Notes: a model not told the origin generated them from the sequence alone. 64,000 nucleotides of DNA from Gemmatimonas sp. (GCA_965279375.1 OZ257156.1:2496001-2560000); one strand, 5' to 3'; shown: positions 1 through 64,000, numbered from the stretch's first letter. Program-made: numbers and translations.

Positions 1-1354
1 CTTCGCGGAACTTGATCTTGAGATTCATGTCGGCCTGCATGCGCTGGCTCCGCGGATCGCCAAGGATGCTGCGCGCGCCGAGCGATCGCGGGCCCCACTC
101 CATGCGGCCATCGAACCAGCCGACGATCTTCTCGTCGGCCAGCACCGAGGCCGTCTTCTCCAGCAGCGCCGGACGATCCAGGCGTTCGTAGCTCGCGCCG
201 ACGCTCTTGAGATACGTCTCGATCTCGTCGGGCGTGTACGACGGCCCGAGATACGAGCCGCGCATGCTGTCACGTCCCTTGGTCACCGTGCGTGGCTTGT
301 TCATGTGACGATGCCACGCCAGCATCGCGACGCCCAAGGCGCCGCCCGCATCGCCGGCCGCTGGTTGAATCCACAGCTCCTTGAACGGACCTTCGCGCAG
401 AATGCGCCCGTTGCCGACGCAGTTGAGCGCGACGCCACCGGCCAGACAGAGGCGATCGAGCCCCGTTTCCTTGTGCGCCGTGCGTGCCATGCGCAGCATG
501 ATCTCCTCGCACACCACCTGCACCGAGCGCGCGAGATCCATCTCCTTCTGCGTCAGCTTCGATTCAGGAACGCGCGGCGGTCCGCCGAACAGGTCGTGAA
601 ATGCGGGGCTCGTCATGGTGAGCCCGCCGAGGTAGTTGAAATACTTCTGATTCATCGTGAACGACCCGTCTTCGCGCAGGTCGATCAGTTCACGGTAGAT
701 CAGGTCGACGTACTTTGGCTCGCCATAGGGCGCGAGTCCCATCACCTTGTACTCACCGGAGTTGACCTTGAATCCGGTGTAGTACGTGATCGCGGAGTAC
801 AGCAGCCCAAGCGAGTCGGGCCAGCGCACTTCCTTGAGCAGCGAGAGCGTGTTGCCGCGTCCGACGCCGATGGATGCAGTCGCCCACTCGCCAACACCGT
901 CCATGGTCAGCACGGCCGCTTCTTCAAACGGCGACGGAAAGAACGCGCTCGCCGCGTGCGACTCGTGGTGCTCGGCGTAGAGCAATTCGCCATCGAAGTC
1001 GAGTGCGTCGCGAAGCTGCTTGTCCTGATAGAGCTTCTCTTTGATCCACAGCGGCCCGGCCAGCAGGAACGAACGAAAGCCCTTGGGGGCGACGCCGAGG
1101 TACGTCTCGAGAATGCGTTCGAACTTGAGCAGCGGCTTGTCGTAGAAGCCGACGGCCGTCAGCTCCTGCCGCGTGATCCCCGCCTGACGCAAACAGAACT
1201 CGGTTGCCAAACTGGGGAACGCCGAGTCTCCCTTGATCCGCGACAGTCGCTCTTCACTGACTGCGGCGACGATCTCGCCGTCGCGCAGCAGGCACGCCGC
1301 GCTGTCGTGATAAAACGCCGAGATGCCGAGAATGTAGGTGGACTGAGAAGACAC
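1..1354 (-). CDS. Carbamoyltransferase, NodU/CmcH family (3' end runs off the window)
   Basis: Not in the ORF track; translated by hand from GTG 1354: YILGISAFYHDSAACLLRDGEIVAAVSEERLSRIK...FYDKPLLKFERILETY...HHESHAASAF...GEYKVMGLAPYG...GGVALNC...GRMEWGPRSLGARSIL...MNLKIKFRE. Confidence 0.93.
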   Translation of the reverse strand, partial: MSSQSTYILGISAFYHDSAACLLRDGEIVAAVSEERLSRIKGDSAFPSLATEFCLRQAGITRQELTAVGFYDKPLLKFERILETYLGVAPKGFRSFLLAGPLWIKEKLYQDKQLRDALDFDGELLYAEHHESHAASAFFPSPFEEAAVLTMDGVGEWATASIGVGRGNTLSLLKEVRWPDSLGLLYSAITYYTGFKVNSGEYKVMGLAPYGEPKYVDLIYRELIDLREDGSFTMNQKYFNYLGGLTMTSPAFHDLFGGPPRVPESKLTQKEMDLARSVQVVCEEIMLRMARTAHKETGLDRLCLAGGVALNCVGNGRILREGPFKELWIQPAAGDAGGALGVAMLAWHRHMNKPRTVTKGRDSMRGSYLGPSYTPDEIETYLKSVGASYERLDRPALLEKTASVLADEKIVGWFDGRMEWGPRSLGARSILGDPRSQRMQADMNLKIKFRE

Positions 1355-1523
1355 AGGCGCGGGTACGGGGAAACGGGGGCAAACGTGTGGAGTCTGTTTC
1401 GGCCGTGCCACGGCACAACCTTCGGTGAGGACGCACCGTTCTCCGTTCGGCAACTGGAGTGTAATGTACGGTCGCGACGGTCGAACGGAATCTTCTGAGC
1501 CAGTCCACCAAACGGCAGGTACG

Positions 1524-2708
1524 ATGAGCGGTGCGTCGGACGACCTCACGGGCGTGAAACGGATTGCAGGGTGGCTGCGGGATCTGTGGGTGGCGGCCGG
1601 TATCGCGCTCATCCTCTTCCTGCTGCTCGAGGGCGCGTACATCGCCCAGCGATCCGTTCGCGCACGGCTTCAGGGGAGCGACGACGAGCGTGCCGCGCAG
1701 GTGGATGGGCACCCGTATCGCGGGCAGGCGTGGTACCGTCAGCTGCTGCGTGAGCGCGCCACCCAGGTGAACCGATGGGACGCCTGGCGCACGTACTGGT
1801 CATACCCGGTCACCGGGACCTACCTCAACGTCGACACGCTCGGCCGCCGCCGAACCATCCAGCCGGCTCCGGCGGACACGGCGCCGTTTCGCGTCGCGAT
1901 GCTGGGCGGCTCTGCGATGTGGGGGTACACGGCGCGCGACTCGGCGACCATTCCGTCGCTCGTCGCCAAGAAGCTCGCCGCCAGCGGCGTGTCGGGTGTG
2001 GAGCTGATCAATCTCGCGCAGCCGGGCTATGTGCTCGGGCAGGAGTTGGTCACGCTGCGTCTCGAAGTGGAGCACGGCAACGCGCCGGCGATGGCCGTGT
2101 TCTTCGACGGCATCAACGATGTGCGCACCTCGCTGCTGTATCTCGAGCCGGGGCGCGTCTTCTTCGAGCCGCGGTTCAAGCAGTTGTACGAAGTCGAGTC
2201 CAAGCGCGGCTTCGTGGGATCGCTGGTGGCCTCGAGTCTACGCTCGGCGGTGCTGCAGCGACTACTGATGCGGCTCGGACTGTCGCGCGAGTGGGTAGAG
2301 CCGCCCGCGCCACCGACGCTCTGCGGCCGACTTGGCAGCTACTACCGCCAGACGTCCGATGAGGCCGCGGGCTTCGCGCAGCGGCACGGCATGCAGGTGC
2401 TCTTCGTGCAACAGCCGATGCACGGCACCACGAACAAGCCGCTCACCCCGTTCGAGCAGGGGTTCATGCAGCTGGCTGAGCGCAATAAGCTGATCCGCAG
2501 CTGCGGAAACTCCATCGACTCCGCGATGACGACGACGGCAGCGCCGCCGTACATCTCGATGGCCAAGATCTTCGACGATCACAAGGAAACGGTGTTCCTC
2601 GACGACTTCGGCCACGTGACCGAAGAGGGGAACGCGATCATCGCCGATCGAATCGCGGCGGCGATCGCGGACGCCGTCACCGCAAAGCGCGGCGCCCTAC
2701 CGCACTGA
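1524..2708 (+). CDS. Membrane-anchored SGNH/GDSL hydrolase-family protein
   Basis: N-terminal TM helix; GGSAMWG, DGINDV and D-x-x-H (DDFGH) blocks; ATG 1524 preceded by GGCAGG. Confidence 0.75.
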   Translation: MSGASDDLTGVKRIAGWLRDLWVAAGIALILFLLLEGAYIAQRSVRARLQGSDDERAAQVDGHPYRGQAWYRQLLRERATQVNRWDAWRTYWSYPVTGTYLNVDTLGRRRTIQPAPADTAPFRVAMLGGSAMWGYTARDSATIPSLVAKKLAASGVSGVELINLAQPGYVLGQELVTLRLEVEHGNAPAMAVFFDGINDVRTSLLYLEPGRVFFEPRFKQLYEVESKRGFVGSLVASSLRSAVLQRLLMRLGLSREWVEPPAPPTLCGRLGSYYRQTSDEAAGFAQRHGMQVLFVQQPMHGTTNKPLTPFEQGFMQLAERNKLIRSCGNSIDSAMTTTAAPPYISMAKIFDDHKETVFLDDFGHVTEEGNAIIADRIAAAIADAVTAKRGALPH

Positions 2709-3683
2709 GTCGCGGGCGAGCCAGTCGCGATACCACTCCACGGTGCTGGCCAACGCCTCGTCGAACGAAAACGACGGGTGCCAATCCATGCGCTGGCGCG
2801 CCTTGGTGCAGTCAAGGAACTGGGCCGGGATTTCGTGCGTGGCCTCGCCACGGATGTCGGGCTCCAAGCCGCTGACTCCCATCACCGCCATCAGCCGATC
2901 GACGACTTCGATGACGTTGAGCGGCGTTTCCGTGCCGAAGTTGAATGCTTCGCCCGTGATCCCGTCGCTCGGAATGTGTTCGGCGAGCGTGAGATACGCC
3001 GCGACTGCATCGCGCACGTAGAAGTAGTCTCGTACGAAGGTGCCATCACTGCGAATGATGGGGCGCTCACCGCGCAGCGCTGACCGGATCGTGCCGGGAA
3101 TGAGGCGGTTGAAATTCAGGTCGCCTGCGCCGAACAGATTGCCGCAACGCGTCACGGCGATCGGCACCTTGTACGTGTGCCAGTAGCTGAAGCTGATGAG
3201 GTCCGTGCACGACTTGGACACGTCGTACGGAAAGCGCCCCTGCAACGGCGCGTCTTCCGTGTACGGCAACGTGTCATGCGAGCCATACGCCTTGTCGCTC
3301 GATGCCACGATCACGCGCTGAATGCGCGGCATGTTCTGCTTGGCGGCCTCCAGCAGGCACCACGTGCCGCGGATGTTCGCTTCGAAAGTGGACATCGCAC
3401 TGCGCGACGCCGTGCCGACGATGGTCTGGGCGCCCAGGTGAAAGACCGTGTCGATCTCGTATTCGTTGAGCACGCGCAGCAGCGTCGGATGATCTTCCAG
3501 TTCGCCGCGAATGACCTGGCAACGAGGGAGCAACGCCGAGGAGACCGCGCGGCTATCCGGCACCCAATCGCGCACCAGGACGGTCACGCGCGCGCCGCGC
3601 GAGAGCAGCTCTTCCGTCAAATGCGAACCGAGCAGCCCGGTCGCGCCGGTGACGAAGACGTTCTTGTCGTTCCAGAAACTCAT
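2697..3683 (-). CDS. CDP-sugar dehydratase/epimerase (YfnG/RfbG-like extended SDR)
   Basis: VTGATGLLG, ASSDKAYG, YDVSK (YxxxK), RCGNLFG..D.NFNR; adjacent to rfbF. Confidence 0.88.
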   Translation of the reverse strand: MSFWNDKNVFVTGATGLLGSHLTEELLSRGARVTVLVRDWVPDSRAVSSALLPRCQVIRGELEDHPTLLRVLNEYEIDTVFHLGAQTIVGTASRSAMSTFEANIRGTWCLLEAAKQNMPRIQRVIVASSDKAYGSHDTLPYTEDAPLQGRFPYDVSKSCTDLISFSYWHTYKVPIAVTRCGNLFGAGDLNFNRLIPGTIRSALRGERPIIRSDGTFVRDYFYVRDAVAAYLTLAEHIPSDGITGEAFNFGTETPLNVIEVVDRLMAVMGVSGLEPDIRGEATHEIPAQFLDCTKARQRMDWHPSFSFDEALASTVEWYRDWLARDSVR

Positions 3684-4480
3684 GAATCCGTTTTCCAGGG
3701 GGCGTTGCCCGAAGCCCAGAGATCTTCGAGCAACATCTTTTCGCGCAGCGTGTCCATCGGCTGCCAGAATCCGTGATGCCGAAAGGCCATCAGCTGGCCT
3801 TCGCGCGCGATGCGTTCGAGCGGCTCGCGCTCGAGGCTGATCTCATCGCCGGTGATGTAATCGAGGACGGCAGGTTCGAAGACGAAGAAGCCGCCGTTGA
3901 TCCACCCTTCGTGTCCTTGTGGCTTCTCCGCGAAGGCGCGCACCGCATCGCCGTCGATCGTGAGGTCGCCGAAACGTGCGGGCGGACGCACCGCCGTAAC
4001 GGTGGCGAGCTTGCCGTGCGCGCGGTGAAACGCCAGCAGCGCCGCGATGTCCACGTTGCCGAGTCCATCGCCGTACGTGACCATGAACGTGCCGCCCGAC
4101 ACCAGCGACTTGAGGCGGAGCAAGCGTCCGCCCGTCATCGTGTCGAGGCCGGTGTCCATGACCGACACCTTCCAGTCGTTGCGCGGCGCGTTGAGGAACT
4201 CCACACCGCCGCTGTGTAGATCGACCGTGAAGTCGCTGTGGTGCACGGCGTAGTTGTGGAAGAACTCCTTGATCAGTGCGCCCTTGTAGCCGCACGCCAC
4301 CACGAAGTCGCGCAGTCCATGATTGGCATAGACGCCCATGAGATGCCACAACAGCGGCATCCCGCCGATCTCCACCATCGGCTTGGGGCGTGTTCCCGTT
4401 TCTTCGGCCAATCGCGTCCCGCGCCCACCCGCGAGAATGACCACCTTCACGGCTTGCTCGCCCGTGGACGGCGTACTCAC
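3680..4480 (-). CDS. rfbF: Glucose-1-phosphate cytidylyltransferase
   Basis: VILAGGRGTRL, PKPMVEIGG, DTGLDTMTGGRL, YGDG, WINGGFF, FWQPMDTLRE; start 4480 (GTGA overlap) or 4450. Confidence 0.95.
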   Translation of the reverse strand: MSTPSTGEQAVKVVILAGGRGTRLAEETGTRPKPMVEIGGMPLLWHLMGVYANHGLRDFVVACGYKGALIKEFFHNYAVHHSDFTVDLHSGGVEFLNAPRNDWKVSVMDTGLDTMTGGRLLRLKSLVSGGTFMVTYGDGLGNVDIAALLAFHRAHGKLATVTAVRPPARFGDLTIDGDAVRAFAEKPQGHEGWINGGFFVFEPAVLDYITGDEISLEREPLERIAREGQLMAFRHHGFWQPMDTLREKMLLEDLWASGNAPWKTDS

Positions 4481-5274
4481 GAGGCGCGCACCGTTGCGGG
4501 GAGCCACTGCGTGGCGACCGTTTCACGCCACGACTTGAGCCGCCCCGAGAAACGGAAGCCGAGCAGATAGGTGAAGAACTCCCAGCAGGTGGCCATGCGC
4601 ACGTGCGAGAGGCCGTTGCCGCGCATGCGTGCGAAGACGTTGAGCTCCATCACGCGCACGCCCATGTAGTGTGCCTTGATGAGCATCTCCGGATCGAGCA
4701 GCCAGTTGGTGGACTGCAGATCCATCGCCTGCACAACATCGCGTCGCAACATGCGCGGCTGTCCGTTGACATCCCACGACCCCAGCTTGGGCCAGAGCAT
4801 GCGCACGAACAGGTTGTAGCCGACCGAGATGATCTGTCGCTGGAAGCCGTCCATGCGATACCGGCGTCGGACTTTGCCGAGCACCTTACCGTCGGTTTCT
4901 GCGCAGGCCTCGTAGAGTCGGAAGAGATCTTCCGCGTCCACCTGACCGTCGGCGGCGATGGTGCCGATCCAAAGACCGGTGGCTGCCCGCATGCCCGTGA
5001 TGACGCCGTTGCCGAAGCCGATGTTCGTCTGCACCTGCACGGGCCGCACGATCCCCGGATACTTCTCGGCGAGGACCTGAAGCTTCTGCCACGTGTCATC
5101 CTTCGAGCCGTTGTCGACGGTCACGATCTCGTAGCGCACGTCCATGTTGGAGAAGGCGCGCACGAGACGAGGCACCGTGTGGGGCACGTTCTCGGATTCG
5201 TTGTAGCACGGCATCACGATCGAGAGATCGAGACGCCCCCCGGTCGAATCCGTGGAGGAAGCGTGTGCGCTCAG
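4477..5274 (-). CDS. GT2 glycosyltransferase, polyprenyl-phosphate transferase (DPM1/ArnC-like)
   Basis: LSIVMPCYNE, VDNGSKD, ADGQ; probable CTG start at 5274 overlapping the upstream TGA (ORF track starts at 5217). Confidence 0.85.
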   Translation of the reverse strand: MSAHASSTDSTGGRLDLSIVMPCYNESENVPHTVPRLVRAFSNMDVRYEIVTVDNGSKDDTWQKLQVLAEKYPGIVRPVQVQTNIGFGNGVITGMRAATGLWIGTIAADGQVDAEDLFRLYEACAETDGKVLGKVRRRYRMDGFQRQIISVGYNLFVRMLWPKLGSWDVNGQPRMLRRDVVQAMDLQSTNWLLDPEMLIKAHYMGVRVMELNVFARMRGNGLSHVRMATCWEFFTYLLGFRFSGRLKSWRETVATQWLPATVRAS

Positions 5275-6416
5275 GCGGACGCTCCCGCCAGACGCGCCGC
5301 CAACGACTCGAACGCGGCCAGCTCCGGTGCATTGGGCTCGAGGGCCGCGAGACGATCGCGCACGCCGGCGAGCACGGAGAGATGCACCGTACGATTGTGG
5401 AACTTGGACGTATAGATCTCAGGCGTGTCCCAGCCTTCCACCTGATTCACGAAGCGCTCCATGAGCGGCAGCGCCTGCTCTGCGTCGCCACCGAGCAGCA
5501 CGGACAGATAGTTGGGCCAGTTGAGAATCGAATGCGGCGGCACGCCCGCGTCGTACACATCGTTGCCAAGGAACGCGAGCACCTCGAGCAGCGGATCGCG
5601 CAGCGTCGGGCCGTTCGGCTTGTTGAGCTGATTGCGCAGCGTCGTCAGTGGCGTCTCGCCCAGAATGTGCGGCGTGGACGGCAGGAAGCCGGTCAGCGGG
5701 AAGAAGCGAATGTCGCAGCTCAGGCGACGGCGCGGACCAGGGTTACTGCTCGAGTGCAGCAACAGCGAGTTAAAGATCACGCACGTACCGGCCTTCGCCT
5801 GCACGTCGATGGGCGCGCGGAAGGCGGACAGGCGCGGATCGTCGAGCTTGAGCCACTGATGGCAGAGCAAACCGTTGCGATGCGTGCCCGGATAGATCCG
5901 CAGATTCCAGTCAGGGCAGGAGTTGAGCGGCGTCCAGAGCGTGATGCCGGCCGGACTGGTCGGAAGCGCGGCGCCGCTGAAGTCCTGATGAATCAGATAC
6001 TGCCCCTGCACTTCGAGGTACTGCGCCTTGGGGTCGTAGCCGCCGTGATCGACGGCCTGTACGTCACCACCCTTGAACTGGCCGTGGAAGTTGCTGCTGA
6101 CGTGGAGCACCGGACCGATCAAGCGGGAGAACACGGGGCCGAGCGCGGCGAGGAGATCCTTGGCCAGCTCCGGCGACGTGTCGATGCGCGACATGCGCTG
6201 GCGGGTCTCCACCGGCAGAATGACCGGCGGGCTGTTCGGATCGAGAATCGCATCCATCTCGTCATGTCCGACGCCCAGGCGTTCGGCGACGATCGGTATA
6301 AACCGACTCGTGACGGCCTCGGAGACGCCTTCCACCATGAAGTAGCCGTCCTCCTCGAACTGCCGCGCTGCCGCGTCGAGGCTCTCTTCGGTGAACGCAT
6401 CGAGACGGAACGTCAT
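5271..6416 (-). CDS. Phytanoyl-CoA dioxygenase (PhyH)-family Fe(II)/2-oxoglutarate oxygenase
   Basis: F.EDGY, HQD, WTPL, YPGTH, LLHSS, RLSCDIR; AGGAG before ATG 6416. Confidence 0.8.
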   Translation of the reverse strand: MTFRLDAFTEESLDAAARQFEEDGYFMVEGVSEAVTSRFIPIVAERLGVGHDEMDAILDPNSPPVILPVETRQRMSRIDTSPELAKDLLAALGPVFSRLIGPVLHVSSNFHGQFKGGDVQAVDHGGYDPKAQYLEVQGQYLIHQDFSGAALPTSPAGITLWTPLNSCPDWNLRIYPGTHRNGLLCHQWLKLDDPRLSAFRAPIDVQAKAGTCVIFNSLLLHSSSNPGPRRRLSCDIRFFPLTGFLPSTPHILGETPLTTLRNQLNKPNGPTLRDPLLEVLAFLGNDVYDAGVPPHSILNWPNYLSVLLGGDAEQALPLMERFVNQVEGWDTPEIYTSKFHNRTVHLSVLAGVRDRLAALEPNAPELAAFESLAARLAGASA

Positions 6417-6464
6417 GCTCGTACTCCTATTCACGGTTCGGTGGGCGTGACGCCCGGGTTCTTG

Positions 6465-7466
6465 CTAGGCAGAGACTTGATCGAGAAAGCGCGCTGCACG
6501 CCGCACGCCCTCAGCGACGTCGATCGAGGGCACCCACGCGATGGACTGTCGAAGGCGGTCGACCGAAACGGTGTCGTGCGGCGTTTCATCGGCCCGCTGG
6601 GGCACTGCACCGAAATGCAGTCGCTCCGCTGGGATCGACAACACGCGCGCGGCCGTTTCTGAAAACTCCCGGACGCTGTACAGCTTTCCAGTGGCGAGGT
6701 TTACGATGCCACCCGGAATCGAAGACCGTAGCCCCAGCGCCAGTAACCCGTCGGCAACATCCTCAACATAGGTAAAATCGCGTCGCTGTGTGCCCGCAGA
6801 CAGTGGGACCGGCTCACCCGCGCTGCGTGCATCGAGCAACGTGGGCAGGAGTCGGCCGGCGTGTTCTCCCGGCCCATAGACGGTAAACAGACGGGCCGTC
6901 ACCGTGTTCGGCAACGCCGCGTCCACGAGCCGCTGCGTCCCCTCCAGTTTGGTCTGGCCGTAGAGCGTCGTCGGGTGCGGCGCCGCGTCTTCCGGCAAGT
7001 GGCCGCCAATGGTGCCGTACTCCAGCGCCGATCCGGTGTGCACCAACCGAATGCCGAGCCATGGCTTGTTCGCGGGGGCGGTGGCCAGCAGTGCCAGCTC
7101 TCCAACCAGCTCGGCGTTGATTCGCTGGGCCAGCGCATCATCCCGCTCGGAGCGGTCGATCCCGTAGCCGGCCAAGTTGAATGTCACCGACGGCCGATGC
7201 TCGGCGAACAGGGCGGCGACGGACCCGGGCTCCGCGAGATCGACGCGCGCGATCTCACCGGTGATGCCGTACTGCACGGCGACCGTCTGCATCGCCGCAG
7301 TATCGCGAACGGCTGACACCACACGAGCGCCTGCCCGCGAAAGCCTGCGCGCCACCCAGCGCCCGATGAATCCCGAGGCGCCAAGCACGAGGGCGGTGGC
7401 CCCGCGATACGACGCCTCAGCGCGTCCGTCGGCCGAGCCGACCACATCGATTGACGGGGCGTTCAC
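6465..7466 (-). CDS. NAD-dependent epimerase/4-ketoreductase (extended SDR)
   Basis: GASGFIG, GSALEYG, YGQTK, RLFTVYGPG, RDFTYVEDVA. Confidence 0.85.
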   Translation of the reverse strand: MNAPSIDVVGSADGRAEASYRGATALVLGASGFIGRWVARRLSRAGARVVSAVRDTAAMQTVAVQYGITGEIARVDLAEPGSVAALFAEHRPSVTFNLAGYGIDRSERDDALAQRINAELVGELALLATAPANKPWLGIRLVHTGSALEYGTIGGHLPEDAAPHPTTLYGQTKLEGTQRLVDAALPNTVTARLFTVYGPGEHAGRLLPTLLDARSAGEPVPLSAGTQRRDFTYVEDVADGLLALGLRSSIPGGIVNLATGKLYSVREFSETAARVLSIPAERLHFGAVPQRADETPHDTVSVDRLRQSIAWVPSIDVAEGVRRAARFLDQVSA

Positions 7467-9529
7467 GGCTGAACCTGGGCCGGGCGCCCGGCCGGCTTGG
7501 CCGGCGGCGTCGCGATGCGCGCCAGCGCGTCCCGCGTGGTCAGCGGGCCTGCGCGAACCACGTAGGTGGAGCCGCTGATCGTGGGGCCATCGACCAGCCA
7601 GACGGCGCGATCCGGGAACGCCGCGATGGTCGCACTGTCGGTCGAGGGGTTGATCCGGGCCGCATACACTGGCACCGGATCGCTGAGGTCGAGCGGGTTA
7701 AACACGGCCGTGGACGCATAGTCGGGATACTCGCGTCCAGTGACCATGACCAGGCCGGTGCCGAAGCCCTTCGACTCCGCGAGCGCTGCGATGTCCGGTC
7801 GCATGCCGCGATAGTGCCAGTACTTGTCTACCACGCGCCACGGGATGAAGACGAATGTCCCGCCCGCAACCGCCAGCGTCAGCGCAGCAAGCCAGCGGCT
7901 TTGCGACAGTGACGTCGGTGATGCGTCTGCGCCGATGGTGCGGTCGCCCAGCGTCAGCGTGCCGCGCGCCGTGAGCGCCGCGAGCGGTACGATCATCAGG
8001 AACCAGTATCGCGCGCCGAAGTCCGGGCCGCCGGCAAAGTAGTTGAAGAAGTACGCCAGCCAGGTGAACGCCATGACCGCGAGCATCAGCCGGTCGGGAC
8101 GCGTCAGTCGACCGCGGAGCACGAACGCGTACACGATCAACAGCGACCCGATGCACCAACCGAACAGCTCGATCTGGGTCGCCACGGTATTCAGCGACGC
8201 ATTAATCAGCCCGTCGACCGGTCCATGTCCCGGGTTGGGGTCGAGCGGCCACCCCATTCCGCGATTGGCGCCGAAGCCGTAGTCGTTCGCACCCTTCCCG
8301 TACAACGCGTCGTTATACGCCATGATCGGGAAGGTGCCCGCCTTGCCAGTGAAGCGCTGGTTGAAGGCCAACAGTGGTGCGGCGCCCAGCATCGAGCCGA
8401 GCACGAGTCCGGCCGTTCCGGAGAGCTTGAGGCGGCGCCCACCGAGTCCGATGCACCAGAGTCCAAGGGCGCCAGCGGCGACCATGGCGTCGAGCTGTCG
8501 CACCGTGGCCAGCATGCCGAGCGCAAGGCCGCCAAGCCAGGTCCAGCGCGCGAGTCCGGTGCGTCGCGTCGTGACGACGCTCAGCGCGGCCGCCAGGGCG
8601 AGGAACAGCGTGAGCGCATGCGGCATGTACGCCATGCCGAGGAACAGATTCCACGGCGAGCACGCGAAGAGCAGCGTGGAGAGGCGTGCCACGCGTCGGC
8701 CGTACAATGGCTGCAACACGAGGTACATCAGAATCACATTCAGGCCGGTGAGCAGCGGATTCACCAGCCATGTGAGGCCGAGCCATTCAGCCGGTACGAA
8801 AGCAACCGCGAGCCCGGGCGGCACCGGCGAATACCAGCCGGATGCGCCTGCGTCGATCAGGTAGAGTGCGAATGCCGCCGGCACCGGCGGGTTGGGCAGC
8901 GTGACGCGGCCGGATGCGAACGTGCGCGCCTGAAAGAGGTACGCGACTTCGTCCTGCAGGTGTGGATGCCGCTGATAGACGAACAGCGCCAGCAGTGCAC
9001 ACATCGCGGCGGTGGCGATTGCCACGGTAACGACGAAGCGGTCGACGCGCGGCTTGATGTCGTCGCCGAATGGCACGGACTCGCCGAGCAGTCGGTCGAA
9101 GCGGGCGCGGACCCGTTGCAGCGACGCGTCGGGAAGGGCGGTGACGGCGAGCCAGGTGGTCGCCACGCTGAGCAGTTGAATCAGCGTGGAGAGCGCGATC
9201 TCGCCGGCGAGTTTGCCGAGATCACGACCGACGATCGCGCTCGAGCCCACCATCGCTGCGAGCAGGACGGGGAGGCGCCAGGCAGGGAGTGTGGTCGTCG
9301 CGTTCTCCCAGAGCGCGCCCACGCGCTGGCGCAGTGCGAAGAGCACGAGCAGCGCTTGCGCCCCAAGAATGGCAACGCTGAGCGGCTGTGTCGCAAGTTG
9401 CGCGAGGGGCAGGTAATGCTGATAGCCAACGGACTGCCCCGCGACCACCAAAGACAACGCCGCGCCAAACCCCACCAACGAGAGCAGTGCCCAACCGATC
9501 GCAGCGCGGCCGCTCGGCGTCGGGCTCAC
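7463..9529 (-). CDS. GT-C fold membrane glycosyltransferase (ArnT/PMT-like)
   Basis: Many TM helices; QDEVAYLFQA acidic loop; FGARYW. Confidence 0.72.
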   Translation of the reverse strand: MSPTPSGRAAIGWALLSLVGFGAALSLVVAGQSVGYQHYLPLAQLATQPLSVAILGAQALLVLFALRQRVGALWENATTTLPAWRLPVLLAAMVGSSAIVGRDLGKLAGEIALSTLIQLLSVATTWLAVTALPDASLQRVRARFDRLLGESVPFGDDIKPRVDRFVVTVAIATAAMCALLALFVYQRHPHLQDEVAYLFQARTFASGRVTLPNPPVPAAFALYLIDAGASGWYSPVPPGLAVAFVPAEWLGLTWLVNPLLTGLNVILMYLVLQPLYGRRVARLSTLLFACSPWNLFLGMAYMPHALTLFLALAAALSVVTTRRTGLARWTWLGGLALGMLATVRQLDAMVAAGALGLWCIGLGGRRLKLSGTAGLVLGSMLGAAPLLAFNQRFTGKAGTFPIMAYNDALYGKGANDYGFGANRGMGWPLDPNPGHGPVDGLINASLNTVATQIELFGWCIGSLLIVYAFVLRGRLTRPDRLMLAVMAFTWLAYFFNYFAGGPDFGARYWFLMIVPLAALTARGTLTLGDRTIGADASPTSLSQSRWLAALTLAVAGGTFVFIPWRVVDKYWHYRGMRPDIAALAESKGFGTGLVMVTGREYPDYASTAVFNPLDLSDPVPVYAARINPSTDSATIAAFPDRAVWLVDGPTISGSTYVVRAGPLTTRDALARIATPPAKPAGRPAQVQP

Positions 9530-10827
9530 ACGATCGTCGGGAAGGGGATCGGGATGATGAAGCGGCCGCCGGCATCTCGGTACGCCTGCTGCTGGCGCAT
9601 GATCTCGTCAGCGAAATTCCACGCCAGGATCAGGACGAAATCCGGCTGACGCTCGATCAGGGTTTCGACCGGCAACACCGGGATGTGCGATCCCGGTGTG
9701 AACGTGCCGACTTTTAGCGCGCTCCGGTCGACGGTATACGGCACGAGATCAGTGCCGATCCCGCAAAAATTCAGGAGCGTGTTTCCCTTGGCCGGCGCAC
9801 CGTAGCCAGCCACGGTCTTGCCTTCGTCGCGCAGTTTCTTGAGCATCGCCACCAGCGCCTCGCGCTGCGCAGCGACGTCCCGTGCGAACTGTTGCCAGCG
9901 CGCGAGGCTGTTGAGGCCGATTTCGGTCTCCTCCTCAATCATGCGCAGGACGTCGGCGCCGGGCGTGGGGTAGTGCTCGCGTCGGCCCGCGTACATGCGG
10001 ATCGAGCCGCCGTGCACCGCGACCTCGTCCACGCGCACCAACGTCAGACCAACTGCCTCGCACAGCCGCTTCAGCGACGTGACCGAGAAATAGCAGAGAT
10101 GTTCGTGATAGACCGTGTCGTACTCGAGATGCTCGAGCATCGTGCGCGCGTACGGTACCTCGGTGATGACGAGACCATCGCCGTCGATGAGCGCACGGGC
10201 GCCACGCAGGAAATCCTGTGTGTCGTCGACATGCGCGAGCACGTTGTTGCCGATCACGGCACGCGCCGCACCGCGGGATGCGCGCAGCGCCTCGCCGGTG
10301 GCGCCATTGAAGAAGTCGCCGACCGTCTCGATGCCATGTGAACGCGCGATGGCGGCGATGTTGGTTGCTGGTTCGACGCCGAGCGTTCGCACGCCTTCCG
10401 CCTGGAAGCAGCGCAGCAGACTGCCGTCATTGCTGGCCACCTCCACCACCAGATCGTCGGCGGTGAGGGAGAGCAGCTGCACGACCGTGCGCGCATACGC
10501 GACGTTGTGCTTGGCGATGGTTTCCGACGTACCGGTTACGTAGAGATAGTGCCGAAAGAGCACTTCCGGGTCGATCACATCCGCCAGTTGCACCAGCGCG
10601 CACGACTCGCAGAAGTACACGTCGAGCGGGAAGCGCAACTCCTCCGACGCTTCGTCGGGGTGTCGCAAATTCGCATTCGCGAGCGGCTGCGGTCCGAGCA
10701 CGAGAAAGCGCGAGAGGCGCTCTTCGCCACAGGCGCGGCACTGATACCGAATCCGATGCACCGAGCGTGCGGGACTGCGATCTTGGCTGATACCGCTCAC
10801 GTCACCGTCGTCGGGAGGAAGAGTCAT
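9526..10827 (-). CDS. NDP-sugar C-methyltransferase (TcaB9/EryBIII/NovU-type, Zn-binding)
   Basis: CRACG...CESC Zn ligands, EVASNDG, YHEHLCYF, HGGSIR, GYGAPAKGNTLLN, LAWNF. Confidence 0.92.
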   Translation of the reverse strand: MTLPPDDGDVSGISQDRSPARSVHRIRYQCRACGEERLSRFLVLGPQPLANANLRHPDEASEELRFPLDVYFCESCALVQLADVIDPEVLFRHYLYVTGTSETIAKHNVAYARTVVQLLSLTADDLVVEVASNDGSLLRCFQAEGVRTLGVEPATNIAAIARSHGIETVGDFFNGATGEALRASRGAARAVIGNNVLAHVDDTQDFLRGARALIDGDGLVITEVPYARTMLEHLEYDTVYHEHLCYFSVTSLKRLCEAVGLTLVRVDEVAVHGGSIRMYAGRREHYPTPGADVLRMIEEETEIGLNSLARWQQFARDVAAQREALVAMLKKLRDEGKTVAGYGAPAKGNTLLNFCGIGTDLVPYTVDRSALKVGTFTPGSHIPVLPVETLIERQPDFVLILAWNFADEIMRQQQAYRDAGGRFIIPIPFPTIV

Positions 10828-11071
10828 GATATAAGTGCGCCGGAAATATGCCCAGCACCGTCTGGGCCGCGCAATGCAATCGCTTCTCCATGACGAGCGT
10901 TGCGGTTGAAAGGCACAATCACGTCATGCACAATTCGCGATCGACGTTGCGGCAACCGCCGCGACGCATGCACCTCGGGGGGAGTCCGTTGGAGCTGCAC
11001 AACCAGCACGATTCGCTGTCCGGCGACGATCTGTCGCGCCGCGTTGGCCGGCCGTTCATGCCAGCGGCACG

Positions 11072-12412
11072 GTGAACGTTTCCAACGGGTCCACGGCGCG
11101 AGGCGCAGAGCGACTGCCGTGGTGGCTACCCGCGCTGTTCCTCATCGCGTGGGCTACGCTCGCGCCGCAGCCGGGACTCCGGGCACGGTCGTTCTCGTTC
11201 TGCCTGCTCTGCGACGCCAATTGGCTCGGCGACACCATCAACAACGTTGCGTTGTTCATGCCACTGGGGGCGGCGCTCGCCTTTCGCGGCACCCGGGTCG
11301 GCAAGGTGGTGCTGGCGGGCGCCGCGATCTCCTGCCTTGTCGAGCTGCTGCAGCGCGCCGGGATCGCGCCGGGCCGTATCCCCGCGCTCGATGACGTGCT
11401 CGCCAACAGCGTCGGCACGGCCTTGGGCGCCTGGGGCATGACGCACCGTGACCGTTTGCGACGGACCCTGTGGCAGGTCACCGCCGCCCGTGCGCGTGGA
11501 TTGCTGATGGCCTGGACGCTGGCGGTGGGCGGCATGCTGTGGGGGAGCGCGTGGGGGGTCGTTTCCGTGCTGTCGTCGGATACCGCCTCGCGCCGCGATT
11601 CCGTCGTCGTCGCCGACAGCTGGCAGCGAGCGATTCGCGATCAGGACTTCGTGCAGTCGACGATCCGCGGGTCCGTGAACGACGTGCGATTGCCAGTTAA
11701 ACGCACCGGGCAGATCATGGCCTCGATCTCACCCACGGACACGGTACGCATCGACATCACACGACGCCTAATCGACGAGAGAGATCGACGCGATCGGCCG
11801 ATCGCGCTGGTCTTCGTGCATGGACGTCAGTCCAGCGACGAGTTGGTGTACCTCGGCCAGGAGAGGGAAGACCTGGTCCTGCGGCGAACCGTCCGTGCGA
11901 CTCGGCTGGGCCTTCAGACGCCGACGTTGCGGCTGCGTAACGTCTTCGTGCTCGATTCGGTTTTGCCGGGCACGACCAGCAGCATTCACGCGCTCGTCAC
12001 GCCCTCCGATCTGTCGCTGCGTATCGATGTGCCGGATCCTCGCATCGGCTCGAAGCGCGCCGAGCTGCGGTCGTCGTCCGCGCTTGGCTGGGCACTGATC
12101 CAGCCGTTGATTGGCGCAACGTCGCCCGTCGCGCCGTTGCTGACGTGCCTGTGGCTGCTGTGCTGGTTTCTGCCCGGCGGTGTCTGGGTGGCGCGAGCAG
12201 GCGGCGCCCACGTTGGATGGACCTGGCGCGGGCACCTGCTGGGAGGTGCCGGTGCCGCGATCTGGAGTCTTGCGTTGCTGCTGGGCGGCGCGCTCGCGGC
12301 GACCGCCTTGGGCGTCCACCAGATGGCCTGGTGGCAGAATGCGTCCGCCGTCGCCGGAGCGATCCTGGGTGTCGTCATCGAAGCACGTGGGCGCTCCGGG
12401 AGCGCGCGCTGA
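11072..12412 (+). CDS. VanZ-family membrane protein with C-terminal extension
   Basis: D.INNVALFMPLG, VELLQ, PGR...DDVLANSVG. Confidence 0.75.
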   Translation: MNVSNGSTARGAERLPWWLPALFLIAWATLAPQPGLRARSFSFCLLCDANWLGDTINNVALFMPLGAALAFRGTRVGKVVLAGAAISCLVELLQRAGIAPGRIPALDDVLANSVGTALGAWGMTHRDRLRRTLWQVTAARARGLLMAWTLAVGGMLWGSAWGVVSVLSSDTASRRDSVVVADSWQRAIRDQDFVQSTIRGSVNDVRLPVKRTGQIMASISPTDTVRIDITRRLIDERDRRDRPIALVFVHGRQSSDELVYLGQEREDLVLRRTVRATRLGLQTPTLRLRNVFVLDSVLPGTTSSIHALVTPSDLSLRIDVPDPRIGSKRAELRSSSALGWALIQPLIGATSPVAPLLTCLWLLCWFLPGGVWVARAGGAHVGWTWRGHLLGGAGAAIWSLALLLGGALAATALGVHQMAWWQNASAVAGAILGVVIEARGRSGSAR

Positions 12413-12548
12413 AGGCACGCTGAACGCACCAGGTCGCGCGCGAGCCAACGAATCCGCGTCGTGACGCGAAGGCGCGCTGCTCGTACTCATCGTGGGTGTC
12501 GACCAGTCCACGTGTGACGGTCGAGCGCTACTGTCCGATCAGTCGGAT

Positions 12549-12568
12549 ACCGGTCAATATTCACCGGT
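12549..12568. promoter_or_regulatory. 20-bp near-perfect palindrome, candidate operator
   Basis: ACCGGTCAATATTCACCGGT (one mismatched pair), 70 bp upstream of the FkbH-cassette start. Confidence 0.35.
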
Positions 12569-12638
12569 CGACGGTCAGGCGATGGCATGCGCCGCGTGCG
12601 CGGCCGTCGCTCCAATACTCTTGGGAGGTTTGGTCCGG

Positions 12639-13583
12639 ATGAACGAAGCCAGCACTGTCGAGACACCGTACTTTCGGACCATCGTGGATATGGTCTGCGA
12701 GCGGTCGCCGCTTCAGGAAAAGAAGCTGCGGAAGTATCTGGCAGGCTGCGACGCGGAGTTCTTCGCGGAGGCCGAGACCTTCGCGGAGGAGTACACGAAG
12801 TATCTGGAGTCTCAGGGCATTCCTCTCGAGTATGCGGTGAACGCGTATCTGAAGATGGGCAATGAGATGCTCAAGCTTCAGATCGCGTTCATGAAGACCA
12901 AGGAGTATCACATCGACTCCGCGGCGAAGGCGAACGAAGAGGTGTACAGCAGCGAGCCGACGATGAAGTCGTACATGATCGGACTCGCGATGTCGCAGTT
13001 TCTCTGGCCGACGCACTACGCCACGCATCGTTTCCTGCGCGAAGCTGTCGCCGCCGGCGTACCGACGATCAAGACGTATCTGGACATCGGGCCAGGCCAC
13101 GGACTGTCGCTGAACAACGCGGTCAAGACCCTGGCGGCCGACACGACATTCACGGCGGTGGACATCAGTCCGGTGTCGATGCGAATCACGCAATCGATCA
13201 TGGGCTACTTTCATCCGGGCAAGGACGTCGTGCGCTACTACACGATGGACATGCTCGATCTCGATCTGAGCGAGACGTTCGACTTCATCACGATGGGTGA
13301 AGTGATCGAGCACGTGGAACACCCGGAGCGGCTGCTCGTCAAGTTGCGAGACCTGTTGAGTCAGAACGGACGCGCGTTCATCTCCACCTGCGTCGATTGT
13401 CCTGCACTCGATCATGTCTATCACTTCCGATCGGTCGATCAAATCCGCGACATGCTGAATGCGTGCGGACTGCACATCGAGGCCGAGCGGGTGTTGCCCG
13501 TCGAGGCTCTCCCGTACGAGGAGATCTGCCGACGGCGGATCACCATCAACTACAGCGCCATCATCACACGGAAGGATTCCTGA
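12639..13583 (+). CDS. Class I SAM-dependent methyltransferase
   Basis: YLDIGPGHG, AVDIS, FDFITMGEVIEHV; GGGAGG before ATG 12639. Confidence 0.88.
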   Translation: MNEASTVETPYFRTIVDMVCERSPLQEKKLRKYLAGCDAEFFAEAETFAEEYTKYLESQGIPLEYAVNAYLKMGNEMLKLQIAFMKTKEYHIDSAAKANEEVYSSEPTMKSYMIGLAMSQFLWPTHYATHRFLREAVAAGVPTIKTYLDIGPGHGLSLNNAVKTLAADTTFTAVDISPVSMRITQSIMGYFHPGKDVVRYYTMDMLDLDLSETFDFITMGEVIEHVEHPERLLVKLRDLLSQNGRAFISTCVDCPALDHVYHFRSVDQIRDMLNACGLHIEAERVLPVEALPYEEICRRRITINYSAIITRKDS

Positions 13584-13882
13584 TGACCATGGACGTCAAG
13601 ATCGAACAGATCGTGCTGGGCGCGATCGATGAAGTGAACGCGCACCAGCCGAAAGACCAGCAGATCAGCCGGTCCATGGATACCGTGCTGTACGGCTCGG
13701 CCGGTGAACTGGACTCGCTCAGCCTCATCAACTTCATCGTCGCCGCAGAGCAGCTCATCGAGAAGGAGTTCGGAGCGACTGTCAATCTGATCGACGAGAA
13801 TACGCTGGTGATGGAAGACAGCCCGTTGCGTACGGCCAGAACGCTTGCCGATCATATCAGAGGCCTCCTGCAGGCAGCATGA
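13583..13882 (+). CDS. Acyl carrier protein
   Basis: 99 aa, acidic, LDSLSLINFIVAAE phosphopantetheine site; TGATG coupling with the upstream gene. Confidence 0.88.
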   Translation: MTMDVKIEQIVLGAIDEVNAHQPKDQQISRSMDTVLYGSAGELDSLSLINFIVAAEQLIEKEFGATVNLIDENTLVMEDSPLRTARTLADHIRGLLQAA

Positions 13883-15504
13883 TGAACGCGCTTCTGATCT
13901 CGGACTTCAATCTCGCCATCTTCTCCGGATACCTCGGCAACGACTCGCAATCACCGTCAGTAGTTCCAACCTTGGCGCCGTTCGGCCAGGCGCTGTCGAC
14001 TTTGCTTCAGCCATGGGAAGCGGAGTACGACCTCGCTGTCGTCTGGACTCAACCGGAGAGCGTGATTCCGTCGTTTCGGAAGGCGCTCGCATTCGAGTCG
14101 TACGATAGTGCGGAACTGCTGAAGGAAGTCGACGAGTTCTCGCAGGCGATTTTGAATGTGCGAGATCGCGCGCGGTTTCTGTTCGTGCCAACGTGGGTGG
14201 TGGCGCCGTATCGGCGCGGTCTGGGTTTGCTGGGCTTTTCAGGCATTCTCGCAACGATGAACCAGCGGCTCGTCGAGAATCTGAACGCGGCCGAAAACAT
14301 CTTCCCACTCAACGCGCAGCGTTGGACCGGACTCGCAGGAAAGCGCGGGTTCAGCGCGAAGTCGTGGTACATGGGGAAGATCCCCTTTTCCAACGAAGTC
14401 TTTGCTGAAGCGGTCAAGGACATCAAGGCGACGCTACGCGCGCAGTTGGGTGACGCGCGCAAGCTGATCGTCGTGGACCTCGATGACACGCTGTGGGGTG
14501 GCGTTGTCGGAGACGTCGGTACCGATGGTCTTCGGCTTGGTGGTCACGACTTCATCGGCGAAGCCTTCGTCGATTTTCAGCGCACACTCAAGTCATTCAC
14601 GAACCGGGGCATTCTGCTCGGCATCGTGAGCAAGAACAACGAGGCGACGGCACTCGAGGCATTCAACCACCCGGAGATGGTGTTGAAGGTCTCGGATTTC
14701 GCGGGCTGGCGCATCAATTGGTCGGACAAGGCAAAGAATATCTCCGAGCTGGCGGCGGAGCTGAATCTCGGGCTGCAGTCCATCGTGTTCATCGACGACA
14801 ACCCGGCGGAGCGCGCGTGGGTTCGCGAAGCGCTGCCGGAGGTGCTCGTGCCGGACTGGCCCACCGACTTCACGCTGTACAAGGAGTCGTTGCTCGAACT
14901 GCACTGCTTCGACGCAGTGGCGGCCACGGACGAAGATCGCAATCGAGCAGCGTTCTACGTGAAGGACCGCGAACGCAAGGCGGCTGCCGTGGAGGCGCCG
15001 TCGCACGAGGCGTGGCTGCAGTCGCTTGGCATGACGGCCAAGGTCGCGCGCTTGAACAAGACGAATCTGCAACGCGCGTCGCAGCTGTTGAACAAGACCA
15101 ACCAGATGAACTTGCGCACCCGTCGGATGACGGAGTCGGAGCTGTGGGAGTGGGCCTCCGCGCCTGGCCATGATCTCTGGACCTTCAGCATCTCGGACAA
15201 GTTCGGCGACTTGGGGTTGGTCGGCATCGCCAGCATGGCGGCGGGACTCGTGGAAGACTTCGTGTTGAGCTGCCGTGCGATGGGGCGCACCGTCGAAGAG
15301 TCGATGCTCGCGTTCCTGATCGAGAAGGCCAAGCGCTCAGGCGAGGAGACGCTCACGGCGACGTACCAGCCGACCGAAAAGAATGGCCCCTGTCTGGATT
15401 TCTTCCGACGCTCCGGGCTGGGCGAAGCCGACCACGTGTTTGTCGCGCACACGCATCAGAAGTACGCCGAAGCGCCTGCGGTCGCGCTGGAGGAGCTCTC
15501 GTGA
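13879..15504 (+). CDS. FkbH-like glyceryl transferase/phosphatase (HAD-IIIC)
   Basis: VDLDDTLWGG, SKNN, INWSDK, FIDDNPAE, QLLNKTNQMNL, DKFGDLG, LSCRAMGR. Confidence 0.95.
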   Translation: MMNALLISDFNLAIFSGYLGNDSQSPSVVPTLAPFGQALSTLLQPWEAEYDLAVVWTQPESVIPSFRKALAFESYDSAELLKEVDEFSQAILNVRDRARFLFVPTWVVAPYRRGLGLLGFSGILATMNQRLVENLNAAENIFPLNAQRWTGLAGKRGFSAKSWYMGKIPFSNEVFAEAVKDIKATLRAQLGDARKLIVVDLDDTLWGGVVGDVGTDGLRLGGHDFIGEAFVDFQRTLKSFTNRGILLGIVSKNNEATALEAFNHPEMVLKVSDFAGWRINWSDKAKNISELAAELNLGLQSIVFIDDNPAERAWVREALPEVLVPDWPTDFTLYKESLLELHCFDAVAATDEDRNRAAFYVKDRERKAAAVEAPSHEAWLQSLGMTAKVARLNKTNLQRASQLLNKTNQMNLRTRRMTESELWEWASAPGHDLWTFSISDKFGDLGLVGIASMAAGLVEDFVLSCRAMGRTVEESMLAFLIEKAKRSGEETLTATYQPTEKNGPCLDFFRRSGLGEADHVFVAHTHQKYAEAPAVALEELS

Positions 15505-17075
15505 AGCTCCGATTCCATGTCTCGCGCGAGATGGTCGATGCGTTCGCGCGCTGGACCGGCGATCACAGCTCGCTGCACGTGAACGAGGTGTTCGCGCGTC
15601 GGTCGCCGTATCGAATGAACGTGGTGCACGGCATGCTTCCGGTGGCCTTCATCGCGCGACTTCCGTTTCTTGCGAACGGGATGTGGCTCAAGAAGCTCTC
15701 GGGACAGTTTCTGCACCCGGTGTTCGTCAACGACGAACTGGAACTGGAGGTGAAGTCGGCCGATGCTGAGCAGACGGACTTCGAGTATCTGATCCGAAAG
15801 GTCGCCTCCAACGCCACTGTCACCTCCGGCGCGTTCACGCTGGCGCGCGAGGGCGCGCCATCAGCGGCGCATCCCGTTGCCGCGGGAACGAGCGACAGCC
15901 TCGTGGTGACGGCGCTCGTCGAAAACGATCAGCTGTTCGAGCAAATCAACAAGAACGACGAGGCGCAGTTCGAGTTCGTCGTTGGTGAAGGCTGGCCCGA
16001 CGCGGCGTCGCCGATCGTCGAGAACTGCTCCGCAGCGTGCCTATTCTCCACCTTCGCGGGGATGTGCATTCCGGGAAGGTTCGCGACGCTGGTCGACTTT
16101 CGCGTCGAGTTCGCGGCGCGGCTCGAGATGCACCGCCGCTATCGCTTGAAGGGGATCGTCGAGTTCAAGTCGCAGTCCACCGTTTCGCTGGTGGAGGCGA
16201 TCACGATCAGCGACGTCGAGCATCCCGACGTCGTCGTGGCCACGGGCAAGATCAACGTCAAGGTCAGCTCGCCCGCGCTGCAGATGCCGTCGATGGACGC
16301 GCTCAAGGCATCCAGTCTCGATCTCCATCTGCGCGACAAGGTCGTGCTCATCACCGGCGCCAGTCGCGGCATCGGTGAGGTTGCCGCCAAACTCTTTGCG
16401 CTCCACGGCGCGAAGGTGGCGGTCAACTACTTTCGCGGGCAGCAGGATGCCGAACGAATGGTTGGTGAGATCGAGGCCTTTGGCGGACAGGCCATGCTCG
16501 CGCAGGCCGATGTCTCCGACCGGGAGCAGGTGAAGCGGATCTTCGCTGACATCGTCGGGCGCTTCGGCACGGTGGATGTTCTCGTGAACAGCGCCGTGCG
16601 AGACTACTTCGCCAGCCCGTTTCTGGAGCTCACGTGGGAGGACATGGCGCGCGATCTCGACGTAATTGTGCAGGGGGCCTTCAACTGCTGTCAGGAAGCG
16701 CTTCCGCTCATGATCAAGCAGCGCCGCGGAAAGATCATCAACATCGCATCGATCGCCGTCGAAAACCCGCCGGTAGGTCAGGCGAAGTACGTCACCGCGA
16801 AGAGCGCACTCGTTGGGTTGACGCGAAGCCTCGCCGTCGAGTTCGCGCCGCACAACGTGCAGGTAAATCTCGTCGTCCCGAGCATCGTCGAGACGGATCT
16901 CAGTCGCCTCGTGCCCAAGATGTTCCTCGACAAGCTCAAGAACGAAACGCCGATGAAGCGAGGAGCACTTCCGGAAGACGTGGCTCGGGCGATTGTGTTC
17001 CTCGCGTCGTCGCTGTCTGACTTCACCACCGGTCAGAAGATCATGGTTACCGGCGGAAACGCGCCGTTTCTATGA
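15501..17075 (+). CDS. MaoC-type dehydratase / second hot-dog domain / FabG-like SDR fusion
   Basis: FARWTGDHSSLH..VVHGM (MaoC); TGASRGIG and YVTAK (SDR). Confidence 0.88.
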   Translation: MKLRFHVSREMVDAFARWTGDHSSLHVNEVFARRSPYRMNVVHGMLPVAFIARLPFLANGMWLKKLSGQFLHPVFVNDELELEVKSADAEQTDFEYLIRKVASNATVTSGAFTLAREGAPSAAHPVAAGTSDSLVVTALVENDQLFEQINKNDEAQFEFVVGEGWPDAASPIVENCSAACLFSTFAGMCIPGRFATLVDFRVEFAARLEMHRRYRLKGIVEFKSQSTVSLVEAITISDVEHPDVVVATGKINVKVSSPALQMPSMDALKASSLDLHLRDKVVLITGASRGIGEVAAKLFALHGAKVAVNYFRGQQDAERMVGEIEAFGGQAMLAQADVSDREQVKRIFADIVGRFGTVDVLVNSAVRDYFASPFLELTWEDMARDLDVIVQGAFNCCQEALPLMIKQRRGKIINIASIAVENPPVGQAKYVTAKSALVGLTRSLAVEFAPHNVQVNLVVPSIVETDLSRLVPKMFLDKLKNETPMKRGALPEDVARAIVFLASSLSDFTTGQKIMVTGGNAPFL

Positions 17076-17722
17076 GTACGCAACCCAACGGTATCGTCGC
17101 TCTCGACTACAAGGATCGAGAGCAGGTTCGCGCGGCCGCCGCGCTACACGAGAAGCTTCTTGCCGACAGTCCCGTGCCGCTGTTGGGGCGTCTGTTCATG
17201 GAACGCTTCTACTACAGCACGCTGGTGAAGGACGGGCTGATTCACTGCGACCTGTATCGACAGGACGGCCAGTACGTCGCGTTCAGCGTCTATACGTGCT
17301 ATCCGGGGAGCTTCATCAGTCAGGGCATCAAGCGACACTTCCTGTACCTCTGCCTGCTGTTCACCGTGGCGCTGATCGCGAAGCCATCGCGCATCAAGAC
17401 CATCCTCGGCATGCGAGGTCAGACCAGCAAGCGCCTCTCGGAAAGCGAGATTGGAAAGGCCGGTGAATACCTCTCGTTGGGTGTGCTCGCGGAGTACCAG
17501 CAGATCAAGCACCCGCAGACCAACGTGCGCATTTCCAACATGCTTTTTGAACGCGCCATCGAATTCTTCAAGACGAGCGGCTACGAGGAGATTCTACTGG
17601 CGTTCAAGGTCTCCAACCGGCGCTCGATGCTGTTCTGGCTGTCGTACGGTGCCGTGCTGAAAGAGCGTCACTATGTCAACGACGAAAGCTGCCTCATGAC
17701 CCTCCGACTGGACCGGAAGTAG
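17072..17722 (+). CDS. GNAT-fold acyltransferase
   Basis: YLSLGVL.EYQ, N.RSMLFW..YG GNAT-like motifs; last gene of a coupled operon. Confidence 0.65.
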   Translation: MSTQPNGIVALDYKDREQVRAAAALHEKLLADSPVPLLGRLFMERFYYSTLVKDGLIHCDLYRQDGQYVAFSVYTCYPGSFISQGIKRHFLYLCLLFTVALIAKPSRIKTILGMRGQTSKRLSESEIGKAGEYLSLGVLAEYQQIKHPQTNVRISNMLFERAIEFFKTSGYEEILLAFKVSNRRSMLFWLSYGAVLKERHYVNDESCLMTLRLDRK

Positions 17723-18614
17723 CGGCGGCGCGCCAATTCGCGATCGCTTCCGCGGTAGTCGTGATGCGATAGTGACGGCGCACCTGGTCGAGCATCACCT
17801 GACACCGTTCACGTTTGCGCGCGGCGCTCATCGTCGAGAGCGTGAAAATGCGCGACTTCAAGCCGACCAAGCGGGACGCCGGCAGTGGGTCGGCCAGATC
17901 GATGAGGTGGAACAGGAGCGTCAATGGCCGTCCGCTGCGTCGAAAGCGATCCACGCCCGAACGAAAGAGCCACCCGCCAAGGAGCAGGGAGTAGCTCGGA
18001 TTGAAGGGTAGCGGAAAGGGACGGTGATCCGGCATCGACCATTCGACGAAGTCTCGGTCCGACAACGGCCGGTGCGGCGACTCCAGCGTCTTCACGGTGC
18101 TCTTGAGCGCCGTGGCGTATACCTCGGTCGGGAACGCCGACGAGTCGTACGCATACCCGCACTCGGCGAGCAGCTCCAGCGACTCGAGATCGATGTGGTA
18201 CCCGGGCGCGCGAAACCCTTTCACCTCGATCCCCAGTTCGCGCTCGAGGAGACGTTTGCTCTCCTCGATTTCGCGCCGCTTCGAGGCGGAATCGATCCGC
18301 GACAGATAGGCGTGGGTGAGCGAGTGCGACGCGATCTCGTGGCCTTGTTCGACGGCGGCCTCGATCAGCGCACGCTTGCGCGGGTCGTGTAATGAACGCG
18401 CAATCACGAACAGCGTAGCCCGCACGCCATTGTCGGCAAAGAAGCGCAGGAAATTGCGCATGCCGGTTTCGAAGATCGGGTCATCGGTCGCCGTGTAGCC
18501 CCAACCGTTGCCCTCGAAAATGTCCTGTGCGCCATCGAGGTCCACATGCACAGTGGCCACAGGAGTCGCCGGAGTGGGGGCGTTGCGCTGAGGCTTGGCA
18601 TCGCCGTGACTCAT
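17694..18614 (-). CDS. Polysaccharide deacetylase (NodB/CE4)
   Basis: VDLD, ATLFV, GHEIASHSLTH, GFRAPGY, YDSS; start 18614 or 18635. Confidence 0.85.
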   Translation of the reverse strand: MSHGDAKPQRNAPTPATPVATVHVDLDGAQDIFEGNGWGYTATDDPIFETGMRNFLRFFADNGVRATLFVIARSLHDPRKRALIEAAVEQGHEIASHSLTHAYLSRIDSASKRREIEESKRLLERELGIEVKGFRAPGYHIDLESLELLAECGYAYDSSAFPTEVYATALKSTVKTLESPHRPLSDRDFVEWSMPDHRPFPLPFNPSYSLLLGGWLFRSGVDRFRRSGRPLTLLFHLIDLADPLPASRLVGLKSRIFTLSTMSAARKRERCQVMLDQVRRHYRITTTAEAIANWRAAATSGPVGGS

Positions 18615-18695
18615 CTCATTTCCGGAGGCGTGCATGCGGTCAATGTGAATCGTTGAAGTCGCGCAGGTCGTGCTGCCATGCCGTATGCCCCGGTG

Positions 18696-20675
18696 TCAGC
18701 GAGTGCCGGGCGCCGTCGCGGTGCCGGTTGCGTTGGGCGCGGTGCCAGGGATCGTCCACAGTGGACGATCGACACTGGTGTCAGGCGACAGATCGCGAAT
18801 CACCGCGGTGTATCGTCCCGACGCCGAGAGCGTGAGTCGCGCGGCGCCCCAGCCGTTCTTCACCCAGAGGTCGCGAACGGACGACTGCGCGGTGGCCCAT
18901 CCCGGCGTGTTCTCGTCGAGCAGCGCCACGCTGATGGACGCACCCGCGGGGAGCGTGTCGGGCTCGAACTGCCACCGATCGCCGATGGTCAGCCGATTGT
19001 CGGCCCAGCGAAGCTTGCGAATGCTCGCGTAGGGACGCGCGCCGCTGCTGCGTACCGCCAGTTCGACGTCAGCGCTGTCGGCGACGATGAGCTCCATGCG
19101 ATAGCGCCGTGCTCCAGCGGGGATCCACGACACCGAGTAGTACGGCGTGACGACCGAGGGGTAGGAGGCACTTGCCGACGCGCTCTTCTCCTTGATGCCG
19201 GTGGCTGGCGGAGCGTTGACGTCGCTGTTCCAGCGCAATGCGCCGTTCGCGTCACGCACCCACACCGAGACGGTGAACTGATCGAGCCCTGGTGTAAACG
19301 AGCCGCCGGTGGACGCCATCGCTTCGTCGAACACACGCACACCGGGGACTCGCATTTCGCTGAAGCTGGTGCGATCCGGCACCAACTCCGGCGGTTGTCC
19401 GGCGGGCTGCGTACGTCCGTCGTGATGATACGCTTCGCTGTCGCTGAAAAAGCGGAAGGCGTGCTCGCGTTGCGTGTAGTTGTTGATGCCGTTCGTCACC
19501 GCCAGCACGGCGGCCATGCCGAGGACGATCGGGCGCAGTGGAGTGAGTGCGCCGAGCGCCGACAGCACGATCAACGCCGGAAGAAAATTGGGGACGTACA
19601 GAAAGGTCTCGCTGCCGAACAGCTGATACAGAGCGAACTGCCCGAGGATGAACAGGGCCACGAAGAGACGCATGCGCAGCGCCTCGCGCGCGCCCACGAG
19701 TGCCCATGTGCCGATCAGCAACAGGCCGCCCCACAACACCGACGAGATCAGCCCGAGTGTACCTGCGGAGCCGATGGCCGAGGGCTGTACGATCATGATC
19801 GGCCAGTCGGCTGCACCCGGTCGGTCAACAACGGCGATCGCGGGCATGACCACCGCGTGCATGAAATACGCGATGGCAACGCGCACCGGGCCGAGTGCTT
19901 CCGGCGCCATGATGTGCTCCGACTCCGACGGATTGCCAAGAAAGAACCCGGCGGAGGGAACGAACTTCTTCTGCAGCGTCCACAGAATCACCGTGAGCGC
20001 GAACGCGTTGACCGATAGCTGGATGGCACGACGCCACGGTCGCGTGACCACGGCCGTCGTCAATCCGGCAATCCAGTTGGTGACCGTGAGCCCCAGCGTG
20101 CTCGAACTGACGGCGATTTCGAGGAACTCGGGTACCGGTCGATGCATTGCGACGCCAACGACGAGCATCGCCAGCACGACGCTCAACGAGCCGATCGTAT
20201 GCGTCTCGGGGATCACGAACCAGAAGAGCGCTCCCGCACTCGTCATGGCGACGAGCGAGAACACCGACGCATCCGGCCGACGGCATCCGGTCAGGCGAAA
20301 GACGCAGTACAGGCCGGAGGACCAGAGGCCGCCGACGACGGCGAGAAAGATGCGAATGGAAACCCACAGATCGAGCCCCAGCCCCTTATGCAGCGCCAGC
20401 ACCGGCGGGAGCACGAACATCGCAAACAGCGGGTGCACATCCGCACGTGCATGATTGGAGAAGCGATCGCTCATGTTGGCCATGACGCGCGCGATGTCGG
20501 CTTCGAACCAGACGTCGCCCGAGCTCCTCGTCAGCAGGCGCTGATCGAGGCGCCCCGACCCGATCCAAATCGTTACGAGCGCTGCGACGAACCAGACCGC
20601 GGCGATCGCGATGTCTGTCCGATAGGTGCCGATCGTGGCGGCGCGCGGAGCGTCAGCAGAACGGAGTTCGCTCAT
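18696..20675 (-). CDS. Polytopic membrane protein, probable GT-C fold, with C-terminal soluble domain
   Basis: DVWFEADI loop, HPLF, IPET; multiple TMs followed by a hydrophilic beta-rich tail. Confidence 0.55.
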   Translation of the reverse strand: MSELRSADAPRAATIGTYRTDIAIAAVWFVAALVTIWIGSGRLDQRLLTRSSGDVWFEADIARVMANMSDRFSNHARADVHPLFAMFVLPPVLALHKGLGLDLWVSIRIFLAVVGGLWSSGLYCVFRLTGCRRPDASVFSLVAMTSAGALFWFVIPETHTIGSLSVVLAMLVVGVAMHRPVPEFLEIAVSSSTLGLTVTNWIAGLTTAVVTRPWRRAIQLSVNAFALTVILWTLQKKFVPSAGFFLGNPSESEHIMAPEALGPVRVAIAYFMHAVVMPAIAVVDRPGAADWPIMIVQPSAIGSAGTLGLISSVLWGGLLLIGTWALVGAREALRMRLFVALFILGQFALYQLFGSETFLYVPNFLPALIVLSALGALTPLRPIVLGMAAVLAVTNGINNYTQREHAFRFFSDSEAYHHDGRTQPAGQPPELVPDRTSFSEMRVPGVRVFDEAMASTGGSFTPGLDQFTVSVWVRDANGALRWNSDVNAPPATGIKEKSASASASYPSVVTPYYSVSWIPAGARRYRMELIVADSADVELAVRSSGARPYASIRKLRWADNRLTIGDRWQFEPDTLPAGASISVALLDENTPGWATAQSSVRDLWVKNGWGAARLTLSASGRYTAVIRDLSPDTSVDRPLWTIPGTAPNATGTATAPGTR

Positions 20676-20840
20676 ACAGGAGATGTGGGGGAACGTGCGC
20701 GCATACTTGCGGCGAGATCCGACCTGCGTAGGCAACCTGCAGAGCGACGGGTGATGGCGGAAGAGCGCCGTCCCGCAGCGCGACGCATCAGGAAGGGCCC
20801 CAACCTCGCGTGGGTGTTGCTTTGTCCTTACCTTCGGCCG

Positions 20841-22466
20841 ATGATGACCCAAGGCGTCCCGCTGCCACCGTCACAGCTCTGGTACCGTGTGAGCGCCGGT
20901 TTCTTCACCGTCGTCGCGGTGCTTTGGGCGATCGCATCGCTCTTCTATCCGTTCGGATGGGATCAGGGCATCATCGCCCTCGTCGGTGATTCCATCCTGC
21001 AGGGCGGTATGCCGTACCGCGACTCGTGGGACATGAAGGGCCCCGTCGCGTTTCTCTGGTTCGCGCTCGCGCAGGCGCTCTTTGGGAAGGGGATGCTCGG
21101 CATCCGCGCGCTCGATCTCATCATGATCTTGTGGGCGGCGATAGCGATCGGAAGGGCAGGTGGTCGTCTGACTCGACCGGCCGCCGCCTGGTGGATTTCG
21201 ATCGCGGTGGTGCTGGTCTATGCCTCGCTGAGCTACTTCCACCTCGCGCAGCCGGACGGCGTAGCGTCGCTCGCGCTCGGCATCGTGCTGTCCGCGCTGC
21301 TGGTCGACCCGACACGTCGACGCACCATCGTGGCCGCAGCCGCCGTGATCGGCGTATGCACGCTGGTTAAACCGCTCTACATCGGATATCTGGGCATTCC
21401 GGTTATCGCGGTCCTGTTCTCGACCGAACAACCGCTTCGATCGCGCGCGACCACGCTCGTAGCGCTCGGCACCGCGTGCGCCATTCCGATCGTGCTGGTG
21501 GTCCTCTGGTTTGTCGCACGAGGTGCACTGGGTGACCTGATCGACGTGCACCTGCGCTACACGGCGAGCAACTACTCGCGTGTCGCCTCGATCCGGCTGC
21601 TCGATCGGGTGCTGCCGATCGTGAAGTATCTCAGTCAGCTGCCGCAGGGAACCGGGCTCGTCTTTCTCCCGCTCGGTGTCTGGGCCGCCTGGCAGCGCGA
21701 TCGTCGCGCGGCGACGCTGCTCGCCCTCTGGTTCGCGGCCGGGATCATCGTGGTCGGCGTGCAGGCCAAGTTCTACGTCTATCACTGGACGGTGATCTTC
21801 CCACCAGCGGTGCTCCTCATGGCCTACGGAATCGAGTGGATGCTCCCCACGCGCCGCACCGATGGTACGCCAGGCAGTCTGATGGCGACGCTCCGTGCCG
21901 CTGGCGGTATGGCAGCGACCGCACTTCTGCTGGGGCAATATGCGGTGAGCCCGGCACGCGACATCGTCCACTGGGCGAAGTTCGTGGCGCGCGTTGATTC
22001 GCCGACGACCTACTACCATCGGTTCACCTTCGGTCGCGACCCATACTTTGCCGACGAGCAGATCGAGGCGGCACGGTATCTGGAATCGCACACCGAGCCA
22101 GGAGACCCGATCGCCCTGTACGGCTACAACTCAACCGCGCTCTACCTGTCCAATCGTCCGAACGCGACGCGCTTCACATTTTCGCTTCCACTTTTTGCCG
22201 GAGGCGTCGGAAGCCCCTTCGTGCAGAAGTACCGCGCTGAATGGATGACGGCGATGACGCGCGCGCCGAAATACATCATTGTCGGTCTACGACTCAAGTA
22301 TCGCTCGCGCGATTTGACCGACTGGCCGGAGTTCTACGCATTGCTCACGCGCGACTTCGCGATCGAGAAATCGTTTGGCATCATCGATCTGTGGCGGCGC
22401 CGTTCTGACGCCGTCGGGGCGGTCGGACCAACGGCAATCGCGCGCGACGACGAGCTGCGTCGCTAG
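20841..22466 (+). CDS. GT-C fold membrane glycosyltransferase (ArnT/PMT-like)
   Basis: WDQG....G..IL.GGMPYRDSWDMKGP; multiple TMs; C-terminal periplasmic domain. Confidence 0.78.
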   Translation: MMTQGVPLPPSQLWYRVSAGFFTVVAVLWAIASLFYPFGWDQGIIALVGDSILQGGMPYRDSWDMKGPVAFLWFALAQALFGKGMLGIRALDLIMILWAAIAIGRAGGRLTRPAAAWWISIAVVLVYASLSYFHLAQPDGVASLALGIVLSALLVDPTRRRTIVAAAAVIGVCTLVKPLYIGYLGIPVIAVLFSTEQPLRSRATTLVALGTACAIPIVLVVLWFVARGALGDLIDVHLRYTASNYSRVASIRLLDRVLPIVKYLSQLPQGTGLVFLPLGVWAAWQRDRRAATLLALWFAAGIIVVGVQAKFYVYHWTVIFPPAVLLMAYGIEWMLPTRRTDGTPGSLMATLRAAGGMAATALLLGQYAVSPARDIVHWAKFVARVDSPTTYYHRFTFGRDPYFADEQIEAARYLESHTEPGDPIALYGYNSTALYLSNRPNATRFTFSLPLFAGGVGSPFVQKYRAEWMTAMTRAPKYIIVGLRLKYRSRDLTDWPEFYALLTRDFAIEKSFGIIDLWRRRSDAVGAVGPTAIARDDELRR

Positions 22467-22473
22467 CCGATCG

Positions 22474-24387
22474 TCACTCCTGGTGCGGCTTGTCTATCGC
22501 CGCGCGCAGTCGTGGAAGGACCCGATCGCCTGCAGCGGTGCCCATGAGATTGTGCGCTTCAGCGGGGTCGGCCAGATAGTCGAACAGCTCCTCTTCGCCG
22601 TCCCCGCGCCGAATGAAGTGATACTGCGCGTCGAGGGCACTGCGCATTGCGCCGAATCGCACCGGCTCATTCTCCTCCGGCCGCGGTTTGGCGCCAAGGT
22701 GCGCGACGATCGGAGCGGCGGTGTCCGTCGAGACCTCGGTCGACCAGAGCGCAGAAAACGACGTCCCCGGGAGCTTCGCGTCCTTGCCGAGCCCCGTGAG
22801 GTCCAGCACCGTCGCCGTGAGATCGCGCAGCGTGACGGGTGCGCTGACGCGCACGCCACGCGGCACACGCGCGGGATACCGGATCACGAGCGGAACGTGG
22901 AGCAGCGGCAAATAGAGTGCGTTGGCATGTTCGGTGAGTCCGTGTTCGCCGAACAGTTCGCCGTGATCCGACGTGATGATGACGATCGTATTGTCGAGCG
23001 CGCCCGTGCGCTGCAGCTCGTCGAGCATGCGACCGACATTGTCGTCGATCGTGGCGATCGATGCGTCGTACTTGCCCAGTGACCGGTGCGCAGGCTGCGC
23101 AAACTTCTTCAGCAGCGAATCGGGCGCTTTGTAGTCCATGTGCGCGTCGAAGAAATTCAGGAACGCAAAGAACGGACGTCCCTTCACGGTCTTCTGCCAC
23201 TCGAGAAATGCCGACGTGATCTCCGACGATGAGCGACGGGCGTACGTGTCGGAGTTGAAGTTGCGCTCGTCGAACTGCGTATCGATGTGTCGGATCGACC
23301 ACAGCACATCGATGAGCGAGTGCGCTCCCATGATCTGCTTGAAGACCGGCGTATGGGCCAGCCAGGCGTGCCCGAGCAGCTGGTGCATCGTCGGGTGATA
23401 GTCGTCGTAGTGCTCGAACCCTCTCGCCAGCCCCGACTCGCGTGACGTATAGAGCAGGTTGGCCACGAAGCCGCCCGTGGCGTATCCGCCTGCCTGCAGG
23501 CGCTCGGCGAGCATTGGCGAGTCGCCGCGCACCAAGCTGACGAAATCACCCTGGATGGCATCGGCGTCGAGCCCGGCGAACATGCTGGCGTGTGACTTGA
23601 GTGTCCACGGAGCGGTGCTGAAGGCCCGATCGAAGGTGACCCCTTCACCGGCCAGCGCAGAAAGGCGTGGACTGGTCTGCGGGGCGTATCCGTAGAGATT
23701 CAGATTGGCGGCTCGCACCGTGTCCCAGACCAGCAGCAGCACATTGGGCGCCCCCGCCGGCGCGTGGTCAGCGGCCGTGACAACGACACTGCCCGACCCC
23801 GAGCGCAGGGCGAACTGCGTCGCGACCATCGCGACCGTGACCGCAGTGAGCGCGCCGAGCCCCAGCCGCACGCGCCGCAGCCAGCGCGCGCCTCCGCCGC
23901 GGGCGCTGCGCCCGACCTGTACGGCGACGCCAATCGACAGCAGGATGATTGAGACCCGCGTCAGCTCGGCGAACGGGAGCAGCAGAGAAAACACCGACAG
24001 CCCCGCAAAAAATCCGCTGGTCGCCACGTTGACGCGAAAGCGGGGGAACAGCAGCGCGAGTAGCGCCCAGCCGGCGGCCAGCACCAGGTAGATGATCAGG
24101 TACGCGGCGGGCGCCATCCACACGTAGTCCGGGCTGGCAAAGATGAATCGCTCCCGGAGGTAATGGTTGATGCCTGCCAGTGAGAGTTGGAGCAGCGCGG
24201 TGATCAGCGCGAAGCAGGCGGCAATCGCGAGCGCAGTCCCGGCGCCGCCGAGCCGCGACTCCGTCGGCTCGCTACTGCTCTTCCCGTCGGCGCTCCCCTG
24301 CGCCGGCGCCAGACCTCGAAGCAGCAGGAGCAGCGCAAGCCCGATGAGTCCCCCCTGTACGACAAGGCTTGTGATGTCCGAGTTCAT
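22474..24387 (-). CDS. Membrane-anchored sulfatase-fold (AlkP superfamily) hydrolase/transferase 1
   Basis: Several N-terminal TMs, PNVLLLVWDTVRA, APWTLKSHAS, NFFDAH, TSDHGE, HVPL; AGGAG before ATG 24387. Confidence 0.85.
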   Translation of the reverse strand: MNSDITSLVVQGGLIGLALLLLLRGLAPAQGSADGKSSSEPTESRLGGAGTALAIAACFALITALLQLSLAGINHYLRERFIFASPDYVWMAPAAYLIIYLVLAAGWALLALLFPRFRVNVATSGFFAGLSVFSLLLPFAELTRVSIILLSIGVAVQVGRSARGGGARWLRRVRLGLGALTAVTVAMVATQFALRSGSGSVVVTAADHAPAGAPNVLLLVWDTVRAANLNLYGYAPQTSPRLSALAGEGVTFDRAFSTAPWTLKSHASMFAGLDADAIQGDFVSLVRGDSPMLAERLQAGGYATGGFVANLLYTSRESGLARGFEHYDDYHPTMHQLLGHAWLAHTPVFKQIMGAHSLIDVLWSIRHIDTQFDERNFNSDTYARRSSSEITSAFLEWQKTVKGRPFFAFLNFFDAHMDYKAPDSLLKKFAQPAHRSLGKYDASIATIDDNVGRMLDELQRTGALDNTIVIITSDHGELFGEHGLTEHANALYLPLLHVPLVIRYPARVPRGVRVSAPVTLRDLTATVLDLTGLGKDAKLPGTSFSALWSTEVSTDTAAPIVAHLGAKPRPEENEPVRFGAMRSALDAQYHFIRRGDGEEELFDYLADPAEAHNLMGTAAGDRVLPRLRAAIDKPHQE

Positions 24388-24705
24388 TCGGCGCCACTCC
24401 TGCGGCGTGCCGGCTGCGTGATGGGACGAGAGCGCGTGCCGTCCAAGAGGGCGGTTGATTCGCCGGGGGAGTCGACGCGGAGATCTTAACGCGTACTTTA
24501 CTTTCGGTTTGGGAACCGTAACAGGTCCGGACCCGGCATTTCCAGTGCGTAGCCTCCGGGTTGTCGTGGGTGTGAGCGGTCGCCTGGCCGAATACCTTTC
24601 TCCCTGCACACACCCACTTCGATACGCGGGATCGGCGTCGTGCGTCAGCATGCAGGCAGTGCGCGTCTGTCCTTCCAATCACTCGACCGGTTTATGAATT
24701 CGGGT

Positions 24706-24738
24706 TGCCACACTCGTACGAACGCGGTGCCACGCTCG
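24706..24738. promoter_or_regulatory. 11-bp direct repeat with 22-bp period, candidate regulator site
   Basis: TGCCACACTCG (24706) and TGCCACGCTCG (24728) just before ATG 24746. Confidence 0.3.
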
Positions 24739-24745
24739 CGCGCCG

Positions 24746-26590
24746 ATGGCTGACGTCCGCACGGTCGTCGTAATCGGCCTTGACGGCCTCGAGCCCGGCA
24801 TCGCCGAGCCGATGATGGACGCCGGCGCACTTCCGCATCTGGCAGCGCTGCGTGCCCGCGGTGGATTCGGTCGCGTGGCTACGACCACGCCGGCGCAGAC
24901 TCCGGTCGCCTGGTCGACTTTCGCCACCGGCGTGAATCCCGGCGCCCACGGCATTTTCGATTTCATTCGGCGCGATCCCAAGACCTACCTGCCCGACCTC
25001 GCGCTCAATCGCTACGAGCAGAAGAGCAGCTTCCTCCCCCCCAAGGCGGTCAACCTCCGCCGGGGAACGCCGCTCTGGGAAGTGCTCAGCAAGGCTGGCA
25101 TTCCGTCCACGGTCATTCGCTGCCCGTGCACCTACCCGCCCGACAACTTCAAGGGGCGCATGCTCTCCGGCATGGGCGTGCCCGATCTGCGCGGGGGACT
25201 GGGCACCAACACCTTCTACAGCACGAAGGCGGGAGTGAAGGCCGAGGAGAGCGAGGCAGTGGTGGCGCTCAAGTCAGACGGCCGCAGCATCCGGACGCAC
25301 CTCATCGGCCCGCGCAATCCAAAGACCGGCGGCGATCAGCTTCTCGATATCACCGTCGATCTCGATGTGGCCGGTCGCAAAGTCGTCGTGAAGTCCGATG
25401 GGCAGCCCAAGGCGCTCGAGGTGCGCGTCGGCGAGTGGAGCGACTGGCTGCGCGTCAAGTTCAAGCTGGGGATGCTCCAATCGGTCAGCGGCATGGTGCG
25501 CTTCCATCTCGTGAGCCTCGAGCCGTTCGTGGAGCTCTACGCGTCCCCGATCAACTTCGACCCGGAAACGCCCATGTTTCCGATCAGCCACCCGTGGGAC
25601 TATGCGCAGGAGTTGCAGCGCAAGGTCGGCACGTTCTACACGACGGGCATGGTCGAGGATCACGGTGGTCTGAACAACGAGCGCTTTGACGAACACGCCT
25701 TTCTCGCGCAGTGCGAGGGCGTGCTCAAAGAGCGTGAAGCGATGCTGTCGTACGAGCTCGATCGCCTGACGGAAGGCTTCCTGTTCTGTCTCTTCGACAC
25801 GCCGGACCGTCTGCAGCACATGATGTGGCGTTTCCGCGAGGACGCGCATCCCGCCAACCACGGGAAGATCGAGGCGAGCTATCGGGCCGCGATCGAAGAG
25901 CACTATCAGCGCAGCGATGCCGTCGTGGGACGCGCGATGCAGCGAGCGGACGACCGCACGCTCTTCATCGTCATGTCCGACCACGGCTTCTCGAGCTTCC
26001 AGCGCGGCGTGCACCTGAACAGCTGGTTGCAGGCCAACGGCTTCCTCACGCTCAAGAACGGTGCGACGCCCGGCGATGCCGGCGACTTCTTCAAGAACGT
26101 GGACTGGTCGCGCACCAAGGCCTACGCGCTCGGACTCGGCAGCATGTATCTCAACCTTGCCGGCCGAGAGGCCGAAGGGATCGTCGCGCCGCAGGACGCC
26201 GCGTCGGTGGCGCAGGCGATCGCGGAGGGCATGCGCGGTATGCCGGATCCCGAGCGCGGCACGGTGGCCGTGCGACGCGTCGCGCTGCGCGACGAGATCT
26301 ACTCGGGCGCCTATGCACACGAGTCACCCGACATGGTCGCGCTCTTCAACGCGGGCTATCGCGTCTCATGGGACACCGCGCTCGGTGGCATTCCGCATGG
26401 GCTCATCGAGAACAACACCAAGAAGTGGGGCGGTGACCACATCATCGATCCGCTGCTCGTGCCCGGTGTGCTCTTCATGAACCGACCGTTCCGCACCGAG
26501 GGCGCGCGACTGCTCGACCTCGCGCCCACCATCCTCTCGGCGCTTGGACCGGGAAAGATTTCCGCCATGGAAGGGGAGTCCCTGCTGTGA
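24746..26590 (+). CDS. AlkP/type I phosphodiesterase (NPP)-family protein, large
   Basis: IGLDG, TTPAQTPVAWSTFATG.NPG.HGIFDF, DRLQH, MSDHGF, GDH, DLAPTIL; no signal peptide. Confidence 0.9.
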   Translation: MADVRTVVVIGLDGLEPGIAEPMMDAGALPHLAALRARGGFGRVATTTPAQTPVAWSTFATGVNPGAHGIFDFIRRDPKTYLPDLALNRYEQKSSFLPPKAVNLRRGTPLWEVLSKAGIPSTVIRCPCTYPPDNFKGRMLSGMGVPDLRGGLGTNTFYSTKAGVKAEESEAVVALKSDGRSIRTHLIGPRNPKTGGDQLLDITVDLDVAGRKVVVKSDGQPKALEVRVGEWSDWLRVKFKLGMLQSVSGMVRFHLVSLEPFVELYASPINFDPETPMFPISHPWDYAQELQRKVGTFYTTGMVEDHGGLNNERFDEHAFLAQCEGVLKEREAMLSYELDRLTEGFLFCLFDTPDRLQHMMWRFREDAHPANHGKIEASYRAAIEEHYQRSDAVVGRAMQRADDRTLFIVMSDHGFSSFQRGVHLNSWLQANGFLTLKNGATPGDAGDFFKNVDWSRTKAYALGLGSMYLNLAGREAEGIVAPQDAASVAQAIAEGMRGMPDPERGTVAVRRVALRDEIYSGAYAHESPDMVALFNAGYRVSWDTALGGIPHGLIENNTKKWGGDHIIDPLLVPGVLFMNRPFRTEGARLLDLAPTILSALGPGKISAMEGESLL

Positions 26591-28050
26591 AGATTCTCGT
26601 CATCGGTCTCGATTGTGCAGCGCCCGATCTGTTGTTCGGCGATGAGTCGCTGGTCAACATCCGCCGCCTGATGAGCATGGGCGCGTACGGCCGACTCGAG
26701 AGCGTGGTACCGCCCATCACGATCCCCGCGTGGATGTGCATGTCCACCAGCCAGGATCCGGGGTCGCTCGGCATCTACGGCTTCCGCAACCGCGGCGACC
26801 ATTCGTACGACAAGCTGCAGATCGTCAACGCAAAGTCGATCCGGCAGATGGCGATGTGGGACTATCTCGCGACTGAAGGGAAGAAGTCGGTGTTGATCGG
26901 CGTGCCGCCCAGTTTCCCGCCGCGCAAGGTGAACGGCATCTGCGTCGGGTGCTTTCTCACCCCCGACTCCAACACCGATGTGTACACGCATCCGGCATCG
27001 GTGGCGGCGGAGATCCGTGAGTTGGTGGGCGAGTTCCCCGTGGACGTGAAGGGGTTCCGCACCGATCAGAAGGACTGGTTGCTGGAGCAGGTGTTCGACA
27101 TGAGCCGCAAGCACTTCACGGTCATCCGGCACTATCTCAAGAACGCCGAGTGGGACTACTTCCACTTCGTGAACATCGGCCTCGATCGCGTGCACCACGG
27201 CTTCTGGAGTTACTGCGATCCGAAGCACGTGGACTACGTGCCGGGCAACAAGTACGAGAATGTCATTCGCGACTACTACCAGCATCTCGATGAAGAGATC
27301 GGGACGGTGCTGGAGCTGATCGACGATGAGACGGTGGTGCTGGTCGTCTCCGATCACGGCGCACAGCCGCTGGATGGCGGCTTCTGCGTGAACGAATGGC
27401 TCGTGCGCGAAGGGCTGCTGGTGCTCAACGAGTATCCGAAGGAAGTCACACCCTTCGGCAAGCTCAACGTCGACTGGACCAAGACCAAAGTGTGGAGCGA
27501 AGGTGGCTACTACGCGCGTGTGTTCCTGAACATCGAAGGGCGCGAGCCAACCGGCGCGATCCCCAAGGACGATGTGCTGCGCTTCCGCGATGAGCTCAAG
27601 GCAAAGCTGGAAGCCACGGTCGACGAGCATGGCAAGCCACTCGGCACCCTCGTCTTCAAGCCCGAAGAGATCTACCACGACGTGAAGAACGTCGCGCCCG
27701 ATCTGATCGTGCACTTCGGGGCGCTGTCCTGGCGCTCGATCGGCGGCGTGGGCTACGATACAATCCACGTGCACGAGAACGACACGGGCCCGGACGACTG
27801 CAACCATGCCCAGTTCGGGGCGTTCATCCTCGCCGCGGCCAACAGTCCGCTGTCCGGGGAAGTGGAGGGCGCGCGGTTGCTGGATATCGCCCCCACGCTG
27901 TTCGAACTGGGTGGCTACGAGATTCCCGAGACGTTCCAGGGACGCTCGCTGGTGTCGGGGAAGGTGGCGGATGGCGGCCATCAGGACCTGGCGCCGGATC
28001 GTGAGGAGATCATCCGGCAACGCCTGGCCGGGCTTGGCTACATATCGTGA
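26587..28050 (+). CDS. AlkP/type I phosphodiesterase (NPP)-family protein
   Basis: IGLDCA, PPITIPAW, DRVHH, VSDHG, DIAPT, C-terminal RLAGLGYI; no signal peptide. Confidence 0.9.
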   Translation: MKILVIGLDCAAPDLLFGDESLVNIRRLMSMGAYGRLESVVPPITIPAWMCMSTSQDPGSLGIYGFRNRGDHSYDKLQIVNAKSIRQMAMWDYLATEGKKSVLIGVPPSFPPRKVNGICVGCFLTPDSNTDVYTHPASVAAEIRELVGEFPVDVKGFRTDQKDWLLEQVFDMSRKHFTVIRHYLKNAEWDYFHFVNIGLDRVHHGFWSYCDPKHVDYVPGNKYENVIRDYYQHLDEEIGTVLELIDDETVVLVVSDHGAQPLDGGFCVNEWLVREGLLVLNEYPKEVTPFGKLNVDWTKTKVWSEGGYYARVFLNIEGREPTGAIPKDDVLRFRDELKAKLEATVDEHGKPLGTLVFKPEEIYHDVKNVAPDLIVHFGALSWRSIGGVGYDTIHVHENDTGPDDCNHAQFGAFILAAANSPLSGEVEGARLLDIAPTLFELGGYEIPETFQGRSLVSGKVADGGHQDLAPDREEIIRQRLAGLGYIS

Positions 28051-28077
28051 TCTGCATCACATGTCGCTCCTTCCGGG

Positions 28078-28094
28078 CGGCATGGAACTCGCAA
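28078..28094 (+). promoter_or_regulatory. Candidate sigma-54 (-24/-12) promoter
   Basis: CGGCATGGAACTCGCAA: GG-N10-GC, resembling TGGCACG-N4-TTGC, 47 bp upstream of the small ORF. Confidence 0.4.
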
Positions 28095-28141
28095 TAAACT
28101 CTCGTTAATTCTGTGCGTCGACCGTAACCGAGACCGCGTCC

Positions 28142-28321
28142 ATGACCATCGAACAGATTCCTGTGCTTCCACTTGCGATGTACATCGGCCCCGAGGTGAT
28201 GATGCCGGTGGCGTCTGCCATCGCGGCGGTCGTGGGCTACTTGTTGATGTTCTGGCGCAGCACTGTGGCGTTTGCGAAACGGGCGGGTTCCGCCGTCGGC
28301 CGCCTTTTCGCCAAGCGGTGA
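28142..28321 (+). CDS. 59-aa single-pass membrane peptide (Y-I-G-P type)
   Basis: Not in the ORF track; MTIEQIPVLPLAMYIGPEVMMPVASAIAAVVGYLLMFWRSTVAFAKRAGSAVGRLFAKR; TM helix plus basic tail; followed by a hairpin. Confidence 0.75.
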   Translation: MTIEQIPVLPLAMYIGPEVMMPVASAIAAVVGYLLMFWRSTVAFAKRAGSAVGRLFAKR

Positions 28322-28341
28322 CCTGACAGAACCGGGACGCA

Positions 28342-28378
28342 GACGCGGCCAGCGAGAGATCCTCTCGCTGGCCGCGTC
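28342..28378. terminator. Strong stem-loop between convergent genes, probable terminator
   Basis: GACGCGGCCAGCGAGAG-ATC-CTCTCGCTGGCCGCGTC, perfect 17-bp stem. Confidence 0.8.
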
Positions 28379-28456
28379 CGCATTTGTGCTCTCGCTACAC
28401 CGCCGTCGCTATGCCCCTGAGGGGCACTGGCGTCGGCGATGACCGTGCGCCGCTGG

Positions 28457-29965
28457 CTAGCGGTCCAGCTCCGAGGCCACGGAGCGCCAGGGCGAGCGAA
28501 TCCCCCAGATTCCGGCCAGCAGAGCGGCCACGAACAGGTACGACGCGACCGCCGACGGACGACCGTCCAGCCATGGCAGATACTGGGTTGCCATCTTGCC
28601 GAGCGTGTTGAGCCACGGCAGCTGCAAGCCTTCGACGAAGACGTGCAGGATGTTGGTGTGGACGCCGTACTGATTGCGTACCATCGCAATGCAGAGCGCC
28701 ACCGTGACGGACGCCAGCAGCACCGGGTAGGCAAGCGCTCTCGGGATGCGAAGCAGGACCGCCGCCGCCGGCAGGAAGAGGAACGGCACCACCGGCATGA
28801 GATAGCGAATCCCGGTGTTCCATTGCAGGCGCGTGTAGGCGATCGCTGAAAAGAAGACGACGTACGCGAGCCCGATCGCAAGGCAGACCACTGCTTCGCG
28901 TGTCGGCAGGAAGCTGCGGCCGCCGCGCACCACGAAAGGAGCGGCCACCGCCAGCGACAACAGCGGCGCAGCGATGAACAGGCCGTAGCGCAGATCGAAG
29001 AGCAGTTGCAGGAACAGCTGCAGATTCGGCCCGGTGACGCCCTGATAGCCCTGATCGCTGAAGATCACGGCCTTGGGCATCCAATGTTGCGGCGGCAGAA
29101 TGAAGCTGCCAAAGGCGGCCCACTGGTACCACCAGAGCACGAGGATCATGGGCAGGGCGCCGGCAGTGAACACTGCGCCGGCACGCACGACGCCCGACCA
29201 CGGCTGCGTGTCGCGCGCCTTTGCCAGCGTGTACAAGCCAAGAATGCCGAGTGCGAGGGCCCCGCTGTAGTCGCAGAGGAAGCCGAAGCCCGCCAGCATG
29301 CCGGCGAGGAACACGCGCGTCGGTTCGCGCAACGTCAGCCTCTCGCCCGGATTCCAGAGCAGGAAGAAGGCGGTCACGGCGACGATGCCGAGCGCGAGAT
29401 TCTGATTGAGGTAGGCCGTGCGAAAGAGCACCGGTGTGCCGAACGCATACAGCAGCGAGAGCCACATCGCATGCCGCTGCGGGAGGCCGGTCCCCTCGAG
29501 AATCCGGAACAGAATCACGACGCCGAACGCGGACAGCGGTGCCATGCACAGCACCATCGTGATCACGCCCACCAGTCCGAATCGCACGTCCAGTCCGAGT
29601 CGCCGCACTTCCTTGTAGAACTTCACCCGAGGTGCACGCGGGTCGTTGTACACCGCGAGCGTATCCGCGCCCGTCGCGCGGCGCGCGGCGAGCGATCGAT
29701 TCACCACGACATCGACGAGCGGTTTCGTGATGGCGTACGGCACTGCGGCCAGCATCGAGATGCCGGGGTTGGCGCCGTGGTGTACACCGCCGTGCGGGGC
29801 TTCAGGGCCGTTCCGGAAAATGTCTTCGTGCAGCCCGTAGTACTTGCCGAGGTCGAAGCTCGTGTCCTCGACCATGCTCATGACGAGGTAATGCTCGCGC
29901 ACGAAATCCGTCGCGAAATGCAGACAGAACACGACCCAGCAGGTGAGAAATATTCGCAGGCGCAT
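28457..29965 (-). CDS. Polytopic membrane protein, probable GT-C fold
   Basis: Short N-terminal TM, REHY and D-I-F loop, PG.S.LA, GLF...P, GIRYL.P. Confidence 0.6.
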   Translation of the reverse strand: MRLRIFLTCWVVFCLHFATDFVREHYLVMSMVEDTSFDLGKYYGLHEDIFRNGPEAPHGGVHHGANPGISMLAAVPYAITKPLVDVVVNRSLAARRATGADTLAVYNDPRAPRVKFYKEVRRLGLDVRFGLVGVITMVLCMAPLSAFGVVILFRILEGTGLPQRHAMWLSLLYAFGTPVLFRTAYLNQNLALGIVAVTAFFLLWNPGERLTLREPTRVFLAGMLAGFGFLCDYSGALALGILGLYTLAKARDTQPWSGVVRAGAVFTAGALPMILVLWWYQWAAFGSFILPPQHWMPKAVIFSDQGYQGVTGPNLQLFLQLLFDLRYGLFIAAPLLSLAVAAPFVVRGGRSFLPTREAVVCLAIGLAYVVFFSAIAYTRLQWNTGIRYLMPVVPFLFLPAAAVLLRIPRALAYPVLLASVTVALCIAMVRNQYGVHTNILHVFVEGLQLPWLNTLGKMATQYLPWLDGRPSAVASYLFVAALLAGIWGIRSPWRSVASELDR

Positions 29966-30007
29966 TACAGCAGATCGGAGTCGTGGGAGAGAAGGTCGTC
30001 GCCGCGC

Positions 30008-30595
30008 TTACGAAACCAGCAGGTACGCCACCAGCCCCAGGGTATAGATCCAGGAACCGGCGAACAGTACCCATCCAAGACGCCGATCCTTGGTGCTGCG
30101 ATACCACAACAGAAATCCGGTGACGGCGAACAAGATCATCGAGAGCGCGACGACATCCAGCAGGAGGCTCCACGCCAGATACCCGATGCCCCCGTCGCGT
30201 CCGAGCAGAACATGGAAGCCGCGCAACGTGCCGATCGCGTTGAATCGCGTACGGGCGATCGTGAGCGTGGTGCGATCTGCGGAGACCTCCGCTTCGACAC
30301 GGCCGGTTGGCGACATCCAGCGCTGACGCTGTATGCCGGCCCGGTCCGAGTCCATTCCACGGGTACGTCCGCTCGCTCCCGCCTCCTGCGAGACGAATGC
30401 GCGCAAGGCCGAGTCACTCGCGGTCGCTTGTGGCGGCAGCGCGACCTTCGTGGTGGTCGTGACGTTGTTCTGGCGAGGCAGCCAGCGTGAATAGACGAAG
30501 GTGACGCCGCTGACCGTGTAGAACAGCACGGCCAGCGCGAGTACGAGCCCGGCAAACAGGTGGATCTGGCGAAGCAGCGCGTAAGTGAGCTTCAT
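30008..30595 (-). CDS. PepSY-associated TM helix protein
   Basis: RQIHLFAGL...SG, second His (GFHV), TG..LW; ATGA overlap. Confidence 0.72.
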   Translation of the reverse strand: MKLTYALLRQIHLFAGLVLALAVLFYTVSGVTFVYSRWLPRQNNVTTTTKVALPPQATASDSALRAFVSQEAGASGRTRGMDSDRAGIQRQRWMSPTGRVEAEVSADRTTLTIARTRFNAIGTLRGFHVLLGRDGGIGYLAWSLLLDVVALSMILFAVTGFLLWYRSTKDRRLGWVLFAGSWIYTLGLVAYLLVS

Positions 30596-31206
30596 GCGAG
30601 CAGCCATCCCATCAGCACGATGCACGCGAGGGAACCGCCGCCGAGCACGATCCATCCGATGCGCGCGAAGCGACCTTGCCCGAACCACAGCACGATGCCC
30701 GAAATCGTGGAGAAGAGCAGTACCACGACCGTCAGGTGCGTGTAGTTCCACCACAACGACAGTGCAAAGGAGTCCGGATAGCGACGCGCGTCGTGCAGTC
30801 CCTTGAGGACCGAGGCCGGCCCGCGGGTGGTGCCCGACACGGTGACCACGCCGCTCTCACTCGCCTTGACGGCGTACTCGTGGCCCGGCCGCGTGACCTT
30901 GAAATCGAGTGTTGCCGCGTCCGTCCACTTGGGCACTTCGGGCGTTACGCGTCCGTCGAGCCCTAACTCCCGCGCCACGCGTCGCGCCACCTCGCCAGGA
31001 TTCTCACGACTCGCGATGGCGCTCACGGTGTCCGTCCATTCACGCGCTGCGCGGTCGCGCTCCAGTCGCTCGATGGGATGGGCGAAGAGCAGCGAGCTGA
31101 TTCCGTACACCACCAGGTAGCCCGAGCAGAGCAATCCACCGTACAGGTGCAAATTGCGCAGCAGGCGTCGCCAGCGTCGACGCGGAAGGACATTGGTGTC
31201 GGTCAG
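30592..31206 (-). CDS. PepSY-associated TM helix protein (paralog)
   Basis: RNLHLYGGL, RPG, GLHD, SGIVLW; probable CTG start at 31206 after GAGGA. Confidence 0.72.
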   Translation of the reverse strand: MTDTNVLPRRRWRRLLRNLHLYGGLLCSGYLVVYGISSLLFAHPIERLERDRAAREWTDTVSAIASRENPGEVARRVARELGLDGRVTPEVPKWTDAATLDFKVTRPGHEYAVKASESGVVTVSGTTRGPASVLKGLHDARRYPDSFALSLWWNYTHLTVVVLLFSTISGIVLWFGQGRFARIGWIVLGGGSLACIVLMGWLLA

Positions 31207-31251
31207 AGACGGATCCTCACGAGAATGAAGGCATTCGCATCGCTGGACGTG

Positions 31252-32703
31252 CTACGCCGCGCGACGACGACGTCGCCAGAACAGGCCCGCGATTGCCAGG
31301 GCCAGCAGTCCGCCCAGTGGAATCGCCGCCCGCACGATGCGTCCGCGCCAGACCGTGCGCACCTTCGCGTCGTATTCGGCGCGAAACTCCGCGCGCAGGG
31401 AATCTGCATCGTACAGTACGCCGCCCTTGATCACGCGCGCGATATCGAGCGTCGCATGCGGCGCGGCCAGCGGATCGACGTGATACACGACGGCGTCGGC
31501 CAACTTCCCCGCTTCGATCGTTCCCAGATCGCGTCGATTGAGTGCGATAGCCGCATTGCGCGTTGCAGCCTGCAGACCGACCATCGGCGACTCGGCGATT
31601 TCACCGATTAGGCGCATCTCCTCGTGCAGGTCGATCCCCGGTGCCTTTCCGTCCGCGCCAGCGACGACCATACCGCCACGCCGGATGAAGTCCGCAATCA
31701 AGGCGGACTGGCGTTGCCAAGTCTTCGGATATGCCGCGTACACCGCCGAATCGCGCGACGCGGTGCCCGACAGCACAGCGCGCAGACTCGGCGGATGCCG
31801 CAGGAATCCTGCGGCAACCGGCGGCTCGATCGGACGACCGAAATGGTATTCGAAGGCCACCGTTGGTTCGAGCCACACGTTCGCAGCAACCATCTCCGCG
31901 ACGAGTGAGTCGACCCGGGCGGAGTCCATCGTCAGCCACAGCTTCTTCTCCCACGGCCAGAAATCGCGCGCGGAATCCGGCGGGGTAAGCACGGTGCCCT
32001 TCGGCTGCATCTCCAACGGGATCGCCATGATATGGCTGATGCCGTTGATGCCCTCGGCGATCGCGGCACGAGTGAACACCGTGTCAACGGCCGACCACGT
32101 GTGACCGAACGACGGGATCCCCGCAGCGCGCGCTGCGCGGATCTCCTCGCGCCAGTTCTCGTTGACGAAGGGCTCCTTGATCTTGATCGCATCCACGCCC
32201 ATGGCGGCGAGCTTCGCGACGAGCGGCGCGCCCAAGGCGGCGCCAAGTCGAGCGGTGTCCTCCGCGACGACACGCGCGGCTACCACCAGTCGAGGCATGG
32301 CCGCGGTTGCAGATTCCGCCGTCTTGCGCGCGGAGAGCAACGTATCGGTCGAAAGCGATCCGGCGTCGCGCACGGTCGTGATTCCGAGCGCGAACCGCAG
32401 TCGCTGCAAGCGCCACAAGCCGTTCGGATTCACGGCGAAGGGCAAATGGACATGGGTGTCGATCAAACCCGGCGAAATCCACCGGCCGCTCAGGTCAATC
32501 GCTTTGTCGCCCGCTTTCGATGGACAACCGTCCGGACCTGACACGCAGGTGAAGCGATCGCCTTCGATGACGATGCGCGAATTGCGAACGGCGTCCGCGC
32601 GATTGCCATCGAGCAACGTGGCACCTGTCAGCACGGTGCGTTGCTGTGCGGCCAAGGGCGCACCGGACACGGCTAGAGCCAAGAGCGCGGCGCGGAGTCG
32701 CAT
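31252..32703 (-). CDS. Secreted amidohydrolase with C-terminal membrane anchor
   Basis: Signal peptide, PGLIDTHVH, GITTVRDAG, GTIEAGKLAD; ends in a TM helix plus RRRRR. Confidence 0.85.
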   Translation of the reverse strand: MRLRAALLALAVSGAPLAAQQRTVLTGATLLDGNRADAVRNSRIVIEGDRFTCVSGPDGCPSKAGDKAIDLSGRWISPGLIDTHVHLPFAVNPNGLWRLQRLRFALGITTVRDAGSLSTDTLLSARKTAESATAAMPRLVVAARVVAEDTARLGAALGAPLVAKLAAMGVDAIKIKEPFVNENWREEIRAARAAGIPSFGHTWSAVDTVFTRAAIAEGINGISHIMAIPLEMQPKGTVLTPPDSARDFWPWEKKLWLTMDSARVDSLVAEMVAANVWLEPTVAFEYHFGRPIEPPVAAGFLRHPPSLRAVLSGTASRDSAVYAAYPKTWQRQSALIADFIRRGGMVVAGADGKAPGIDLHEEMRLIGEIAESPMVGLQAATRNAAIALNRRDLGTIEAGKLADAVVYHVDPLAAPHATLDIARVIKGGVLYDADSLRAEFRAEYDAKVRTVWRGRIVRAAIPLGGLLALAIAGLFWRRRRRAA

Positions 32704-33797
32704 CAGGCGCTCCCCACCGCAGGAACAGCGGCGCTTCGCGTTGCGTCGGTCAGCGCCCTGACGATGCGCTGTGCTGCGTCGCCCGATCCGAAGAACGGCG
32801 GCGCATCACCGACGGGGCGTACCCAGTCGCGTAGCGCGTGAGGCAGTGCGCGCACATCCGATCCCACGAGCGTGTTCCAGCCTGAGCTGACGGTTTCCAC
32901 CCACTCGGTTTCGGGGCGCAGCGTGAAGCAGGGCACGCCAAAGAAGTAGGCTTCCTTTTGCACGCCGCCCGAGTCGGTGAGGATGGCCGCGGCATGCTGC
33001 TCCAGCTGCAACATATCGAGATATCCCACCGGGTCGATCAGTCGAACGCGCTCGGGTGAGATCGATCCAGCACTCAGTCGCGCCTTCGTGCGCGGATGCA
33101 CAGGAAGCACCACCGGCAGCGGCAGCGAAGCGAGCGTGTCGAGAATGATCGCGAGCTGCGCTGAATCGTCGGTGTTGTACGGACGATGAATGGTGGCGAG
33201 ATAGTATCCGCCGGGCGTCAGCGACAGGTCGGCAAGCACGCTCGATCGCTTGCGAGCGAGTTCGCCAAAGTGGAGCACCGCGTCGTACATCACGTCGCCA
33301 ACAAGATGCACACCGGCGTGCACACCTTCACGCGTCAAATGATCGACCGCCGTCTGCGTGGGACACAGCAACAAGTCGGACACATGATCGGTGACCACGC
33401 GGTTGTGCTCTTCGGGCATGGTGCGGTTGAACGAACGCAGACCAGCCTCGACGTGCGCGATCGGTACGCCCAGCTTGCAGGCAGCGAGCGCACCGGCGAG
33501 CGTCGAATTCGTGTCGCCGTACACCAACAACCAATCCGGGCGTTCCTCCAGCAGCACTTCCTCGATCGCGGCCAGCATGCGACCAGTCTGTGCGCCGTGC
33601 GAGCCGCTGCCAACACCGAGGTTACGGTCGGCCGGCGCGATCCCGAGCTCGTCGAAGAACACCTGCGACATGCGGTCGTCGTAGTGCTGGCCGGTGTGCA
33701 CCAAACACTCCTCGATGCCCGCGTCGCGCAGCGCACGTCCGACTGGGGCGGCCTTCACGAACTGTGGACGCGCACCGACGATCGTCACGACCTTCAT
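32703..33797 (-). CDS. wecB: UDP-N-acetylglucosamine 2-epimerase (non-hydrolysing)
   Basis: VGARPQFVK, HTGQHYD, YGDTNS, HVEAGLRS, PEE.NR, TDSGGVQKEA. Confidence 0.95.
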   Translation of the reverse strand: MKVVTIVGARPQFVKAAPVGRALRDAGIEECLVHTGQHYDDRMSQVFFDELGIAPADRNLGVGSGSHGAQTGRMLAAIEEVLLEERPDWLLVYGDTNSTLAGALAACKLGVPIAHVEAGLRSFNRTMPEEHNRVVTDHVSDLLLCPTQTAVDHLTREGVHAGVHLVGDVMYDAVLHFGELARKRSSVLADLSLTPGGYYLATIHRPYNTDDSAQLAIILDTLASLPLPVVLPVHPRTKARLSAGSISPERVRLIDPVGYLDMLQLEQHAAAILTDSGGVQKEAYFFGVPCFTLRPETEWVETVSSGWNTLVGSDVRALPHALRDWVRPVGDAPPFFGSGDAAQRIVRALTDATRSAAVPAVGSA

Positions 33798-35527
33798 AAG
33801 CCTGTCTCCGCGGAGCGCTCGTAGATCCGGATTGGGGCATTCACGACGGGATAGTCCAGGTCGGGGCGCTTCGTCCACTCGAGCACGGTCTTCGTGTGGA
33901 AGAAGGCCACGCGCTTGTAGCCGAGCGACCCATCTTCGAGGCCGCGGAAGATCGGCGGCGGGCACGTGGCCGCGTACTCGTGGCCGGGGTTCGTGTAGTC
34001 CGGGATGATCACGACAAAGCGCGGTCGGCGCTCGGCCCACCCATCGATCACCGTCTTCACGGCGCGCTCGCTGGTATCTGCGCGAATGTTGCTGCCGGGA
34101 TTGAAGATCGCGATGCGCGAATTGAGCGACGCCGGCATCGGTGGATTCTTGTACTCGGAGCCGAAATACTCGAGCGAGTCGCCGGCGCGCGCGTTCGCGG
34201 CGATCCATGGACCGGCGTCGTAGCGCGCGTCACGCAGCATGCCGTCCGTGAGATCGATCGCCCACGCGCTGAGCGTCAGTACGCTCGCCAGCCCGAGTAC
34301 GCCCGCGCCGATGCCGATCGGCGAACGTCGTGACCGCCACGCCATGACCATCGCGCGGCCCGTGTAGATCGAACAGACGAACGCGACCGGCATGAGATAG
34401 CGGAGCATCGCCAGGCGCGCAGAAAAGAAGATCACCAGGAGATAGCCGACGGCCGACAGCGCGAGCAGCGCATCGCGACGACGCTGCATGCCGAGCACCA
34501 CGGCACCGCCAATCGCCGCGATGAGCCCGGGCCACGTGATGGCATGCGCCACGAGCTGGAACAGTCGGAAGGCGAAGTCGATGTTTCCCTGCAGCGTTCG
34601 CGGGTACATGTGCACGAACGCGACGCCACCCTTTTCCACTTCCGCGAGTCGGGTCTGGAAGAAGTGGATGTGCGCGCTCCAGCGGCGATAGTCGATCACC
34701 ATGCCGCTGGCGATCGCGTAAGCAACGAACGTGCACAACGCACCAGCGATCGCGATGCGCCAGAAGCTGGCCGTGCGCCATGGCGCCACGCTGCTTCCGG
34801 GATTGGGCAACAAGAGCAGCACCACCGGCGCAAACACGAATGACGCGAAGGACGGTTCCTTGGTCGCCAACGACAGCCCCACGAGCGTACCGAACGTCAC
34901 CGAGCGCCGCATGCTGAAGCCGTCGCGCAGGATGAACGCGAACGCCACGAGCGCCGTCGCGCTGAAGAACAGCACCGGCACGTCGACGTTGGAATTGCGC
35001 GCGTAGTAGAACATCGGGTACATGAGCAACACGAAGGCCGCCGATGCGCGACCGCTGGATTCATCCCAGAGGATGCGTCCGATTTCGTATGCACAGAGCA
35101 CAATGCCGACACCGAGCAGCACCGACAGGAAATGCGCGATGAGCGTCAGGTTGCGCAGCGACGTGACCGGATCCACGAATCCGTGCGGGAACTCGACGGT
35201 CGGATTCTTCACGCCACCCGTGAGAAACTCGTAGCCCATGTACGGCGCAAAGGCGCCAAGCACCATGAACGGGTGCAGCATGGGATAGCCGAGATTGGGA
35301 TTCTGCTCCGGCTTGGGATGCAGAATGTCGTGAGCCTGCGCGAGAGGACCGAGAGGCGGTTCGTCGTCGACCCCCCACGCGTTGGTACGATCTGCCGCCG
35401 TGGCGTACGGCGTGCCCCACCAGAACCCCGGCGTATACGCAACGAACGCCAGCAGCACCACGACGATCCGCGTGAGGCCGATACGGTGCCACACGCCCGG
35501 GCTGCTGACCTTATTCGCTGTACTCAC
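33794..35527 (-). CDS. GT-C fold membrane glycosyltransferase (ArnT-like)
   Basis: VDDE loop, YP, NVD, ATK, RYL.P; C-terminal periplasmic domain. Confidence 0.75.
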   Translation of the reverse strand: MSTANKVSSPGVWHRIGLTRIVVVLLAFVAYTPGFWWGTPYATAADRTNAWGVDDEPPLGPLAQAHDILHPKPEQNPNLGYPMLHPFMVLGAFAPYMGYEFLTGGVKNPTVEFPHGFVDPVTSLRNLTLIAHFLSVLLGVGIVLCAYEIGRILWDESSGRASAAFVLLMYPMFYYARNSNVDVPVLFFSATALVAFAFILRDGFSMRRSVTFGTLVGLSLATKEPSFASFVFAPVVLLLLPNPGSSVAPWRTASFWRIAIAGALCTFVAYAIASGMVIDYRRWSAHIHFFQTRLAEVEKGGVAFVHMYPRTLQGNIDFAFRLFQLVAHAITWPGLIAAIGGAVVLGMQRRRDALLALSAVGYLLVIFFSARLAMLRYLMPVAFVCSIYTGRAMVMAWRSRRSPIGIGAGVLGLASVLTLSAWAIDLTDGMLRDARYDAGPWIAANARAGDSLEYFGSEYKNPPMPASLNSRIAIFNPGSNIRADTSERAVKTVIDGWAERRPRFVVIIPDYTNPGHEYAATCPPPIFRGLEDGSLGYKRVAFFHTKTVLEWTKRPDLDYPVVNAPIRIYERSAETGL

Positions 35528-35548
35528 ACGTCCCCTGTCTGGGTGAGG

Positions 35549-37498
35549 TCAGAGCGCCGTAGCGGTCACCGATGCCGCCGTGCGCCGTTCACGGCGCGTC
35601 GGCAACCGATCCCCATCCACGAACGCCTGGTGCCACAGCTCGAGCGAGAGCAGTCCCCACAGCGGACGGCCGAAGGCGGCGCCCGGGGCGAGCAGCTTCT
35701 CCACGCCGTCCATGCGATACAGCCCGCGCTGCCGCGCGCGCGTGCCCAACATGACATCGCCGACAAAATCGCGAATCGGTCCGCGCAGCCACTCGGTCAG
35801 CGGGACTGGGAAGCCCATCTTGTCTCGGCGCGTGAACACCGACTCGGGAATGAACGGCTTGATCGACTCGCGGAAGATTCGCTTGGAGTCGCCACCCTTG
35901 AAACGCATCGCCGGCGGCATCTTGGTGACCAGCTCCGCGATGCGATGATCGAGCAACGGCACACGTGACTCGAGCGAGACGGCCATGCTCGTGCGGTCTT
36001 CCACCTGCAGCAACGCGGGAAGCAGCGTCTTCAGGTCGAAGTTCGTCATCTTGTTGAAGTATGACTTGGTCGACGGGTTGTTGAAGATCTGCGCGTACGA
36101 ATCGAACATCCGCCCCTGTGAACTCGGCGTCCAGACATCGCCCGAGATCAGCGACTCCGCATCGTCGATGCGCGAGACGAGCCGGAAGTACCGACGATCC
36201 ATCTCGTCGAAGAGTCCCTCCTTGAAGAAACTCTGCAGCATCGGGCCGTACTGCTTGAGCATGCCGAGGCTCGGTTCGATCGAGTCCCACGACACGACGT
36301 AGCGCGGATCGGTCGCGGTGTCGTGGATCGCGCCTTTCATCGCCTGCTCGAGGTACGCCACGAGGTAGCGGGCGTAGCCGCCGAACAGTTCGTCTCCGCC
36401 CTGACCGCCGAGCACCACCTTCACGTGTTCGCGGGCCAGCTTGGATACGCAGTACTGCGGGAAGAGACCGGGGCCTGCTGCGGGCTCGTCCATCATGTAG
36501 ATGAGCCACGGCAGCGTGTCGGCGAATTCGCGAGCGGACGGCCACACCTCGTGGTATTCCGCATTCACATTTGCTGCGACTTCGCGGGCGTAGCGTGTCT
36601 CGTCATACTGCGGCCCTTCGCGAAACGCACCGGTGAAGGTGTGGAAGGTGTGCGGGTAACGTCCGGCTGCCATCGATACGACCGTCGACGAATCGATACC
36701 GCCCGAGCAGTGCGCGCCAACCGGCACGTCACTGCGCAGCTGCAACTTCATCGAGTCGTTGAGGAGCGCGACGAGCTGCTCGCGGAAGTAGTCCTCGGTG
36801 TGATGGAGATCGAGCTCGTAGTTGTAGTCCCAGTAGCACACCTCCGCCGGCGCGCTGTCGCGACCGGGGCGGAAGGTGAGGTAGTGGCCCGGCTCGAGCT
36901 TCTGGATATTGCGAAAGAGCGTGCGCTCACCGAGGCAGAACTGGAACGTGAGATACTCCTCGAGTCCATGCGCATCGGCTTCGGCACGCACAAGCCCCGT
37001 CGCCAGAATCGCCTTCGGTTCACTGGCGAAGAGCAGCGAGTCGGCGGTCATCGCCCAGTAGAACGGCTTGATGCCCACGCGGTCGCGCGCGGCGAAGATG
37101 CGCTGCTGGCGCGCATCCCAGATCGCAAACGAGAACATGCCGTTCAACCGCTCGAGGCACCGCTCTCCCAGCTCTTCATAGAGATGGAGAATGACTTCGG
37201 TGTCACTCTGCGTGCGGAACTGGTGATGACGAGCGAGCTCACGACGCAGCTCGACGTAGTTGTAGATCTCACCGTTGAAGGTGATCCAGATCGTCCCGTC
37301 CTCGTTGCACATGGGCTGTCGCCCCGAGTCGAGATCGATGATGGCGAGGCGCTTGTGTCCGAGTGCGGCAGGGCCATCGATGTGGATCCCTTCGCCATCG
37401 GGGCCACGATGGGCGATGGCGTCGAGCATCGCACTCAGGAGCTCTGCGTCAGGGGCGAACGCGCGCTCGCGTCCGACGATGCCGGCTATGCCGCACAT
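35549..37498 (-). CDS. asnB: Asparagine synthase-like glutamine amidotransferase
   Basis: MCGIAG, HRGPD, RLAIID, NGEIYN, SDTEV, SGGIDSS, GGDELFGGY, E.RVP.LDH. Confidence 0.95.
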   Translation of the reverse strand: MCGIAGIVGRERAFAPDAELLSAMLDAIAHRGPDGEGIHIDGPAALGHKRLAIIDLDSGRQPMCNEDGTIWITFNGEIYNYVELRRELARHHQFRTQSDTEVILHLYEELGERCLERLNGMFSFAIWDARQQRIFAARDRVGIKPFYWAMTADSLLFASEPKAILATGLVRAEADAHGLEEYLTFQFCLGERTLFRNIQKLEPGHYLTFRPGRDSAPAEVCYWDYNYELDLHHTEDYFREQLVALLNDSMKLQLRSDVPVGAHCSGGIDSSTVVSMAAGRYPHTFHTFTGAFREGPQYDETRYAREVAANVNAEYHEVWPSAREFADTLPWLIYMMDEPAAGPGLFPQYCVSKLAREHVKVVLGGQGGDELFGGYARYLVAYLEQAMKGAIHDTATDPRYVVSWDSIEPSLGMLKQYGPMLQSFFKEGLFDEMDRRYFRLVSRIDDAESLISGDVWTPSSQGRMFDSYAQIFNNPSTKSYFNKMTNFDLKTLLPALLQVEDRTSMAVSLESRVPLLDHRIAELVTKMPPAMRFKGGDSKRIFRESIKPFIPESVFTRRDKMGFPVPLTEWLRGPIRDFVGDVMLGTRARQRGLYRMDGVEKLLAPGAAFGRPLWGLLSLELWHQAFVDGDRLPTRRERRTAASVTATAL

Positions 37499-38337
37499 GC
37501 GCGCTTCACCTCGATTTTTTCGAGCGGGAGTCCGTCCGGGCCGTACGCCGTGCGACGACGATCAGCGCACTGCTCTTTCCATTGGCGTCCGAGGTCGCCC
37601 CACGCGACGATGTACTTCGCGATGACCACGAGATAGCCGAGCGTCGTGAGTGAGGTGACGACCTTGCTGGGGCCGGACTTGCGATCGTAGCGCAGCACGA
37701 AGCCGTGTTCGGTGACGCGCGCGCCGAGCATGCGGCACTTGACCAGCTTCTCGATCGTGCCGGTGAAGCCCATGCCCTTCAGGTCGATGAAGCGATTGCC
37801 GAAGATCGACACTGCATCCTTGATGAGCGCGACGCGATACGCACGGAAGCCGCTCGTGTACTCCCAGATCTCCGACATGGGGAACGCGGTCTTCATCAGC
37901 AGGTTCGCACAACGGCTGATCGTGCGGCGGTACAGGTTCACGCCGATCTGCCCGCCACCAGGTGCGTAGCGCGATGCGATGACCACTTCCCACCCGTCGC
38001 GCAGCTTTTCGATCATCGGGATCGTGTAGCGCGGATCGTGGGTGTCGTCGCAATCCATGCGCACCACCACATCGGTACGCGCGCCGCTCTCGGCGATGTA
38101 CTCCATACCGTCACGGATCGTTTCGCCAAGGCCGCGATTGATCTTGTGATTGATGATGTGCATCGGGAAGCGCTTGGCCAGCTCCTGGCAGCGCTCGAGC
38201 GTGCGATCGCGACTCCCGTCGTTCACCACCACGATCTCGTAGGCGGCACCGATCTCCTCCATCGCCGCACCGATCTTTTCGGTGAGCGGCTGCACGGCGT
38301 CTTCTTCGTTATACGCGGGGAGCAGAAAGTAGATCAT
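37486..38337 (-). CDS. GT2 polyprenyl-phosphate glycosyltransferase (DPM1/ArnC-like)
   Basis: LLPAYNEE, VVNDGSRD, NRGLG, MDCDDTH, ASRY, TSGFRAYR. Confidence 0.88.
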   Translation of the reverse strand: MIYFLLPAYNEEDAVQPLTEKIGAAMEEIGAAYEIVVVNDGSRDRTLERCQELAKRFPMHIINHKINRGLGETIRDGMEYIAESGARTDVVVRMDCDDTHDPRYTIPMIEKLRDGWEVVIASRYAPGGGQIGVNLYRRTISRCANLLMKTAFPMSEIWEYTSGFRAYRVALIKDAVSIFGNRFIDLKGMGFTGTIEKLVKCRMLGARVTEHGFVLRYDRKSGPSKVVTSLTTLGYLVVIAKYIVAWGDLGRQWKEQCADRRRTAYGPDGLPLEKIEVKRACAA

Positions 38338-40103
38338 CAATGAGTCGAGTCGGAGACAGCAGGAGCGCCCGTGGCCATCCCGCCCGTCGAACTGACGGGT
38401 GAGCGACGTGTGGCGGATATGACAAACTGCAACGCGAGGTGGCCTGCCGTGGAAAGGCGTGCCGCCAGCGCTGTTGGCGCCTCGCTGAGCGCCGTTGAAA
38501 TAGAGACGAGCTCCCGAGGATGGAAGTACCGTGCCGAACCCATGTGTTGCGCCTGATACGTCCTCGGTCGCCAAATATGGGTCGCGCCCGCGCTGCGCGC
38601 GGCCACCACGTCGTCAGCCACCGTCACACGCTCGTCACCGAACTGGATACGGCGGTCGATCCGGTAGGGCCCCGTTTTCCGCCCCGTGATGATCTGGGCG
38701 ATGATGAGGTTCCGGATGGTCGCGCCCAGCCAGACACTGCGAAACAGCGTGAGGTTCAACACCCGCAAGATCAAGAATTTGAACGGTGTCAGCACCTCTC
38801 GGTTGGCCCGCAGGAACGACGTCGTCACCCGAATGTGGTCGGCGCCCTGTTCGACCGTTTCCGGGTTCGCGACCAGCGCCGTCGTCCAGTGCTGGTCACC
38901 CGCACGTATCACATAGCCGGCATCCTCGTGCAAGATAGAGCCGGAATCGGCGTCGAACACGATCAGCATGCCGCCTTTTCGGAGATTCGCGACAGCCCGA
39001 TAGTGTGGCGTTCCGGCAACAACCAAGCCCGATTCCGGGAATACTCGCAACAGCTGCGGAGCTTCGCAGGGGAGGGCCGGACACTCTCGAACCTCGGGTC
39101 CGTTGGCGATTGCCTCGAGCGCGATGCAGTAGCTGGCGGTTAGGGTGGGGAGGTTGTGCGCATCGACGTTGCGCAGCATGACCACGTTCCCCCGGTCGAG
39201 CCTCGGCCGCATGAAGCGGCGGACCGCGGCGGCCATCGGGATCGCCGTGGCCAGCAGCTCGAATCCGCCGGGATACCAGAGCAGCGTATCCCGGCTGCCA
39301 TAGCCGCCGCCGACGCTGCCGTCCGGTCCAACGAAGTTCGCGTAGAAGTCGATCGCCCGGGTCAACGACGCGAGCAGCTCGGTGCTCGGACGATCGCGGT
39401 AGAACACGGCCAGGTAATGGATCCCCAGTGACTCGTATCCCGGGTCCGCACCACCGTATTCCAGGTACCACCCCTCGACCGACTGCTGCGCGATGATCTG
39501 CGCGATCGTGTCGTCAGCATGGGCGGTTAGGGAAGCGTCGCCGAGCAAGCGGCCGGCGCGAAACCAGGCCAAGGCGTAGAGCGCGTGGTGGTTGCTGATG
39601 AACGCGTAGTCTTCCGCCGTCTTCGCGGCGAACTCGCAGGCGCGCCGTACCGACTCCACAATCCGGCGCCGGAGTGCGTCGGGCAGTCGGTCGCCCAGCG
39701 TCCGCTCCACCGTGGCGAGATTGTAGACCACGCCCAGCGTGATGCCATGATCCTGTGTGTTCGGACCGACCGTGTCGAACGCGCCATTGCGATGCTGCCG
39801 TTCGATGAGCGACTCGAGTCCGTACTGCATCCACTCCAGCAGCTCCGCATTGCCGTGGTACACGTTCCCGTCGAAGGGAGTGGTGTACAGCCACGCCAGC
39901 GGCATCAGGCTGGCCTGCAAGAGGACAACGGGAAAGTCCCGGAACTTCCAGGACCAGTGGTCGCGATCAAAGCTCCCGCGCGTCGGGGAGAGGGACTCGC
40001 GATCGAGCTGACTCAGAAGTCGCGGCACGGCCTCGAGCAGGAGCCGCCGATAGGGCGCCTCCTGCTCGAGGTTTGCAGAGGTGAATGCACTCGGTTCGGT
40101 CAC
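38337..40103 (-). CDS. Uncharacterised glycan-locus protein, probable alpha/alpha-toroid (heparinase-like)
   Basis: GSFDRDHWSWK, Q..NG.F, SNH, Q..EGWYLEYGGADPGY, PESGL. Confidence 0.6.
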   Translation of the reverse strand: MTEPSAFTSANLEQEAPYRRLLLEAVPRLLSQLDRESLSPTRGSFDRDHWSWKFRDFPVVLLQASLMPLAWLYTTPFDGNVYHGNAELLEWMQYGLESLIERQHRNGAFDTVGPNTQDHGITLGVVYNLATVERTLGDRLPDALRRRIVESVRRACEFAAKTAEDYAFISNHHALYALAWFRAGRLLGDASLTAHADDTIAQIIAQQSVEGWYLEYGGADPGYESLGIHYLAVFYRDRPSTELLASLTRAIDFYANFVGPDGSVGGGYGSRDTLLWYPGGFELLATAIPMAAAVRRFMRPRLDRGNVVMLRNVDAHNLPTLTASYCIALEAIANGPEVRECPALPCEAPQLLRVFPESGLVVAGTPHYRAVANLRKGGMLIVFDADSGSILHEDAGYVIRAGDQHWTTALVANPETVEQGADHIRVTTSFLRANREVLTPFKFLILRVLNLTLFRSVWLGATIRNLIIAQIITGRKTGPYRIDRRIQFGDERVTVADDVVAARSAGATHIWRPRTYQAQHMGSARYFHPRELVSISTALSEAPTALAARLSTAGHLALQFVISATRRSPVSSTGGMATGAPAVSDSTH

Positions 40104-40242
40104 GACGCGTCGCGGTAGTGCTGGAGGTGGTCCGGCATCTTCGGCCTCAGGGTTGGCGCCATTCGCCTATTGCGCCGGTGACGGGGCCCACCTGCCGCGG
40201 ATCCCAATTCGGTATCACAACGACGAGGCAGCGCCCGTGACG

Positions 40243-41724
40243 CTACAATCCGACGCTCTGTGACTCCAGCGCATGATGCCGCGCCCGCCAATGGGCAGCG
40301 ACCTCGCGCGGCGGTGCGATCCAGACCTGCGAATCCGCGGCGATGCGGCTCCAGAAATCCAGATAGGTGCGGGTCCAGAGCGGAAACAGCGTGTCGTCGA
40401 ATACGTAATCGTGCACGTCGATCATCATGATGCCGCCATGCGCCACGACCGTGCGTTGGAGCTCCGACAAGCGTGTCTGCCGATCGCCGGTGTTGATTGC
40501 CCGATAGCTGAACAGCTGATCGTCCATCCACCCGGTTGGCAGCTGCAGCGTGTCGATCGGACGACGCTGCTGCTCGCTGAAGGGGAAGTACGGTACGTTG
40601 GTCCCGGCGCGCCACCCAAGGTAGCGCTCGTGCGAGATCGAAGCATCGTAGCGCAACCCGATCTGCTCGTGCATCAGCAGCGTTTCTTCCGGGTTGGCCG
40701 GGTTGAGGTGCCAGTAGTGATGCCGGCCTCCATCCACTGGCTGGCCGCTGACGCGCGCCAGCCGTTCCTTCTCGCCGGCGAACCGCTCGACCTGCTCGAA
40801 GGCGCGGTAGCTCGCGTGGAGTCCGACCTCGAAGCCGGCGTCGGTGAGGCGCCGAAAGGCCTCCGCGAATCTGGGCGTCGAAATGTCGTAGAACGAGTCC
40901 GGGGTGCCCGAGGCGTACTCGCGCAGCGAACCTTGTCGAGGCACGAAGTAGAACGCCGATCGGGTGCGGAGCGCCGACTCCGCTTCGATCCACGCGTCGA
41001 ACATCCAATGCGATCGCTGGCCCAGGGCGACGCCCAACGCGGTGCCGGCACTGCGCCAGCCGTTGCGTCGCACGATGCGTAGCGGCTCGAGCCAACGAAT
41101 GACTTCCGGATAGTCCACGTCGTGACTGGCGCAGGCGGCGGCCTTCTTTCCGTCCGGCCAACGTGGAGTCGGATTGCCGTGATAGAGCGAGACGAGCAGG
41201 ACCTCGAGGCGCGCGATGATCGAGGACGCCACCGCCTTGCACAGGGCCCCGTCGGTCAGCAGCGGCGATGCACTGAGATCGAGTCGCCCATGGGAATCGC
41301 GCTGGAACGACTTCTCCGGCTGCCGTGTGAGGTGCCAGAACAGGTCGAATATCAGATCCCGGTCGCAGCGCCACGTCCCGTCAGCGTTGCGGCGCAGCGG
41401 CCGTTGGACGCCGCTCTCTCCCTGAAAGATCGGGACATGCCAGTCCACGGAAACGTCGGTTTCCTCGACCCGCTGCACGGCCACCAGCTGCGCCTGCGAT
41501 GGATGCCGCCAACGCGCTGCGTTCGCGAGCATCGTGAGCTGCGGCGACTTCTGTGACTCGCCGTCCGGTTGGGTCGCGTAAACCACGTCGGCGTCTTCGC
41601 GCGCGTCCACGCGCTCCCACGGAATGCCGGCGGTCGTGAGCACCACCTTCCAGCTCCAGGTGATTTCCGCGGCGTGCGGTATCCCGACAGCGGGATCGAT
41701 CCAGATGCGCAGGCGCGGTGTCAT
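40243..41724 (-). CDS. Polysaccharide deacetylase-family protein with N-terminal extension
   Basis: SHDVD, EVGLH.SY, GGRHHY, YDAS, G.RAGT..PY, MD. Confidence 0.78.
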   Translation of the reverse strand: MTPRLRIWIDPAVGIPHAAEITWSWKVVLTTAGIPWERVDAREDADVVYATQPDGESQKSPQLTMLANAARWRHPSQAQLVAVQRVEETDVSVDWHVPIFQGESGVQRPLRRNADGTWRCDRDLIFDLFWHLTRQPEKSFQRDSHGRLDLSASPLLTDGALCKAVASSIIARLEVLLVSLYHGNPTPRWPDGKKAAACASHDVDYPEVIRWLEPLRIVRRNGWRSAGTALGVALGQRSHWMFDAWIEAESALRTRSAFYFVPRQGSLREYASGTPDSFYDISTPRFAEAFRRLTDAGFEVGLHASYRAFEQVERFAGEKERLARVSGQPVDGGRHHYWHLNPANPEETLLMHEQIGLRYDASISHERYLGWRAGTNVPYFPFSEQQRRPIDTLQLPTGWMDDQLFSYRAINTGDRQTRLSELQRTVVAHGGIMMIDVHDYVFDDTLFPLWTRTYLDFWSRIAADSQVWIAPPREVAAHWRARHHALESQSVGL

Positions 41725-42563
41725 CGCTTCGCGCCCAGCCCGCGCTGCCAGCGATCGAAGTTCGCGCGCGCCACACGCCGTGCGGCGGCCGACATTTTGT
41801 AATACTGGCGTCCCTGGTCCGCTGACTGCGGAGTCCGGTCGAGCGCCTGCCCCGCGAGCACCTGACGCACGGCGCCCGCCAAAAGATCAAGGCAGTCCTC
41901 GTACATGGCGGACTGCAGGCTGTCGAAATCGCTGACCGGCCGACTGCCGAACGGTTGCACCTTCACGATCGCTCCGGTGTCGATACCGACGTCGACGAAG
42001 TGCAGCGTGCTGGCGAGCATCTCGGGCTTGTCATCGTGCAACGTCCACTGCGGAACATCGACGCCGCGATATTGCGGGAGCCACCCCGGATGCGCATTCA
42101 ACACGCCGCCGCTCGCGGAGTTGATAACGGCGTCCTTGACGATCCCCGACTGTGCCAGCACGATGAAATCGGGGCGCAGCGACTGGAGAACCACGTCGAT
42201 CCCCGGCGCCATGAACGCCTCCACCCACCGGACCTCGGGCGCCAGGCGTGCGTAGTCGCGGATCAGCGGGGCCCCACGCCAAGGCTGGTCGGCCGACACA
42301 CGCCGGTCGGCCAAGACCTCCACGACCGCCGCCTGAATAGCGTCGACCCAGCCGATGCGTCGCGCGACCGACTTGAGCAGGCGCCACTTCCGCTTGAAGC
42401 TGTCTCTTCGGACGACGATGGCGACCGGCACCGTCTGTTGGCGCGCCAACAGGTTGAGCATGCGGTAGCCGTACTCGCTCCCCTCGGTCGTGAGGACGAC
42501 GATGCGGGCTGGCGGCCCCGGCGCCGCACCCAGGCTTGGCGATGGCGCTGACGAATCGGACAT
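41721..42563 (-). CDS. Formyltransferase (N10-formyl-THF dependent)
   Basis: LNAHPGWLPQYRG, HFVD.GIDTG. Confidence 0.88.
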   Translation of the reverse strand: MSDSSAPSPSLGAAPGPPARIVVLTTEGSEYGYRMLNLLARQQTVPVAIVVRRDSFKRKWRLLKSVARRIGWVDAIQAAVVEVLADRRVSADQPWRGAPLIRDYARLAPEVRWVEAFMAPGIDVVLQSLRPDFIVLAQSGIVKDAVINSASGGVLNAHPGWLPQYRGVDVPQWTLHDDKPEMLASTLHFVDVGIDTGAIVKVQPFGSRPVSDFDSLQSAMYEDCLDLLAGAVRQVLAGQALDRTPQSADQGRQYYKMSAAARRVARANFDRWQRGLGAKR

Positions 42564-42635
42564 CAGCAACCGGAGGTCGCCGACGTCAGGATGCGAGGCA
42601 CGCTCGCCGTGGTTCGAGCCGGCATGAGGAGCACG

Positions 42636-44489
42636 CTACGGCTTCCGCGGTCCGCGCGTGATGGATTGCACGCGCTGGCGAAGCTCCTGCGCTCGCGCCG
42701 AATGCACGGGGGCGGAGACCAGATCGCGCTGCTCCATCGGATCGGTGCGGAGGTCGTAGAGCTCACCTCGGCCGTCGCCGTTCAGGATGTAGCGAAAGCC
42801 GTCGAGAATCTCCGACTTCATGTCGCCCTTGGACACGGCGAACTGCGCCGGGAGGTTGCGGGCGAAGTCGACCTCCGCGATCAGCGGCGAGGTCAGGGAG
42901 TCTGGCGCCGTCTGACGCCACAGGCCGACCATTGACTGCCCCGGAAGTCGCGCCGACTCCGGGGCCCGCGTGAGGTCGAGGATCGTCGCGCCGAGGTCCC
43001 GCAGCGTGACTGGGCTCTTCACCACCTGGCCGGCGGGAACGACGCCCGGGTACAGCACGAGCAACGGCACGTGCACCGAGGGCAGATACAGCGAGCTGCC
43101 ATGATTCAGCAGGCCATGCTCGTTGAATTCCTCGCCATGGTCCGAGGTCACGACGACCAGCGTGTTCTTGAGCAGCCCGCGCGACTCGAGCGCTGCGAAC
43201 AGGTCGCGTAGCTGAGCATCGAGCGAGGCGATGGACGCGTCGTACGCCGCCTGCAGGTCGCTCACCTGCGCCGCATTCAGGTCGTCCGGCGCGGGATCCC
43301 GATTGGTGGCTTGGCGTCCGAGAAAGAGCGTGTCGTACGGCGCCGGCGGCGTGTACGGGCCGTGTGCATCGTAGTAGTTCGCGAACGCAAAAAACGGTCG
43401 CTGCCCTCGCGAGGCGATCAGATCGAGCAGCCGCTCGTTGATGCGCGTCGCCGACTGTCGGCCCGGGCTGAATTCGCGCGGCAGGTACCGGTTGAACGCC
43501 ATGGACACCGTCCGGCTCAGCGACGAGGTCCGCAGCATCTCGCTCAGTGAGATGTCGTAGTCGCGGTACCGCGCAAAGCCGCGGTCGATGCCGAACTCGT
43601 ACGAGCAGTAGTGCAGATTCGCGGCGACGCCGTACGTGGCATACCCCTGCTGTCCGAGGCGCTCGGCGAGCGTCGGTTCCCGATCGTCGAGCGGCACGCT
43701 CCATCCGATCGAGAGTTCGTGCGGGTAGCGTCCAGTGAACATCGAGGCGTGCGACGCCAGCGTCCACGGCGCGGGTGCGATCGCCTGATCGAAGCGGACG
43801 CCGCGCGCTGCCAATTCCGAGAGAAACGGCGACGTGGCGCGCGTGTAGCCGTAGGCGCTGAGCGATGCCGCGCGCACGGTGTCGAGCACCAGCAGCAACA
43901 CGTTCGGGGCGCCGTCGGCGGCGTTGCCAAGTCGAGACAGCGCGCGCGATTCGCGGAACCAACGCAGCCCGTTGAAGCCGATCCCTGCGGACGCGGAGAC
44001 GGCGAAGAATCCAAGGGTGACTCGCCGTGTCACCGTGGCGAACGCCGCGGGGCGGGCCATGGCGAATCGGGCCACCTGCGAACCGAAGCCCGCCGCGAGC
44101 AACAGCAGCGCAAAGGGATGGATGCGTTCCTGCAACACCATCAGCGGCTCGAGCGCGGCCACCAGCGCCGCGCAAAAGGCCACGCCGGCGACGGCGACCT
44201 TGGCGGACCACCGGCGCGCCACCAGCCACACCAGCACACACGGCACGATCAGCAGCAGGACGTTGGCAATGGGGGCCAGCCACAGTCCCTGCGGATTGAA
44301 CATCGCATACCGGTGCAGCGCGACCCGCGCACCGAGGATGAGCCCTGCTTCGCCAAGGCTGCCGGCCAAGGCGCCCGCGGCCACGACCCACCAGACCGCG
44401 CGAAACGAGGACCAGCCACCGTCCGCGGTCGCCTGCGCGTCACGCTGCAACGTCGCGCTGGAGGTGCAGTCGTGGTGGGAGCTCTGCAT
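42636..44489 (-). CDS. Membrane-anchored sulfatase-fold hydrolase/transferase 2
   Basis: Several N-terminal TMs, PNVLLLVLDTVRA, APWTLASHASMFTG, NYYDAH, TSDHGE, HVPL; start approximate. Confidence 0.85.
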   Translation of the reverse strand: MQSSHHDCTSSATLQRDAQATADGGWSSFRAVWWVVAAGALAGSLGEAGLILGARVALHRYAMFNPQGLWLAPIANVLLLIVPCVLVWLVARRWSAKVAVAGVAFCAALVAALEPLMVLQERIHPFALLLLAAGFGSQVARFAMARPAAFATVTRRVTLGFFAVSASAGIGFNGLRWFRESRALSRLGNAADGAPNVLLLVLDTVRAASLSAYGYTRATSPFLSELAARGVRFDQAIAPAPWTLASHASMFTGRYPHELSIGWSVPLDDREPTLAERLGQQGYATYGVAANLHYCSYEFGIDRGFARYRDYDISLSEMLRTSSLSRTVSMAFNRYLPREFSPGRQSATRINERLLDLIASRGQRPFFAFANYYDAHGPYTPPAPYDTLFLGRQATNRDPAPDDLNAAQVSDLQAAYDASIASLDAQLRDLFAALESRGLLKNTLVVVTSDHGEEFNEHGLLNHGSSLYLPSVHVPLLVLYPGVVPAGQVVKSPVTLRDLGATILDLTRAPESARLPGQSMVGLWRQTAPDSLTSPLIAEVDFARNLPAQFAVSKGDMKSEILDGFRYILNGDGRGELYDLRTDPMEQRDLVSAPVHSARAQELRQRVQSITRGPRKP

Positions 44490-44706
44490 GGAAGACAAGT
44501 TCAAGATTCGAGAGTCATCGTTGATAGCGCACAGCAACGATGGCCGGGACGACGGTCGGAATGCAAGCAATCGCGCGTCCGACCGTTACGGGAGCGGCTC
44601 GCAGTGCGGGGGCGACGAATCATCGGAAACGGAGTAACTTCTTGTGACGCCGTGCTTGTGCGAACCGTCGTGAGACACGAGTGACGGCCAATCCTTACAC
44701 AGTCCC

Positions 44707-46515
44707 ATGATCCCAACAGACGCGACGTCCGGGCGGCGCCTCAATCTCGTGATTGGCGGCCACGTCGATCACGGCAAGAGCACAATCATCGGACGGCTGC
44801 TGGCCGACACGGGCTCGCTCCCCGATGGGAAGCTCGAAGCGGTGCGCGCCAACTGTGTGCGGAACAGCAAGCCGTTCGAGTACGCGTTCCTGCTCGACGC
44901 GCTCAAGGACGAACAGGCGCAGGGCATCACCATCGATGCGGCGCGCGTTTTCTTCCAGTCGGCGCTGCGCCCGTACATCATCATCGACGCGCCGGGACAC
45001 ATCGAGTTCCTCCGCAATCTGGTGACCGGCGCCGCGCGCGCCGAGGCGGCGCTGCTCGTCATCGATGCGAAGGAAGGCGTGCAGGAGAACTCGAGGCGCC
45101 ACGGCTACATGATGTCCATGCTGGGCATCAAGCAGCTCGTCGTGCTGGTCAACAAGATGGACCTCGTCGGCTACGATCAGGCGGTATTCGATCGCATCCA
45201 GAGTGAGTATCGCGAGTTCCTCGGCCGGCTGAACGTCGTGCCCGAAGGCTTCATTCCGGTGAGCGGCCGCGAAGGGGACAACATCACCGCTGCCTCGCCC
45301 GCGATGCCCTGGTACACCGGCCCCAGCGTCCTCGAGCAACTCGACCGCTTCCGCTCCGACGCGCCGGAGACCGATCAGCCGTTCCGTATGTCCGTGCAGG
45401 ACGTCTACAAATTCACGGGCCGTGGAGACGAACGGCGCATCGTCGCCGGCTCCATCGACAGCGGACGCATCACCGTCGGCGACGAGGTGGTGTTCTATCC
45501 CTCGGGCAAGAAATCGACGGTCAAGTCGATCGAAGCCTTTAACCGAGCGCCGAGCGACACGGCCGTCGCGGGCGAGGCCACCGGCTTCACGCTCACCGAA
45601 CAGATCTACGTGTCGCGCGGCGAGCTGGCGTCCCTTGCACACGAGCAGCGACCGCACGTGACCACGCGCCTGCGTGCCTCCGTGTTCTGGCTGGGCAAGA
45701 AGCCGCTCGTGCAGCACCGTGACTACATCCTCAAGATCGGTGCGGCACGCGTGCAGGCGCGCGTCGAGGAGATCCATCGCGTCCTCGACGCGTCGTCACT
45801 CGACGTCGACAATCAGAAGGTCCGCGTCGATCGGCACGAGGTGGCCGAGCTCACGCTGCGCACCAGCCGCGCACTCGCCTTCGATCTCGCGGACGAGCTG
45901 GCGACGACCAGCCGGTTCGTGCTCATCGACGAGTTCGAGATTCGCGGTGGCGGCATCGTGAGAGAGGCGCTGCCCGACACGATGTCCGGCGTGCGCGAAC
46001 GAGTGCTGCTGCGCAACTACAAGTGGGAACCGAGCAACATTTCGAGCGACGCGCGCGCCGAGCGTTATCGGCAGCGTCCGACGTTGCTGCTCATGACCGG
46101 TGAAGCCAGCTCCGACCGGAAGTCGCTGGCCAAGGACGTCGAGCGGCGCCTCTTCGATCTCGGGAACATCGTTTACTTCCTCGGCATCGGGAACGTGCTG
46201 TATGGCGTCGATGCCGACATCGACCGCGGCGATGCGCAGCGACGCGAACACCTGCGCCGACTGGCGGAAATCGCCAACCTCATGCTCGATGCCGGTGTCA
46301 TTCTCATCGTCACTGCCGCCGAGTTGACGCTGGCCGATCTCGAGCTGATCCGCGCCTCCGTCGATGCCGATCGTATCGAGATCGTGTGGGTGGGCGATTC
46401 CGGCACCAGCGATCTGCCGCACGATCTGCTCATTCCGGATCCGGACGATTCGAGCGCGGTCGAACAGGTGAAGCGGCTGCTGCAGGACAAGGGAATCATC
46501 TTCCGGCCATGGTGA
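44707..46515 (+). CDS. cysN: Sulfate adenylyltransferase subunit 1 with degenerate C-terminal APS-kinase-like domain
   Basis: [25 protein letters not shown]-terminal domain has GEASSDRKS in place of the P-loop. Confidence 0.92.
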
Positions 46516-47312
46516 GCTCCACTGAGGACTCGTCGCCCGCGCTGAGTCGCGCGTCGCTCGACCTGCTGATCGCCATCGCGCGCCAAGCCGGTGCGGCGGC
46601 GATGGCATTCTACGGCGAGGCAGGTGAGGCGACGCTGGACGTCACACACAAGTCCGACGCCTCGCCGGTCACGGCGGCGGACCACGCGGCGCACGCCGTC
46701 ATCGCCGACGAGTTGGCGCGCGCCTTCCCGGACATCCCGATCATCTCCGAAGAAGGCGAGATCGCGCCCTATGAGGCACGCAAGGATTGGCGCCGATTCT
46801 GGCTGGTCGATCCGCTGGACGGCACCAAGGAGTTCATTCACCGCAACGGCGAGTTCACCGTCAACATCGCATTGATCGACGACGGGGTGCCGGTGCTGGG
46901 CGTGGTCTTCGCGCCCGCGCTCGATGTGCTCTATGCCGCAGGACGTGAGCTTGGCAGCTGGAAGTACACGGGCACGGGAAGTCCCGAGCAGCTGTTCGGT
47001 CCAAACGCTCCGGGGCCAGAGGGCGTGACGATCGTCGAAAGCCGTTCGCACCCGTCCAAGGAACTCGAGGCGTACCTCGCGACGCTGCGCGTCGCGTCGC
47101 GGTTGCCCTCTGGAAGCTCTCTCAAGTTCGGTCTCGTCGCCGAAGGCAAGGCGCATCTGTATCCGCGCCTCGGCCCGACGATGGAGTGGGACGTCGCTGC
47201 CGGCGACTGCGTGTATCGCTATGCCTCGCGTGGCGCGGCGCGCGTGTCGCCGCTGTCGTACAACACACCCACGCTCAAGCAGCAGTCGTTCGTGCTCGGA
47301 GTGACCGAATGA
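46509..47312 (+). CDS. cysQ: 3'(2'),5'-bisphosphate nucleotidase
   Basis: [29 protein letters not shown]. Confidence 0.95.
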
Positions 47313-48049
47313 CCGCGCGCGAATCGCATACGCGCAGCGTCATCAAGGCGGTCAGCTGGCGCATTCTGGGCACGATCGCCACGTCCATCATCGTCTTCGC
47401 GTTCACCCGGCGGTGGGCCGTTTCGTTGTTCGTCGGCGCGATGGAATTCGTCTCCAAGATCGGGCTCTTCTGGCTGCACGAGCGTATCTGGGACCGTGTC
47501 TCGTTCGGCCGCAAGCAGACTGCGGGCACGGTGCTCTGGTTCACGGGGCTCTCGGGCTCTGGCAAGAGCACCATCGCGCAGGAAGTCGTGCGTACGCTGC
47601 GCGCCAGCGGAGAGAAGATCGAGCATCTCGACGGTGATGCGGTGCGCTCGGTTTTTCCGGCGACCGGCTTCACCCGACCGGACCGCGACGCGCATGTGCG
47701 CCGCATGGGCTTCATGGCCAGCCGACTCGAAGAGCACGGCGTGTTGGTGATCGCGTCCTTCGTCTCGCCGTACCGCGAATCGCGCGATGCGGTACGCGCG
47801 ATGTGCACCGACTTTGTCGAAATCTTCGTCGATACGCCGCTTGCCGTGTGCGAGTCGCGCGACGTGAAAGGGCTCTACGCCAAGGCGCGACGTGGCGAGA
47901 TCCCGAACTTCACCGGCATCGACGATCCGTACGAACCACCTGTGCGCGCAGAACTCGTCATCGACACGACGAAGGTGTCGGTCCAGGACGCGACGCAGCA
48001 GGTGCTCGCCCTCCTGCAGTCACGCCGCACCCGGAGACCCACGGCATGA
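47309..48049 (+). CDS. cysC: Adenylyl-sulfate kinase with N-terminal DUF2061-type membrane domain
   Basis: RS..KA.SWR...HER.W (DUF2061-like), then [32 protein letters not shown]. Confidence 0.93.
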
Positions 48050-48930
48050 GCCAGCACCTGGATCAACTCGAGTCCCGTAGCGTCCACATCTTTCGTGAGG
48101 CCTACGCCAACTTCAAGAGCCTCTGCATGCTCTGGTCGATCGGCAAGGACAGCACCGTGCTGCTCTGGCTCGCGCGCAAGGCGTTCTTCGGGCACGCGCC
48201 GTTTCCGCTCGTACACATCGACACGTCGTACAAGCTGCCGGAGATGATCGAGTATCGCGACCGCCTCGCGATGGAGTGGAAGCTGACGATGATCGTCGGC
48301 CAGAACACGGAGGCGCTCGAAGCCAAGCGCACCTTCCCCGACGGGGCCGTGGATCGCATCTCCTGCTGCGGCCTGCTCAAGACGCAGGCGCTCAAGGACA
48401 CGCTGAGCGGCACCGGCGTGCGTCGTCGCCTCAACCTGCGTACGGGCGTCTACGAAGTGGACACCAATCGCGAGCCATACACCGGGGTGATCGTCGGCGC
48501 CCGTGCGGACGAAGAAGGGAGCCGGTCGAAGGAACGCTATTTCTCGCCGCGTACCGAGAGCAACGTCTGGGATGTGGGCGAGCAGCCTCCCGAATTCTGG
48601 AACCAGTACAAGACCGAGTTCGCGCCGGGCACACACGTGCGTATCCATCCCCTGCTCGACTGGACGGAACTCAATATCTGGGAATACATCGAGCGCGAAA
48701 AGATTCCCACCGTGCCCCTCTACTACAATCAGGGCGATGGCATGCGCTATCGCTCACTCGGCTGCGGCGTCTGCACCAACAAGGTCGTCTCGCCGTCGCA
48801 CAATCCGGTTGAGATCATCGAGGAACTGCGCAGCGGCAAGTTTGCGCGCGTCGCCGAACGCGCCGGCCGCGCGCAGGACAAGGAAGACGGTGGCGGCCTC
48901 GAAACGCTGCGCCGCGAAGGCTACATGTAG
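48046..48930 (+). CDS. cysD: Sulfate adenylyltransferase subunit 2
   Basis: SIGKDS, HIDT, RADEE.SRSKER.FSPR, QPPE.W, HVRIHPL..WTE, EGYM. Confidence 0.93.
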
Positions 48931-49682
48931 CTCGCGCCGGGCTTTTGGCGTCGCATCAGCAGCGCGTATCCGGCGAGTGCGACGCAAAAGGCGCTCATGC
49001 TGCCCACTACAACACGTCCGAGTACGATCTTCGTCCGGCTCGGGTCGCTCATGATGCCGTGGCGCGTGGCATTCCACCCACCGCCGACGAGCGCGCAGGC
49101 AAGCAGCGCGAGCCACGTGCGCTGACGCCACCGCGTGCGTAGCACCGCAGGCCACGCACCCTGCGCCCGCAGGTAGCGCGTGCACCACACGCACACCACC
49201 GCGCCGCCCGCGAGCGAGCTCGCCACCTGCAGTACGTTGTACCACGGCACGGGCCACGAGCCCACCGTCAACGCGGTCGTGCGTAGCACTGGCAGCAATT
49301 CGGGTCCCCACGCATCGCGGTGCGTGAACGCATCCCACACGATGTGAGTCGCGCTTCCGAGGCTCAGCGCGACAATCGCGCGCAGCCACCATCCCGCATT
49401 GTGGGATGTGGAGTGAGCATTGGCCGGCAGTGCCAGCAACGCTCGCGTTGGCGTGCGTAGCAGCATCACCCAGCATGCCAGTGTGAGCGCGCCGACGGGC
49501 AAGCAGAACACAACAAGTCCGCGCCACGAATGGCTCACCATCGCAAACGGTTCGAGGCGAAGCAGATACTCGAAGTCAGGGACCATCGTGCCCAACACGA
49601 ACGCGTCCAACGGCAGACGCCCGACGCCAACTAATCGCCGAAACGGAACAACAGCGGCCGGATGCGCCAACGTGAACGGCAT
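48921..49682 (-). CDS. DUF4184-family membrane protein
   Basis: [30 protein letters not shown]. Confidence 0.85.
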
Positions 49683-49698
49683 CGTCCGCTCTCGTCGC

Positions 49699-50610
49699 TC
49701 AGCGCACGCGTGAGAGAGCGTCGCCCGCGCCAGTCCAATAACCCACGACTTCGCCGAGTCCCCACGACACCACGAACGCGCCGATGAACGGCATCGTGGC
49801 GAGCACGCGACCCATCGGCACTTGTTTGGCGACTAGGCTGCGCGTGATGCGCAGCCAGAGGAGCGGCGGTAGCGCGAACGCCGCGGCGCCGGTCGCCATC
49901 CGCTTCGCGAACGACGCGCCACGCATGCGCGCGCCCGCATACGATCGCGAGTACAGAAAGCGCTGTCCGATGTACTCGAAGAACCCGAAATGCTTCTTGT
50001 GCCCCACGAGCAAATCCGCGTGGCAGATGAGACGCACACCGCTCGCCCGCATCGCGTCGTGCAAACGGTTCTCCCACGCGCCCTCGGCGGTCACCGTCAG
50101 GAACTCGGCCAGACGTGTTCGACGGTAGACCACGTTGTTGCCCGGCAGCCACGGCACTTCTCCCTCGGGGAGCGGCGGCAGGCAGGCGCTGTACTCGCAC
50201 AGGAAGGTCGCCCAGTCGAGCAAACGCCCGGTGGCTGCGTTCTCGATTGGTCCACCGACGACATCGTGCCCGCTCGCCAGCGCGGCCAGTAAGCGAGTTC
50301 CCCACTCTGGCGGCACGATGACGTGATCCTCGATGACCGCGATGGCGTCCGCGCGCGCGATGCGGAACGCCTGGTCGCGCATCTGCGGGATCGTCGTGCT
50401 GCGCGGCACGGCATGCAGCGTCACCCACGGGAAGCGGCGCTGGATCGTCTCGGCGACATTGCCACCAAGACGGTCGACGATCAGCACCTCGAGCGGCAGA
50501 CGGGCACGCACCGCCTCCAGCGCCTCGCAGCAGGGCACGAGATCGTGCAGACCGTTCACGGACGGCACGACGATGGTCAGTGCTGGATGGCTCGCTTGGG
50601 GATCAGACAC
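49699..50610 (-). CDS. GT2 glycosyltransferase with C-terminal TM region
   Basis: LTIVVP, IAVIEDH, W, GG.I, GE..G; start approximate. Confidence 0.75.
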   Translation of the reverse strand: MSDPQASHPALTIVVPSVNGLHDLVPCCEALEAVRARLPLEVLIVDRLGGNVAETIQRRFPWVTLHAVPRSTTIPQMRDQAFRIARADAIAVIEDHVIVPPEWGTRLLAALASGHDVVGGPIENAATGRLLDWATFLCEYSACLPPLPEGEVPWLPGNNVVYRRTRLAEFLTVTAEGAWENRLHDAMRASGVRLICHADLLVGHKKHFGFFEYIGQRFLYSRSYAGARMRGASFAKRMATGAAAFALPPLLWLRITRSLVAKQVPMGRVLATMPFIGAFVVSWGLGEVVGYWTGAGDALSRVR

Positions 50611-50670
50611 GACTCGACCACTGGTAGAAGAGAAGATCGCTGCGGGCACTCGGGTGCCGGTGGCAAATGC

Positions 50671-52080
50671 TCACAGCGAAATCACCGGCAGCGCGCCGCG
50701 CCGCAGACGAATGATACCGACTGCCAGCATCGCGCCGACATAGCTCGCCGCGCCGATAGGAATGCTGACGAATACCGGACGATCGGCGACGAAATACACG
50801 CAACCACCCATGCACGCCGCCGCGATGCCGATGCGCACGAAGCGGCGCAGAGGGGTCATCGCCAGCCCAAGCCGCGAGGAGTAGTGCAGGGCGAGCGCGG
50901 TGCGCGCGCCTTCGGTGGCGAGCGTCGCCACCGCAGCACCGGCCAGCCCCCAGCGCGGAATGAGCAGGAAATTCAACGCCACATTGGCACCGGCCGCCCA
51001 CGCGGCTGTGCGTAGCATCAGATCGGGACGCTCGTTGGCCAGCAACACGCCTTGCGCGACGTTGCGCAGCAGCGCCACCGGTATCACGAGCAGCAACAGT
51101 TGGAGCGGTTGCACGCTCGCCGCGTACTCGCTGCCGTAAATCAGTGATACCAGCGGTCCCGCCACCAGCACACCGCCGATCGCGACCGGTAGTCCGCCTG
51201 CCATCACCTGCGCCATCGCGCCATCGAAGAGCTCCCGAGACGCCGTCGCGTCGGCTCGCACGCGCGTGATGCTGGGGATCAGGCTCATCGTGTACGCCAC
51301 GCCCAAGTTCTGCGAAAAACTGATCAGCGTGTAGGCGGCGGCATAGTAGCCCACGGCCTCGCTGCCCTGGAGCGCGCGAAGAAACAGGAAATCGCTGTTG
51401 AAGATCGCGAGCCCCAAGAGTCCATGCAGCAACACGGTCCACGAACGACGCAGCAGCGGCGCGATGACGCCTGGCCGCAGCTGAAGGCGCAGCCGTCGTA
51501 CCGCCACGGGCAGTGTGCGGAAAAGGAAAATCGCGCCGAGGGTCTCGCCAAGCACCTGCGCCATGGGGACGCGCAGCAGATCCGCTGGCGTGTGCACGAA
51601 CAACAGCACGCATGCGGCCGCGGCGATTTCGTTCATCACGCGCGCCCACGAAGCGTTGGCCGCTTGCTCGAGACCCAGATGCACCCACCGCGTCCCGAGT
51701 GCCACGGTCACCAGCGTGATCGAATACATGGCGAGTACCGGACCATCTGGCTTTGGCAACAGCAGTAGCGCAGCCGGCACCGTGATCGCGATCAGCGCCA
51801 CACTGACCAGCAGCCGTGCGCCCAGAATCGGTGGCAGCGTTGTCGGGAGCGCATCCGGATGCTCCGCGACTTCGCGCACCCCCAGCATGTCGATGCCGCA
51901 ATCGGCCACGAACGTGAGGTAGAGCATGATCGTGGTGGCGGATGCCACGACACCGTACACCGTCGCACCGAGCGTCCGCGCGAGATAGACACTCGCCGCG
52001 AACGCGAAGAGACGCGACGCAATCTCGCCAACCCCAAGCGTCAGAAAGCGTCGGCCGACGGAAGACGCTCCGGAACTCAT
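50671..52080 (-). CDS. Wzx/MOP-family oligosaccharide flippase
   Basis: LARTLG...YG, VGYYAAA, LNFLLIPRWG..GAA.AT; many TMs. Confidence 0.9.
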   Translation of the reverse strand: MSSGASSVGRRFLTLGVGEIASRLFAFAASVYLARTLGATVYGVVASATTIMLYLTFVADCGIDMLGVREVAEHPDALPTTLPPILGARLLVSVALIAITVPAALLLLPKPDGPVLAMYSITLVTVALGTRWVHLGLEQAANASWARVMNEIAAAACVLLFVHTPADLLRVPMAQVLGETLGAIFLFRTLPVAVRRLRLQLRPGVIAPLLRRSWTVLLHGLLGLAIFNSDFLFLRALQGSEAVGYYAAAYTLISFSQNLGVAYTMSLIPSITRVRADATASRELFDGAMAQVMAGGLPVAIGGVLVAGPLVSLIYGSEYAASVQPLQLLLLVIPVALLRNVAQGVLLANERPDLMLRTAAWAAGANVALNFLLIPRWGLAGAAVATLATEGARTALALHYSSRLGLAMTPLRRFVRIGIAAACMGGCVYFVADRPVFVSIPIGAASYVGAMLAVGIIRLRRGALPVISL

Positions 52081-52094
52081 CGGCGTCGGCCCAT

Positions 52095-53036
52095 CTACGC
52101 GCGAGCGGTCAGAATCCCCGACACTTCACCCACGGTCCACGCCACGAGATACAACAGCACGGCCGGTGAGGCGAGGGCAAAGCGCACGGCGTTTCCCTTC
52201 GCCGCGTGCGCGCGGGCGTGGCGGATCAACACGGTGAACGGAATGAGCGGCCCGGCTGCGCCGAGGACCAGACGCTTGCCGAGTCCAAGCTGTCGGGCAC
52301 GGATCGCGCCGAACAGTCGGCCCCAGTGATAGCGCTCCTGCAGCAGCTGCCCGAGCGGCACCCCTTCGCGATGATGCTCCACTACGAGTTCATTCGAGAG
52401 GAAAAGCGTGTCACCCTGCTGCTGCAGTGACCAGTGCACCACGGGCTCCTGGTACCGCTCGCGCCAGAGCGTGCGCGTCTGTTCCAGCGCGCGTCGCTTG
52501 TACACCACGTTCACGTCGCTCACCCAGTCACGCGGCCCGCTCTCGAACGGCGAGGTGTAACGCGTGAAGTCGCACACGTGCACCGCCCAGCCAGCGAGAC
52601 TCGTCGGCTCCGGATCGATCGCGCCGCCGATCACGCCGTGCGGAAGCGCAGCATGCAGTCGAACCGCCGTGCGGGCCCAGTCATGCCTCGGCGCGCCACG
52701 ATCTTCGACGATCGCGATCAGTTCGCCCGTCGCGGCCGCCAGCCCTGCCGCGCGACGCCGATCGAACAGCTCGTGCTCGCCACCGGCGGAGGTCGCCGGC
52801 TGTTCCGTCGCCACCACGCCGAGCGGCATGAACCGCACGCTCGGGAAATCCGCCGCGAGCGTCACATGCTTCGCGGCCGTCTCGTCGTACGGAACCAGAA
52901 TTTCCATCGGTGGCGCATCGCGCTGCGTCGTCAACGCCGTCAGCAATCGACGGACCGCCGCGCCACCTTCGACAATCGTCACGATCACCGACAGCAGCGG
53001 ATCGGCGGACTGCGCTGCGCTGTGCGGAACCGTCAT
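52095..53036 (-). CDS. GT2 glycosyltransferase (paralog of 49699-50610)
   Basis: LLSVIV, IAIVEDR, GG.I, N..YKR, GE..G; TGATG coupling. Confidence 0.72.
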   Translation of the reverse strand: MTVPHSAAQSADPLLSVIVTIVEGGAAVRRLLTALTTQRDAPPMEILVPYDETAAKHVTLAADFPSVRFMPLGVVATEQPATSAGGEHELFDRRRAAGLAAATGELIAIVEDRGAPRHDWARTAVRLHAALPHGVIGGAIDPEPTSLAGWAVHVCDFTRYTSPFESGPRDWVSDVNVVYKRRALEQTRTLWRERYQEPVVHWSLQQQGDTLFLSNELVVEHHREGVPLGQLLQERYHWGRLFGAIRARQLGLGKRLVLGAAGPLIPFTVLIRHARAHAAKGNAVRFALASPAVLLYLVAWTVGEVSGILTARA

Positions 53037-54097
53037 CACGTCCACATGGAGCCGAGTGGTGCGAGGTGCACGGCCTCGCGCGTTGCCGAACTTCGGCGCA
53101 CGGCATCGGCCATCTGCAGCGTTCTCAATCCGGCGTATCCATCGGCCAGCGCGCCACTCGGCTTTCCGGCGATGCGTGCAAGGAAGTCCCGTAGCTCCCC
53201 ATCGAACGTGAGTCGCGTGGTGGTGGTCCACGACTTCAGCTTCTCGCGAATCATCACGTCGAGATAGCGGCGACGCTCCGTCGTGCGTGGCCCGCCCGGC
53301 TTGGCATGCGTGATCACGATGTTCGACATAGGCGCGTAGGAGCCGCGAACCATGCCGAGTGGTCCGTACACCTCGATGGCGGCCTGATATCCCTTCCACT
53401 CGGTCCACGTGGCTTCGTACGTGGCCGCGACGCCCGCCGCGTTGCGGAACACGGCGACCGCGTTGTCTTCCGAGCCCGGCACGTTCCAGATGGATTCCGA
53501 CATCATGCCGTACACATCGGTGACTTCGCCGAGGAAGTAGCGCGCGAGGTCGGACATGTGAATGCCGACATCCATCATCGCGCCGCCGCCCGACACGGGC
53601 GACTTGTATTGCCAGTCAGCGCGGAAGTTGGCGAGGCCGTCATGGCCGCCGAAGATCCGGATGTGATCGATCGGTCCGATGCGACCGGCGTCCACCACCT
53701 CCCGCACGTACTGCATCGCGGGGTAGTAGCGCAGGTTGAAGCCCACGGCGAGAATGCGATTGGCCTTCTGTGCGGCGGCGATGATGCGTTCGCACGATGC
53801 GATCGTGTTCGACAGCGGCTTCTCGCACAGCACGTGCAGTCCCTTGTCGAACGCGGCCAGGCACTGCTCCTCGTGCAGCTGAATCGGCGACGAGATGACC
53901 GCGGCGTCCATTGGCTCGCGCAGAAACGCGTCCATGTCCGACACGGCGACCGCGCTGCTCCCCTTGATTGCGGCGGCGGCTGCCCCCGGCGACACGTCGC
54001 ACACCGCGACCAGCTCGCTCGCCGGACCTTCGCGGATGCTGTCGGCTCGCAGCCGGCCAATCGTGCCCGCGCCCACCACGCCCAGTCTCATCGTCAT
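53036..54097 (-). CDS. Gfo/Idh/MocA-family oxidoreductase
   Basis: GVVGAG.IG, HVLCEKP, GFNLRY, GGG.MMD.G.H. Confidence 0.92.
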   Translation of the reverse strand: MTMRLGVVGAGTIGRLRADSIREGPASELVAVCDVSPGAAAAAIKGSSAVAVSDMDAFLREPMDAAVISSPIQLHEEQCLAAFDKGLHVLCEKPLSNTIASCERIIAAAQKANRILAVGFNLRYYPAMQYVREVVDAGRIGPIDHIRIFGGHDGLANFRADWQYKSPVSGGGAMMDVGIHMSDLARYFLGEVTDVYGMMSESIWNVPGSEDNAVAVFRNAAGVAATYEATWTEWKGYQAAIEVYGPLGMVRGSYAPMSNIVITHAKPGGPRTTERRRYLDVMIREKLKSWTTTTRLTFDGELRDFLARIAGKPSGALADGYAGLRTLQMADAVRRSSATREAVHLAPLGSMWT

Positions 54098-54349
54098 TCA
54101 AAACTCTGCTTGCGCCGAAGTCGGCAGCGAAAAGGTTCAGGGTCGTCGTCGCGCGCCGTCAGAGGGCGCTGCACGACTGCGCAGTCACAGAAGAGGGACT
54201 CCGGCCGGAGCGAGCCGTAACGTATAATATCTGCGTTCGTCCAACACCGGCGGCACCGAGCACCGTGTCCTCGCGGCGGGCGGTCGCAACCGGCGGCACT
54301 CACCCCCGGTGCGCGGCGTTGGCGAGGTCATTGCGCGAGGAGCGTGGGG

Positions 54350-55564
54350 ATGGGAGCAGAAGGGAGACAGCAGACGCGAGGTCTGCGCATCGGCGTCGAT
54401 GCGTCGTGCTGGGCCAACGAGCGTGGCTACGGCCGATTCACGCAGGAACTGCTCCGCGAAATGGTCCGCATGGCCCCCGAACACACGTTCGTGTGCTTCG
54501 TCGACGAGGCGGTGGAGCGTCGCTGGGATCTCATCGCCCCGAACGTCACGGTCGTGCGCGTGCCGCAATCGGTTACGCCGACCGACGCCGCGCACGCCGA
54601 CGGCAATCGAGGGCCCGCCGACATCCTGCGCTTCTCGCGCGCCGTCTGGGGTGAACGGCTCGATGTGTTCTTCTCCCCCAGCGTGTACACGTACTTTCCG
54701 CTCCCGCCTGGACTCCCGGCGGTCGTCACGGTACACGACGCCATCGCGGAACGCTTCCCCGAGCTCACGCTGCCCAGTGGACGCGCGCGGCTTTTCTGGA
54801 AGGCGAAGGTCTGGCTTGCGCTCGCGCAGTGTCGCATCGTGCTCACCGTCAGCGACTATGCCGCGCGTGATATCGTCGAAGTGCTCGGCGTGGCGCGCTC
54901 GCGCCTGCGCGTGGCCGTGGAAGCGCCCGCTGCGGTGTATACGCCGAGTGCGCCGGCTGACGTGGCTGCGGCAGCCATCAGAGTCGGGCTACCACCGGGC
55001 GCACGCTGGATCACCTACGTGGGGGGATTCAGTCCGCACAAGCGAGTGCCGGCCATCGTGAGAGCGCACGGCGTGCTGGCCGCACAGTTGGGAAGCGCGG
55101 CTCCCCATCTGCTGCTCGTCGGCAAACTCAGTGGCGACGCCTTTCTGAGTAATCATCAGGACATTCGGGACGCCATTGCGACAGCTGGCACGGAAGCGCT
55201 CGTCCACTGGACCGGGTTCCTCCCCGACGAGGAGCTACGGCATCTGCACAGCGGTGGGCTGGCGTTGGTGCTGCCGTCGCTGGCCGAAGGCTTCGGACTA
55301 CCCGCGGTCGAAGCGGCCGCGTGCGGTTCGCCGGTCATCGCGACGACCGCCAGTCCGCTCCCGGAGCTGTTGCACGGCGCAGGGCTCTTCGTGGATCCCC
55401 ACGATGAACCCGCGCTGGCGAATGCGATGCTGCAACTCGCCACGGATGACGCGGCACGCGCCCAGATGGCGGCGCTCGCGATCATCCGCACCGATGCGCT
55501 GACGTGGAGCCGCGCCTCCCGTGTCACGCTCGACGCGCTTGCGGAGGCAGTCGGCGGGCGCTGA
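54350..55564 (+). CDS. GT4 glycosyltransferase
   Basis: TVHD, PHK, PSLAEGFGLP.VEA.ACG.PV; GAGGAG RBS. Confidence 0.92.
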   Translation: MGAEGRQQTRGLRIGVDASCWANERGYGRFTQELLREMVRMAPEHTFVCFVDEAVERRWDLIAPNVTVVRVPQSVTPTDAAHADGNRGPADILRFSRAVWGERLDVFFSPSVYTYFPLPPGLPAVVTVHDAIAERFPELTLPSGRARLFWKAKVWLALAQCRIVLTVSDYAARDIVEVLGVARSRLRVAVEAPAAVYTPSAPADVAAAAIRVGLPPGARWITYVGGFSPHKRVPAIVRAHGVLAAQLGSAAPHLLLVGKLSGDAFLSNHQDIRDAIATAGTEALVHWTGFLPDEELRHLHSGGLALVLPSLAEGFGLPAVEAAACGSPVIATTASPLPELLHGAGLFVDPHDEPALANAMLQLATDDAARAQMAALAIIRTDALTWSRASRVTLDALAEAVGGR

Positions 55565-55653
55565 CCTGCACGGCGTCGCGAACCTGGAGGTGATGGGTCT
55601 GCTCGTCGTCAGCGCGAGCGCGTCATCAGCGCCGCGTCCGCGACGATCGTTGG

Positions 55654-57243
55654 TCAGCGACGGAACGAACGTCGGAACTCAGTGAGCGCGTCGCAGGCGT
55701 TATCGCGCGCGTCCGGATTTGATCGCGTGGCCAGCACGACGCTTCCTTCAGGAAACTTCTGCGCCAGCGTGAAATCGGCACAGGACGCGATCAGCCCATC
55801 CGCGAGAGAAACCGTTTCAAAGTCGTGGAGCGGCGTCAGCACGACGTAGCCGATGCCACGGCTGCGTACCATGGCACCGAACTGCTCGGGCGGTGCCTGC
55901 TTCACGATGAGCGCGCTCTCGACTCGTCGCTTGCTCAGGAACGCCACCGAACTGGCACGCCAGGCCAGCGCGTTCGCCGTTGGTGCCGTGTTCGCCGCCA
56001 GGTATTGCGAGGCCAGAATCATATCACGCGTCTTCGCGTCGTAACACTGCGGCTTGTCGTACGGATCGCTGCGGTCGCACTGCGAGCGGTCGACCACGAG
56101 ACTGCGAGTGCCCGTCGCACTGCAGTAGACCAGCACCAGGAGAAACGCGACGCGCACCGGCGGTCGCCACCGCGCTGTCAGGTACTGGGTCAGGCTCCAC
56201 ATGCCGTACACGACGGCCAGCACGACGAGCGGTACCGCCGGCACCGTCAGTCGGCTGTCACGATACGGGAATGCGAAGACGACCCCCGCATAGCAGATCA
56301 GGTACAGTGCCGCCGCGCGCCACCGCTTCCAGAGCAGCCACAGGCCAAAGGGCAGTCCGACGTAGAACAGCAGCAGCAACGGCAAGACGCGCAGTGTGGC
56401 GGTCGACCCTGAGCGCAGCCACATGTCGGCCGGCAGCGCGTAGAGCAGGTACTCCTTCGCGCCAAGCAACACGCGCGTGATGAACCCGATCTGCTCTCGC
56501 GCGGCAGCCGGCACCCCGGTGAGCCCCAGATCGAACGCGTACGAGCGCACCGAGGGTTCGATGGCTTGAACGCGCCACACATAGGTGAACCATCCACCGA
56601 CCGCGGCCGCAGAAACGATCGCGAAGAACAGCCATTCACGATTCCGACGGGTGCCCAGGAGCAACCAGAGGCCAATCGCGGCGACCATCGCGATGCCGGC
56701 GGTGCGCGTCAAAAAGCACACGGCCGACAACAAAATCGCCACGTAGCTCCAGCCGCGCGCACCGGAGTCCGCGCGGAGCGCCGCAATGAGCGTCAGTACG
56801 CTCAGGAGCAGGAAGAGCGACTCCGAGTAGTACGAACCGGCGAGCCGCAGCACGCCACGGTTAATGCACAACAGAAACAGCGGCGCGATAGCCAGCCATC
56901 CTCCGTGTATGCCGTCCGCCCATCCACTTCGGACCGTGCGCCCGGCGACGCAGAGCAACACCATCGCCGTCGCGGCGAGCACCAGATTCACCGCTGGAAT
57001 CAGCTCCAGCTTCTCCTGCACGACGGAACGCGCGACGGCAAGAAAGATCGGATAGCCGGGCGGGTACTTGATGTGCAGAGGTGCGCTGGGACGATAGACC
57101 TCCCGATACGTTCCCTGCCGCACAGCATCGCTGAGCGAGAAGTACGTCAGCTCATCGCCAGATCGCAGCTCGACCTTCGATCGGCCGGCCCACCCAATCG
57201 CGACAAACAGACAGGCGAGCAGCACCACGACGGCGATCTGCAT
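55654..57243 (-). CDS. GT-C fold membrane glycosyltransferase (ArnT/PMT-like)
   Basis: GDE..Y, YPPGYP, SE, LTR..G; start uncertain (may lie further upstream). Confidence 0.72.
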   Translation of the reverse strand: MQIAVVVLLACLFVAIGWAGRSKVELRSGDELTYFSLSDAVRQGTYREVYRPSAPLHIKYPPGYPIFLAVARSVVQEKLELIPAVNLVLAATAMVLLCVAGRTVRSGWADGIHGGWLAIAPLFLLCINRGVLRLAGSYYSESLFLLLSVLTLIAALRADSGARGWSYVAILLSAVCFLTRTAGIAMVAAIGLWLLLGTRRNREWLFFAIVSAAAVGGWFTYVWRVQAIEPSVRSYAFDLGLTGVPAAAREQIGFITRVLLGAKEYLLYALPADMWLRSGSTATLRVLPLLLLFYVGLPFGLWLLWKRWRAAALYLICYAGVVFAFPYRDSRLTVPAVPLVVLAVVYGMWSLTQYLTARWRPPVRVAFLLVLVYCSATGTRSLVVDRSQCDRSDPYDKPQCYDAKTRDMILASQYLAANTAPTANALAWRASSVAFLSKRRVESALIVKQAPPEQFGAMVRSRGIGYVVLTPLHDFETVSLADGLIASCADFTLAQKFPEGSVVLATRSNPDARDNACDALTEFRRSFRR

Positions 57244-57515
57244 CGGTCGCACGAAGCGACCCCCGAAGTCGCCGGCTAACGCGCCACCTTCGGCCACGGC
57301 TGCTTTGGGCCCACGTATCGCGGCCGGTGGGCCATCTATCAACGTATGCTCTCCAGATCGAGAATTTCGCGGACGCGACGCGTTCGGCTGCATATTGTAG
57401 CCGCCGCGTCCGCCGATCGCACGCATCGGAGAAGCTGCGCGGATCGCCACCCGTCTTCCACCGTCCTCGCGCTAAGATTTCCGCGAGGCCGCCCAGACCC
57501 GAGGACTGATCGACG

Positions 57516-58751
57516 TTGACCAAGGCTCCGCTCCGTTTCGCGATGGTGACCACCTTCTATCCGCCGTACAACTTCGGTGGTGACGGAATGGGGATCCTGC
57601 GCTTGGCGCAGGCATTGGTGCGCCGCGGTCACAGTGTGACAGTCATCCACGATGGTGATGCGTACATCACCTTGGCAGGTCGAGCGCCGTCGGCGGGATT
57701 CGCCGATGACGGGGTCGAAGTTGTGACACTGCGAAGCCAACTGGGCGCGGTGTCGAACCTGCTGACGCAGCAGACAGGTCGGCCGGTGGTCCACGGAGCG
57801 CGCATCAAGGAGGTGCTGGACGCAGGGCGTTTCGATGTGACGGTCTTCAACAACATCTCGCTGGTCGGAGGCCCCGGCATCCTTCGCTACGGCGTGGGCG
57901 CGACGATCTATCTCGCGCACGAGCATTGGCTGGTCTGCCCATCCCACGTGCTCTGGCGACACGGCCGCGAAGTGTGCACGGGGAAGGAATGTCTCCGCTG
58001 CGTCCTGAGCTATCGCCGGCCGCCGCAACTCTGGCGCTATACGGGGCTGCTGGAGCGCGAACTGCGACATGTCGACCGCTTCGTGGCGATGAGTGAGTTC
58101 AGCAAGGCCAAGCACAAGGAGTTCGGATTCTCCCGCGATATGACGGTGGTGCCGTACTTCCTACCCGATGCCGACGACGCACCGGTCGTCGCCGCCGACG
58201 CCTCACCGCACGATCGCCCGTACTTCCTGTTCGTAGGACGACTCGAGAAGATCAAGGGTCTCGACGACGTCCTGCCGGTCTTCGATCGCTTCGACCGGGC
58301 GGATCTCCTCATCGCCGGCGACGGCGAGTACACGGCCACGCTCAAGGCGATCGCTGGCGACAATCCGCGCATCAAGTTCCTCGGTCGCGTCACACCGACC
58401 GACCTGTCGCGCTACTACCGCCATGCGGCCGCGCTGCTCGTGCCCAGCGTCTGCTTCGAAACGTTCGGCATCATCATCATCGAGGCATTCAGGCAGGGCA
58501 CGCCGGTGGTGGCGCGTCGCATCGGCCCGTTTCCTGAACTGCTCGATCACGCCGGCGCCGGCGACCTCTTCGACTCGCCGGAACAGCTCGAGGCGGCGCT
58601 GCATCAGTACCTCGACGACCCCGATCGACGCGCGCGACTCAGTGCCGCCGCAGTCAAGGCATTCAAGGAGACATGGTCCGAGACGGCGGTCATTCCGCGC
58701 TTCATGCAGGTCGTCTCCGAGGCCCGCATCGCGTCGGAGATGCGCGACTAA
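57516..58751 (+). CDS. GT4 glycosyltransferase
   Basis: TFYPPY.FGG, HEHWL.CP, FVGRL.KIKG, PS...ETFG..IIEA. Confidence 0.92.
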   Translation: MTKAPLRFAMVTTFYPPYNFGGDGMGILRLAQALVRRGHSVTVIHDGDAYITLAGRAPSAGFADDGVEVVTLRSQLGAVSNLLTQQTGRPVVHGARIKEVLDAGRFDVTVFNNISLVGGPGILRYGVGATIYLAHEHWLVCPSHVLWRHGREVCTGKECLRCVLSYRRPPQLWRYTGLLERELRHVDRFVAMSEFSKAKHKEFGFSRDMTVVPYFLPDADDAPVVAADASPHDRPYFLFVGRLEKIKGLDDVLPVFDRFDRADLLIAGDGEYTATLKAIAGDNPRIKFLGRVTPTDLSRYYRHAAALLVPSVCFETFGIIIIEAFRQGTPVVARRIGPFPELLDHAGAGDLFDSPEQLEAALHQYLDDPDRRARLSAAAVKAFKETWSETAVIPRFMQVVSEARIASEMRD

Positions 58752-59491
58752 CCGCGCGCCAACCGCTCCCGCACCGCGCGCAGTGCACGCCGCAACGCGA
58801 AGTACCCCTCGGCGCGCCCATCGAGATACGCGCGCCACTGAAGCACGTCGCGGAAGTAGTGCATCTCGATGCGCGGGAGATCGTGCGGATCATCGCGGCG
58901 CGTGACGCGCGCGAGTCGAGTACCGCAGGACACCGCGTAGGTCTTCTTCGCTTCGGCGATGACCGCAGCGTTCGTCGCGCCGTAGGGCGGCGCAAAGCTC
59001 GTTGGGGCCACGCCCAACTCGCGCGTGATGTCCGCGTGCACCTGTTGCACTTCGCGCCTCAGCGCATCCGCGGTCAACGTGGTCAGCTTGGCATGGGTCA
59101 CACTGTGACCGCCAAAATCGAACCCCGCAGCGGACAGCTCGCGCACCTGCGTCCACGGCATCAAGAGTCGCGACGGTGTCGCCAGCTCACCGGGCCAGTT
59201 CGCCGGCCCGCCCATCTTCTCGCTCGGCAGAAACACCGTCGCCGGCCATCCGCGCGCCTTGAGAATCGGCGCAGCTTCGGTCGCGAAATCCACGAAGCCG
59301 TCATCGAAGGTGATGGCCACCGACTTCTCGGGCAGCGATAGCGTACCCGCAATCCATGGCGCCACGTCGGCCACCGGCACCACGCGGTAGCCGGCCTCGT
59401 GGAGCGCGTCCATCTGCCCGCGAAAGACGCTCGCCGGAATGCTCGTGGGACCTGGATCGTCCGAGATCGAGTGATACGTGAGAATCTGCAC
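58748..59491 (-). CDS. Polysaccharide deacetylase (IcaB/NodB-like)
   Basis: ILTYHS, ITFDDG, GGHSVTH, FAPPYG, LPR. Confidence 0.9.
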   Translation of the reverse strand: MQILTYHSISDDPGPTSIPASVFRGQMDALHEAGYRVVPVADVAPWIAGTLSLPEKSVAITFDDGFVDFATEAAPILKARGWPATVFLPSEKMGGPANWPGELATPSRLLMPWTQVRELSAAGFDFGGHSVTHAKLTTLTADALRREVQQVHADITRELGVAPTSFAPPYGATNAAVIAEAKKTYAVSCGTRLARVTRRDDPHDLPRIEMHYFRDVLQWRAYLDGRAEGYFALRRALRAVRERLARG

Positions 59492-59500
59492 AGGGCAGAA

Positions 59501-59544
59501 TCTACGACGATTCGGCGACGATTCTACGGCGATTCTACCGCGAT
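59501..59544. repeat. Four imperfect 11-bp tandem repeats
   Basis: TCTACGACGAT / TCGGCGACGAT / TCTACGGCGAT / TCTACCGCGAT. Confidence 0.75.
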
Positions 59545-59567
59545 CTGCTTCCGGCCGCCGCGCGACG

Positions 59568-60338
59568 CTACGACTTGGCGGACGGCATGCCATCTCTCGC
59601 AACCAGCGCGCACTGCCTTCGCTGCGGGCATTGCGTGCAGTGCGCGACGCGGGCGGTGCACACCAGCGCGCCCAATTCGATCAACGCCTGATTGTGCGTC
59701 CAGCTGTCCTTGCCGCTGCGCGGCAGCGTCGCCTCAGCCAAGGCCCACGCCACCTGCTGGCCGAGCGCGCTCTTGGGCGCGAAGGAGGGGGCAAACATGC
59801 GTAGCAGCAGCCGGGCCACGTTGGTGTCCACCAACGGCGCACGGCGCTCGTAGGCGAAACTTGCCACGGCACCCGCCGTGTACGCACCGATCCCGGGCAG
59901 CGCACGCAGCTCGATCGGGTTGGACGGAATGACGGCGTTGGTCTCGCCATGCGGCACCACAGCGTGCGCCAGCTTGTGCAGATTGCGCGCTCGTGCGTAG
60001 TAGCCCAGCCCCTCCCACGCTTCCAGCACCTGACCCACCGGCGCCTCGGCCAGCGCGTGGACCGTCGGAAAGCGATCGAGGAAGCGTGCGTAATAGTCGA
60101 TCACGCGCGACACCTGCGTCTGCTGCAGCATCAGCTCCGAGACCAGCACCTCGTACGGATCTCGCGTCCGACGCCACGGCAGATCGCGCGCGTTGCGACG
60201 GAACCACGCGCGCAGTCGTCGACCAAAGGCGCGCAACTCGTCTTCACCGATCGCTGCCACCACGCGCGCCGCCCTCTCCGCATGCGTCGCGCGCTTCTTT
60301 GTGCTCTTCTTCGCCGCTGTCTTCTTCGCAGGACTCAG
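59568..60338 (-). CDS. mutY: A/G-specific adenine glycosylase, short form
   Basis: RDLPWR, VSELMLQQTQV, W.GLGYY.RARNL, LPGIG.YTA, VDTNV.R, C-x6-C-x2-C-x5-C; probable CTG start at 60338. Confidence 0.9.
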   Translation of the reverse strand: MSPAKKTAAKKSTKKRATHAERAARVVAAIGEDELRAFGRRLRAWFRRNARDLPWRRTRDPYEVLVSELMLQQTQVSRVIDYYARFLDRFPTVHALAEAPVGQVLEAWEGLGYYARARNLHKLAHAVVPHGETNAVIPSNPIELRALPGIGAYTAGAVASFAYERRAPLVDTNVARLLLRMFAPSFAPKSALGQQVAWALAEATLPRSGKDSWTHNQALIELGALVCTARVAHCTQCPQRRQCALVARDGMPSAKS

Positions 60339-61609
60339 CTGACGCTCCGGGTCTTCTTGCGCAGGAAGTCCATCAGCACGAACTGCCCGAGCGACATCGT
60401 GTTGGTGAAGTACGCCTTGCCGCGACTGATCTCGCTCATGCGCTTGACGAACTCCACCAGCGCCCGATCTCGCGCCAGCATGAACGTGTTGATCATGATG
60501 TTGCTCTTCCGGCACGCCGCTACTTCACGCAGCGTCTCCGCAATCACGTACCCGTCCAGCCCCATTGAATTCTTGTAGATCTGACCATCGGGCATGCTCA
60601 ACGCACTCGGCTTGCCGTCGGTGATCATGATGATCTGGCGCATGTCCTTCTTCTGCGACATGAGAATACGACGCGCCAGCTTGAGCCCTTCGGCCGTGTT
60701 GGTGTGATACGGACCAACCTGCGCCTTGGCGAGCGTCGCAATCGGAATCTCTTCCGCACTGTCATGAAACAGCACCACGCGAATCGTGTCGCCAGGAAAC
60801 TGCGTGCGAATGAGATGGCACAGTGCCAGCGCGACCTTCTTGGCGGGCGTGAAGCGATCCTCGCCGTAGAGAATCATCGAGTGCGACGTGTCGAGCATCA
60901 GCACCGTCGCACAGCTCGATCGATACTCGCTCTGCCGCACCATCAGGTCGCCGTAGTCGAGATCGATCGGCACATCGAGCGTGCCGTTGCGCGCCAGCGC
61001 ATTCGCCAGGGTGCCCGGCACGTCGAGATTGAGCGTATCGCCAAACTCGTACGGCTTGCTCCACGCATCAGACTCCACGCCCGTTGACAGCTGCGGCGTG
61101 TCGTGACTGCCGATGCTCGACTTGCCCAGAGAACCCAGCAAATGGCGCAGTGTCTTGAAGCCGAGGAAGTCGATGCCCTTGTCGGTGAGATTGAACTGCA
61201 CGTCGTTGGCCGCGGCCTGACCGATGGAGCCCTTGCCGGTCACGGGCTGATGGCCGGCCGGCACGGGGCCCGGCTGATCGACCGTGAGAAAGCCATCCTG
61301 TACCAGCCGCTGCACGAGATCGTCCAACAGTTTGGCGAGCTTCTCCTCGGAGAATTCATCTCCCTCGCCACGCAGCGCCTTGAGCATTTCCGGCGTGAGT
61401 TGGCCACTCTCGATCAGCGCCTTCAGAATCGCCTGCTTGAGGGCATCGAGGGAGCGGTCGCCCTCGTCGTCCGGTTCGCCCCAGTAGCCCTGTTCTCCGC
61501 CGGCGAATCCGGACTGGAGCAGATAGTCGGCGAGTTGGTCCAGCAACCCCTGCAGGTCGACGGCATCGGCCAGCTGCGGGTTGAACTTGGTGTACGTGTG
61601 GAATCGCAT
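60335..61609 (-). CDS. VWA-domain protein
   Basis: PYEFGD, D.SHSM (MIDAS), YHTNT, ITDGKP. Confidence 0.88.
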
Positions 61610-61725
61610 CGCCAACGCTCCGGGGCGCTCAGCGCCCGGCACAGGAAGTGTCCGTGGGACGCATCCGAACCGTCAGCGCTCAGCCGCTGCCAGTTCGTCG
61701 CGCAACCCATCATCATTGTGTACGC

Positions 61726-62973
61726 ATGACAGTCGGCGCGCGATCCCTCAATCCATTTCGGGTTCTCCGAACCCACCGGAACTTCCGGCTCTTCTGGATC
61801 GGCCAGACCCTGTCGCTCATCGGGTCCTGGATGCAGACGATGGCCCTTGGCTGGCTCTCCCTCGAGCTCTCCAACAGCGCCCTCGTCGTCGGAATGGTGG
61901 CGTCCGTCGGCGCGATCCCGATCGTGCTCTTCTCCATGCACGCGGGCGCCTTCGTCGATCGCAGCGACCGGCTCAACCTGGTCCGCATCACGCAGACGAT
62001 CTTCCTGCTCCAGGCGCTGGCCCTCTGGACGCTCACGGAGCTCGGGCTCATCACGATCCCGATCCTGCTGCTCCTGGCGGCAGTGCAGGGACTCTGTTCT
62101 GCCGTCGAGATCCCTGCCCGACAGAGCATGATCATCCAGCTCGTCGGGCGCGAAGACCTTCCACCCGCGATCGCTCTCAACTCGAGCGGCTTCAATCTGG
62201 CTCGCATCATCGGGCCGGCGATCGGTGGCGTGGTCATCCACCAGCTCGGCATCGGCTGGTGCTTCGCGCTCAATGCCATGAGCTTCATCGCGGTGCTGTG
62301 GGGGCTTTTCCTCATCACGCTCCCCGAGTCGGCCGTCCAGCGCGCGCCAATTCGCGTCGCGGAGGCGCTGCGGGAGAGCTCGCGCAACGCGGCCGAAGGG
62401 CTTCGGCATTTTCTCCAGCGCGGTCCGGTGCGCGACCTGCTCGTGCTGGTCACCGTCGGCGCGGTCCTCGACGGCCCCTTCATCGCCCTGATGCCGGTCA
62501 TGGCCCGCGACCGACTCGGACTCGGCGCCGATGGCTACGGCGGACTGCTCACGTCGGTCGGCATCGGCGGATTGCTCGGCGCGCTCACCATTGCCGGACC
62601 GGCATCGCATTGGCGCCGCGGGCGCACGCTCACCGTGGCCAGCCTCGTCTTTCCTGTGCTGTTGTTCGCCTTCGCCTGCGCCCGTACGCCACTCTTCGCC
62701 AATGTGGTGCTGATCGGTACGGGCTATTGGATGATCATTTTCAACTCACTCAGCAACGGCGTCCTGCAGCTGCTCGTGGCCGAACAGTTCCGCGGCCGCC
62801 TCATGGCGCTTTACTCGCTGCTGTTTGTCGGACTGTCGCAGGCCGTCGGCGCGCTGCTCATGGGCGGTCTCGCACGAGTGATCGGCGTCGAGTGGGCCAT
62901 CGGTGGCAGCGCGGCCGTGACGCTCCTCTTCTCGCTCTGGACGGCGAAAGTCTCGAAGCTCGCTGACCTCTAG
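61726..62973 (+). CDS. MFS transporter
   Basis: RNFRLFW.GQ..S..GSWMQ, P.RQS, ALNS..FN.AR..GP, RGR.M. Confidence 0.92.
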   Translation: MTVGARSLNPFRVLRTHRNFRLFWIGQTLSLIGSWMQTMALGWLSLELSNSALVVGMVASVGAIPIVLFSMHAGAFVDRSDRLNLVRITQTIFLLQALALWTLTELGLITIPILLLLAAVQGLCSAVEIPARQSMIIQLVGREDLPPAIALNSSGFNLARIIGPAIGGVVIHQLGIGWCFALNAMSFIAVLWGLFLITLPESAVQRAPIRVAEALRESSRNAAEGLRHFLQRGPVRDLLVLVTVGAVLDGPFIALMPVMARDRLGLGADGYGGLLTSVGIGGLLGALTIAGPASHWRRGRTLTVASLVFPVLLFAFACARTPLFANVVLIGTGYWMIIFNSLSNGVLQLLVAEQFRGRLMALYSLLFVGLSQAVGALLMGGLARVIGVEWAIGGSAAVTLLFSLWTAKVSKLADL

Positions 62974-64000
62974 CTTCGCGGCCGACTCGCCAGCGCTTCG
63001 GCAACGCGCACGCCGGCCTTGCCATCCCAACCCTCGGGAGCACGAACGGTCGCCGAGCGTACGGCGCGCGATACCAGCGCCGCCACCTCGCGTGGATCCT
63101 GTACGAGCTGGTTGGTGCCTTCTGTGATGGTGATCGGCCGTTCGGTGTTCGGGCGCAAGGTGAAGCAGGGTACTCCGAGTGCGGTCGTCTCTTCCTGCAG
63201 CCCGCCGGAATCGGTCACCACGGCGTGCGCGCTGCGGACCACGTCGAGCATCTCGTGATATCCGATGGGATCCATCAGCCGGATGCCGTCCAGCGCGATC
63301 CCGGTCTCGCGCAAACGCGCTTGCGTGCGCGGATGCGCCGGAAAAATCACCAGTCTGGACTCGGCCACCTCGCGCAGCGCGCGCGCGAGCGCCTCGAGTC
63401 GGGCAGGATCATCCACGTTCGACGGGCGATGCAGCGTGACAACGACATGCGAGCCGTCAGCGCCCATACGTTCAGCGAATCCAGTCTTCGATGCGAGCGG
63501 CAAGGAGGCGAAGAGCGTGTCGATCATGACGTTGCCCACAAAGACGATCTCCGATTCGGGCTCGCCCTCGGCGCGCAGCGTCACGTCGGCGTCGCGCGAT
63601 GGAGTGAGCAGCAGTGACGCGAGTCGATCCGTCACGAGACGATTGATCTCCTCAGGCATCGTGCGGTCGCCGCTGCGCAGCCCCGCTTCGACGTGCGCGA
63701 TACGCACGCCGAGTTTCGCTGCGACGATGGCGGTGGCCATCGTCGAGTTGACGTCGCCGTACAGCACCAGCCAATCGGGCATGTGCGCGATGATGACCGG
63801 CTCGAAGCGTTCGATGATGCGCGCCGTCTGCGCTGCGTGGGATCCAGAGCCCACTTCCAGATTCACGTCTGGCGCAGGAATACCGAGATCGCGAAAGAAC
63901 CCCGCCGACATTGCTTCATCGTAGTGCTGACCGGTATGCACGACGATCTGATCGAGGCCGATCGCGGCTGCAGCGCGGTGCACCGGAGCCAATTTCGGGA
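62970..64000 (-). CDS. wecB: UDP-GlcNAc 2-epimerase, second copy (5' end outside the window)
   Basis: HTGQHYD, YGDVNS, HVEAGLRS, PEEINR, GNVMID, TLHRPSNVD, TDSGGLQEE, RPNTERP. Confidence 0.93.
   Translation of the reverse strand, partial: PKLAPVHRAAAAIGLDQIVVHTGQHYDEAMSAGFFRDLGIPAPDVNLEVGSGSHAAQTARIIERFEPVIIAHMPDWLVLYGDVNSTMATAIVAAKLGVRIAHVEAGLRSGDRTMPEEINRLVTDRLASLLLTPSRDADVTLRAEGEPESEIVFVGNVMIDTLFASLPLASKTGFAERMGADGSHVVVTLHRPSNVDDPARLEALARALREVAESRLVIFPAHPRTQARLRETGIALDGIRLMDPIGYHEMLDVVRSAHAVVTDSGGLQEETTALGVPCFTLRPNTERPITITEGTNQLVQDPREVAALVSRAVRSATVRAPEGWDGKAGVRVAEALASRPRS

What the first reader, a model, noticed from the sequence alone, without database searches (positions are those of the whole stretch)
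22474..48930. Candidate sulfotransferase-independent, trans-membrane glycan sulfation relay built from AlkP-superfamily enzymes and a PAPS operon
Seen: a cysN-cysQ-cysC-cysD operon with no cysH or sulfite reductase, and no recognisable P-loop sulfotransferase in the 64 kb. Two paralogous membrane-anchored sulfatase-fold genes each sit head-to-head with a partner operon: one with the cys operon (44489/44707), one with two signal-less AlkP/NPP proteins (24387/24746). Established: CysDNC plus CysQ without a reductase supplies PAPS for sulfation and recycles PAP; TM-anchored AlkP-fold enzymes with a Thr nucleophile (LtaS, EptA, OpgB) are transferases that use lipid donors. Inference: the cytoplasmic AlkP pair loads sulfate from PAPS/APS onto a lipid or other carrier, and the membrane enzymes move it onto surface glycan outside the membrane.
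Basis: partly seen in the sequence, partly recalled or inferred. Interest (0 to 1): 0.85.

Follow-up and report, generated by a model that had tools for sequence, protein, structure and literature searches.

The report
Tyrosine microprotein relay for envelope sulfation
This bacterium has the genes to make the sulfate donor PAPS but none of the usual enzymes that spend it; it likely hands sulfate from phosphatase-fold enzymes inside the cell to a tyrosine on a tiny, unnamed membrane protein, and from there to sulfatase-like enzymes predicted to face outward, which would put it on surface sugars, a route not found in our literature searches.

Summary
Observation confirmed and extended. The complete genome has cysNQCD but no PAPS reductase, sulfite reductase or known sulfotransferase family. 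AlkB relatives are fused to ATP sulfurylase (119 of the best 120 longer homologues) or sit beside cysC in bacteria and archaea. In 150 related genomes the microprotein tracks the membrane sulfatase-fold enzyme TMS (13 of 15 TMS genomes; 4 of 135 others). A membrane-anchored P-loop sulfotransferase occurs in 10 genomes, all with TMS and none with AlkB, and is naturally fused to TMS across one membrane helix. TMS plus microprotein folds with weak support (0.54 against 0.00). Best reading: PAPS > AlkB > AlkA > microprotein Tyr > TMS Thr > envelope glycan. Odds: sulfation relay about 0.75, Tyr carrier about 0.55. No chemistry is shown. How the Tyr crosses the membrane is open, and one relative has the relay but no PAPS genes were found in it. 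The scan noted similar systems earlier on other DNA (e1-5262197, e1-9961234, e1-8738748).

The parts
22474..24387 (-). TMS1: six predicted membrane helices plus a sulfatase-fold domain with Thr262 (motif WTLKSH); predicted outward-facing sulfo-transferase
   Evidence: Pfam PF00884 E 1e-43; hydropathy; Thr position; paralogue of TMS2
24746..26590 (+). AlkA: soluble two-metal NPP-like AlkP enzyme, Thr52; predicted to load the microprotein
   Evidence: PF01663; D13, D354, H358, D412, H413 and H565 invariant, position 52 Thr in 40 and Ser in 9 of 49 aligned relatives; microprotein in 24 of 29 AlkA loci against 2 of 50 AlkA-less loci; fused to it in L034, L037, L039, L135
26587..28050 (+). AlkB: soluble two-metal NPP-like AlkP enzyme, Thr45; predicted PAPS/APS-consuming first loader
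   Evidence: PF01663; D9 invariant and T45, D200, H204, D256, H257, H407 at least 90% conserved in 44 sequences; model pLDDT 91, nearest folds NPP and PhnA; ATP sulfurylase fusions; cysC neighbours
27994..28050 (+). C-terminal acidic helix plus RLxxLGY tail of AlkB (Tyr485, codon 28039-28041); mobile module, covalent carrier or docking helix
   Evidence: Found on AlkB, on CysC or as a ~70-aa free protein in 58 of 79 AlkB loci; Tyr in 77 of 77 high-scoring tails (the profile was seeded on Tyr-containing tails); follows a disordered linker in the model
28142..28321 (+). Unnamed 59-aa (47 aa from the second ATG at 28178) single-span microprotein, motif Y-[IVL]-G-P-[DE], Tyr codon 28181-28183; predicted N-out; candidate sulfate shuttle
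   Evidence: 79 synonymous against 30 non-synonymous codon changes in 5 close homologues; 563 small homologues, no family name; no Pfam or NCBIfam hit; Tyr in 119 of 119 motif-bearing hits, mean K+R 0.07 at the Tyr end against 5.5 after the helix; co-occurs with TMS; weak complex support
28457..29965 (-). Multi-pass PMT/GT-C-like membrane protein, a recurring neighbour; possibly builds the acceptor glycan (role not established)
   Evidence: Atlas look-alikes carry PF02366/PF13231 in 10-44% of members, a lead only; homologues in 6 of 79 AlkB loci
42636..44489 (-). TMS2: five predicted membrane helices plus a sulfatase-fold domain with Thr243 (motif WTLASH); predicted outward-facing sulfo-transferase
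   Evidence: PF00884 E 3e-49; model pLDDT 90.5; Z 40 to type I sulfatases, 30-32 to LtaS, LtaP, YejM and 29.5 to EptA; Thr aligns with the formylglycine position; fused to a P-loop sulfotransferase in P0241-P0243
44707..46515 (+). cysN with a degenerate APS-kinase-like tail
46512..47312 (+). cysQ, PAP 3'-phosphatase
   Evidence: TIGR01331 over cut-off
47309..48049 (+). cysC, APS kinase, with an N-terminal DUF2061 membrane module
48046..48930 (+). cysD, ATP sulfurylase small subunit
   Evidence: NF003587 over cut-off; sole PF01507 hit of the genome

Best explanation
The locus encodes PAPS synthesis, two soluble and two membrane-bound alkaline-phosphatase-fold enzymes and a Tyr-bearing membrane microprotein, which together likely relay sulfate across the inner membrane onto a cell-envelope glycan. 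Step 1 (family-level knowledge): CysDN and CysC make PAPS and CysQ removes PAP; no reductase was found, so the PAPS is for sulfation. Step 2 (inferred, strong context): AlkB takes the sulfo group from PAPS (or APS) onto Thr45. Step 3 (inferred, weakest chemical step, about 0.35): it passes to AlkA Thr52, possibly by way of the Tyr of the RLxxLGY tail. Step 4 (inferred): AlkA sulfates the invariant Tyr of the microprotein, giving an aryl sulfate. Step 5 (inferred, mechanism open): the sulfated N-terminus is moved outward, here probably by the housekeeping YidC; a dedicated Oxa1-family gene accompanies the fused form in other genomes. Step 6 (inferred): TMS1 and TMS2 take the sulfate onto their Thr and, lacking formylglycine, pass it to a sugar hydroxyl rather than to water, each probably at its own position. 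In many relatives a membrane-anchored P-loop sulfotransferase would do steps 2-4.
For: No other PAPS consumer found in a complete genome. AlkB fused to ATP sulfurylase in 119 of the best 120 longer homologues. cysC within the fetched flanks in 32 of 79 AlkB loci, including archaea, and CysC present in 13 of 13 genomes with AlkA/AlkB loci. A separate PAP phosphatase candidate (CysQ, DHH or PHP) sits in these modules. Among 150 phylum genomes TMS is in 15; 12 of these have CysC against 62 of 150 overall, and it is physically linked in the fetched regions of several. The microprotein is in 13 of 15 TMS genomes and 4 of 135 others, 3 of them weak hits in long ORFs. The P-loop sulfotransferase family is in 10 of 151 genomes, all TMS genomes, and in none of the 9 AlkB genomes. 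Three natural TMS-helix-sulfotransferase fusions place the two domains on opposite sides of the membrane. The microprotein is fused to AlkA behind a signal-peptide-like leader in 4 loci. An Oxa1-superfamily gene (E 6.6e-12 to MJ0480) lies in 7 fused-form loci and in only 2 of 151 genomes, both with the motif in a long ORF. TMS2 plus microprotein scored 0.54 against a best control of 0.00; the mark was reached by 116 of 157 solved complexes and 2 of 215 mismatches, but at 0.60 or under by only 18 of the 157 and by both mismatches; the runs agree in at least 42% of contacts and partner pLDDT is at least 65. Precedents: AlkP-superfamily Agl30/Agl31 are needed for glycan sulfation (PMC11980604); Tyr shuttles in Dlt and Pat (PMC12148441).
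Against: No sulfo-enzyme, sulfo-Tyr or sulfated product is shown. The nearest solved folds of AlkA/AlkB are phosphodiesterases. G059 (97% complete, 70 contigs) has AlkA, AlkB, microprotein and TMS, but no CysC, Sat or CysD was found. G122 and G148 have TMS without microprotein or PAPS genes. G130 has neither AlkB nor the membrane sulfotransferase. G027 has an LGY-tailed CysC but no AlkA or AlkB. The Tyr is predicted outside while its loader is inside, and this genome has no dedicated Oxa1-like gene, only one YidC. The LGY tail is absent from all 120 long AlkB homologues and resembles the ordinary last helix of APS kinase, which can end LGF. Positive-inside bias for TMS is modest: 4.3 K+R before and 3.2 after the last helix. 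12 of the 14 strong microprotein genomes contributed to the search profile, and kin are not independent. Outside this phylum sample, 14 of 16 bacterial AlkB genomes also hold PF00685 proteins.
Confidence: 0.55

Rival explanations
1. The same inside-to-outside sulfation relay, but the carrier that crosses is a lipid or small phenol. The microprotein is a structural subunit of TMS and the LGY tail a docking helix.
For: LtaS, EptA and OpgB use lipid donors (established knowledge). It avoids the flipping problem. The LGY tail looks like the APS-kinase terminal helix. The complex score shows at most binding, not chemistry.
Against: A structural peptide gives no reason for a Tyr that is invariant in 119 of 119 hits, nor for the Oxa1-family gene tied to the fused form. 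No recurring lipid-flippase family stood out in the loci clustered. The displacing enzyme is of the Sulfotransfer_1 family, which acts largely on phenols (recalled).
Confidence: 0.22
2. Sulfation is finished in the cytoplasm: AlkA/AlkB sulfate lipid-linked or nucleotide sugars, as proposed for Agl7 and Agl30/31, GT-C enzymes export them, and TMS proteins edit or remove sulfate outside.
For: Several PMT/GT-C-like and GT2 genes lie in the window. The archaeal precedents act on Dol-P glycans (PMC3892788 passages, PMC11980604 Discussion). 50 of 79 AlkB loci lack AlkA, and nearly all of these lack microprotein and TMS. TMS folds closest to hydrolytic sulfatases.
Against: TMS lacks the Cys/Ser needed for formylglycine. 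It does not explain the microprotein-TMS co-occurrence, the microprotein-AlkA fusion or the TMS-sulfotransferase fusion. It may still describe the AlkB-only modules.
Confidence: 0.1
3. The AlkP enzymes do phosphoester chemistry: AlkB is a pyrophosphatase or APS/PAPS hydrolase that serves sulfate activation, and AlkA/TMS move a phospho-group (phosphoglycerol, -choline or -ethanolamine). The PAPS operon is a neighbour with some unseen consumer.
For: NPP-like fold and both metal sites. Fusion to ATP sulfurylase fits a pyrophosphatase. Weak hits of TMS to EptA/MCR-type models, all far below cut-off. G059, G122 and G148 lack PAPS genes.
Against: It leaves PAPS without a consumer in a complete genome. 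AlkB is mutually exclusive with a P-loop sulfotransferase among TMS genomes, which a hydrolase would not be. TMS is fused to that sulfotransferase. TMS scores Z 40 to sulfatases against 30-32 to phospho-transferases.
Confidence: 0.1

Closest known systems
DltB/DltX/DltD and PatA/PatB tyrosine acyl shuttles (PMC12148441; abstract, start of introduction and passages read)
   Same: A cytoplasmic activated donor, an invariant outward Tyr on a membrane microprotein, and an outer transferase with a covalent intermediate that decorates an envelope polymer.
   Different: The group would be sulfate, not acyl. The enzymes are AlkP-fold, not MBOAT and SGNH. The Tyr is near the N-terminus (YxGP[DE]), not in a C-terminal FXYXXF motif. 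There is no MBOAT tunnel, so the Tyr end would have to move across.
Agl30/Agl31 of Halobacterium salinarum (PMC11980604; abstract, passages and Discussion read) and Agl7 of Haloferax volcanii (PMC3892788; passages read)
   Same: Agl30/31 are AlkP-superfamily, sulfatase-like proteins shown genetically to add sulfate to a glycan. 6HHM, named there as a best structural match, and 5G2T (the same BT1596 protein as the 5G2U named there) rank 3 and 8 for TMS2.
   Different: That paper names no donor (the term PAPS occurs 0 times) and no mechanism. Its enzymes are described as membrane-associated and cytosolic, with no carrier or relay. Sequence kinship to TMS or AlkA/B was not tested, and Agl7's fold was not stated in the passages seen.
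LtaS / EptA(MCR) / OpgB / YejM membrane AlkP proteins
   Same: Five membrane helices plus an outer AlkP domain; Thr nucleophile in the transferases; YejM aligns over the full TMS2 model range.
   Different: They move phospho-groups from lipids. TMS is far below their NCBIfam cut-offs, closer in fold to sulfatases, and genetically tied to PAPS genes.
Nucleotide pyrophosphatase/phosphodiesterase (NPP) and phosphonoacetate hydrolase
   Same: Fold, Thr nucleophile and two-metal site of AlkA/AlkB.
   Different: 13-17% identity and TM-score about 0.5-0.56. AlkA/B are cytoplasmic, highly conserved from bacteria to archaea (40-74%) and fused to ATP sulfurylase.
Periplasmic arylsulfate sulfotransferases (ASST)
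   Same: PAPS-independent sulfo transfer from an aryl sulfate by way of a sulfo-enzyme (bioRxiv 10.64898/2026.10.08.757636, search listing only).
   Different: Different fold (beta-propeller, recalled); not found in this genome.

Membership tests
Type I (formylglycine) sulfatase: TMS1/2 | Sulfatase fold | tested here: met
   Z 40.4, rmsd 3.5, 393 aligned to 4upl; PF00884 over cut-off
Type I (formylglycine) sulfatase: TMS1/2 | Cys or Ser convertible to formylglycine, followed by x-P/A-x-R | tested here: not met
   Invariant Thr and His at these positions in 27 sequences; requirement per PMC3693508 passages
LtaS/EptA/OpgB membrane transferases: TMS1/2 | Five membrane helices plus an AlkP domain with a Thr nucleophile | tested here: met
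   Model helices 2-160, invariant Thr
LtaS/EptA/OpgB membrane transferases: TMS1/2 | Catalytic domain outside | tested here: inconclusive
   Modest charge bias; supported by the fusion with one helix between TMS and a sulfotransferase; no direct topology data
LtaS/EptA/OpgB membrane transferases: TMS1/2 | Family profile score over the curated cut-off | tested here: not met
   EptA, MCR and YejM models 15-47 bits against cut-offs of 404-1250
LtaS/EptA/OpgB membrane transferases: TMS1/2 | Phospholipid head-group donor | not testable with these tools
   Needs an assay
NPP family: AlkA/AlkB | NPP fold, Thr nucleophile, two-metal ligand set | tested here: met
NPP family: AlkA/AlkB | Hydrolysis of phosphodiester or pyrophosphate bonds as main activity | not testable with these tools
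   Needs an assay; the genomic context points to sulfo transfer
P-loop (PAPS-dependent) sulfotransferase pathway | A Sulfotransfer_1-5 family gene in the genome | tested here: not met
   0 hits; Stf0 family search uninformative; PF06990 not searched
Assimilatory sulfate reduction | PAPS/APS reductase and sulfite reductase | tested here: not met
Dlt/Pat tyrosine shuttle | Invariant Tyr on a membrane microprotein, facing outward | tested here: met
   Invariance and charge asymmetry; leader-fused forms; topology is predicted, not measured
Dlt/Pat tyrosine shuttle | C-terminal FXYXXF motif with MBOAT and SGNH partners | tested here: not met
   Motif is N-terminal YxGP[DE]; partners are AlkP-fold
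Dlt/Pat tyrosine shuttle | Microprotein binds the outer transferase | tested here: inconclusive
   Weak support, 0.54 against 0.00
Dlt/Pat tyrosine shuttle | Covalent Tyr intermediate | not testable with these tools
   Needs labelling or mass spectrometry
Agl30/Agl31-type AlkP sulfotransferases | Sequence kinship to Agl30/Agl31 | not tested
   Their sequences were not at hand through the tools used
Agl30/Agl31-type AlkP sulfotransferases | Required for glycan sulfation in vivo | not testable with these tools
   Needs knockouts

The most novel reading that the evidence does not exclude
A widespread, undescribed two-tyrosine bucket chain exports activated sulfate. An AlkP-fold enzyme (AlkB) is a new class of PAPS-dependent sulfotransferase that charges a soluble RLxxLGY carrier. 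AlkA moves the sulfate to a membrane microprotein, whose newly anionic N-terminus is flipped outward by a YidC/Oxa1 insertase. Thr-nucleophile 'sulfatases' spend it on envelope glycans. A large set of proteins annotated as sulfatases and phosphodiesterases in bacteria and archaea would then be sulfotransferases.
Probability: 0.3. Interest if true: 0.92.

Novelty: categorically new. Interest (0 to 1): 0.82.

Why it matters
PAPS is made in the cytoplasm, and no route for sulfating a polymer outside a bacterial inner membrane turned up in my searches. If true, this supplies such a route. It gives a donor and mechanism to test for the AlkP-fold sulfotransferases so far known only from archaeal genetics. 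It assigns a function to a family conserved from bacteria to archaea and fused to ATP sulfurylase, and it predicts that many Thr-type 'sulfatases' add sulfate. It extends the tyrosine-shuttle principle from acyl to sulfo groups with unrelated enzymes and implies an insertase used to move a metabolite. Each step is testable with four purified proteins, a synthetic peptide and 35S-PAPS.

Tried and rejected
Solved-structure sequence search with AlkB: one marginal hit, no close structure. Paper searches for COG3379 (1 unrelated paper), for AlkP superfamily plus PAPS terms (17 listed, none on such a system by title or abstract start), for the motifs (0) and for Thr-nucleophile periplasmic sulfotransfer (0); the library lacks most subscription papers, and no supplements were read, including Table S1 of PMC3892788, which holds Agl7's annotation. 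AlkB as the PAP phosphatase: rejected, because CysQ, DHH or PHP genes sit beside it. A hidden sulfotransferase among unannotated window ORFs: none at Pfam E 0.5, and the membrane-sulfotransferase profile finds nothing in the genome. A dedicated Oxa1-like gene in this genome: none. A second, 'degenerate' CysC as tail loader: the DG-[SAP] variant is seen only in 4 LGY-tailed CysCs, while most others with a readable motif keep DGD; left open. Promoter scan of 24300-28600: nothing above shuffles. RNA: no RNA holder listed. The microprotein alignment could not be used for a contig scan. A genome-level replicate in a second phylum was not done (searches failed on an argument); only locus-level counts cover other phyla.

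Full report
1. Observation. The window lies in a single-contig, 99.95% complete, 5.31-Mb genome. Its closest AlkB relatives are Gemmatimonadota records. The genome has one PF01507 hit, CysD, and no sulfite reductase domain, so it can make PAPS but no route to reduce it was found. No Sulfotransfer_1, 2, 3, 4 or 5 hit and no arylsulfate sulfotransferase hit was found. The Stf0 search is uninformative and PF06990 was not searched. The surrounding 64 kb is rich in envelope-glycan genes: GT2, GT4, a polysaccharide flippase, sugar epimerases, and PMT/GT-C-like proteins.

2. AlkB belongs with sulfate activation. Of 79 loci fetched with AlkB (1.5-22 kb, some truncated), 32 carry cysC, often as the next gene, in Chloroflexota, Verrucomicrobiota and Archaeoglobi among others. 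Of 175 longer homologues, the best 120 were listed, and 119 are ATP sulfurylase-AlkB fusions. In a sample of 150 genomes of the phylum (at least 90% complete), 8 have a full AlkB orthologue. Seven of the 8 have CysC, 5 as the adjacent gene, against 62 of 150 overall. The modules carry their own PAP phosphatase candidate: CysQ here, DHH in archaea, PHP in relatives. AlkB keeps the Thr and both metal sites and several invariant arginines. Its model (pLDDT 91) is closest to NPP and phosphonoacetate hydrolase at 13-17% identity.

3. (a) AlkB ends in an acidic helix plus RLxxLGY after a disordered linker. The same tail occurs on CysC, on other AlkP paralogues, or as a free ~70-aa protein, in 58 of 79 loci. 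It is missing from all 120 long homologues and resembles the normal last helix of APS kinase, so it may only dock. (b) Directly after alkB lies a 59-aa single-span protein. It is under purifying selection (79 synonymous against 30 non-synonymous codon differences in five close homologues), has 563 small homologues without a family name, and no Pfam or NCBIfam match. The Tyr is present in 119 of 119 motif-bearing hits, with basic residues only after the helix, which predicts N-out topology. It occurs in 24 of 29 AlkA loci against 2 of 50 AlkA-less loci; 13 of these loci fed the profile. In an independent set of metagenome AlkA loci it occurs in 11 of 15. In four loci it is the N-terminus of AlkA behind a leader ending in A-x-A or L-Q-A. 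Each profile hits only its one place among 96,835 ORFs of this genome.

4. The outer enzymes. TMS2 has five predicted helices and a sulfatase fold. An invariant Thr and His replace the Cys/Ser and Arg of formylglycine sulfatases (requirement per PMC3693508, passages). That a Thr or Ser sulfo-enzyme cannot be cleared by the formylglycine elimination route, and so favours transfer, is recalled knowledge; one search did not supply a paper for it. TMS is in 15 of 150 genomes, often in tandem arrays. Twelve of the 15 have CysC, and in G027 TMS is again head-to-head with the sulfate-activation genes. The microprotein profile hits 13 of the 15 TMS genomes and 4 of the other 135: G045 strongly and three weakly in long ORFs. 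Twelve of the 14 strong genomes fed the profile, so the informative part is the 131 blanks and the two new hits, G103 and G059. A complex prediction of TMS2 with the microprotein gave weak support: 0.54 against a best control of 0.00. The mark was reached by 116 of 157 solved complexes and 2 of 215 mismatches, but at 0.60 or under by only 18 of the 157 and by both mismatches. The runs agree in at least 42% of contacts, partner pLDDT is at least 65, and no contacts were given.

5. The displacement and the fusion. Most TMS genomes lack AlkB, and 9 of the 15 lack AlkA. Looking for what they have instead, I found an N-terminally anchored Sulfotransfer_1 protein. Searched over all 151 genomes it is present in 10 (one partial), every one a TMS genome, and in none of the 9 AlkB genomes. 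Among the 16 TMS genomes including this one, 4 have AlkB, 10 have the P-loop enzyme and 2 have neither. Three of five longer relatives of that enzyme are full TMS, then one hydrophobic helix, then the sulfotransferase. Since PAPS is cytoplasmic, this places the TMS domain outside and joins the two halves of the relay in one chain. These are the strongest arguments that TMS handles sulfate and that AlkB does the job of a PAPS sulfotransferase. Kin are not independent (8 genera, 2 families). Other P-loop sulfotransferases do coexist with AlkB: 14 of 16 bacterial and 2 of 14 archaeal genomes, completeness unknown. The two closest relatives in that set have none.

6. Crossing the membrane. The Tyr is predicted outside and its loaders inside. 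Seven loci with the fused AlkA form carry a ~275-aa gene whose profile matches the Oxa1-superfamily protein MJ0480 (E 6.6e-12; Atlas lead to PF01956). It is found in only 2 of 151 genomes, both with the motif in a long ORF. This genome lacks it and has one ordinary YidC. Small N-out proteins depend on YidC and the membrane potential according to their N-terminal charge (PMC8548208, search listing only). So sulfation could itself be the charge switch for export; this is inference and the least supported step.

7. Results against. G059 has the four relay genes, but no CysC, Sat or CysD was found (97% complete). G122 and G148 have TMS without microprotein or PAPS genes. G130 has AlkA but neither first loader. 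G027 has an LGY tail with no AlkA or AlkB. G090 and G135 have both AlkA and the P-loop enzyme, so the roles are not a simple swap. The TMS charge bias is modest. Nothing biochemical is shown and the acceptor glycan is unknown.

8. Relation to what is known. Agl30 and Agl31 are AlkP-superfamily proteins required for archaeal glycan sulfation, with no donor or mechanism given (PMC11980604: abstract, passages, Discussion). Agl7 contributes to sulfation of Dol-P-hexose (PMC3892788, passages). Dlt and Pat use a Tyr shuttle for acyl groups (PMC12148441: abstract, start of introduction, passages). The present system works like the latter but fails its membership features, and it fails those of type I sulfatases and of the LtaS/EptA families. 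Searches found no description of it. The scan's own earlier notes report like systems on other DNA. I had written down the tyrosine ideas before those look-ups. The notes gave me the Oxa1 lead and one paper, and I count them as leads, not support.

9. Verdict. Real, and more complete than first read. Odds: the locus sulfates the envelope through an inside-outside AlkP relay, about 0.75; the microprotein Tyr is the carrier, about 0.55; the full two-tyrosine, insertase-flipped chain, about 0.3. I class it as categorically new as a system, with precedents for single parts; interest 0.82.

Noticed in passing
window 2-1354 (-) and 1524-2705 (+): Carbamoyltransferase (NodU/CmcH type) beside a GDSL/SGNH-like protein; may be a second group-transfer relay for the same envelope.
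   Followed up: no
window 13583-17722 (+): Small carrier-like protein, FkbH, MaoC-SDR fusion and an unknown 216-aa gene: a likely acyl/glyceryl tailoring set.
   Followed up: no
window 32703-42563 (-): Operon downstream of TMS2: formyltransferase, VimE-like deacetylase (weak), unknown 588-aa protein, GT2, asparagine-synthase-like amidotransferase, PMT-like protein and UDP-GlcNAc 2-epimerase; a candidate for the acceptor glycan.
   Followed up: no
window 46075-46515 and 47309-47500: CysN carries an APS-kinase-like domain with a degenerate P-loop, and CysC carries a DUF2061 membrane module that may hold PAPS synthesis at the membrane.
   Followed up: partly
L057:9775-9999 and 9 other archaeal loci; L023, L037, L039, L072, L076, L078, L135: Free ~70-aa proteins with a weak ribbon-helix-helix hit (E 0.026) that end in the RLxxLGY tail, beside AlkB or AlkA.
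   Followed up: partly
L135:7946-8767, L034, L037, L039, L023, L165, L166: Dedicated Oxa1/EMC3-superfamily gene with a soluble insert, tied to the microprotein-AlkA fusion.
   Followed up: yes
L143:4828-5946 and P0241-P0243: Membrane-anchored Sulfotransfer_1 family found only in TMS genomes of the sample, and fused to TMS in three protein clusters.
   Followed up: yes
L124:1773-6015: A Dlt-like set (AMP-binding-enzyme homologue, DltX-like peptide, DltD, carrier protein, MBOAT) next to the cys operon and TMS in a Gram-negative relative.
   Followed up: no
G003, G006, G009, G012, G015, G018: Six to ten AlkB-like paralogues per genome (~30% identity) with no TMS or microprotein hit; possibly a cytoplasmic branch fed by the AlkB-CysC module.
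   Followed up: no
G063, G088, G131 (same genus): None has AlkB, TMS or the microprotein, so the module is patchy even within the genus.
   Followed up: partly
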